Counted from the stretch's first letter, positions 1 through 37,485 are shown. The stretch: DNA of 37,485 bases from an uncultured Candidatus Saccharibacteria bacterium (GCA_964586395.1 CAZPGP010000002.1:26556-64040), one strand, 5' to 3'. Numbers and translations: made by a program. The notes: generated by a model not told the origin, from the sequence alone.

Positions 1-624
1 TGTTGCTGCCCGGGGGTCCGTCGATGATCGACTCTTGGTCGGGGTCGGAGGTCCGATGCGCACGGATCGCTGGCCCGCTCGATGGCGGAGGTCCGTCGAC
101 TGTCCCCTGTCTCCACGCCGTCCGTCCCGAGTCGTGAACGGATGGCGGGTGATGCACGATCTGAAGTTGTACGCACCCGGCTGGGTACGCGGTGCTCGCG
201 AGCAGGTTGCAGCGGTGCTGCCGGACCTGCCCTCTACGGCCTGAACCACGGCGCCCGACTGCCGGCGACGGCAGTGGCCAGTTCAGGTCAGAAATCCGCG
301 GTCTCGTCGCGGCCGATCAGTGGTTGGTGGTGGATGCCCGGAAGGGCCTCAGACTTCGCATCTCGTGCTCCTGTAAGGTCGGTAATGCTCTGGGCAAGAC
401 GCTCTCGGAGAGAGGTGGAGCCTAGGGTTGTCGCATTATCACTCCCGGAGTGTTGCTGTCGATCCCGCGCCGGTACTGACGGCCCTCGTCGGTTGGCCGA
501 TTCTCGATTGGCGGGGCTTACCAGCGACGCATCAACCGTGCGTCGTTCGTAAGCCCTGCCAAACCTTCTACCTAGCTTTTAAAAAACATCGGCGTGCAGT
601 GTTGCATCAGCCGATAACTAACAT

Positions 625-652
625 ATTTTAACAGAATAAATTCAAAAAGCAA
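625..652 (-). promoter_or_regulatory. sigma70-type promoter firing into region 1-615
   Basis: Minus strand TTGCTT-16-TAAAAT with extended -10 TG, in an AT-rich patch. Confidence 0.5.
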
Positions 653-669
653 ATACTTTGTGCCACACC

Positions 670-703
670 GGTGGCGGGCAGGAACGAATCCCTACCCGCC
701 ACC
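670..703 (-). terminator. 15-bp GC hairpin with UUCG loop, 3' of 734..1069
   Basis: Minus strand GGTGGCGGGTAGGGA-TTCG-TTCCTGCCCGCCACC. Two G-U pairs form only on the minus strand. Confidence 0.7.
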
Positions 704-733
704 AGCTACAGTGTCACGCCCTCAGGAGGGGCG

Positions 734-1069
734 CTACGCTGCGAGTGCGCGGATGGCCGCGATGGTCGGCGCCGGGAGCGGCTTCGAGCCCAGAGGCCCG
801 AACGCCCTCCCGGCACTCACGCCGAAGCTGGCGCTGTCCGGCACGGGGTTGCCCAGCGCCCTGCCGGTGCTCAGAGCGGCGCGCTGGTGCGTGTAGACCG
901 CCTTGACTACGAGCTGGCCGTCGTCCTTGGCGGCCCAGCACAGCAGGTTGCTGATGCCGAACGTCTCGTCACGGTCGGTGAGGATCTGGGTGACCAGACT
1001 CACGACCCCCAGTTCGACGAGGCGTGCGTGATGCTCACGTGCATTCGCAGGAATGCTGTCGTGTGCCAT
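734..1069 (-). CDS. hypothetical protein, high-GC orphan class (111 aa)
   Basis: ORF 734..1096 trimmed to ATG 1069 with GAGGGG SD 9 nt upstream. High GC3, own promoter TTGCAA-16-TAGAAT at ~1120-1147, 3' hairpin 670-703. Confidence 0.7.
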   Translation of the reverse strand: MAHDSIPANAREHHARLVELGVVSLVTQILTDRDETFGISNLLCWAAKDDGQLVVKAVYTHQRAALSTGRALGNPVPDSASFGVSAGRAFGPLGSKPLPAPTIAAIRALAA

Positions 1070-1167
1070 CTTGAGAATCCCCTCAGTAGTAGTCACCCTC
1101 TTCTGGCGACAACTCTATAATTCTACATATTCGTGCGTTTATTGCAAGTATAAGTTCATGTCTACAG

Positions 1168-2463
1168 CTAGGCGCCGTAAACCATTGTGTACGTGCCAGA
1201 TCGGCCGATAGAGACAGTATCGCCTTCTTTTATGCCCTGGCGGTCAAGTTCGTGCATGACGCCCATCTTGCCCAGAATATCCCACAGACGTCGACGGCCG
1301 GGTTCGCTATCGAAGTTAGTGCGAGCGGCAAACTTCTCAATCTTCTGCCCACTCACAACAAATCGGCCGCCATCGTGTGTCACCTTCCAGGAGTCGCGCT
1401 TCTGAGCGTCGTCCAAACCTATAATCGGAATGCCGGTTGCTTCCTCTTGCGCTTCAGCAGCTTCGAGCTTCTGCGCGCGGACTCGCTTAACCTCGACGTC
1501 CAGTGTTCGCAGCAGTTCCGTCAAGCCAGTGTGAGCCGATGAAGAAATTGCAAACAGCTGCGTACCTTTCGGCAATACCTTGGCCAGTTCGGCTTTCTTT
1601 TGCTCGACGCCGTCCTCGGGGAGACCTTCAATCTTGGTCAATGCCACGATAAGCGGTCGCTTGGCGAGTTCAGGGCTGTAGGCAGCGAGCTCGTTCTGAA
1701 TGGTCGTGAAATTCTCGGCGACATTATCGTCGTAGATATCCACCAAGTGCAGCAGTACAGCTGTGCGCTCCACATGGCGCAAGAACGCATCGCCCAGACC
1801 TTTACCTTCACTCGCGCCTTCGATCAGACCAGGAATGTCGGCAATCAGGAGCGAGCTACTGTCGACGTCGGCGACGCCCAAGTTAGGCGTAAGCGTCGTG
1901 AACGGATAGTCAGCGATCTCTGGACGAGCGTTGGTCACGACAGATAGAAAGGTCGATTTGCCAGCGTTCGGCAGGCCAACGAGACCTACATCAGCCAGCA
2001 GTTTCAGCTCGAGTATCAGGCTAAATTCCTCGCCTCGTTCGCCGAGCTCTGCAACCTTAGGCGCCTGACGGGTCGAAGACTTAAAGTGAGCGTTACCGAA
2101 ACCACCATCGCCACCGTGAGCCACGGTTGCACGTTGGTCGATCTGCGTGAGGTCGGCGACGAGCTTGCCATCGAGATACACCTGGGTGCCGACCGGCACT
2201 TTCACAAGCAGGTCTTCACCGCTTCGTCCGCGCTTGTTGCGCTTGGAGCCAGCCTGGCCGTTCTCGGCCTCGAGTTCTTGCTTGTAGCGAAAGCCTAGAA
2301 GTGTGTTGAGGTTTTGGTCGCCTACGAAGATAACATTACCGCCGCGCCCACCGTCACCACCGTCAGGGCCACCTCGGTCGATGTATTTTTCCTTACGAAA
2401 ACTAACGGAGCCATTGCCGCCGTTTCCCGCTCGAACCAATACTTCAACTTTGTCTACAAACAT
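1168..2463 (-). CDS. obgE: GTPase ObgE/CgtA
   Basis: MFVDKV start, Gly-rich Obg fold (GGPDGGDGGRGG), G1 GLPNAGKS, DYPFTT, DIPGLIEGAS, C-terminal OCT domain. Confidence 0.97.
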   Translation of the reverse strand: MFVDKVEVLVRAGNGGNGSVSFRKEKYIDRGGPDGGDGGRGGNVIFVGDQNLNTLLGFRYKQELEAENGQAGSKRNKRGRSGEDLLVKVPVGTQVYLDGKLVADLTQIDQRATVAHGGDGGFGNAHFKSSTRQAPKVAELGERGEEFSLILELKLLADVGLVGLPNAGKSTFLSVVTNARPEIADYPFTTLTPNLGVADVDSSSLLIADIPGLIEGASEGKGLGDAFLRHVERTAVLLHLVDIYDDNVAENFTTIQNELAAYSPELAKRPLIVALTKIEGLPEDGVEQKKAELAKVLPKGTQLFAISSSAHTGLTELLRTLDVEVKRVRAQKLEAAEAQEEATGIPIIGLDDAQKRDSWKVTHDGGRFVVSGQKIEKFAARTNFDSEPGRRRLWDILGKMGVMHELDRQGIKEGDTVSIGRSGTYTMVYGA

Positions 2464-2483
2464 ACGTTACGCCCATTATACAG

Positions 2484-2521
2484 AAAACCGCCCCAGATTG
2501 ACAGGGGCGGTTTTCTATTTT
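2484..2521. terminator. intrinsic terminator after the LysM/CHAP gene
   Basis: AAAACCGCCCC-loop-GGGGCGGTTTT with A/T tracts on both sides. Confidence 0.75.
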
Positions 2522-2533
2522 ACTAATATGCTA

Positions 2534-3706
2534 CTAGTGAATGTAGTTGTAGCTGCCAACAGACGAGGCAGGAACCGTACGGTTAGAGATAACATTCCAA
2601 CCAGCGTAGTTCATGTCCGACACCAGCAGGCTACCATCGGCGTTAACACGCTCGACGATACCAACGTGACCGTAACCGCCCCAACCACCACCGTTCTGAA
2701 TGACGGCGCCGGCCTCAGGCGTGTGGTCCACGCGGAATCCTTGAGCACGAGCCATAGCAGACCAACTCACGGCGTTACCCCAGTTACCACTGATCGGACT
2801 ACCAATCTCGGCACGGCGGTTGTACGCATAGTAAGTACAGTAGCCGTAGGCGTAACCGTTACCAGCTACGAATGTCGAGCTGATAGATGTAGAGGTAACA
2901 CTCGAGGAACTGCTCGAGTAGCTTCGTGGAGCAACGTACCCAGGGCGCTCATTCTCAGGCAGAACACCTTCAGGGATGAGGATCTGTGAACCAACCTTCA
3001 GGCCGGAGAGTTCGGCGTCGTTAAAAGTAATGATGCGCTCTTTATCAGCCTGGTATTTCTCGGCCAGCTTACCAGCATCGTCACCGCTCTTAACGGTGTA
3101 GACAACGCCAGTGATGCTTGGGATTGTGAGCTTTGTGCCAGGCTTCAATGAGTCAGAGGTCAGGTTGTTGGCCCAACGCACTGTATCTTCAGAGATACCA
3201 AACTGCGCGGCAACTGACTTAACATTGTCGCCATCCTTAGTCATGTAGGTGGTTACACCCTTACGACCAGTTGTCTGGCTAACGATCTGTGGTTTACTAA
3301 TGAAGCTGTTGTCGGTCTGAGCCAACTCTGTCTTGCTGTTGAGCGAAATTGCCAGGCTTGCAACCTGCGCGCTTACCAGCATGTTGGTACTTTCCGCAAC
3401 AGAGGCGGCCACGTCAGCAGCCGCCACTTGGTCAACGCTCGGCTTGTCTTGCTCCAGAATCGACTGTGCTCCAGCCGTCTGAGATGCTTCAACAGGCGCG
3501 CGATAACCAATGGCTACGATGGCGATGATAAAGGCTACGACAACAACTTGTGACGTAACCAAGGCAAAATTCAGCTTTTTTGTGCGAGCACGAAGCTTCG
3601 CTGCATTTTTAGTAGCAATCTCTGTTAGTTTTGGACTGGTTTGTGGTGCAGTGGCACGTTGTGCCGCCTGGCCCAGAGCAATATTGTTACTAATATGCGT
3701 CTCCAT
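2534..3706 (-). CDS. membrane-anchored LysM x2 + CHAP peptidoglycan hydrolase
   Basis: N-terminal TM, two LysM repeats (YMTKDGDNVKSVAAQFGIS; YTVKSGDDAGKLAEKY), Ser linker, CHAP motifs GYCTYY, WGNA, YGHVGIVE. Confidence 0.9.
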   Translation of the reverse strand: METHISNNIALGQAAQRATAPQTSPKLTEIATKNAAKLRARTKKLNFALVTSQVVVVAFIIAIVAIGYRAPVEASQTAGAQSILEQDKPSVDQVAAADVAASVAESTNMLVSAQVASLAISLNSKTELAQTDNSFISKPQIVSQTTGRKGVTTYMTKDGDNVKSVAAQFGISEDTVRWANNLTSDSLKPGTKLTIPSITGVVYTVKSGDDAGKLAEKYQADKERIITFNDAELSGLKVGSQILIPEGVLPENERPGYVAPRSYSSSSSSVTSTSISSTFVAGNGYAYGYCTYYAYNRRAEIGSPISGNWGNAVSWSAMARAQGFRVDHTPEAGAVIQNGGGWGGYGHVGIVERVNADGSLLVSDMNYAGWNVISNRTVPASSVGSYNYIH

Positions 3707-3898
3707 TATCGCTTATTCCTAAGCGAAATTTACTTCCGTTCGTGTCTTTCTTCCAGACATGTTTGTGTTGGAACAGAGATGTGTCGACCGTGAGTTGCTA
3801 GGTTATATTATAGCATCTCGTGCGACACGACTTGGGAAGAACACTGGTACGTAAAGCGCTTATGTTGGGGCGTTTTACCCACCCGAGCGTACATAGAT

Positions 3899-3927
3899 AT
3901 TGTACCTAAGCTTGACATAAGTGTCAA
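3899..3927 (-). promoter_or_regulatory. consensus promoter with a palindrome overlapping the -35
   Basis: Minus strand TTGACA-17-TACAAT. TTGACA-N4-TGTCAA at 3912-3927. A second TGcTATAAT lies at ~3807-3815. Confidence 0.7.
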
Positions 3928-3953
3928 TACGTTACAATGTATTCCTACCCCTG

Positions 3954-5162
3954 TTATTGAGAGCAAAGTTTCGTACAATATCGATCAATATTCGACTGGT
4001 GTTCGGCCTCTGTTCGAGCAAAGTAGGTCGTGCCATCATCGCCAGCCACAAAGAATACATAGTCGCCCGGCGCAGGGTCAGCCACTGCCGTGAGGGCAGT
4101 GATATTAAAGTTAGCAATTGCCCCCGGAGGCAAACCTGTGTAACGTCGCGTGTTGTAAGGTGAATCGATATTTACCGACTCTTGTTGCCCGAGTAGTTCG
4201 GCGGCGTACATAAATGTCACATCTGACCCCAATTGCATGCCGTCCTTCAGTCGCTTCTCGAACACCTGAGCAACTTGGCGCTGATCCGAATAGGTCGATG
4301 TTTCCCTTTGGATAATAGAGGCCAGCGTAATACCCTGGTGCAGATTGAATCCCTTCGCGGCAAGCTGCGGCTGCAACCCCTTCTCCTGTATCTTGGCGTA
4401 GAATTCGTCGAAGGTACGCACCAACAGCTGCTCAGCAGTCGTGTCAGAACTGATCTGGTATGTGTCCGGATAGATGTAGCCGTCGATGTTTACGCCATCG
4501 GGCTTGCTCGCCAGTAGCGCGTGATTGTATTTCTTGGTGAAGGCCGCGTTGATATCAGCTTCAGTAAATCCGTCCTTCATCAGGCTCTTCTTGATACCCA
4601 CCAGCGTTTGGCCCGGTAGAATCGTGACGTTAAATGTATCGACTTTTCCTTCCACAAGCCATGACAAAATTTCGCGAGATGATTGCTTTGGTGTGAATAG
4701 GAATACACCCGCCTGAAGCTTGTCGCGATCGCCGCTTTGACGCATTAACAGCTGAAACGCAATGCTACTCTTGATAACTTGCTTTTGCTCCAGCTCGTCG
4801 GCAATTTGCTCAGGCGTCGCGCCTTGCTCGATGACGACTCGGACACGTCGGTCTTCCGACGAACGAGGCAGTAGCGCGTCGTTATACCAAGCAAACCCGG
4901 CGATGATGGCTGCGACAATAATAACAACGAACGCACCCAAAATACCTAAGATCCACCGCTTCTTCTTCGAACGGCCGGGATTCTTAGCCAAGATAAGGGG
5001 CGTCTTGTGCCCAGGTTCTAGCAACTCCTCAGGAACTTTGAGTGGTTCACCTTCGGCAGTGGTCTTCGGCTTCTGGCCTGCAAGCGGCTGCGGTCGGCGA
5101 GGTGGCATTGGGGTCTGCCCGCTATTTGATTTCCTAAATGGTCGTAATGGCTTAATGTCCAT
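3954..5162 (-). CDS. mltG: endolytic transglycosylase MltG (YceG family)
   Basis: Single TM, DGYIYPDTY, TLASIIQRE, RLKDGMQLGSD, SPYNTRRYTGLPPGAIAN. Start set at ATG 5162 (GGAGG SD). Confidence 0.93.
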   Translation of the reverse strand: MDIKPLRPFRKSNSGQTPMPPRRPQPLAGQKPKTTAEGEPLKVPEELLEPGHKTPLILAKNPGRSKKKRWILGILGAFVVIIVAAIIAGFAWYNDALLPRSSEDRRVRVVIEQGATPEQIADELEQKQVIKSSIAFQLLMRQSGDRDKLQAGVFLFTPKQSSREILSWLVEGKVDTFNVTILPGQTLVGIKKSLMKDGFTEADINAAFTKKYNHALLASKPDGVNIDGYIYPDTYQISSDTTAEQLLVRTFDEFYAKIQEKGLQPQLAAKGFNLHQGITLASIIQRETSTYSDQRQVAQVFEKRLKDGMQLGSDVTFMYAAELLGQQESVNIDSPYNTRRYTGLPPGAIANFNITALTAVADPAPGDYVFFVAGDDGTTYFARTEAEHQSNIDRYCTKLCSQ

Positions 5163-5571
5163 AGGTGGCCTCCATGTAATCATCTAAAATGTACGTCGCC
5201 GCCAGGGCATCGATATCACCCCGCGCAAATGGTTTCTTGCGATTGGTTAATTCCTGCTCGGCTTTGACAGACGTCAGGGATTCATCCTGAAAATGCACTG
5301 ACTGCGCAAAACCGTTCATCCGACGCACCACAAACTGACGGATCGACTCCGTTTGCTTCGTTTCCTCGCCAGACATGTTGCGCGGCAAGCCCACAACGAT
5401 ATCCGATACTTCATTCTCTAGCATGAGCCGTTGCAAGCGCACGAGCTCCAGGCCGTCAACCTCTAGTGTCGTCAGGGGCGAAGCCAGTCGGCCAATAGTA
5501 TCACCGATCGCCACGCCAATGCGTCGCTCGCCTACATCAAGGCCAAGGAGTACGCGCTTACTTTCCGTCAT
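5152..5571 (-). CDS. ruvX: YqgF/RuvX pre-16S rRNA nuclease (Holliday junction resolvase-like)
   Basis: LGLDVGERRIGVA, IVVGLPRNMSG, DESLTS, DALAATYIL. Confidence 0.93.
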   Translation of the reverse strand: MTESKRVLLGLDVGERRIGVAIGDTIGRLASPLTTLEVDGLELVRLQRLMLENEVSDIVVGLPRNMSGEETKQTESIRQFVVRRMNGFAQSVHFQDESLTSVKAEQELTNRKKPFARGDIDALAATYILDDYMEATYGH

Positions 5572-7216
5572 TTTTGATCGAGAACTTAATGTCTACTTTC
5601 TTAGGATCACCAGGCGCACTGTTCACCCAGAATGGCGAGAACTTGATGTCAACACTTTCGACATTTGGAATCTGATTTACGATAGCCTGGATCTCGCCGT
5701 AGCGTTTGCCGGCAACTTGCTTAGCCAGGGCACCCGTGTCGATCTTGCTGCCAATGTAGCCAGTCGTGCTGAGGCGCGCCGAGAAGGTGCCGTTGTCGAA
5801 CTTCTGGAAGTTACTGAAGGCGATAGAGTTGCTACCGTTGCTGAAGATGCTTTGGTTAGGCTTGGTGTCTAGCGCTGACTTGAGCGCGGAATTAAGCATC
5901 TCGTTCACATCCTTACGCGCAAGACCAAGGAGCGTGTAGGTCGTCTCGACGGTCAATTTTGCCTGCTTGGCTTGCTCGTCGATATTCGGGCTAACAGATG
6001 GGCTGGCTTGGTCGACAGTGAAACTTTCGGTGACAATAATGTAGTCATCGTTGAATTGCTTCTTCAGCTGGTCTTTTGCGGCATTGTTGTCCTGTGATGC
6101 AAGTTGAGTCTTGGCCTTATCGACGTCTGCCTGCGACACGACGGTTACCGTCTGTTTGTCGCCACCGCTCATTGCGGAACCGCTGGCATTGAGCGATGAA
6201 TATCCCGTGACGCTGTAGGTCTGCGCCGGGACGTTATATTCATTGCCGATATCGGTCGCCTGAACCTGAACCGGAGCGGTACCAGGGTGAATGCTGCCGC
6301 CAGATACGCTAGCACCAGGGACGGTGACGGCCGCGGTGCTGGCAAATTTGTGGCCGCTGGCGCCGGTAAAGATCGTACCAGCAGGAACCGATTTGGCATC
6401 GCTGTCGAATGAATTCGTGATAGTCACGCTACCGCCTGCCTTGTTTCCGATATCTTTGGTTCCTGTGGCGGTAAAGTCGGTCGAGACTGACTTTTTAAGC
6501 TGTTGCGAATTAGCTTTGAATTGTAATTCGGCTGCCTTGCTCGCTGCGGCCTTAGGGTCAAGGCTAAGCGTTTGATCAATACTTACAGAAGTCGTCTTAG
6601 CGCTAATAGTTACGGTAGCTCGTGGCGCAATGGCGAACATCCACCACAGCAGCAGGATAAGTGCGAGCGCACCACCACCGATGATGAAGAACTTCTTGCG
6701 GAAAGAGTTGAAGTTCGGTACCTTGATGAGCGACTTCATATCTTTGCCCGGCTTCTTGGCTGGCGCAACCGGCTTGTCATTGAGCGTGCGAAGATCAACC
6801 TGCGAGCTAATGTCGTCAGCGGCCGAGGCAGCCTTGAGTTTACCAGCAGCTTCAGCACCAGCAGCCGCTGCGGCAAACTCACCAACCGGCAGGTCTTCTC
6901 CGTTAATAATCTCTTCTTCGTCGATTTCAGGAGCGTCCATCTGAGGGATCTCGGGGCGAGACTGCAGGTTCTTGGCGACCGGAATTTTAAGACCAGCGGC
7001 CAACGCGGTCAAGGAGTGATCACTTGTAATCAACACGACACGCTTATCGTTCTCATTGGCGCTCTTGTTCAGAAGCTTTAGGTTGACGGCGCTCTGGAGT
7101 ACCCCGATACGCTTTGGTGGCACCAAAGCAATGATCTTGGCGCTCGCATCTTTTACTTTGCCAATAATACTAGTGATATCGTCTTCGATGTCGATGTAGA
7201 TTACATCTTTTTTCAT
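5558..7216 (-). CDS. single-pass membrane protein with beta-rich extracellular region (baseplate J-like, CPR hypothetical)
   Basis: 552 aa. Cytoplasmic N-domain, TM near aa 175-197, 'VPAGTIF...VQATDIGNEYNVPA' motif. Coupled between ftsA-like and ruvX. Confidence 0.65.
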   Translation of the reverse strand: MKKDVIYIDIEDDITSIIGKVKDASAKIIALVPPKRIGVLQSAVNLKLLNKSANENDKRVVLITSDHSLTALAAGLKIPVAKNLQSRPEIPQMDAPEIDEEEIINGEDLPVGEFAAAAAGAEAAGKLKAASAADDISSQVDLRTLNDKPVAPAKKPGKDMKSLIKVPNFNSFRKKFFIIGGGALALILLLWWMFAIAPRATVTISAKTTSVSIDQTLSLDPKAAASKAAELQFKANSQQLKKSVSTDFTATGTKDIGNKAGGSVTITNSFDSDAKSVPAGTIFTGASGHKFASTAAVTVPGASVSGGSIHPGTAPVQVQATDIGNEYNVPAQTYSVTGYSSLNASGSAMSGGDKQTVTVVSQADVDKAKTQLASQDNNAAKDQLKKQFNDDYIIVTESFTVDQASPSVSPNIDEQAKQAKLTVETTYTLLGLARKDVNEMLNSALKSALDTKPNQSIFSNGSNSIAFSNFQKFDNGTFSARLSTTGYIGSKIDTGALAKQVAGKRYGEIQAIVNQIPNVESVDIKFSPFWVNSAPGDPKKVDIKFSIKNDGK

Positions 7217-7220
7217 GAGG

Positions 7221-8492
7221 TTACTGACTTAGAATTCGATTAAATTTGTCTTTTAGGCCATCGCCGCCGCCTGTGCTGCCTACAATCGTATCATATCCAA
7301 CCCTGAGCAGGCCCATAGGCGTGATAAAGGTGTGATCTGTTACGTCGCCAGTCGTATCTGTAATGCCGGCAACCTGGCTCGGCTGGATGCGCTGTACGGT
7401 TGGCTTCTTGGTAAATGGCAGGTTTTTGTGCCAATCCTGCTCCTCGAGCGCCTCGATAAGTTTGCCCAAACTTGCGCCACCACCACAGAGGAAAATACGG
7501 TTAGGCAGGTGGTCAATGGCGTCAAATTCACCGAGAGCTAGCTCAACACCGTTGAGCCAAACCTCGAGTGTCTTGTCGAGCGCCGAGTTCAAACCCTTCT
7601 TGATATCAGGCTTCAGATTCGCCCCGTCGATAGACAGCTTGAGCTTCTCAGCATCGGTAAATGAAACATCCAGCTCGGCTGCGATCGTCTTGGTGAAGCT
7701 GCGGCCACCAATGCCAAACATCTTCGTGCCCTCGACGCCACCATCATTCACAACGGCGATGTCGGTCGTACCACCACCGATGTCAGCCAAAATGGCCGTA
7801 AAATTACTACTCGCATCAACACCTAGAACAGATCGGCTGACCGCAAATGGCTCCGCTGCAACAGCCAAAAGGTCGAGGTCAAGCTCGCTAGCAGTTCGCT
7901 CCAACGCACCGATATGTACCATTGGCGCAAATGCCGTGTAAATCTGGATAGCAACGTCCTTACCCTGGAAGCCAATCGGGTTGCTGATCTTGTAGCCGTC
8001 GATGTGGATACTCACGATAGCGCTGTTAACTAGCTTGATTTCAACATCTGCGTTGCCCGTTTCCCAGGCGATTTCCTTCTGGGCGCGGACCTGAGCGCGC
8101 TCTTGAACTTTCTCGATAATAAATTCCATCTCGGCCATGTCCAGAGGCTTGTCCGGCTGAGGCCGTTTGTAGCGGATGGTCTGCGTTACGCCCTTTACTA
8201 GCTCGCCCGCTATACCAATGACGGCGCGCTTAGCCTGCACGCCGGCCTGCTCTTCGGCATCGCTGAGTGCCATCTCACAATTGCGAACCACACCAGCAAT
8301 GTCGGCAATTGCACCAGAATGCATGTCGCTTAACTCCTGATGCGCGCGGCCAACACCAATAATCTTAAGCTCATCCCCCTCGACGGTCGCGATGAGCGCT
8401 TTAACGTATTCAGTACCAATATCTAACGCTACGAGGTGCTGGTCACCACTGGAGGAACCTGGCAGCGCTGCCTTGAGTTTATTGAGAATCAT
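7221..8492 (-). CDS. ftsA: FtsA-family actin-like ATPase
   Basis: ALDIGTEYVKALI, DIGGGTTD, GGRSFT, AEKLK, LCGGGASL. True start is ATG 8492 (MILNK), 8 nt after TGTATACT. The longer ORF to 8963 overlaps a + strand gene. Confidence 0.8.
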   Translation of the reverse strand: MILNKLKAALPGSSSGDQHLVALDIGTEYVKALIATVEGDELKIIGVGRAHQELSDMHSGAIADIAGVVRNCEMALSDAEEQAGVQAKRAVIGIAGELVKGVTQTIRYKRPQPDKPLDMAEMEFIIEKVQERAQVRAQKEIAWETGNADVEIKLVNSAIVSIHIDGYKISNPIGFQGKDVAIQIYTAFAPMVHIGALERTASELDLDLLAVAAEPFAVSRSVLGVDASSNFTAILADIGGGTTDIAVVNDGGVEGTKMFGIGGRSFTKTIAAELDVSFTDAEKLKLSIDGANLKPDIKKGLNSALDKTLEVWLNGVELALGEFDAIDHLPNRIFLCGGGASLGKLIEALEEQDWHKNLPFTKKPTVQRIQPSQVAGITDTTGDVTDHTFITPMGLLRVGYDTIVGSTGGGDGLKDKFNRILSQ

Positions 8493-8663
8493 CTCGCTTA
8501 AGTATACAACATAACGCTCCTCAGTTTCTATAAGATGAATGTCTCGCCCCTTGTAACTAGTCCACCCCTGTTGCCAATGCTTATGTTTATATTGACTTTT
8601 TAATCCTTTTGTGTTTAAATGTATTAGTCCACACGAAGCTAGACCACCCCAAGGAGTTGGCAC

Positions 8664-8954
8664 GTGCGTACCTCTCAGACCTCTATCACCCCCCTCCCCG
8701 AGAAGCTCATGGGCCTCCCGGAGATGCTGTCGGTGCTGGGCCTCATGCTCGGCGCGATCGTCATCACCGGAACCCTCTACCAGAGCTGGGGTTGGTCCCA
8801 GAAGACCGTCGCCCTCGTCATCGTGGGCACGATCTTCGGCGGATTCGCCCTCTGGGCGATCATCCGCACCAACCTCGTCCGCCGCGGACTCATCCACCCC
8901 CTCCAGATCGGCCCCAGCTTGGAGGCCGAAGAAGCCCGTCATGGACGGCGATAG
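8664..8954 (+). CDS. small 2-TM membrane protein, high-GC orphan class
   Basis: AAGGAG SD at 8651-8656, GTG start, very high GC3, two hydrophobic segments, 3' hairpins. Confidence 0.75.
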   Translation: MRTSQTSITPLPEKLMGLPEMLSVLGLMLGAIVITGTLYQSWGWSQKTVALVIVGTIFGGFALWAIIRTNLVRRGLIHPLQIGPSLEAEEARHGRR

Positions 8955-8955
8955 A

Positions 8956-9037
8956 GGACCCACGAGGTCCCGGACAGCCAGGTGGCGACCACGGAATGTT
9001 TCCGTGCGTCGCCCCTGGCTTCGTCATTTGAACTTAT
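8956..9037 (+). terminator. two GC hairpins followed by TGAACTTAT
   Basis: GGACC-cacga-GGTCC, then AGCCAGG.GGCGAC.CACGGAA-tgt-TTCCGTG.GTCGCC.CCTGGCT. Motif at 9029-9037. Confidence 0.65.
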
Positions 9038-9122
9038 TTTATTTCAAGATCGGTAAACTAGTAGTATAATATCTTGATGATCTCGGCAAATCAGCCGAGA
9101 CAGAGCACAAGGATGTGATCCT

Positions 9123-9545
9123 ATGGCTGGTTCACTGGCAGCGCTTCTCATCTCCGTACTCCTGGCGCTCTTCGGCGGCTCGGAGAAGGAGGGCAAGAAG
9201 CGCAGCATGGGTCTGGCGGTCATCGCGTCGGCGATCGGCGCCATCTCGCTCCTGATCGCCTTCCCGGAGATCCTGACGATCGGCGGTGAACCCGTCGTCA
9301 TCTGGATCCCGGTGGTCGTCGGGCTGATCGGTGTCATCATCTGCCTGGTGGCCAAGGGCGCCAAGAACCTCACCGGGCTGATCCTGCTGGTGGGCGTCAC
9401 GATGGTCGCCTGGGCGCTGTTCCGCTGGCTGCCGACGGGACCCGCAGCCTTTCAGTTCCTCGGTGAACACATGGGTCTGGCCGGCAAGGAAGCCGGAACG
9501 GGCTTCAGCGGCTGGTGGGACATCCTGTTCGGCAGCAAGAAGTGA
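9123..9545 (+). CDS. 4-TM membrane protein, high-GC orphan class
   Basis: AAGGA SD, near-total G/C at third positions, four hydrophobic helices, TATAAT at ~9065-9070 followed by a 5' hairpin. Confidence 0.8.
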   Translation: MAGSLAALLISVLLALFGGSEKEGKKRSMGLAVIASAIGAISLLIAFPEILTIGGEPVVIWIPVVVGLIGVIICLVAKGAKNLTGLILLVGVTMVAWALFRWLPTGPAAFQFLGEHMGLAGKEAGTGFSGWWDILFGSKK

Positions 9546-9546
9546 G

Positions 9547-9612
9547 TGCCGGGCTGCGCTGCGTCCTCAGGGACCTGCGCAGCCCGCCTCACGGCAACAC
9601 TTTTGAAATTAT
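9547..9612 (+). terminator. bulged GC hairpin followed by TGAAATTAT
   Basis: GGGCTGCGC..GTCC-TCAG-GGAC..GCGCAGCCC at 9551-9585. Motif at 9604-9612. Confidence 0.65.
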
Positions 9613-9613
9613 C

Positions 9614-11506
9614 TTAGACTAATGCAGCCTTGATACGGCGCACGCCAGATGAGCTGGCTTCTTCCTTCAGAATCTTGAATCGCTTGCCGTCTTCGGCGAG
9701 CTGAAGGGTGTGGTCAACGTGTGGACCACCGCAGATCTCGAAGCTGAATGGTTTTTCGGCGTCATCGGCGATCATCTTGTAGACTTTCACGCGGTCGCCA
9801 TAACGGTCGCCAAACTGACCCAGCGCGCCCTTTTCGTCGATAGCAACTTTGGTTGGGTATTCCTCAAAGCTAACTTTGAGGTCTTTCTGAATCTGGTCAT
9901 TGACGATTTCTTCAACCTGCTTGATCTGTTCTGGTGTTACCTTTTCTGGGTGACTGAAGTCAAAGCGCAGGCGTTCCTCGGTGATGTTGCTGCCACGCTG
10001 GACAACGTGTCCGCCCAGGACGTCGCGGAGGGCTTGGTACATCAGGTGAGTTGCGGTGTGATACTTCTTGTGTTGGAGGGTTTGGCCACCGAGGCCGCCC
10101 TTGAAGGTGCCTTTAGCGGCAGTTTGCGAACGCGCGCGCTGTTCGGCCATCTTGGCGTCGAACTCTTCGCGCCAGGTCTCGCTGACCTTAATGCCCTGCA
10201 AAGCAGCTTCTTCGACGCTGAGCTCAACTGGGAAGCCGTAGGTGTCATAAAGCGTGAAGACATTCTCGCCGTTCAGCTCGCTACCCTCACCCATTTTGCG
10301 GAGCTCGTTCACGCCTTTGCGGAGTGTCTGACGAAAGACTTTCTCTTCGCGCGTCAGGACCTCAATAACTTCATCACGGCGAGTGGCGAATTCAGGATAG
10401 TCCGCCTCGTACAGGCTGACAACAACAGGAACAACCTCTTGCAGGAAGTTCTGCTCGATGCCCAGCTCAAACGCAAAGCGAATCGCACGGCGCAGCAAGC
10501 GACGCATGACGTAACCCTGCTCTTTGTTGCTTGGTTTAATGCCGTCAACGGCCAGGAAAGTCGCGCCGCGGAGGTGGTCAGTAATGACGCGCATAGCGTT
10601 GGTGTGGCTCTCGTACTTCTTGCCGCTGAGCTCTTGGAGCTTCTCGACAATTGGCCACAGCAGGCTAATGCGATAGACGTCAGGGCTGTCGATAGCTGCA
10701 GCAGCGATGCGCTCTAGGCCAGAGCCGTGGTCGATGTTCGGCGCAGCGAGGGCTTCAAACTTTCCGTCGCCGACTTTCTTATAGCCCATGAAGACGTTGT
10801 TGCCGATCTCAAAGAACCTGGCTGAGTCGCTGGCTGGGTGTGGCTTGCCGTACTTTTCTTCGTCGTGGAATTCCTCGCCGAAGTCAAAGAACATCTCTGA
10901 GTCGGGACCACATGGGTCGCCCACGAGAGTGCCTTCCTCGTTGCCGTTGCGGCTCCACCAGTTTTCTTTGCCATCGTACAGGAAGATGCGGCCGCCCTGC
11001 ATGCCGAGTTTGTCGCCATTTTCTGCCGAGCCAAGCTCGACGACAGGGGCTTCAACGCCTCGCTTGCTGAATTCAGCCTGCCAGAGTTCAATGGCGTCGT
11101 TGTCGCGAGGTATATTGTACTTTTCGTTACCAATGTAGCAGCTGACGTAAACACGATTTGGATCGAGGCCTACGACGTCGAAGAGGAATTCCGCAATCCA
11201 GCTAATCTGTTCACTCTTAAAGTAATCGCCCAAGCTCCAGTTACCAAGCATCTCGAATGTTGTGGTGTGCTTGTCATCACCGATGTCGTCGATATCCTGC
11301 GCGCGCAGACACATCTGACTGTTAGCGATGCGCTTGCCGTCTTGATGTTCCTCACCCAAAAGGTATGGGATCATCGGCTGCATGCCCGAGCCAGTAAAGA
11401 GGGTCGTGGGGTCGCCCTGAGGAACCATTGGGGCGCTCGGAACGACAACGTGATTGCGTTCTTTGTAAAAGTCTAGGTATGCTTTGCGAATTTCTTGGGC
11501 GTTCAT
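9614..11506 (-). CDS. alaS: alanine--tRNA ligase, short form (630 aa, no C-Ala domain)
   Basis: DPTTLFTGSGMQP, HTTTFEMLGNWSLGDYFK, GSGLERI, GYVMRRLLRRA, editing HTATHL and EICGGPHV, ends GVRRIKA. Start ATG 11506. Confidence 0.96.
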   Translation of the reverse strand: MNAQEIRKAYLDFYKERNHVVVPSAPMVPQGDPTTLFTGSGMQPMIPYLLGEEHQDGKRIANSQMCLRAQDIDDIGDDKHTTTFEMLGNWSLGDYFKSEQISWIAEFLFDVVGLDPNRVYVSCYIGNEKYNIPRDNDAIELWQAEFSKRGVEAPVVELGSAENGDKLGMQGGRIFLYDGKENWWSRNGNEEGTLVGDPCGPDSEMFFDFGEEFHDEEKYGKPHPASDSARFFEIGNNVFMGYKKVGDGKFEALAAPNIDHGSGLERIAAAAIDSPDVYRISLLWPIVEKLQELSGKKYESHTNAMRVITDHLRGATFLAVDGIKPSNKEQGYVMRRLLRRAIRFAFELGIEQNFLQEVVPVVVSLYEADYPEFATRRDEVIEVLTREEKVFRQTLRKGVNELRKMGEGSELNGENVFTLYDTYGFPVELSVEEAALQGIKVSETWREEFDAKMAEQRARSQTAAKGTFKGGLGGQTLQHKKYHTATHLMYQALRDVLGGHVVQRGSNITEERLRFDFSHPEKVTPEQIKQVEEIVNDQIQKDLKVSFEEYPTKVAIDEKGALGQFGDRYGDRVKVYKMIADDAEKPFSFEICGGPHVDHTLQLAEDGKRFKILKEEASSSGVRRIKAALV

Positions 11507-11535
11507 ATCTGTAATAGTATAGCAAACAGAGGTAG

Positions 11536-11598
11536 ATAATTTCAATTTGTTGCGCGGTGAACGCCGGCGGGCCGAGAAGGCCCAGGCCGGCGTTCACC
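11536..11598 (-). terminator. bulged GC hairpin followed by TGAAATTAT
   Basis: GGTGAACGCCGGC..GGGCC-loop-GGCCC.GCCGGCGTTCACC at ~11556-11598. Motif on minus strand at 11544-11536. Confidence 0.65.
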
Positions 11599-11616
11599 AT
11601 CACACACCTGCGGCGA

Positions 11617-12369
11617 CTAGCAGCTTCCCGAGCTGCCGCCATCGCCACCGCCGGAGCTGCCGCCGCCATCGCCGCTGTTGAAGAACATGAAGCTGCCGCC
11701 AGAGCTGGAGCTTCTGCCTCCGTAGCCGCCACGACCACGGCCACGACGACCTCCGCCTCCGGAGAATGCGGCGGCCACGAGGATGACAGCAACGATGGCA
11801 ACGATGATGACGAGCGACCAGACCCAGGCCGGCACGCTTTCGCTCTCGGTGGCCGGGTTCTGGTTGCCCTTGATGACCTCGGACGAGTTGTGCAGCCCGG
11901 TCACGATGGCTTCTGCGTAGTGCCCCTTCTGGTACGGGTCACGCATGGAACCGCGGATCGAATCGACCTCGGACTCCATCGTGCTGGCGAAGTTCTTGCC
12001 GTAGAAGATGGCGTCGTGATGTTCGAGCGTGACGAGCACGACGACGAGGTTCGGCTTGATGTGGCCGTCCCCGCCCCAGCTCGGGCAGGTCTTGATCTGC
12101 GTGGCCTCGTAGGCATCCAGACTCCCGCCTGGCGGGTCGTCGAACATGCGAACCCGCACATCCACGCCCTGGGAGTCCAGCTCCTTGACGGCCGGGTCGA
12201 TCGTGGTGTCGCCCTTCAGAACCTGCCCGGCTGTGAGGTCCAGGACCTGCTGGTTGCAGTCCACGACCGACGTCTCGGGGTCCGCAAAGGCAGACGGGGT
12301 CGTCAGGCCGAGGCCGACAACGACGAAGGACATCGCGACAAGCGAACGTCTTAACATTCGGAATGGCAC
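11617..12369 (-). CDS. TPM-domain membrane protein with Gly-rich tail, high-GC orphan class
   Basis: Signal peptide (..PSAFA-DP), TPM-like core (NLVVVLVTLEHHDAIFYG..YAEAIVTGL), C-terminal TM, GGGSSGGGDGG tail, GAAGGGG SD. Confidence 0.75.
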   Translation of the reverse strand: MPFRMLRRSLVAMSFVVVGLGLTTPSAFADPETSVVDCNQQVLDLTAGQVLKGDTTIDPAVKELDSQGVDVRVRMFDDPPGGSLDAYEATQIKTCPSWGGDGHIKPNLVVVLVTLEHHDAIFYGKNFASTMESEVDSIRGSMRDPYQKGHYAEAIVTGLHNSSEVIKGNQNPATESESVPAWVWSLVIIVAIVAVILVAAAFSGGGGRRGRGRGGYGGRSSSSGGSFMFFNSGDGGGSSGGGDGGSSGSC

Positions 12370-12452
12370 GTGCCACCCCTTCCTAGTCGATGTGTGCGCC
12401 CTAAGAGGGCGTAATATACTTTACAATATTTGCACCCAAGGAACAACCTATA

Positions 12453-12485
12453 GCAAAAACCACCAACTGATTGCTGGTGGTTTGC
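12453..12485 (-). terminator. intrinsic terminator
   Basis: Minus strand AAACCACCAG-loop-TTGGTGGTTTTTG. Confidence 0.6.
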
Positions 12486-12530
12486 TGCTAAGCAAACAAA
12501 AAACCGACGTGCGCCGGCCTTAGGAAATGC

Positions 12531-12764
12531 TTACCACTTAGCTCCGTCTTCTTTGTCGCTCTCGTCTGGGGCTGGAGCCTCAGGAGCGTCGCCTGCTGGT
12601 GCCTCTGGGACTTCAGGGGTCTCAGGAGCTTCAGGCATCTCGTCGCCACCGTCGGTTGCTGGTGGTACTACTGGAGCCTGGTCTTCACCGGTACCAGTGG
12701 TTGGCGCCTGTGGCATAGCGTTCTGCTCAGGCTCTTGTGTTGGGTTTTGTGAGTCTTGGTCCAT
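12531..12764 (-). CDS. small acidic Pro/Glu-rich disordered protein
   Basis: GGAGG SD, 77 aa with PEAPETPEVPEAP repeats. Confidence 0.6.
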   Translation of the reverse strand: MDQDSQNPTQEPEQNAMPQAPTTGTGEDQAPVVPPATDGGDEMPEAPETPEVPEAPAGDAPEAPAPDESDKEDGAKW

Positions 12765-12818
12765 AGACCCTCCATACTGTTAATGCTTGTGGCTATCATT
12801 ATATGGGGGGTGAGCCTA

Positions 12819-13874
12819 TTAGACAACAATTCCGCCACCGACTACTCGGTCACCGTCATACAGCACGGCCGACTGACCAGCGGTCAGGGCTCGCTCTGGC
12901 TCGCTGAGTTTGAGGGAAATTTCGTTGCCAGACAGCTGCTCGATATGCGCGGGAATGAGCGCCGCGCGGTAACGGGTACGCGCCTGAACCGTCGCACCTT
13001 CGCTCGAAGGTTCGTTGATCCAATGCACATTCGTCAGGTTCAGTTCTTGCTTCCAGAGATTTTCGTCGTTGAGGTCGGTCGTAACATACACGACATTCTG
13101 GCTCATATCTTTGCCAACGACGTAATACGGCAGGCCGCCGCCAACGTGCAGGCCGTGGCGCTGACCGATAGTGTAATAGATGGCGCCATCGTGTTGGCCA
13201 ATAACTTTACCGGTCTTCTTGTCGACAATGTCACCCGCCTCAGCTTCGACGTAGTTCTGCAGAAATTCCTTGATGCCGATCTTACCAACAAAGCAAATAC
13301 CCTGCGAATCCTTCTTCTCCGCAGTTACGAGGCCAAGCTTGCGAGCTTCCTCGCGGACCTCAGGCTTGGTGAGTTCGCCGACAGGCAGCAATGTCTTGCG
13401 CAGCGCCGCCTCTGTTACGCGGTACAGAAAGTACGACTGGTCTTTGTTCTTATCGAGTCCAGCCAACAGTTTGCCGTCCTGAACGCGCGCGTAGTGTCCG
13501 GTCGCGATCATGTCAGCGCCATCAGCCAGCGCAGATTTCAGGAACAGATCGAATTTGATCTCCTGGTTACACATAATGTCAGGATTCGGTGTGCGGCCTG
13601 CCTGATATTCGGCAATCATGTAGTCCACGACTTGCTGCTTGTATTCCTTCTGGAAGTCAAAAACCTTGAACGGAATATCGAGCTGCACCGCCACACGCTT
13701 GGCATCGGCCAGGTCGTCAGCCCACGGGCACACAAATCCCGGCAAGTCGGTCGTCCAGTTCTTCATGTAGACGCCCGTAACTTTGTAGCCTTGCTTCTTA
13801 AGTAGCGCAGCAGTGACGGAGCTATCAACTCCGCCGCTCATGCCGACGTAGACGTGGGTGTTTGATTTATCCAT
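12819..13874 (-). CDS. mnmA: tRNA-specific 2-thiouridylase MnmA
   Basis: MSGGVDSSV, TPNPDIMCN, ATGHYAR, KDQSYFL, DSQGICF, TIGQRHGL, GQSAVLY. Confidence 0.97.
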   Translation of the reverse strand: MDKSNTHVYVGMSGGVDSSVTAALLKKQGYKVTGVYMKNWTTDLPGFVCPWADDLADAKRVAVQLDIPFKVFDFQKEYKQQVVDYMIAEYQAGRTPNPDIMCNQEIKFDLFLKSALADGADMIATGHYARVQDGKLLAGLDKNKDQSYFLYRVTEAALRKTLLPVGELTKPEVREEARKLGLVTAEKKDSQGICFVGKIGIKEFLQNYVEAEAGDIVDKKTGKVIGQHDGAIYYTIGQRHGLHVGGGLPYYVVGKDMSQNVVYVTTDLNDENLWKQELNLTNVHWINEPSSEGATVQARTRYRAALIPAHIEQLSGNEISLKLSEPERALTAGQSAVLYDGDRVVGGGIVV

Positions 13875-14496
13875 GAGTAAAGTTCACTACTATTAATTTC
13901 ACAAGTTCGCTGACGCCGAGCCACAGCCCGATTGGCGTCGTCCACCAACGTTGGTTATCCCAGAATCGGTCGGTTGTCGTCGGATGATTCACGATGGTTG
14001 CAATGTCGCCCACGCGGCGGTTGAACTCGATGCTCGCGCGACGCTGGTGGTACGGCGAGGTGACCAGGATTAGCCGGTTGATATCGTGCTGCAAGACGAT
14101 CGATCGCACCTGAGACGCATTATCCGCAGTATTGACGGAGGCTTCGTCCAGCAAGATTGCACTCTCGGGGACGCGTTCGCCCAGCGCTTGGGCTGCCATT
14201 GCGGCGGCGTTACTCAGTCCCTGCTTATCCTGGGCGGCTCCAGAGAAAATAATAACCGGCGCCCAACCTTGCTTGTACAGTTCGATTGCTTCGCGAGCGC
14301 GCGCATCAGTGTCGCCGCCGCTGATAGCGACAATGGCGTCGGCGCTTCCGCACTGGCTGTTCATCTGCTGCGGACCGTCACAACCCGCAATATCGTCGAC
14401 GCTCAAGATCTGCGGCGTGAGCATCACAAAAGCCAACGCCAGCAGCAAAGGCGTCAGCAGTACAAGTCCAAGTTTGATGAAAAATCCTACCATCAC
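13867..14496 (-). CDS. YdcF/DUF218 (SanA/ElyC-like) membrane protein
   Basis: N-terminal TM, DAIVAISGG, IIFSGA, SVNTADNA, LVTSPYHQRRA. Confidence 0.85.
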   Translation of the reverse strand: MMVGFFIKLGLVLLTPLLLALAFVMLTPQILSVDDIAGCDGPQQMNSQCGSADAIVAISGGDTDARAREAIELYKQGWAPVIIFSGAAQDKQGLSNAAAMAAQALGERVPESAILLDEASVNTADNASQVRSIVLQHDINRLILVTSPYHQRRASIEFNRRVGDIATIVNHPTTTDRFWDNQRWWTTPIGLWLGVSELVKLIVVNFTHG

Positions 14497-14512
14497 TCTC
14501 TAGTATGTCGTA

Positions 14513-15661
14513 TTAACGCAGCCGACGCACGCTTTCAATGATAATTTCAGCGGCTTTCGTCACCTCTTGTGGCGTCGTGGGTTCGCCAACCGTCAGACGC
14601 AGGCTACCGCCCAGAAGGTCATCGCTAAAACCACAGGCCTTAAGCACGTGCGATGCAGTCTGCTTATTGGCAGCACAGGCAGAGCCAGTTGCGGCCATCA
14701 CGCCCTGCTCGTCCAATAGCATCACCAAGCGCTCGCCGTCCACACCCGACCACGAGAGATGGAGGCTATTGGGCAAACGTTTCTTCAGATTACCGTTCAC
14801 GATCGTGTCAGGAAGACCCTCGACGATCCGTCGCTCGAGCTCGTCGCGCAGTGCGGCATATTTGGCGACCGCTTGCTTGCGATCGGTCTGCGCAATGTCC
14901 AGCGCAGCCGCAAAGCCGATAATGCCCGGTACGTTCTCGGTGCCAGATCGCAGACCACCCTCTTGGCCGCCACCGCTAATAGGCGAATCGATACGCGTGC
15001 CGGCCTTCACATACAGTAGACCAGACTGCTTGGGGCCGTAGATCTTGGCGCCATTGAGCGTCACGAGGTCAAAGCCGAGGCGCGAAGCATGCAAATCCAG
15101 GTAGCCCGCCGCTTGACTCGCGTCGGTATGGAAGTAAATTGGTAGGTCAATCCCCAACTTCTGGCGGGCAGCGCGGACCTTTTGCAGTAACTGCGAGATC
15201 TGACCCACCGGCTGGATGGTGCCGACCTCATTGTTAGCGTAACTGACACTAACCAATACCGTGTTGTCATCGATGAGACTTTCGAAAGCCCCCAAGTCGA
15301 TCGTCCCGTTTGGCAAAACCGGGGCGACTTTGTGATTGTAACGGCCGGCCGTAACTAAAACAGAGTCGTGCTCGGTAGCCAGCACGACGATATTTGCCTC
15401 CGGAAAAACGTTCATCACGCCATGAATTGCGATGTTCGTCGCCTCTGTTGCGCCAGCCGTAAAGACGACCTCGCTCGGGCGAGCGCCGAGCCAATACGCG
15501 ACTCGCGCACGAGCTTCGTTCAGATCCTGACGGACCTGGCGTCCGGCCATGTACGGACTAGAGGGATTAAAGAAATCCTCCTCGAGGTACGGCTGCATAG
15601 CTAGTTGTACACGCGGATCACACGGCGTTGCGGCCGCGTAGTCCAGATAAATACTGTTCAC
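14513..15661 (-). CDS. iscS: cysteine desulfurase (IscS/NifS family)
   Basis: YLDYAAATP, NPSS, NNEVGTIQP, HTDASQA, KIYGPK, RSGTEN, TGSAC. Confidence 0.92.
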   Translation of the reverse strand: MNSIYLDYAAATPCDPRVQLAMQPYLEEDFFNPSSPYMAGRQVRQDLNEARARVAYWLGARPSEVVFTAGATEATNIAIHGVMNVFPEANIVVLATEHDSVLVTAGRYNHKVAPVLPNGTIDLGAFESLIDDNTVLVSVSYANNEVGTIQPVGQISQLLQKVRAARQKLGIDLPIYFHTDASQAAGYLDLHASRLGFDLVTLNGAKIYGPKQSGLLYVKAGTRIDSPISGGGQEGGLRSGTENVPGIIGFAAALDIAQTDRKQAVAKYAALRDELERRIVEGLPDTIVNGNLKKRLPNSLHLSWSGVDGERLVMLLDEQGVMAATGSACAANKQTASHVLKACGFSDDLLGGSLRLTVGEPTTPQEVTKAAEIIIESVRRLR

Positions 15662-15664
15662 AAC

Positions 15665-16099
15665 CTATATTGTACCAGTAGCGGTGAGTTTTTGGCCGGT
15701 GACAGGGTCGCGTTGGTAGATGCCCTTCATGACCTGTTCGCGGTACATGCGTGTAGCGATTGCCAGGTTGCGAAGTTCGTCACCTTCAACCAAGGCGTAT
15801 GGTTCGCCATCTTGAACTTTCAGGACGCCGTGTGGGTGTACTTCGTATCGAGTTGTCATTTCGCGGCGAGCGCCGGTGACTTCATCGATCCATTCTTCGT
15901 ACCAAACCCAAGTGTGCTCGTCGAGACAGAAGAATTCGCGGCGATGGTTAGCCGGCACAGGACCGAATACGGTTGAGCCGATTTTTGATTCCATGCGGAT
16001 AAGATCACGTCGAGTGAGTTTGCGGAGGCGTGGCACAGAAACCTTAGTCGATGGCTCGACTCCGGTAACTAGCTTGAGGGTTTTACTCCAGAGGGTCAT
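15665..16099 (-). CDS. hypothetical protein
   Basis: 144-aa ORF filling the gap, native codon usage, aromatic-rich core (REFFCLDEHTWVWYEEW). Confidence 0.75.
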   Translation of the reverse strand: MTLWSKTLKLVTGVEPSTKVSVPRLRKLTRRDLIRMESKIGSTVFGPVPANHRREFFCLDEHTWVWYEEWIDEVTGARREMTTRYEVHPHGVLKVQDGEPYALVEGDELRNLAIATRMYREQVMKGIYQRDPVTGQKLTATGTI

Positions 16100-16113
16100 A
16101 TGCTGTTCCCGAC

Positions 16114-16437
16114 CTAGTTAAGGCCGTTCCTCTCTGCGTATGCACGAGTTGCCTCGATAGTTTGAGCGTTCCAGCCGATAGCCTGGGCGAGTTCTGCGTC
16201 TTGAGCGCCGTGCTCAATAGTGCGAGATGCGGCTTCGTTGCGGGTGTTCTCGGTTTCGCGGTAAGCGTCCTCGAGGGCTTGGTTGACCTCGGGGCTGTCG
16301 GCGCCTACGGGGCGAATCGCCTGAGCGGCAACTTCGAACTCTCGAGCGTGACGATCAGTAGGATCGACAAATACAAATCGCTCCTGGCTAGCGCCTTGAG
16401 GGGTGTGGTCGGGTCGGAATGTAGTAGTTTCTGTCAT
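16114..16437 (-). CDS. hypothetical protein
   Basis: ORF in the gene row, ATG 16437 with GAGAGG SD. Confidence 0.65.
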   Translation of the reverse strand: MTETTTFRPDHTPQGASQERFVFVDPTDRHAREFEVAAQAIRPVGADSPEVNQALEDAYRETENTRNEAASRTIEHGAQDAELAQAIGWNAQTIEATRAYAERNGLN

Positions 16438-16493
16438 GAGAAAACCTCTCACCTTGCTTACGTGATGTGCATTTTCTTTTTGAGGTGTTGGTT

Positions 16494-17261
16494 TTAGATA
16501 GAAAAGAGTTGTCGCGCGTTGGTCGTGGTGTGTTGTGCAAGCTCAGATGTGGGCATCTGGCGCAGACCGCTGATAAACGTAGCGATCTGGAGCACATGCG
16601 CAGGCTCGTTCACTTTACCACGGAGAGGCACAGGTGTCAAGAACGGTGAATCCGTTTCTAACAGTAGTTTATCGAGTGGAATTGTGCGGGCCACCTCGAG
16701 TTGCCAATCGTTACGAGTGAACGTCATGATGCCATTGACACCAATGTAAAGTCCTCGTTCGATTGCTTTAGAAAGATTAGTACTATCATCTGTATAGCTA
16801 TGCAGCTCACCTCTGATGCCGTCGTAACTGTCAAAGATAGGCCAGAAGTCGTCAAACGCCTCGCGAACATGAAACACCAACGGCAGATTGTATTCGAGGG
16901 CCAGTTCGGTCTGGTATCGCAGCGCCTTCTCTTGATCTTCCTTGGTCGAGTGGCCGTAGAAGTAGTCGAGGCCGCACTCCCCAATGCCAACGATCTTGTT
17001 GGCATTGGCATTCTCGACGAGGCTTCGTATCTGTCGGAGTGGCTCCTCGCCGAACTTCGCCTCGTGCGGATGCTGCCCCACGACCGCCCAGGTATTCGGG
17101 CGGTCAGCGGCAAAGTCGACGGCGCGTTGGCTGTCAGCGGCGTCACAGCCCACAGCGATCAGGTACTCGACGCCTGCCTCGGCGTTATGAACATCAACAT
17201 CCTCGATAGAAATCGGGTAATCAACAGAGTGAATGTGGCAGTGTGTATCAACCAGCTGCAT
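16494..17261 (-). CDS. tatD: TatD family DNase
   Basis: DTHCH, GQHPH, IGECGLDY, HVREA, ETDSPFL. Start ATG 17261 overlaps the metG end. Confidence 0.95.
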   Translation of the reverse strand: MQLVDTHCHIHSVDYPISIEDVDVHNAEAGVEYLIAVGCDAADSQRAVDFAADRPNTWAVVGQHPHEAKFGEEPLRQIRSLVENANANKIVGIGECGLDYFYGHSTKEDQEKALRYQTELALEYNLPLVFHVREAFDDFWPIFDSYDGIRGELHSYTDDSTNLSKAIERGLYIGVNGIMTFTRNDWQLEVARTIPLDKLLLETDSPFLTPVPLRGKVNEPAHVLQIATFISGLRQMPTSELAQHTTTNARQLFSI

Positions 17262-18765
17262 TCGTAGGCGCCTCGGATTGCTGAGGAGCTGGAGCGGCAG
17301 GCTTTGCGGTGCCGGGAGCTGGCGTGTGGTTGTAAATCTTAGGGAACAAAACGCCCTTGTAAGCCGAAACGGTGCCACCTTCGAAGATCTTAGTGATCAT
17401 CTCGCTGGTTGTCGGCAGAAATGGCCAGAGCATACCGGCAATCTGCGTAAGGCTACCGGCTGCGTGTGCCAAGATTTCTTGGAGGTGCTCTTCGTCGCCC
17501 TTCTTGGCGACTTCCCAAGGCTTCACTTCCTCGAGGTAGACGTTCAGCCCACGGACGCGAGTCCAGAGGTGGTCGAGTGCACGGTCAAAGCGCATAGCGT
17601 TCAGCTCTGCGTAGAAAGCCGTCATGTCGTGCTTAGCTCGTGGCAATTCGCCAATGACGCCATTCTGGTAGCGAGTAATCATGCTGGCGACGCGCTGAAC
17701 AAGGTTGCCCAATTCGTTACCAAGCTCATTGTTGTAGGCGGTCTCGAACTTCTCCCAAGTAAAATCACCGTCGTCGATGGTTGGGATGTGGCGCAGGAAG
17801 AAATAGCGGAATGCATCAACGCCATACGCGTCGATAACCTGGATTGGGTCGATAACGTTACCGATGCTCTTGCTCATCTTGGTGCCGCCGGTGAGGACGT
17901 GGCCATGAACCAGCAGCGTCTTTGGGATGGGCAGATCAAGCGCAATCAACATCGCAGGCCAGATGGCAGCGTGGAAGCGCAGGATGTCCTTACCAATAAC
18001 TTGCACGTCGGCTGGCCAAAACTTCTGGAAGTTCTCACCATCTGGGTAGCCCAGAACACTCACGTAGTTCATGAGCGCCTCGAACCACACGTACATGACG
18101 TGGTCGGGGTCGCCGGGGACTTCGATGCCCCAGCTGAGGTGCTTCTTGGGACGAGAGACGCTGATGTCTTCGAGGCCTTTCTCGATCAGCTGGAGAATTT
18201 CATGCTTGCGGAATTCAGGGATGATCTTGAGCTCGCCAGCTTGCAAGGCCTCTTTGATCTGTTCGCCGAACGCGCTGAGCTTGAAGAAGTAGTTCTCTTC
18301 GCTGAGTTTCTGGTACGGACGCTTGTGCGTTGGGCATTCACCGTTCGTTTCGGCGGCTTCGCGGGCGGTCACGAAGGCTTCCTCGCCGGAACAATACCAG
18401 CCCTCGTAAGTTGACTTATAGATGTATTTCTCGGCAAGCTGCTTCCAGATTAGCTGCGCAGCTTTCTCGTGGCGCTCGTCGGTCGTGCGGATGAAGTCAG
18501 TGTAGCTCACGCCGAGTCGCTTAAGGAATTCGTGCCAAGACGGCACTACCGTGTCGGTGTAAGCCTTTGGTTCTTGACCGGCTTCGGCGGCCTTGGCGGC
18601 GATCTTGGTACCATGCTCGTCGGTGCCGACCTCGAAGAAAACCTCGCTGCCCATCTGTCGATGGTAACGGGCCAGGACATCGCTCAACATGTAGTCCATA
18701 GCGTGTCCGATATGTGGTTTATCGTTGACGTATGGTATCGCGGTTGCGACGTAGAATTTCTTCAT
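17248..18765 (-). CDS. metG: methionine--tRNA ligase (short monomeric type)
   Basis: AIPYVNDKPHIGH, GTDEHGTKI, YVWFEAL, GKDILRFH, KMSKS. Confidence 0.97.
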   Translation of the reverse strand: MKKFYVATAIPYVNDKPHIGHAMDYMLSDVLARYHRQMGSEVFFEVGTDEHGTKIAAKAAEAGQEPKAYTDTVVPSWHEFLKRLGVSYTDFIRTTDERHEKAAQLIWKQLAEKYIYKSTYEGWYCSGEEAFVTAREAAETNGECPTHKRPYQKLSEENYFFKLSAFGEQIKEALQAGELKIIPEFRKHEILQLIEKGLEDISVSRPKKHLSWGIEVPGDPDHVMYVWFEALMNYVSVLGYPDGENFQKFWPADVQVIGKDILRFHAAIWPAMLIALDLPIPKTLLVHGHVLTGGTKMSKSIGNVIDPIQVIDAYGVDAFRYFFLRHIPTIDDGDFTWEKFETAYNNELGNELGNLVQRVASMITRYQNGVIGELPRAKHDMTAFYAELNAMRFDRALDHLWTRVRGLNVYLEEVKPWEVAKKGDEEHLQEILAHAAGSLTQIAGMLWPFLPTTSEMITKIFEGGTVSAYKGVLFPKIYNHTPAPGTAKPAAPAPQQSEAPTNAAG

Positions 18766-18919
18766 GTTGCCATTGCTCCTCTGAGCTGGTTAGTTGTAAC
18801 AGATTATATTGTAGCAGATTCTCTCTTGCCCCACTCTATGCCACTCTTAAAAATACTTGTGTTTATGAGTTAAATATGCTATAATAACCCCCGTTGGCAT
18901 CACTGTTGAAGGGACACGG

Positions 18920-19507
18920 ATGCGCAAAGCAATCCAACGCAGCCCCTTGTTCATTGGGGCATTTCTGTTGGTCGTTGATTCCATGATGGAAATCTACGGC
19001 ATGTGGGAGGCCACTCCCACTCCAGCAGAGCCGGCGCCGTTCATGATGTGGCTGTTCGCAGCTGCAATCACGGCCGCGATGATCTTCGCTGAGCCGCTGA
19101 TCGCCAAGCTCACCGGGGTCAAGACGGTCGTCAAGACCGAAGAGATCTGGCGTGAGGTTGACCTCAGCATTCTCGACCGCTGGGAGACGGTGCAGCATGA
19201 GTTCGGGATCGACCCGGACGAGGCCCGCGCCGAGATCACCCAGTTCAGCCACGTGCTGGACCAGATCGAGCTGGCCGAAGCCGCGCGGCAAGGCTCTTCC
19301 GACACGGCAGTCTGCGAGGCGCTCGACGCACGAGTCACGATTCTCATGCGTGAGACCCTCGGACCGCTCGCCGCGGAACTGGCCTACCTCAAGTCTGAGG
19401 AAGGCCGAATCCACACCACCGTCACCGACACCTTCATCACCACCACCCAACAACGACAGCACGAACAAGATGTGGCAGCAGAGCTTCTGGCCCGCACGCC
19501 CATCTGA
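18920..19507 (+). CDS. 2-TM protein with helical cytoplasmic domain, high-GC orphan class
   Basis: Promoter TTGTGT-17-TATAAT at ~18858-18886, GAAGGG SD, high GC3, hairpin ~19522-19546, TGAAATTAT 19555-19563. Confidence 0.75.
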   Translation: MRKAIQRSPLFIGAFLLVVDSMMEIYGMWEATPTPAEPAPFMMWLFAAAITAAMIFAEPLIAKLTGVKTVVKTEEIWREVDLSILDRWETVQHEFGIDPDEARAEITQFSHVLDQIELAEAARQGSSDTAVCEALDARVTILMRETLGPLAAELAYLKSEEGRIHTTVTDTFITTTQQRQHEQDVAAELLARTPI

Positions 19508-19624
19508 TGAACGTCGTCGTAGGGGCGCCCGAAACACGGGCGCCCCGGCAACTCTGAAATTATAACTTAGCTTTTGATCAAATTTCCGATACTCGCCCCA
19601 GCCTGTGCAGCCGGGGCGAGTACA

Positions 19625-20221
19625 CTACTTCTTGTTTTCGGGGTGAAGCTGGGCAGCAATCCAGTTCTGCCTACGTGTGCCGCCGAACTCGTCAGGGTTT
19701 CCCCAGACTTCGTAGCCAGCGGCGGTGCGCAGAACACAGATGCGGATCGAACCGCCGCCCTCCTCGTATGCGAGGCCAGCAGGATCGATCCAGGAGCCCG
19801 ACGCGTCACGGGCTACAGCCCACGGTCCCGTCCAACGTGCCGTGTTGACCACCATGGCGCCAATGTCGCCCACAGCAGCACTTTTCACCTCGGCGTTGCA
19901 CGGCCCAGATGTGTGGATCTGGACCTGGTCTGCCGGAGTGTGGCTGGGTGAGGGCGACGGGAAAATCAACGCGCAGACCGCAATGGTTGCAACGATGGAT
20001 CCAATCCCGGCCCACGTGTACCGTCCGTTGGCGGACTTCTTGCGTACCGCCGCCTGCTGCGCGGCGAGCTTCTGGGCGTAGGCAGCCCTCCGCTGAGTAA
20101 CCAGGTTGTTGTAGCGCACAACGGTATCGGTATCGCCTCGTTGGATGGCCGCAGAAAGTCCGGCGGACTCCTTGTCGTCCAGAAATTGCTGCGGTAAAAC
20201 AGGCCCCTTGCGACGAGCCAT
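19625..20221 (-). CDS. single-TM protein with extracellular domain, high-GC orphan class
   Basis: GAGAGG SD, TM (WAGIGSIVATIAVCALIF), Pro/Ser linker, 3' hairpin 19592-19620 with a G-U pair on the minus strand. Confidence 0.7.
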   Translation of the reverse strand: MARRKGPVLPQQFLDDKESAGLSAAIQRGDTDTVVRYNNLVTQRRAAYAQKLAAQQAAVRKKSANGRYTWAGIGSIVATIAVCALIFPSPSPSHTPADQVQIHTSGPCNAEVKSAAVGDIGAMVVNTARWTGPWAVARDASGSWIDPAGLAYEEGGGSIRICVLRTAAGYEVWGNPDEFGGTRRQNWIAAQLHPENKK

Positions 20222-20366
20222 TGTCATCACCTCTCAAAAAACCAAAAGCATGAAGGCCCCATGAGGGCCACGGGGCAAACTATACCACCGTCTAGATATA
20301 AAGACAAACCACAGACTTTATGGTATAAATACTCTGGCCCTTCAACCACGAGTTCGAGGAGATGCA

Positions 20367-21299
20367 TTGAGTCAACCCCAGCGGTCGTCCCTTGCCACGG
20401 GCGAAGTCGCCCGACGGCTGAAGACGACGCGAACCACGCTTCAAAACATGTTCGACCACATCCCCCACCTCTACGTGCTAAAGAAGGAGACCCGCCTATT
20501 CCCCACCGCCTACATCGACGCCTACGCGGCGTACCTGGCGAGGGAAGAGCTTCTGGCCACCATTAACTCGGCGGCGAGTTTCTGGCGGACGGACGTAGCT
20601 CAGCGCCTCTACGCCGAAGCCGTCACGAGGCTCAACAGAGGCCTGTCCGGGATCACGCTGACCGGCCTTGAGCTGGCGGGCGTCCTTGGCGTCCCCTACT
20701 CGACCGTGATGAACTGGTCGTCGACGAACGCGCTCACAACCGTACGCGCTGGACGAGAAGTGCTCTTCCCGTGCGACAAGGTCAAGACGGCCATCGTATG
20801 GAAAAAGCCAGTCACTCGCAAGCCGTACATCCCGCCGACGTTGCCGCCGATGTTCGTGTCCGCGGACTACGTCAACGCGAAGGCGCGGCAACGAGGGCGC
20901 GCGCTCCCCAGCGGCACCGCCCTCTTTGGGCAACTCCAAACGCCAGGAGGCGGCCGGACCATTCCGGCCACCTACGCGGAGGCGATCCTGCGCACCAGGG
21001 GAACCCTCAACGACCAGCGCGTACTGCGGTTCAACGCAGATCGTCGCACAAGAACGATCATGGAGGAGGCGCGTGCCGAGTTCGACCGACGTCTCGCCGA
21101 ACGTCAGCAGTTGTCGCCGTTCGACGACGGCCTACTGACGTTCGAAGACGTCGCGTGGCTACTCGGCATGACGACAAGCATCGTCAAGATCTGGTGCTCA
21201 GACGATCAGTTGACGCACGTGGCCGGACCGGGCAAGAGGCTCATCCAGCCCAGCGCTCTGCTGGCTCGCTGCAAATGGGTCCTCCCAACTGGGCGATAA
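20367..21299 (+). CDS. protein with tandem MerR/excisionase-like HTH modules, high-GC orphan class
   Basis: GAGGAG SD and TTG start. HTH_17-like segments LATGEVARRLKTTRTTL, LTGLELAGVLGVPYSTVMNW, LLTFEDVAWLLGMTTSIVKIW. Confidence 0.75.
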   Translation: MSQPQRSSLATGEVARRLKTTRTTLQNMFDHIPHLYVLKKETRLFPTAYIDAYAAYLAREELLATINSAASFWRTDVAQRLYAEAVTRLNRGLSGITLTGLELAGVLGVPYSTVMNWSSTNALTTVRAGREVLFPCDKVKTAIVWKKPVTRKPYIPPTLPPMFVSADYVNAKARQRGRALPSGTALFGQLQTPGGGRTIPATYAEAILRTRGTLNDQRVLRFNADRRTRTIMEEARAEFDRRLAERQQLSPFDDGLLTFEDVAWLLGMTTSIVKIWCSDDQLTHVAGPGKRLIQPSALLARCKWVLPTGR

Positions 21300-21303
21300 C
21301 CCA

Positions 21304-21340
21304 CCGCAGCCCGGCCCCCTCACGGGGCGCCGGGCTGCGG
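21304..21340 (+). terminator. bulged GC hairpin with UCAC tetraloop
   Basis: CCGCAGCCCGGC-CCCC-TCAC-GGGG-c-GCCGGGCTGCGG, followed by AAAACTTAT at 21358-21366. Confidence 0.7.
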
Positions 21341-21417
21341 GCGAACCTACCTAGCTCAAAACTTATTTTTATGATTTAATACTTTCCCGGCTCACACTCG
21401 ACCCAATGGAGGACTAA

Positions 21418-21882
21418 TTGCCACCGACCCGAAAGCGCCTGTTCATGAGCGCCATCGATGTTGGCAAACAGCTGACAGCGGCTAACCGTCGCCGTTCAGT
21501 CGCCACGACGAGCTTCGGCCACCTCAGGCTGCCCGACAACTCCCAGCGCTATCCAGTCCCCTACATCGACGCGCTCTTGCGGGGCGTGCGAAGCAGCATC
21601 AGCGCCGACAATCTGCGATCGTTCAACAGTAGCCCAGCCGCAAGGGAGGCATTCAGACTGTCCGACGCTGACCTGCACCTCAGGCTCGATGAATGGCTGA
21701 CCGAGACGCCCCTGGAGGGCTACCTCAGCGTCACTACGCTCGGCTGGGTCCTCGGAGTCAACTCGTCGCGAGCCGCCAAGTGGCACAAGGACAGCCTTGT
21801 CACCTCTCAACTGGCTGACGGCACAACCTACCTCGAGGTCGCCGACCTCTTGAGCAAATGCCACTGGGTCCTCCCCAAGTGA
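21418..21882 (+). CDS. single-module paralog of 20367..21299 (HTH), high-GC orphan class
   Basis: GGAGG SD and TTG start. Shares FGxL, PxxYxxA, WxLG..W and C-terminal CxWVLP with the upstream protein. Confidence 0.75.
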   Translation: MPPTRKRLFMSAIDVGKQLTAANRRRSVATTSFGHLRLPDNSQRYPVPYIDALLRGVRSSISADNLRSFNSSPAAREAFRLSDADLHLRLDEWLTETPLEGYLSVTTLGWVLGVNSSRAAKWHKDSLVTSQLADGTTYLEVADLLSKCHWVLPK

Positions 21883-21887
21883 GCTGG

Positions 21888-21933
21888 ACGGCTGCGGCCC
21901 TGCACTTTCCGTGAGTGCAGCGGCTGCGGCCGT
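21888..21933 (+). terminator. long bulged GC hairpin with G-U pairs
   Basis: ACGGCTGCGGCC-CTGCACT-loop-AGTGCAG-c-GGCTGCGGCCGT. Wobble pairs fit + strand RNA. Confidence 0.65.
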
Positions 21934-21937
21934 TCCG

Positions 21938-22693
21938 CTAGCCTATCAGTCGCGCCAACAACGCAAATCGCCCCTCGGGTTCACCATTGCGAACTGCGCG
22001 GTAATGCGAATAATACTTATCACTCGTAGCCGTATTCACCGGCGACACCTCAATATGCTCAGGCAAAACACCCGCCTCTATAAATCGCTGACGATTATAG
22101 CCCGGCAAATCAACGCCGTAACCTTTGTCGGTTTTGTGGAGAAAATCTTTCCACACCGGGTCGTCAGCCTGCGAAACCGTATCAAACACGTACGATTCTG
22201 CCTTAATGGCCGGACTCAAATAAACTCGTAGGTCGGGCGCGGACGAACGAAATGTATGCTGCAAATATTGCACCGTCTTGGTTGCCAACTCAGCTGTCGT
22301 ACTCTGCCAACCCAAGTGCACTACCGCCAAAACATTCTGGACTGGATCGTGGATAGCCACGGCGTTGCAGTCTGCAACCGGTAACAGCAAGCCAATATTC
22401 GGCACGTTCGTGACCAATGCGTCAGCGGCGATACGCTCATTGGGATCGGCCACACCCCTTCCTTCATTGCTCGTCACATTAACTATCGCGTCCCATACCG
22501 CCTGATCGGCGCCAACGTCCATTACAACAACGTGCGAGGAATCGAGGTCAACGGCCTTTGCGAGCGTACTGATGACTCGTTGAGTCTCCTCAAGCGGACC
22601 CCACTCTGGCTTGGTGTTGCCATCGGCCTTACTAGACACGGCGACGCGCAGCTTTTGGCCGTCAAAGATAGTTGGTTGGTCGGAGCTAATCAT
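21938..22693 (-). CDS. pgeF: PgeF/YfiH purine nucleoside phosphorylase (laccase-domain) family protein
   Basis: ADALVT, VADCNAV, VVHLGW, SPAI, DLPGYN, YYSHYR, GRF. Confidence 0.85.
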   Translation of the reverse strand: MISSDQPTIFDGQKLRVAVSSKADGNTKPEWGPLEETQRVISTLAKAVDLDSSHVVVMDVGADQAVWDAIVNVTSNEGRGVADPNERIAADALVTNVPNIGLLLPVADCNAVAIHDPVQNVLAVVHLGWQSTTAELATKTVQYLQHTFRSSAPDLRVYLSPAIKAESYVFDTVSQADDPVWKDFLHKTDKGYGVDLPGYNRQRFIEAGVLPEHIEVSPVNTATSDKYYSHYRAVRNGEPEGRFALLARLIG

Positions 22694-22711
22694 AATTTCA
22701 TTGTAGCAGGG

Positions 22712-23497
22712 CTAGGCTAGGTCGGCGTAGGCTTTGACAAGCTTATACCAATCGTCCAAGCCAAGCTGCTCGGCGCGAGCCTTTGGATCTACACCTGCCG
22801 CCTCTAGCAACTTCTCGACTTCAGGCTTTTCAATATGCAGCCCACCGCTGAGACTATTGCGAAGCGTCTTGCGCTTCTCGCCGAATCCCGCCCGAACCAT
22901 GCGGAAGTAATCCTGCGATGTCACATCAGGGAATAGCGGCGTCGTGCGACGCTTCAGACCAATGATCTGCGAATCAACCTTCGGTGGTGGAGTAAAAAGC
23001 TCGGCAGGAACAATCGGGCCCAACGTTGCCTCGGCATAGAACTGCACGCTGACAGCCAGAACGCTCATATGACCAGGCTCGGCCGCCATTCGCTGAGCGA
23101 CTTCCTTCTGAACTAAGATAGCCGCCTCGCTTGGCGGATTAGGAGATTCCAACAGCATGCGGACGATTTTGCTGGTGATGTAGTACGGCAGATTGGCGGC
23201 GACTTTGTAGTCACGAGGTAGCTTAGTGAGGTCAAATTTGAGGATATCGCTGTGAACGACCTCGAGATTTTTGGCCGGAACACGTACAGCCAAGCCAGCC
23301 GCAAGCTCGGGATCGAACTCGACCGCGATCACTTGTTTGGCGCGGTCAGCAAGTTCAGCTGTGAGCGTACCGAGGCCAGGGCCGATCTCAAGCACCGTAT
23401 CGGCAGGTCCAACATGAGCAGCGTCCGCCATAGAACGGAGCGAATAGAGGTCGTGCAGCCAGTGCTGTCCTAAAGATTTGTTAGGGATCACGCTCAT
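22712..23497 (-). CDS. rsmA: 16S rRNA adenine dimethyltransferase RsmA/KsgA
   Basis: KSLGQHWL, LEIGPGLGTLT, ANLPYYITS, QKEVAQR, FTPPPKVDS, KRKTLRN. Confidence 0.97.
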   Translation of the reverse strand: MSVIPNKSLGQHWLHDLYSLRSMADAAHVGPADTVLEIGPGLGTLTAELADRAKQVIAVEFDPELAAGLAVRVPAKNLEVVHSDILKFDLTKLPRDYKVAANLPYYITSKIVRMLLESPNPPSEAAILVQKEVAQRMAAEPGHMSVLAVSVQFYAEATLGPIVPAELFTPPPKVDSQIIGLKRRTTPLFPDVTSQDYFRMVRAGFGEKRKTLRNSLSGGLHIEKPEVEKLLEAAGVDPKARAEQLGLDDWYKLVKAYADLA

Positions 23498-23922
23498 AAA
23501 TCCAAAAGCTTCAAGCCGATTTGCTCGTCGAGTTTACGTGCCAACGGCTGGTAGGTAACATGAATGAATAGTTCGCACGTTCCGCCGACCACAAAGTCCT
23601 TCACGTGCCCGCCCACAACCTGGTAATCGCGGTCGCTGAATGTGCCGTGCAAATGGAACATTAGCTTATCATGCTCGTCGCGTGCGATAGTGCCCTGCAG
23701 ACCAGTTATCTCATACATCGATGCGAAATCGTGCCAGATATACTCCTTCTTCTCGAGATCGTAGAAACCAAGCGTCAACTGTTCGGCAGCACCCACGCCG
23801 TTTACAGATGCGCCGATGAGCTGCGTATCACTCTCGGCAAAGAGCTGGTCCATCGCCTCACTCAGGCGTTCGCCGCGATCAAGTCGAACTGTGTAGTTGT
23901 AGCCGTCATATGCAGAAACCAT
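23494..23922 (-). CDS. PPC/DUF296 domain protein
   Basis: VRLDRGE, GVGA, EITGLQG, HLHGTF, GGHV. Start ATG 23922 with AGGAG SD. Confidence 0.88.
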   Translation of the reverse strand: MVSAYDGYNYTVRLDRGERLSEAMDQLFAESDTQLIGASVNGVGAAEQLTLGFYDLEKKEYIWHDFASMYEITGLQGTIARDEHDKLMFHLHGTFSDRDYQVVGGHVKDFVVGGTCELFIHVTYQPLARKLDEQIGLKLLDL

Positions 23923-23930
23923 GTTCGCTC

Positions 23931-25073
23931 CTATCGGTAAATGTCTTGTAGGCTCAGCTTGGCCCGACATCCAGGCCATGGCTGCCAGCCGCGTCGCTTG
24001 TACGTCTCCCAGGCTTTCTGGTCCTGGACAGATGGCGGCGCGAGGTCAGCGCGGGCAAAACCACCGTAGTTTGCCCAGGTGCTGATGTCGTATTGGTATG
24101 CGCCGTAATAGCCATTGCCGCTGTTGCGTGCGTAGTTGCCACCAGCTTCGCACGATCGCAAGCGAGCTAATGCTGCCGCGAAATCGCCGTCTACACCAGC
24201 TGTCTTTGCGCCCACAACTTCGACCTGCTCCTTTGGTTCAACTGTGGTAACGCTCTGGATCTCCTTGCGAGCAACTTCCTTGCCGTTCTTGAGTTCGATC
24301 TGGAAGGTGACAATCTTCTTGCCCTTTACGCCTGGAGTTTGGACTTTCTTGTAGCCGATTGGCTGGTCCGCGTCCTGGATTTGCTTGGTCTTAAAGTCGA
24401 CTTCCTTTTCTTCGCTGACGGTTTGCTCGCCATTGCGGTAGACGTCGACTGCAATATTATCGCTGATAGGCGTAGATGGGCCTGGCGATACGCCGTCCTG
24501 AGCAGCTAGATTGACGCCTTTTTCCTTTAGCAACTCACCTACCGTAGTAGCCTGAGTACGGATGTCGACCATCTTGCCGTATAGCATCATGTGGACCGGC
24601 ACGCTGCGGTCGATGGTCAGCATCAGGCCGGCACCGCCCTGCGCCACAAAGTCATCGATACGCGAAATGTTCAAAATATCTTCGTCGTATATCTGTAGGC
24701 CTGCAGTTTCGGCAATCTTCTTGGCGCTAGTGTGCGGACTCATAATGCGATATCGCTGAGAGCCATCTACCACTGTTACAGGACGTGCACGGTAGACATT
24801 GATGTCATACGTTTGAGCGACGAGTTTAGTACCCTTGCCCGGCTCGACGGCGTCGAACTGTTCGAGCTTCACACCTGCCTTGTCTAAAGCCTCTCCAACA
24901 GTAGCAGCATTCGTCGCGATAACTTGCTGCTGTCCGTCATGATAAATGGTCACGATGCGACCATTTTCGGCGTGAACTTGAGTGTGATTTAACGGGGAAA
25001 TAGCATACAAGGCCACTACTGCAGCCATGATTCCTACCCCGGTTAACACCTTCTTAATAAGTCGAATATTCAT
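23931..25073 (-). CDS. RpfB-like protein: DUF348 repeats + G5 + resuscitation-promoting-factor transglycosylase
   Basis: N-terminal TM, ATVGEAL/TTVGELL DUF348 repeats, G5 (VQTPGVKGKK), Rpf core RSCEAGGNY..GNGYYGAYQ...TW..QPWPGC. Confidence 0.88.
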   Translation of the reverse strand: MNIRLIKKVLTGVGIMAAVVALYAISPLNHTQVHAENGRIVTIYHDGQQQVIATNAATVGEALDKAGVKLEQFDAVEPGKGTKLVAQTYDINVYRARPVTVVDGSQRYRIMSPHTSAKKIAETAGLQIYDEDILNISRIDDFVAQGGAGLMLTIDRSVPVHMMLYGKMVDIRTQATTVGELLKEKGVNLAAQDGVSPGPSTPISDNIAVDVYRNGEQTVSEEKEVDFKTKQIQDADQPIGYKKVQTPGVKGKKIVTFQIELKNGKEVARKEIQSVTTVEPKEQVEVVGAKTAGVDGDFAAALARLRSCEAGGNYARNSGNGYYGAYQYDISTWANYGGFARADLAPPSVQDQKAWETYKRRGWQPWPGCRAKLSLQDIYR

Positions 25074-25156
25074 TGTTTTTGCTATTCGCAATAGACCCAG
25101 TATAGCAAATGGCGGCAAACCGGCGAAACGTAAACCTCCCGTGTCCGCTAAGCCAA

Positions 25157-25627
25157 CTAATCCTTCTTATATAATTTCAAAGCTCGATCCACCGTCATAC
25201 TCCGATGAGACGGCAAATGCTTCAGCGCAAACCATGCCACGTCCAACATCTCTAGCCGATGCCGTGCGGCAATATGCGCCGGCTGCTTCGGGACCTCAGC
25301 AACAAAACAATCCACCACGAAGGGCGCGTTACTGTCGCCATTTTCGAACTCACCCAACGGCTTACATTTACGCTCATCAATTGACACACCCGTTTCCTCG
25401 AACGTCTCACGCAGCGCAGCGACCTTTGGCTTCTCGCGGCGGCGGATTCCGCCACCAGGCAAGCTCCAGCGCTGATGACCAAACCAACTCCGCACTAGCA
25501 GCACTTCTCCGCGCTCGTTGACGACCATAACGCGTACACGGTGCTTTCCCCTCATATATACGCGCAGAAGTGGCGAGGCGGCGCCATGCGCCAATTTTCC
25601 GAGCCGAGCATAAGACTTCTTGACCAT
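25157..25627 (-). CDS. NUDIX hydrolase
   Basis: Nudix box LPGGGIRRREKPKVAALRETFEETG. Start ATG 25627, 8 nt after TACAAT. Confidence 0.9.
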   Translation of the reverse strand: MVKKSYARLGKLAHGAASPLLRVYMRGKHRVRVMVVNERGEVLLVRSWFGHQRWSLPGGGIRRREKPKVAALRETFEETGVSIDERKCKPLGEFENGDSNAPFVVDCFVAEVPKQPAHIAARHRLEMLDVAWFALKHLPSHRSMTVDRALKLYKKD

Positions 25628-25666
25628 ACTCCAGTATTGTAACAACGCTAACGTTTTTCAGACAAA

Positions 25667-25812
25667 CAAAAAATCGCCTCGTGGCGATATGACTTCAGCG
25701 GGACTGACTGCGGGGCCGCGTTCGAGGGCTGTGAAGCCCAGGGAACGCGGCGCCCGCCCGGCGAGTGTTTCTCTAGCCGGTTGTACGCGGCCAGATCGGC
25801 ACGCGCACGGTG
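25667..25812 (-). terminator. multi-hairpin 3' region plus U-tract terminator of 25813..26415
   Basis: Hairpins at ~25783-25808 and ~25710-25757 (UCAC loop), TGAAGTCAT at 25697-25689, then ATCGCC-acga-GGCGAT-TTTTT. Confidence 0.6.
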
Positions 25813-26415
25813 TCAGCTCGTGGGGTAGACGTAGCAGGGAGTGTCCGGGAAGCCGGGGCTGAGTCCGGAGACGTCCTTGCTGGTGACGGGAATGAGCTGG
25901 GGCATCGACTTGCCGCGGAGGTACTGGTTGATGCTCACCCAGTTCGCCTGAACGACGTCGATGGTCGTGGTGTTGAAGCAGATCGAGCCACGGCCGTTGG
26001 TGAACTCCTGGCTGATCGCGACGATGGTGCCATTGCTGGCGTCGACGACCGGGTCGGTGAACCCGTTGTCCTCCGCCTGCGCGGTCTTGGGCTTGCCGAG
26101 GCCGAACACGACGTAGGGACCAGGGTTGGTCAGGCCGGCCTTCTTCTGCTCCTGATCGAGGAACTTGATGACGCCCTCGTCGGAGACCTTGATGATGGCC
26201 TTGTAACCCGTGCTGGTCAGAAGCTGGCCACCCTGGCTCGCCGCGGCCTTGTCCATCGTGGCCTGGTCGACCGGAGGGATCTCCGGCAGGTCAGTGGAGT
26301 TCAGACCGAACAGCGGCACCTTGGTCCAGATGCTGATCCCGACGAACAGTGGGATCAGGGCATAGAGGCCCAGGCGGGCGAACAGCTTCAGGAGACGACC
26401 TCCCAATTTCTTCAT
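25813..26415 (-). CDS. membrane-anchored/secreted hypothetical protein, high-GC orphan class
   Basis: GAGGAA SD, basic N-terminus plus TM, high GC3, promoter TTGACT-17-TATAAA at 26496-26468. Confidence 0.75.
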   Translation of the reverse strand: MKKLGGRLLKLFARLGLYALIPLFVGISIWTKVPLFGLNSTDLPEIPPVDQATMDKAAASQGGQLLTSTGYKAIIKVSDEGVIKFLDQEQKKAGLTNPGPYVVFGLGKPKTAQAEDNGFTDPVVDASNGTIVAISQEFTNGRGSICFNTTTIDVVQANWVSINQYLRGKSMPQLIPVTSKDVSGLSPGFPDTPCYVYPTS

Positions 26416-26635
26416 GTACTTCCTCACTTCACGATCGGTCTTTCGCACCGGTGGAGCTGACTGTACATTTATACCACAAACATCTTAAATAGTCAATATA
26501 TTAAGCCCTCACTTTCCCTAGCGAAAGCACTCCTTCGCACCTTCTTTGTAGCAAATTTACTTGACAAATCGATACTTGAATTACAAAATATAGGACACGT
26601 TCCACTCAGGCACTTTTCGGCATCGGAGGACAACC

Positions 26636-26848
26636 GTGACACGCCCCTCGGCGAAGAATCCCAGCACGGGCAGGTTCTGGCTGCTCATGCTCGTCGGCGG
26701 AGCTCTCAGCCTCTTGGGCGTCTACTTGATGCTCCAGAGCTACAGCTCTCACCCCACCAAGTTCTACTTCGGAGTCGCGTTCGCGGTCATCGGCGTCATC
26801 GCCGGATTCGTCGGCGCATTCCGAGCCAACAACGCCAGACGCCGCTAG
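26636..26848 (+). CDS. small 2-TM protein, high-GC orphan class
   Basis: GGAGG SD and GTG start, two TM helices, basic tail, TTGACA at 26561. Confidence 0.75.
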   Translation: MTRPSAKNPSTGRFWLLMLVGGALSLLGVYLMLQSYSSHPTKFYFGVAFAVIGVIAGFVGAFRANNARRR

Positions 26849-26862
26849 GCACGGAACGGGGC

Positions 26863-26960
26863 AAAGCGACCTCCCCGTGGGTCATACCCACAAACCCTCG
26901 CGACACGACTTCGGTCGGACGTCGCGAGGGGGGTCGCTTTAACATTGGATTTGAAATTAT
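26863..26960 (+). other. three-way-junction RNA structure followed by TGAAATTAT
   Basis: Outer stem AAAGCGACC/GGTCGCTTT. Inner GTGGGT-cat-ACCCAC and CCCTCGCGAC..CGAC-TTCG-GTCG..GTCGCGAGGG. Motif at 26952-26960. Confidence 0.6.
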
Positions 26961-27085
26961 TATTTAGTCATAAGCATTGTGCTTTGACCCAACTATTGCT
27001 AGTATGTGGCCTGATAAGAGATAAATCTTACTTGATAAGATAACAATTGCGCTTATACTTAAAAGTACACGGAGGGTAGTAAAAT

Positions 27086-28465
27086 ATGGCACGATTGCCG
27101 CAGCCAGGATCAGATAACGGTGTTTGGGGAAATATCCTCAACGACTTTTTGAATGTCGAGCACAACACCGATGGGTCGCTGAAGCTCCGCACCGACGGTA
27201 CGCTGAACGCCTATTACCAGAAGCCAGGCGGTGGCATTCCTAAATCCGACTTCACTAGTAGTGTCCAGAATTCTCTTGACCCTGTTCTTAACGTAAAGAA
27301 CTATGGCGCCGTCGGGGACGGGTCAAACGATGACACATCCTCTATTCAGGCTGCAATCGACGCCCTGCCAAGTTCAGGCGGAACAGTTCTTATCCCCGCA
27401 GGAACCTATAAAGTCACCTCGACAATCACCATCGACAAAGATAACACCACGCTAAAAGGCGTTGGCGCCGCCTCAACTATCCAGGTTCCAAATACCGCCC
27501 TCGGCATCAACGTTATCCAGGTAGGTAACGGCGCAAGCACACGCGCGCACTGCTCCATCCGCGACCTTCGCATTAACGCGACGGCCCAAAAAACAGCCGG
27601 CGTTGGCATCCACCTTACCAAATGCTTCAAGATTTGGCTCCATAACCTACTAATCGAAAAGCAGTACCGATCACTCCAATACAGCAACACGACCGAAGTT
27701 TGGCTGAATGCGACAGATGTACGTGACTCAAAAGAGCACGGTCTCCTGCTCAGCAATGACCTCATGAGCGGTTTTGACTGGTACATCACCGACTGCGTCT
27801 TCGACAACCCTGATGTTGTTAATATTGGCAGCGGCATTCACTGGGATGGCGGCGAGACACTCGTCATTAGTGGCCTTGACCTCTTAAGATTCAATACTGG
27901 GTTCAACGTCGTGCCTGGCGCTGGGCGTGAATCACGCTTTGGCTTCTTCACCAACATGATTGTCGATACCTGTATCGATAACAACATTCACATCAGCAAC
28001 AGCGGTAGCGGCAACACCGTTGGTCTCAACTTTACTAACTGTTGGTCTGGCACAGCCGGAAACTACGGCGTTCTCATTGATCGCCCAGGCGGCGGCATCG
28101 TCCAAGGCGTGCGCTGGTCAAATAGTAAGATCTTCCACAATGGTCTGGCGGGCCTCCGACTCGCTGGCGGCCAGGATGTCCATATCTCTGATTGCGATAT
28201 TATCGGCAACTCACAAACCTCGTCAGCCTCTCGTCACGGTATCGAAGTCGGTGGTGGCGTAAGCGAATGGTCGGTCCGCGGATGCCGAATTGGTGGCGGC
28301 TATGGCCAGGGTAACACCCAAGGCTACGCTATCCATATCGACAACGGCTCATCTGACCACTACATGATCATCGGCAACGATTGCCACGGCAACAACAACA
28401 CGCCAAAAATCAACGACAACGGCACCGGCGTCAACAAAGTCGTCGACAATAATCTCGAAACCTAA
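27086..28465 (+). CDS. pectate-lyase-3/tailspike-like right-handed beta-helix protein
   Basis: [36 protein letters not shown] motif and Asn/Gly/Ile beta-helix repeats. GGAGGG SD. Native-like GC. Confidence 0.85.
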
Positions 28466-28470
28466 GATAC

Positions 28471-28499
28471 TTGACAAATCGCTAATGTAATTCTAACAT
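28471..28499 (+). promoter_or_regulatory. sigma70-type promoter of 28546..30261
   Basis: TTGACA-17-TAACAT. Shares ACTTGACAAATCG with the promoter at 26559-26571. Confidence 0.65.
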
Positions 28500-28545
28500 T
28501 AGTCTGCCTTTGTCAGTCCACCTTAACAACTAGGGAGGTCACTCT

Positions 28546-30261
28546 ATGGCCGACAATACTCGGCCACCTGCCCAACCTGGCAAGAGACGAGGAAAGCGGG
28601 CCCCGGGATCCGGTTGGTTTCCGGGTCGCAAAAAAGGGCCGTTCCTACCGAAGCTCCCTCGACACTCCGAGACCGCCGTAATGGCCAGGGTGAAACCCGG
28701 CGAATACACGCGGGGTCGTCACCTTGGGTGGCGATTCTTCGTTGCATTCGTGTCTCGGTGGCGTTACGCCGTGTCCTTCTCGCTCGTGCTGGCTGTCTTG
28801 GCAGGACTTGTCGGTTTCGGCATGATCGCGCTGCGAGACGTCAACATCGACAAGGACAGGCCCCCGACGCAAGAAGCGCCCACGCTCGATGAACTCAACA
28901 AGTCCATCGCGCTGGGGCAGCGCTACGTGAAGGCACTGTACAAGCCCCTACCCGGGGAAATGGCAGTCCAGAGCGAAGCATCGGGAGTCCCGCTCAAAGT
29001 CCACTTCACCCGCGATGATACGTGGGCGCTGCTGGGCGAAGAGAAGGAAGCCTGTCCGAATGACGGGGAAGACTGTGAGCCCACAACGCTCATCGACCCC
29101 GTCAACACCGGCAACAACGACGAGCAGTACGACGTGACGTTCAGCAACAACCGGACGCGCGGTGCATTCCGCGCTACGGTCAACATCAATTGGGCCTTCA
29201 GGCCTGATCAGTTCCAGATCCGGCTGCTGCCGAAGAACGTGTCTGAGCCGGTGGAAATCTGGCTCGACGACAAGCAGCTCACCGACTTCTCCCCCACCAA
29301 AAGGGACGAGTCGACCAGCGCCCTCGACACGAGCCAGCAGGCTCAGATGCGCATGCTCCGGTTCACCATCCGGCATGCGACTCAAGAGGCGTACATGTAC
29401 TGGTTGACGTACGGCGACGACCCCAAAAGGGCAGCCGCGTTGGCCAGCTTCCTGGAGCGCAACCGCTACACGCCCGGTTACGACATGCGGGCGCCGCTGT
29501 TCCAGGCGGGTGATCAGTCGGAAAGCTTGCCCTTCAACATGAGCAAGCTGCCCGATGAACTGCCGTTCGACGCCGGCGCGTACCCGGACTGCGACCACGT
29601 CGCTGAGTCCAGCGAGTTCGCATACGCCTACCGGAGCAAGGTGTGCCTCTTCAGGGACACCTACCTCAACGTCGGCGCACGCGACCCGTTCCTGCAAGCG
29701 TGGCAAGCGCTCACAACGCTGGAGAGAGAAAAGAACCCCAACCACGAACTGCCCAACGGCGGCGAGTGGCTTCAGGGGGGCACTCCGGCGGAGATCGCGT
29801 ACCACCTGCAAGGTCAGTGGAACCGTACCGGCTACGGAGTTCCAAAATGCACGCCCTTCTCGTGCAACGAGATGAGCGGCATCAGGACGTCCGTGTTCGG
29901 CGCGCTCCAAACCGACCTGGGGTATCGCTACGGCAACGCCAGTTCCAGGAAGTTCGCCGACGCTGCGGCTGCGATGATCGTCAAAGCTCAAGTCGGCACC
30001 GATGGCAAAGTCCGCATGGCGGATGGCACGTACTACCGACCAAGCCAGGTGGGCGCGTACCTCGCTGCCTGGGACACGGCCGACGCACGATTCGTCGTCC
30101 CGTCTGCACCGAAGTTGGTGGCGGGTATCGCATACTTCGTCACCGGCGAGGAGCCCATCCCCCCGGAGTACCTGGGGATCGTACCGAGCAACTCGGAGAC
30201 GTCCTTCGACGCGCTGGGGTTCCTGCACAAGTACCGCTGCGAGAAGTACAAAGTCTGCTGA
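28546..30261 (+). CDS. large single-TM extracellular Cys-containing hypothetical protein, high-GC orphan class
   Basis: GGGAGG SD, basic cytoplasmic N-terminus, TM near aa 75-97, paired cysteines, high GC3. Confidence 0.8.
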   Translation: MADNTRPPAQPGKRRGKRAPGSGWFPGRKKGPFLPKLPRHSETAVMARVKPGEYTRGRHLGWRFFVAFVSRWRYAVSFSLVLAVLAGLVGFGMIALRDVNIDKDRPPTQEAPTLDELNKSIALGQRYVKALYKPLPGEMAVQSEASGVPLKVHFTRDDTWALLGEEKEACPNDGEDCEPTTLIDPVNTGNNDEQYDVTFSNNRTRGAFRATVNINWAFRPDQFQIRLLPKNVSEPVEIWLDDKQLTDFSPTKRDESTSALDTSQQAQMRMLRFTIRHATQEAYMYWLTYGDDPKRAAALASFLERNRYTPGYDMRAPLFQAGDQSESLPFNMSKLPDELPFDAGAYPDCDHVAESSEFAYAYRSKVCLFRDTYLNVGARDPFLQAWQALTTLEREKNPNHELPNGGEWLQGGTPAEIAYHLQGQWNRTGYGVPKCTPFSCNEMSGIRTSVFGALQTDLGYRYGNASSRKFADAAAAMIVKAQVGTDGKVRMADGTYYRPSQVGAYLAAWDTADARFVVPSAPKLVAGIAYFVTGEEPIPPEYLGIVPSNSETSFDALGFLHKYRCEKYKVC

Positions 30262-30281
30262 GCGGGTGGACGACAAAGGCA

Positions 30282-30352
30282 AACGAAGTGGTGAGCGGCT
30301 CCGTCTTCACAGACGAGCCCTCGCCATTTCGTGAACACCCTACTGAACTTAT
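30282..30352 (+). terminator. bulged hairpin with UCAC tetraloop followed by TGAACTTAT
   Basis: ACGAAGTGGTGAG.GGCTC.CGTCT-TCAC-AGACG.AGCC.CTCGCCATTTCGT with two G-U pairs. Motif at 30344-30352. Confidence 0.65.
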
Positions 30353-32505
30353 ATTCTTTCGAGAGGCGCAAACTCAACGTTGAGCTTCTTGACGCCACGA
30401 CCAGCAAAACTGATTGATACAGTTGAACCATCAATATCGACAATCTGCCCTTGCCCAAAGACCTTGTGGCGAACCATATCTCCAACTTCGAGCTCCATAT
30501 CTTCTGGAACGTAACGGGGCTCACCTGTGTTGACCGGCGCAAACGGCTCAGGTGTGCTATTCATGCCATATCCGAATGCTGGCGCCGCCTGCTCGCGTGC
30601 GCTACCGTCAATCTCCGACAGGAAGCGTGATGGTGGATTGTACTGGACGCTTCCGTACAGCATGCGTCCCGAGGCGTGCGTCAAATATAACTCCTCGCGG
30701 GCGCGGGTCATGCCTACATAACAGAGGCGACGCTCTTCTTCCAACTCGTCCTGATCAAAGAAAGCGCGACTGTGAGGGAAGATGCTCTCTTCGCATCCAA
30801 TCATAAATACAACTGGGAATTCCAAGCCCTTTGCGGCGTGGAGCGTCATTAGCGTCACTGAATCCGCCGCATCGTCCACAGAATCAAGGTCAGATATCAG
30901 CGCAACTTCCTCCAGGAATCCTGCCAGACCTAATGCCTCGTATTCCTTCGCAACCGAAATAAGTTCGCGAACGTTCTGTTGGCGCTCTTCGGCTTGGAGA
31001 CTGCCGTCGTCCAGGTGTTGCTCATATGCGGTGCGACGAATCACAACGTCTATGAGCTCAGGCAAACCGATCTTCTCTACCTGGTTGCTCATGTCTTGCA
31101 GCAATACGCCCAGTACACCAAATGCTGCGCGGGCCTTTGGCGTCAGCGTCGTGCAAAGGTCGATCTGCAACATCGCATCGACTAGCGACAAACCACTCGT
31201 GGCCTGCCAGTCCAGGAATCGCTGCACGCTCACCGCGCCCAGCCCGCGAGCCGGCGTGTTCACAATCCGCAGAAAGCTTGCGCGGTCAGCAGGCTGGTAC
31301 AGCAAGCGCAGATACGCTAGCAAGTCCTTGATCTCCTTGCGGTCATAGAACCGCACGCCGCCCACAATGCGATACGGCACACCGTAGCGGATAAACGCCT
31401 CTTCCATCGCTCGCGACTGCGCGTTGGTGCGATATAGAATGGCGTATTCACGATAACGACGAGCCTTCATGTCGACCGCCGTCTTGATACGACTCACGAC
31501 AAATTCGCCTTCGTGCGCCTCACTCTGCACGCCGACGATCTGGACTGGGCTGCCGTCGTTCGCCTTGGTCCACAGCTTCTTATCGGAGCGATTGGTGTTT
31601 TTGGTGATAACTTTGTGGGCTGCGTCCAAGATATTCTTGGTGCTACGGTAGTTTTGCTCCAATTTGACGACCAGAGCGTTCGGATAGTCACGTTCAAAGT
31701 TCAGGATATTCTTGAAGTCGGCACCGCGCCAACTATAGATGCTCTGCCAGTCATCACCCACTACGCAGATGTTGTGGTCATCGTTCACGAGCATCTTCAC
31801 GAGTTTGTACTGAGCTGCGTTGGTATCCTGATACTCGTCGATCATGACGTAATGGAATTGACGTCGCCACTTGGCGCGAATTTCTGGAACGGTAGAAAGC
31901 ATACGAACCGTCTCGCTAATAAGATCGTCGAAGTCTAATGCTGCGGCGTCCTTGCGAATACGCTCGTACACAGCGTAGACATCGGCCGCGACCTGTTGTT
32001 GCGGCATGCGGGCGACTTCTTTGTATGCGCTGGGCGTCATAAGTTCGTTCTTTGCTGCGCTGATCATGTGCGAGATAGCGTTGGGGCTGTGTTGTTTTTC
32101 GGCAATATGGAGCTCGCGCATAGCGGCTTTGACCGCAGCTTGGCGATCGGATTCATCAAAGATGACGTAGTTTTTGGGCACGCCAATAGACTCACCGTCA
32201 AAACGCAGCAACCGTACACACATACTGTGGAACGTACCCATGAAAGGCATGAATCCGCGGTCGCTACCTTCGCGTCCGAGCAGCCGGCCCAGGCGTTCAC
32301 GCATCTCCTTTGCCGCCTTATTGGTGAAAGTTACGGCCAGAATATTCTCTGGTCGAGTATTCCTGTCAGCAATCAAATAAGCAATGCGGTGCGTCAAAGT
32401 CTTGGTCTTGCCAGAGCCAGCTCCAGCCAAAATCAGCACAGGGCCGTCGGTTCGTTCGGCAGCTTTGCGCTGCTCTTCATTTAGTTCACTCAGTAAATCA
32501 GTCAT
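30349..32505 (-). CDS. pcrA: UvrD/PcrA superfamily 1 DNA helicase
   Basis: AGAGSGKT, TFTNKAA, DEYQDTN, VGDDWQSIYSWRGA, LEQNYRST, TLHAAKGLEF, EEERRLCYVGMTRA, C-terminal Tudor-like domain. Confidence 0.96.
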   Translation of the reverse strand: MTDLLSELNEEQRKAAERTDGPVLILAGAGSGKTKTLTHRIAYLIADRNTRPENILAVTFTNKAAKEMRERLGRLLGREGSDRGFMPFMGTFHSMCVRLLRFDGESIGVPKNYVIFDESDRQAAVKAAMRELHIAEKQHSPNAISHMISAAKNELMTPSAYKEVARMPQQQVAADVYAVYERIRKDAAALDFDDLISETVRMLSTVPEIRAKWRRQFHYVMIDEYQDTNAAQYKLVKMLVNDDHNICVVGDDWQSIYSWRGADFKNILNFERDYPNALVVKLEQNYRSTKNILDAAHKVITKNTNRSDKKLWTKANDGSPVQIVGVQSEAHEGEFVVSRIKTAVDMKARRYREYAILYRTNAQSRAMEEAFIRYGVPYRIVGGVRFYDRKEIKDLLAYLRLLYQPADRASFLRIVNTPARGLGAVSVQRFLDWQATSGLSLVDAMLQIDLCTTLTPKARAAFGVLGVLLQDMSNQVEKIGLPELIDVVIRRTAYEQHLDDGSLQAEERQQNVRELISVAKEYEALGLAGFLEEVALISDLDSVDDAADSVTLMTLHAAKGLEFPVVFMIGCEESIFPHSRAFFDQDELEEERRLCYVGMTRAREELYLTHASGRMLYGSVQYNPPSRFLSEIDGSAREQAAPAFGYGMNSTPEPFAPVNTGEPRYVPEDMELEVGDMVRHKVFGQGQIVDIDGSTVSISFAGRGVKKLNVEFAPLERI

Positions 32506-32618
32506 CTTATCTATTTTAGCCTAAACTAGCCCTGATGAGGGTTGTAATTTATATATTGCTAAAAGTGCATTAATATGATATAAGTAATTAGTCAGTTTTC
32601 CTCCGATTGGAGTTTGCC

Positions 32619-32867
32619 ATGCGCAGAAGCCGTCAAGTCGGGACCATGTTGATCGCAGCAGCAGTGCTCGTCATCGTGGGCCTGGACACCTACTTCGACT
32701 GGAAGTCCGGCGCGTTGAAGGAGCTCGCGGCCAAGTACCCGGCGCTCGTCCCCGACAACCCGTGGCTGGCCTGGGGGTACGCCGCTATCGCGGTCTCCCT
32801 GATCGGGCTCGCCATCTGGTGGCCGTACCGTCGGTTCACGCGGCGCAACCGCCGCAACAACCACTGA
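32619..32867 (+). CDS. small 2-TM protein, high-GC orphan class
   Basis: Promoter TTGCTA-17-TATAAG, GGAG SD, two TM, Arg-rich tail, hairpin ~32884-32920, CGAACTTAT 32928-32936. Confidence 0.75.
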   Translation: MRRSRQVGTMLIAAAVLVIVGLDTYFDWKSGALKELAAKYPALVPDNPWLAWGYAAIAVSLIGLAIWWPYRRFTRRNRRNNH

Positions 32868-32936
32868 CGGGCAAGAAAGCGACCGGAGGGCCTTGAGCCG
32901 CACTATGGCTCGGCCCTCCGCGAGCAACGAACTTAT

Positions 32937-34112
32937 CTATTTCTGTACAAAGTAAACGTAGGCAAAGTAGCCTGCGACCGCGATCAACGCCAACGCAACA
33001 AGCGCAACAAAAATCTTGCCCCACATGCTTCCGCCGCCGCGGTGTTCATGGCTGGTCGATTCCACGAGTGGCGGGTGGTATTCCTTGGTGTCAAATACAG
33101 GGCGGGTCGTCTTGTCCGTAGTTTTTGGCTCCGGTCGGTATTGGTCAGGGATGGCCATCATGGCGGCGCCATGGAGATCGGGCTTGGCAGGCTCTTTGTC
33201 GTCAGACTTTTCGCCTTCCTTGGGAGCAAGCGGTGCTTTCTGCTTTTCCTTCTCAGGCTCTTCGAATGTGCCGTTGGCTTGCGGCGTCAGCTCGTCGGCG
33301 GAGTCTTCGGTTTTTTCCTCAACAGGTTTTGGAGGTTCTGGCTTTGGCTCATCTGCGGGTTTTGGTCTGAAATTAGAGAATGCACCAAGCGGCCGCTTCT
33401 CTACCTTAGCTTCGGCCAGGAATGGCGATACTGGCTCTGTCGATTCAGGTTCAGCGTCGGCTGTCTTGGCTGGCTTGCTCGGAACATCGTTGAAATCAAG
33501 CGGGTCCGGCCAAGCAACATCTTCGCCTGACTTCTTGTCATCTTCAGCTTGCTCTGGTGCTGGTTGCGACTCGGCTGGCTTAGGCTCTGCCGGGGTTTCG
33601 GGCCTTGGCTCAGCAACAGGCGTCGATGTTTTTGGCGCAATGTCGAGATCGAGTTTCAGACTACTCAGATCAGGAAGGCCAGGCTCTTCTGGCTCAGCCT
33701 TTGTTGCTGCCACTACCGGCACCTCAGGGATGATCTCATCACGCTTACTAACGGGCTGAACAGATACGCCCACACGAGTAGCCGACTTGCGTGGAGCGGG
33801 AGGTACGATGTCCATGAATGATCCGCGACGGGACCGAGTATCGCCTAGACGGTGCTTGGTAGGGGTGCTCGCCGACCTAATAGCAGGGGCTTCGGACGGG
33901 GCGGTCGGCGTTGAGGCGACAGGTTCTGGCTTTGGCTCGTTAGCAACCGGCTCCGCGATAACCGGCGCGGACTTAGCTTCGACAGGCACGGATGACGGCG
34001 TTGTGGTGTTTACCTTGGGCGCAGGTGACTGAGCCGATGCTGGCTCGCCTGGCACCTTGGTCGCGAGGTTAGTCACGGCTTTGTCTAGTTCTTCAAAATC
34101 AAAATCATTCAT
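32937..34112 (-). CDS. Pro/Glu-rich disordered protein with C-terminal TM anchor
   Basis: 391 aa low-complexity sequence with short motifs (DFEELDKAV, SPFLAEAKVEKRPLG, FDTKEYH) and a terminal hydrophobic helix. Confidence 0.75.
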   Translation of the reverse strand: MNDFDFEELDKAVTNLATKVPGEPASAQSPAPKVNTTTPSSVPVEAKSAPVIAEPVANEPKPEPVASTPTAPSEAPAIRSASTPTKHRLGDTRSRRGSFMDIVPPAPRKSATRVGVSVQPVSKRDEIIPEVPVVAATKAEPEEPGLPDLSSLKLDLDIAPKTSTPVAEPRPETPAEPKPAESQPAPEQAEDDKKSGEDVAWPDPLDFNDVPSKPAKTADAEPESTEPVSPFLAEAKVEKRPLGAFSNFRPKPADEPKPEPPKPVEEKTEDSADELTPQANGTFEEPEKEKQKAPLAPKEGEKSDDKEPAKPDLHGAAMMAIPDQYRPEPKTTDKTTRPVFDTKEYHPPLVESTSHEHRGGGSMWGKIFVALVALALIAVAGYFAYVYFVQK

Positions 34113-34118
34113 CTAAAT

Positions 34119-34895
34119 TCAATTATCCTTTGCCGTTTCTAAACCATGGGCGCTGTCGATGATGGCGCTAAAGACCTTGGCCTTCAGGCTTGCACCGCCA
34201 ACCAAAAGTCCGTCAATGCCTTCGGCACTCACAAATGAGCCCGAGTTCGAAGTGTCGACGCTACCCCCGTAAAGCACGCGAACCGTTTCGGCGGCTTTAT
34301 CGCCAAAGAGCGCGCGAACGTGTTTGCGAATGAGCTTCACAACCTTTACGGCGTCAGCAACAACAGCGGATTCGCCGGTGCCGATAGCCCAGACTGGCTC
34401 GTAGGCAATCACCACGTCTTGAATCTCGTCACTACTGATATTGCGAAGTCCGGCAACAACTTGGTCGTGGATGACATGCGCTGTCTCACCTTCGTTCCGT
34501 TCGTGCTTGGTCTCGCCAACACACAGAATCGGCTTCATGCCATTACGAAGTACTGCTTGAACTTTGTTGGCGACATCCTTGTTGGTCTCGCCAAAGATAT
34601 GACGTCGCTCTGAGTGGCCGACGATAACATAGCTCACCAGACCTCGCATCTGCGTAGCCGAGACCTCGCCAGTGAACGCACCTGCGTCTTCGAAGTAACA
34701 GTTCTGAGCGCCGAGTCGGAACTTGCGATGATTTACCTGGAGCGACAGAGACTGCAAGCCCAGAAGGTTCGGACACAGAACGACATCAACATCGCGATAG
34801 CTCGGCGCCTGCTCCTCGAGCTTGTGCAAATAGAGACTCGCCTGACCGGTCGTAAAATGCATCTTCCAGTTACCGACAATCAGTTTTTTGGACAT
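34119..34895 (-). CDS. tpiA: triosephosphate isomerase
   Basis: GNWKMH, GAFTGEVS, GHSERR, AYEPVWAIGTG, LYGGSV, LVGGASL. Confidence 0.97.
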   Translation of the reverse strand: MSKKLIVGNWKMHFTTGQASLYLHKLEEQAPSYRDVDVVLCPNLLGLQSLSLQVNHRKFRLGAQNCYFEDAGAFTGEVSATQMRGLVSYVIVGHSERRHIFGETNKDVANKVQAVLRNGMKPILCVGETKHERNEGETAHVIHDQVVAGLRNISSDEIQDVVIAYEPVWAIGTGESAVVADAVKVVKLIRKHVRALFGDKAAETVRVLYGGSVDTSNSGSFVSAEGIDGLLVGGASLKAKVFSAIIDSAHGLETAKDN

Positions 34896-34971
34896 CAACG
34901 CTGCTCACCCGATTTATTCTTATGCTTTAATCCTACTATGTTTTGGCGTCGCTGACTAGATGGCGGCCTCT

Positions 34972-36201
34972 TTAGCTGTCCATGAGCGCCTCGACGCCCG
35001 GAAGTCGTTCGCCTGCCATCAGGTCGAGACTGGCGCTGCCGCCTGTCGAAACGTGACCAAAACTGCCACCCTTCTTGGGGTCCCAGTGCAAAGCAAAGTC
35101 AACAGTGTCGCCGCCGCCCACAATAGTCATGGCCTCCGCTTGGCGTTTTGCCATCGCATCGGCCAGATAGGCAGAGCCACTGCTAAACGCCTCCTTCTCG
35201 GTCACGCCCATCGTGCCGCTCCAGACGATCGTGCCAGCGTTGGCCAATAATTCCACGGCGTGGCTGATGGTGCGCGTGCCAATATCGACGATATATTCGT
35301 CTGGAGTTACCTCCGGCACACCCACAACCGTTCGACGCTGCTGCTCGCTCTCGATGTCGGTAGTCACCGCAACATCGACAGGCAGAAAAATAAATTCATC
35401 CACCGAACGCTTGCCCGAGACCTTACTCAGTGCGCGAGCATAAATATGCTGCAATGTTTCGGACTCATCATCGTCGTGCTTGCTCTTGCCGATCTCGTGG
35501 CCCTTGTACTGCAAAAAGGTGTTTGCCAGGGCGCCGCCGATAATAATCTGGTCGGCCATATCCACGAAACGCTCCAGGACTTTGATCTTGTCGCTTACTT
35601 TTGCTCCGCCCACGATAGCAACCATTGGCCGCTTCGGATTCTCCATCGCCGCCATGATAGTCGTGACTTCACGCTGAAGTAGAAGTCCAGAAACGCTCGG
35701 CAAATGATGCGTAATTGCCTCTGTACTGGCGTGCGCGCGGTGCACCACGCCAAAACCGTCCTGCACAAAATACTTCGCGCCCGTATCGGTCATAAGCCGC
35801 TGCGCAAAGGCGTCGTCGTTGGCCTCTTCCTCGGGGTGGAAACGCAAATTCTCCAAAAGCACTACCTGGCCGCTGCCCATATTCTTAACCGCCTGGACAA
35901 CGCGGTCGCCCACGCATTCTGGCACAAAGGCCACGTGCTCACCCAGTAGATCACTGAGACGTTCAGCCACAGGCGCCAAGCTAAGCCCTGGATTTGGCTG
36001 ACCTTCTGGTCGCCCAAGGTGTGAACAGATCACAATCTGACAGCCGCGTTGGCGAAGTTCCTGTATTGTCGGCAATGATTGTGAAATACGGTAATCGTCG
36101 GCGACTTTCCCGTTCTCGAGCGGCACGTTGTAGTCAGCTCTCAGCAAAACGCGCTGACCATCCAAAGGCACATCCAAAATTGTTTTCTTGTAAAATGACA
36201 T
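34972..36201 (-). CDS. pgk: phosphoglycerate kinase
   Basis: RADYNVP, SHLGRP, LLENLRF, HRAHAS, GGAKVSDK, VGGGD, STGGSASL. Confidence 0.97.
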   Translation of the reverse strand: MSFYKKTILDVPLDGQRVLLRADYNVPLENGKVADDYRISQSLPTIQELRQRGCQIVICSHLGRPEGQPNPGLSLAPVAERLSDLLGEHVAFVPECVGDRVVQAVKNMGSGQVVLLENLRFHPEEEANDDAFAQRLMTDTGAKYFVQDGFGVVHRAHASTEAITHHLPSVSGLLLQREVTTIMAAMENPKRPMVAIVGGAKVSDKIKVLERFVDMADQIIIGGALANTFLQYKGHEIGKSKHDDDESETLQHIYARALSKVSGKRSVDEFIFLPVDVAVTTDIESEQQRRTVVGVPEVTPDEYIVDIGTRTISHAVELLANAGTIVWSGTMGVTEKEAFSSGSAYLADAMAKRQAEAMTIVGGGDTVDFALHWDPKKGGSFGHVSTGGSASLDLMAGERLPGVEALMDS

Positions 36202-36285
36202 CGATTTTATTTAAGCATAAGTTCGATGTTTTCTCACTACAAAGAATAGACACGTTGGCTCTTTGGACAACCCTGTCTGTCGAGA

Positions 36286-37485
36286 TTACTCGAGGACGCG
36301 CACGCGAATAGTGTCGGTGTTGCCAGGAACGCCAGGCTGCTGGCCTGAGACGACCACGACAGTTGAACCAGCTTCGAAGAAGTCTTGCTCGCGTAGCTCT
36401 TTCGCTAGGTCGAGGCCAGCATTTTCGCCGTCTGGACGAAGGAAACTCTTGTTCGCATACAGAAGCGTCAGCTGTTGAGCGACACGCGGAACAGATGTGA
36501 CTGAAACGATCGGCATCGATGGGCGGTGACTGGCAATGCTGCGTGAAGTAGCGCCTGTCTTTGTTTCGCAGATGATGGCCTTGGCGCCAATCTGGTGGGC
36601 CAGGGTGGTCACCGCAGAACTGATTGAATCCTGACGACGGTCGTCATTCAGGTCCTCCTCGTTGTAGAGAATCGGGCGAACTGGTTCGTGCTCTTGAGTG
36701 TAGAGAATCACGCGCTTCATTGTTGCGATAGCTTCGATTGGGTAATTGCCCATGGCTGATTCTTCGCTCAGCATCAGACAGTCGGCGCCGCTAATAACTG
36801 CGGTCGCGATGTCGCTAACCTCGGCGCGGGTTGGCTCCGGACTGTCCACCATGCTCATAAGCATCTGCGTAGCAACAATGCTGATCTTGCCGTGCTTCTG
36901 GCAGAGGGCCAGGATGCGACGCTGCACGATAGGCACAACTTCTGGGCTAGCCTCAACGGCGAGGTCACCACGAGCGACCATTACACCGTCAGAAATCTTT
37001 ACAATTTCCTCGAGATTTTCATCGGCAATTGCAGCCGGAGTTTCAACCTTAGCAATAACTCGGACTTCTGAGCCCCTCTCCTTCAACATGTCCTTGAGGA
37101 GCTTGATGTCAGAGGCACTCTGCACAAAGCTCAACGCAACGTAGTCGTAATCTTGGGTAACGCCGAACTCGATGTCTTTCAGGTCTTTTGGCGTCAGGAT
37201 GTCACCGCCAAAGTCAGTGTCAGGCAGGTTAATGCCTTTACGCTGCAGGACAAAACCGTCATTTTCAACGCGGACGTTTACAACGTTTTCTTCGGTGCTG
37301 AGGACAGTGGTGCGAACTTTGCCATCGTACATGTACAGGCGTTCGCCAGCTTTTACTTTCTTGCTGAGGTCGTACTGAATCGGGAATGTATTAGCGCCAT
37401 CGTACTCACCCTTAAAGACAAGACGAAGCTCTTGGTCCTTGTGGAGGTTAACCTTGCCGTCAAAGTCGCCGAGGCGAATCTTAGG
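36286..37485 (-). CDS. pyk: pyruvate kinase (5' end outside the window)
   Basis: KGINLP, VALSFV, AKVE, MVARGDL, ATQML, PTRAEVSD, MLSEESAMG. Frame stays open to the window edge. Confidence 0.95.
   Translation of the reverse strand, partial: PKIRLGDFDGKVNLHKDQELRLVFKGEYDGANTFPIQYDLSKKVKAGERLYMYDGKVRTTVLSTEENVVNVRVENDGFVLQRKGINLPDTDFGGDILTPKDLKDIEFGVTQDYDYVALSFVQSASDIKLLKDMLKERGSEVRVIAKVETPAAIADENLEEIVKISDGVMVARGDLAVEASPEVVPIVQRRILALCQKHGKISIVATQMLMSMVDSPEPTRAEVSDIATAVISGADCLMLSEESAMGNYPIEAIATMKRVILYTQEHEPVRPILYNEEDLNDDRRQDSISSAVTTLAHQIGAKAIICETKTGATSRSIASHRPSMPIVSVTSVPRVAQQLTLLYANKSFLRPDGENAGLDLAKELREQDFFEAGSTVVVVSGQQPGVPGNTDTIRVRVLE

Follow-up and report, generated by a model that had tools for sequence, protein, structure and literature searches.

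A sharp 9-nt word at the ends of transcription units in a Candidatus Saccharibacteria genome: a possible RNA 3′-end signal

The window analyzed here, a stretch of 37,485 nucleotides from an uncultured Candidatus Saccharibacteria bacterium, repeatedly carries the word YGAAHTTAT at the 3′ ends of genes, which raises the question of what such a word marks. The first-pass annotation had offered a terminator, an RNase or protein recognition site, or a recombination core. Of these, the recognition site fits best, though short of proof, and we tentatively prefer, with somewhat less than even confidence, to read the word from its sequence contexts as a signal for RNA 3′-end processing or insulation and not as a terminator.

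A total of 16 exact copies of YGAAHTTAT were found in the window, 11 of them intergenic, while dinucleotide shuffles averaged 0.96 copies with a maximum of 4, none of 100 shuffles reaching 16, in agreement with the single chance copy estimated earlier. All exact copies listed by the first-pass annotation were recovered with their coordinates and strands, and the sequences it had given for the variants at 21358, 25697-25689 and 19570-19562 proved correct; its list was incomplete, having left out the copies at 14541, 30959, 32039 and 35390. The whole 1.0-Mb genome (G000) contains 156 copies, of which 87 lie within 178.5 kb of intergenic DNA, against 8-12 expected when Markov models (orders 1-4) were fitted to the same AT-richer intergenic DNA, so the enrichment holds against the AT-matched background that had been proposed as a check. 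The true core of the motif is TGAA[C/A]TTAT, a sharp 9-mer whose single substitutions are barely enriched and outside which position counts revealed no information content; its density is about 0.09 per kb. The suspected restriction to a lineage was also found, with a patchy enrichment in only a few genera of the order.

The motif is tied to genes of atypical composition: of the 77 genes with GC3 ≥ 0.82, 30 (39%) are followed by it, compared with only 8 of 650 ordinary genes (1.2%). These GC-rich genes belong to self-contained modules, each with a promoter of its own, the GC3-rich ORF, a GC-rich stem-loop lacking a U-tract and, as the last element, the motif, and the same anatomy was observed in another genus (G014). 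The intergenic sites of the window and their hairpins (fold energies in kcal/mol) are as follows.

636-644, − strand: TGAATTTAT, tail of the GC-rich module gene 734-1096 (−), starting 1 nt past the last paired base of its hairpin; upstream 70-nt fold −38.5, upstream GC 0.73.
667-706, − strand: GC-rich hairpin without a T-tract before the motif at 644-636 (RNAfold dot-bracket).
1150-1158, − strand: TGAACTTAT, 9 nt past the obgE stop codon (1168), with no strong hairpin; the next module adjoins.
9029-9037, + strand: TGAACTTAT, following ORF 8664-8954 (+) and hairpin 8973-9025 (fold −39.3); downstream comes the promoter region that serves module gene 9123-9545.
9542-9592, + strand: GC-rich hairpin without a T-tract before the motif at 9604 (fold −38.1).
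9604-9612, + strand: TGAAATTAT, at the tail of module gene 9123-9545 (+); the convergent alaS has its stop codon (9614) 1 nt away.
11536-11544, − strand: TGAAATTAT, at the tail of module gene 11617-12369 (−); the extended −10 box of alaS lies 11 nt further downstream.
11551-11604, − strand: GC-rich hairpin before the motif at 11544-11536 (fold −44.5).
19555-19563, + strand: TGAAATTAT, forming the tail of gene 18920-19507 (+) behind hairpin 19519-19549 (fold −32.7).
22692-22700, − strand: TGAAATTAT, 11 nt past the rsmA stop codon, overlapping the ATG of the next gene (21938-22693) downstream of that gene's extended −10 box.
26952-26960, + strand: TGAAATTAT, after the small GC-rich ORF 26636-26848 (+) and hairpin 26886-26934.
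30283-30332, + strand: GC-rich hairpin before the motif at 30344 (fold −36.2).
30344-30352, + strand: TGAACTTAT, at the tail of gene 28546-30261 (+); on the other strand its TTA provides the stop codon for a UvrD/PcrA-type helicase gene, 30349-32505, which is convergent.
32928-32936, + strand: CGAACTTAT, after ORF 32646-32867 (+) and hairpin 32884-32920, abutting the stop codon of the convergent gene 32937-34112.
36217-36225, − strand: CGAACTTAT, 60 nt past the pyk stop codon; its last base is the start of the pgk extended −10 box (pgk ATG 36201).

Genome-wide, the upstream gene was co-oriented with the motif at 75 of 92 sites and otherwise at 17 (binomial p = 7e-10; genes called with our own Markov model and a GC3 rule, not a standard annotator), while the downstream gene was co-oriented at 47 and opposed at 45, confirming that orientation follows the upstream gene. 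The motif lies mostly 33-93 nt past the stop codon and a median of 4 nt (range 0-18 nt) behind GC-rich hairpins that lack a T-tract, differ in sequence from one another and leave the motif outside the stem; A makes up 41% of the spacer and T 25%, and only four of the nine motif bases are T. Folds of 55 nt at or below −20 kcal/mol were obtained upstream of 53 of 90 sites and downstream of four of 90, with 28 of 290 random intergenic 55-mers as the control, and the median GC content was 0.633 upstream and 0.546 downstream. The reported hairpin and GC-to-AT switch were thus confirmed independently of the gene calls. At convergent sites the offset from the motif to the opposing stop codon was −4 to +2 in 22 of 45 cases, and in co-oriented cases extended −10 promoters begin 2-27 nt past the motif, at a spacing that is not fixed.

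The motif also adjoins structural RNA genes. An exact copy starts at +1 after the CCA in four of 37 tRNAs of G000, where 0.009 would be expected (P = 3e-10), and in two of 28 tRNAs of its relative G001, which has five one-mismatch forms in addition; it directly follows the CCA of three tRNAs in G006 and of three of 30 loci in G014, and motif forms overlapping the tRNA CCA were observed in G010 and G017. CCA is likewise the commonest triplet before hairpin-type tails (8/61 in G000, 12/53 in G001). Canonical stem-plus-T-tract terminators are present in the genome as separate elements, downstream of the motif at 8 of the 92 sites, and at the G000 tRNAs they often come after it. In G006, the motif sits within the 16S-23S spacer, between tRNA-Ala and tRNA-Ile and upstream of 23S. 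Since terminators lie downstream of the motif and the spacer copy precedes the 23S gene, the motif appears to be transcribed and not itself the stop.

In the reading that we prefer, TGAA[C/A]TTAT would be read in the transcript as UGAAMUUAU, a cis-signal marking the end of the useful RNA of a unit. An endonuclease or RNA-binding factor would recognize the word beside a structured 3′ end, and a cut at or near the 5′ edge of the word would free a tRNA with its CCA end or leave an mRNA with a protective 3′ hairpin. The detached read-through RNA could be degraded by the 5′-to-3′ exonuclease RNase J, and the downstream promoter or convergent gene would thereby be protected. If true, such a signal would matter in a lineage without detectable Rho, RNase E/G or RNase Z: neither Rho, whose absence had been proposed as a check, nor RNase E/G was found in this genome (94% complete) and 30 relatives (0/31 each), and no RNase Z was detected in G000. 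All 31 genomes have RNase Y and RNase J; no MazF/PemK was found among the 19 family-f1 genomes searched. A fuller version, which we consider doubtful, is that in a family of Saccharimonadales (CPR) UGAAMUUAU after a structured end would direct an endonucleolytic cut, mature the tRNA CCA, finish the mRNAs of GC-rich accessory genes and hand the read-through to RNase J; bacteria would then have a counterpart to eukaryotic cleavage-signal-dependent 3′-end formation with 'torpedo' insulation. Sequence-specified 3′ ends in eukaryotes include those of histone mRNA, with a stem-loop and a downstream element, and those where a 'torpedo' exonuclease acts after cleavage. Purely by analogy, the present sites resemble these in a stem-loop before a short word, with a beta-CASP 5′-to-3′ exonuclease (RNase J) available; they differ in having neither a known guide RNA nor a known cleavage factor and in a substitution pattern that lacks wobble-type tolerance. 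We know of no nuclease with a sharp 9-nt specificity. The motif is predicted to be compatible with an RNase Y-type site, and the maturation of tRNA trailers and operon mRNAs by enzymes of the RNase Y/E type, which cut after G in A/U-rich single strands by structure, would be similar, but the cleavage consensus of RNase Y is weak (PMC4608709; bioRxiv 10.1101/2023.03.12.532304), whereas the present word is sharp and confined to few genera.

Several observations count against RNA processing. The link to GC3-rich genes is not predicted by a general processing signal, and both RNase Y and RNase J occur throughout the order, while enrichment of the motif is confined to a few genera. No avoidance was detected on coding sense strands (8 strict motifs, 3.8 expected). 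Some sites, among them those of obgE, rsmA and pyk, have no hairpin before the motif, and tRNA sites have been gained and lost between G000 and G001. Across 22 sites compared between these two genomes, motif identity was 0.854 and that of the flanks 0.79-0.86, with no clear peak of conservation. Within the window, the motif at 30344 (site 12) is conserved in G001, the rsmA site has there a one-mismatch variant behind an inserted 1.18-kb GC-rich gene, and the pyk site (site 15) has a two-mismatch variant.

An alternative that we regard as unlikely is that the motif is a DNA-level signature of cassettes, namely the junction or core of a process that inserts, swaps or deletes GC-rich modules, in one variant an attachment-type core or the end of a one-ended mobile element. 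Besides the link to atypical genes, this would account for the finding that, among 32 insertions that G000 shows when compared with G001, 13 have the motif at one end, often at the breakpoint, that different modules at the same junction place it within 2 nt (G000/G001 sites 9, 14, 31, 52 and 71), and that some empty sites retain it (C2 75188, C8 6513, C6 35330). At the junction of the 9604 copy, G001 has a different hairpin and a motif at the same place. Neighboring motifs less than 700 nt apart are direct in seven pairs and inverted in one, and tRNA 3′ ends, where the motif occurs, are classical integration sites. Against this, no serine recombinase was found in the motif-rich G000 and G014, each of which encodes a single tyrosine recombinase, belonging to a type seen in 29 of the 31 genomes (in G000, the only Phage_integrase match), and a search for reverse transcriptase found none. 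More than 60 single scattered loci, where 8-12 intergenic targets would exist by chance, cannot all have pre-existed, and the recombination or insertion core proposed earlier is accordingly weakly supported. No head sequence common to the modules was found, only one of 263 segments was flanked by an inverse motif copy upstream, and the 7-14 bp direct repeats flanking modules are promoter pieces that fit deletion as well. By sequence comparison, some modules, those beside alaS, predate the split between genera: module 9123-9545 with its hairpin and the motif at 9604 is conserved in G007, another genus, and module 11617-12369, absent together with its motif from G001, occurs in G014 without the motif. 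The hallmarks of tRNA-targeting islands were lacking, with no displaced tRNA 3′ fragment longer than CCA before the motif at 61 and 53 sites of G000 and G001 and no extra integrase.

Known mobile or repeated units resemble these modules in part. Integron attC cassettes are likewise small single-gene units of odd composition with a variable hairpin and a short conserved boundary word, but here no integron-type tyrosine recombinase was found in G000, arrays and a paired inverse core are absent, the motif is 0-18 nt outside the stem, each module has its own promoter and the sites are scattered. REP/BIME elements likewise occur outside genes, at their 3′ ends, in dozens of copies, and are restricted to species and linked to hairpins; in REP elements, however, the palindrome is the repeated sequence, whereas here the hairpins all differ and only the non-palindromic 9-mer is shared. 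Phage 'morons' and tRNA-anchored cassette stacks are also promoter-gene-terminator units between housekeeping genes with turnover among close relatives, but a common 9-nt word at the tail is part of neither concept.

Equally improbable in our estimate is an element that stops the polymerase, whether part of a non-canonical terminator, a pause site or a polar site for a roadblock protein, which would allow hairpins that lack a U-tract to function in a cell without Rho. The failure to find Rho, the position of the motif shortly behind such hairpins, and its place at unit ends before the next promoter or convergent stop codon are consistent with it, and intrinsic terminators include hairpin-only 'I-shaped' forms described in high-GC bacteria. 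The sites resemble intrinsic terminators in having a gene-oriented GC-rich stem-loop 30-90 nt past the stop codon at a unit boundary, but differ in lacking a U-tract and in placing a fixed 9-mer, with few T, at a variable gap. The same 9-mer, moreover, precedes T-tract terminators at tRNAs, follows a complete one in G001 (site 14) and lies in the rRNA operon of G006 ahead of tRNA-Ile and 23S, and the terminator reading of the first-pass annotation is thus poorly supported.

It is very improbable that the motif is a word resembling an uptake sequence, spread by biased DNA uptake or recombination in a lineage capable of natural transformation and hitch-hiking with accessory modules. The sharpness of the 9-mer, its patchy, lineage-restricted distribution and its position near terminator-like hairpins of variable genes would suit this, whereas the strong orientation with the upstream unit (75 to 17), the low density, the exact register with tRNA CCA ends and the lack of enrichment in genes (9 strict motifs in 658 kb of confident genes, about 7 expected) do not, nor do the two copies at convergent modules, one for each (G000 C21 9940/9961; G014 C5 48445/48456 and C12 13009/13018). 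Least credible of all is that the motif serves the gene downstream as an operator or promoter element, or acts as an antisense promoter: in co-oriented cases extended −10 boxes follow the motif, and its reverse complement resembles a −10 hexamer, but position counts gave no −10 signal at a set offset, the downstream gene is convergent at 45 of the 92 sites, with its stop codon touching the motif in 22 of those, and terminators follow the motif at tRNAs.

For the copies said to lie at native gene ends, Pfam bore out the gene names obgE, rsmA, NUDIX and pyk, and the obgE, rsmA and pyk copies are intergenic, while the NUDIX copy is probably explained by coding, because the coding sequence is conserved in G014. 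Two of the five copies within genes are as follows.

14541-14549, − strand: TGAAATTAT, within gene 14513-15661, 28 nt before the stop codon.
25171-25179, − strand: TGAAATTAT, within the last NUDIX codons.

The copies at 30959, 32039, 35390 and 25171 look like coding chance, and that at 14541 may be so; genome-wide, 40 of 47 intragenic sense matches are in the frame xxY-GAA-HTT-ATx. The host is a tiny soil bacterium, and the motif is also present in a few of its relatives.

Re-reading of the window sequence showed that all the motif positions listed by the first-pass annotation are correct, the three variants included, and its estimate that about one exact copy would be expected by chance agrees with the dinucleotide shuffles, in which YGAAHTTAT occurred 0.96 times on average and four times at most, against 16 copies in the 37.5-kb window. 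Eleven of these copies are intergenic and five are situated in genes (14541, 25171, 30959, 32039 and 35390). A total of 156 copies were obtained from the whole source genome, G000 (1.0 Mb in 45 contigs, 54% GC), with 59 genic and 87 intergenic copies on gene calls made in this analysis; the orientation counts rest on calls to which a GC3 rule was added. The 87 intergenic copies lie in 178.5 kb of DNA, where 8–12 would be expected under Markov models of orders 1–4 trained on the same intergenic DNA, and, homopolymers apart, no intergenic 9-mers are more over-represented than its two main forms (43 copies where 1.6 would be expected, and 24 where 1.8 would be). TGAA[C/A/T]TTAT, with C preferred to A and A strongly preferred to T, was observed 82 times where 6.1 copies would be expected, and no single substitution exceeds about 2.5 times its expectation, the word being sharp. 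In 582 confident genes, the codon-shuffle control revealed no real enrichment or avoidance of the strict form, TGAA[C/A]TTAT (8 sense copies against 3.8 expected, and 1 antisense copy against 3.1), and 40 of the 47 sense-strand genic copies of the motif share one frame, encoding Glu-[Leu/Ile/Phe]-[Ile/Met].

The gene names obgE, rsmA, NUDIX and pyk used in describing the motif sites were borne out by Pfam, and the proposed rule that orientation follows the upstream gene held across the genome, the two being co-oriented at 75 of 92 sites (p = 7e-10), with the downstream gene co-oriented at 47 and opposed at 45. The distance from the stop codon to the motif is mostly 33–93 nt. The reported switch from GC-rich to AT-rich DNA was also recovered independently of any gene calls (median GC 0.633 upstream and an ordinary 0.546 downstream), as was the preceding hairpin, a strong fold being present in the 55 nt upstream of 53/90 sites, compared with 4/90 downstream and 28/290 random intergenic positions. 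The motif starts a median of 4 nt after the last paired base (range 0–18), and the spacer is A/C-rich and poor in G. Of the 45 sites with a convergent downstream gene, 22 have that gene's stop codon touching or overlapping the motif (offsets of −4 to +2), and in at least two (contig C11, 24210; contig C3, 38283) the motif supplies the neighbour's stop codon, with the last codons differing from those of G001, a genome of the same genus. Runs of at least nine G or C are frequent in the source genome (64 nine-base windows per strand), for example at G000:C16:15355-15600, and some form G-run/C-run hairpins that adjoin motif copies.

Third-position GC content distinguishes the genes that precede the motif. 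The motif stands behind 30 of the 77 genes with GC3 ≥ 0.82 and behind 12 of the 76 in the 0.75–0.82 range, but behind only 8 of the 650 with GC3 < 0.68, the median for ordinary genes being 0.65. These GC3-rich genes are self-contained modules, each equipped with a promoter and a Shine-Dalgarno site of its own. Of the genes called in the source genome, about 17% (153/917) have GC3 ≥ 0.75 and occur as single-gene modules among housekeeping genes, and GC-rich segments number 263 and cover 197 kb. Matches in the Protein Atlas, all below 0.8, were uninformative about the origin of the modules, and two module proteins had no close relatives among viral contigs.

Motif copies were also observed behind tRNA genes. 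The exact motif begins at the first base after CCA in four of the 37 tRNAs of the source genome, against 0.009 expected (P = 3e-10):

tRNAs of the source genome with the exact motif directly after CCA
Lys-ttt
Val-gac
Pro-ggg
Cys-gca

Near-forms occur behind the tRNAs for Met, Glu (at +4), Gln and His, and a canonical terminator (A-tract, stem, T-tract) is often located downstream of the motif behind the tRNAs of this genome. The same register was found in G001 (2 of 28 tRNAs with the exact motif and five with one mismatch), in G014, from another genus of the same family (3 of 30 loci), and in the relative G006 (tRNA-Ala, Leu and Gln), while two further relatives, G010 and G017, have motif forms overlapping the tRNA CCA. 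In G006, the copy behind tRNA-Ala falls within the 16S-23S spacer, where tRNA-Ile follows after 37 nt and 23S lies further downstream. CCA is also the triplet that most often precedes hairpin-type tails, in 8 of 61 cases in G000 and 12 of 53 in G001. There is no general tRNA link across the order, since CCA plus motif occurred 48 times in 120 other genomes against 49 for the reversed control, and only G000 (10 to 0) and G006 (5 to 0) stand out. An Rfam search of the window gave nothing at gathering score. Elsewhere in the source genome, a type III hammerhead-like element (G000:C7:35353-35411; L228:354-412) scored 34 bits (E about 1e-4), below the Rfam gathering score of 48.5; its core is intact, although stem III has one extra base on either side. 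The element is kept in both species (L137:270-329 in G001), and a motif copy starts on its last base.

Among the relatives, the motif outnumbers the reversed word by 86 to 3 in G001 and 103 to 11 in G014, compared with 88 to 5 in G000, and the sites of G014 have the same anatomy as those of G000. Mild enrichment was observed in G007, G017, G029 and G012, and most of the 30 relatives showed none; the counts take in one unpublished genome, G002, on which no claim depends alone. Contig ends hold no real excess of copies, with 21 in G001 where 13.6 would be expected and 4 in G000 where the expectation is 4.6. A literature search, including a full-text search for the 9-mer, retrieved only unrelated matches and no description. 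The motif is a real, lineage-restricted, oriented 3'-end motif.

Its orientation, the register with mature tRNA 3' ends and the CCA bias, together with the separate copy for each convergent unit, the position before true terminators and the copy in the rRNA spacer, suggest that the motif is part of the transcript and is recognised there, as RNA, where a structured 3' region ends. As to function, we tentatively regard it as a putative endonucleolytic processing or insulation signal, a reading that falls somewhat short of an even chance. Rho, the possible absence of which had been raised beforehand, was found neither in the source genome nor in its 30 relatives, RNase E/G was likewise missing from all 31 genomes, and a search of G000 did not find RNase Z. 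RNase Y and RNase J are present in all 31 genomes, so they cannot account for the lineage restriction. The known preference of RNase Y is weak, namely a G before the cut in an A/U-rich stretch (PMC4608709; bioRxiv 10.1101/2023.03.12.532304), and on its own leaves a sharp word limited to a few genera unexplained. No MazF/PemK was found in the genomes of family f1. Guide-RNA pairing was rejected because the variants show no wobble-type tolerance.

To our knowledge, essentially nothing is known of how transcripts end and mature in CPR bacteria. The genomes of these bacteria are tiny, and in those examined neither Rho nor RNase E/G was found, nor RNase Z in G000. A sharp oriented 9-mer on tRNA trailers and on roughly 40% of the accessory genes with the highest GC3 offers a concrete handle. 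Cultivable Saccharibacteria are transformable, which would permit direct tests of the motif. The motif also flags a large pool of fast-turnover single-gene modules, which helps when gene ends and accessory genes are annotated in genomes of this kind.

That turnover bears on an unlikely alternative, in which the motif is a DNA-level cassette junction. On comparing the whole of G001 with G000, 52 intergenic sites of G000 had an anchored downstream flank; the motif was exact in 27 of the G001 counterparts, differed by one mismatch in 7 and was missing from 18. Absence of the module from G001 usually goes with absence of the motif. Homology can resume immediately 3' of the motif (contig C7, 50431; contig C5, 30203), non-homologous modules carry it at the same junction in the two genomes (sites 9, 14, 31, 52 and 71), and an exact copy is present at one end of 13 of 32 two-flank insertions in G000 relative to G001. 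Insertions were tabulated for G000; the 43 listed in G001 include artefacts of N-gaps in G000. The direct repeats flanking insertions (7–14 bp, promoter pieces) are compatible with deletion and insertion alike, one module-free site retains the motif (contig C2, 75188), and no clear conservation peak was observed at the motif (identity 0.854, flanks 0.79–0.86, 22 orthologous sites), so that a motif kept amid diverging flanks lacks statistical support. The modules adjoining alaS are old; the 3' one is conserved in G007, of another genus, with its hairpin and motif, and the 5' one in G014, there without the motif. The only tyrosine recombinase of the source genome belongs to a type shared by 29 of the 31 genomes; 20 of the 31 have serine recombinases, but G000 and G014 have none, and no reverse transcriptase was found. 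Were the motif such a junction, it would mark an unrecognised route of gene gain in a lineage almost without recombinases.

In G001, a 1.18-kb GC-rich gene, apparently encoding a membrane protein, lies between rsmA and the next gene (G001:C129:3296-4473), with a 7-bp direct repeat on its two sides; the matching spot of G000 bears a tandem 5-bp duplication (window 22708-22711), possibly a footprint. Two tandem modules at G000:C7:50431-51591, with near-identical terminator hairpins and a motif on each, are absent from G001. The head of this insert carries an outward extended -10 box ahead of the downstream gene, which lacks its own promoter in G001.

That the polymerase stops or meets a roadblock at the motif is as improbable as the cassette junction; the hairpin just upstream speaks for it, and the true terminators that follow the motif behind tRNAs speak against it. 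An uptake-type word is a very faint prospect for a motif that, though sharp, is oriented by the upstream gene. Least probable of all is a promoter or operator, and the promoter (-35) version was rejected because the spacing varies and many downstream genes are convergent.

Promoters themselves resemble extended -10 boxes (TGn plus hexamer) 6–11 nt before start codons, at window 11506-11535 (alaS), 22693-22709 and 36201-36218 (pgk), and their positions suggest that many mRNAs may be leaderless or nearly so. TGCTATACT and TGTTACAAT rank with the leading intergenic 9-mers. The alaS gene (window 9614-11545) is short, encoding 643 aa, and Pfam detects only the catalytic and second additional domains. 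An inverted repeat, TAACAGAT-N6-8-ATCTGTTA, recurs in the intergenic DNA of G000 (e.g., C2:9020-9035, C10:9502-9516 and C22:12104-12124) and resembles an operator bound by some global regulator; its 8-mer was observed 34 times against 4 expected and often overlaps extended -10 boxes.
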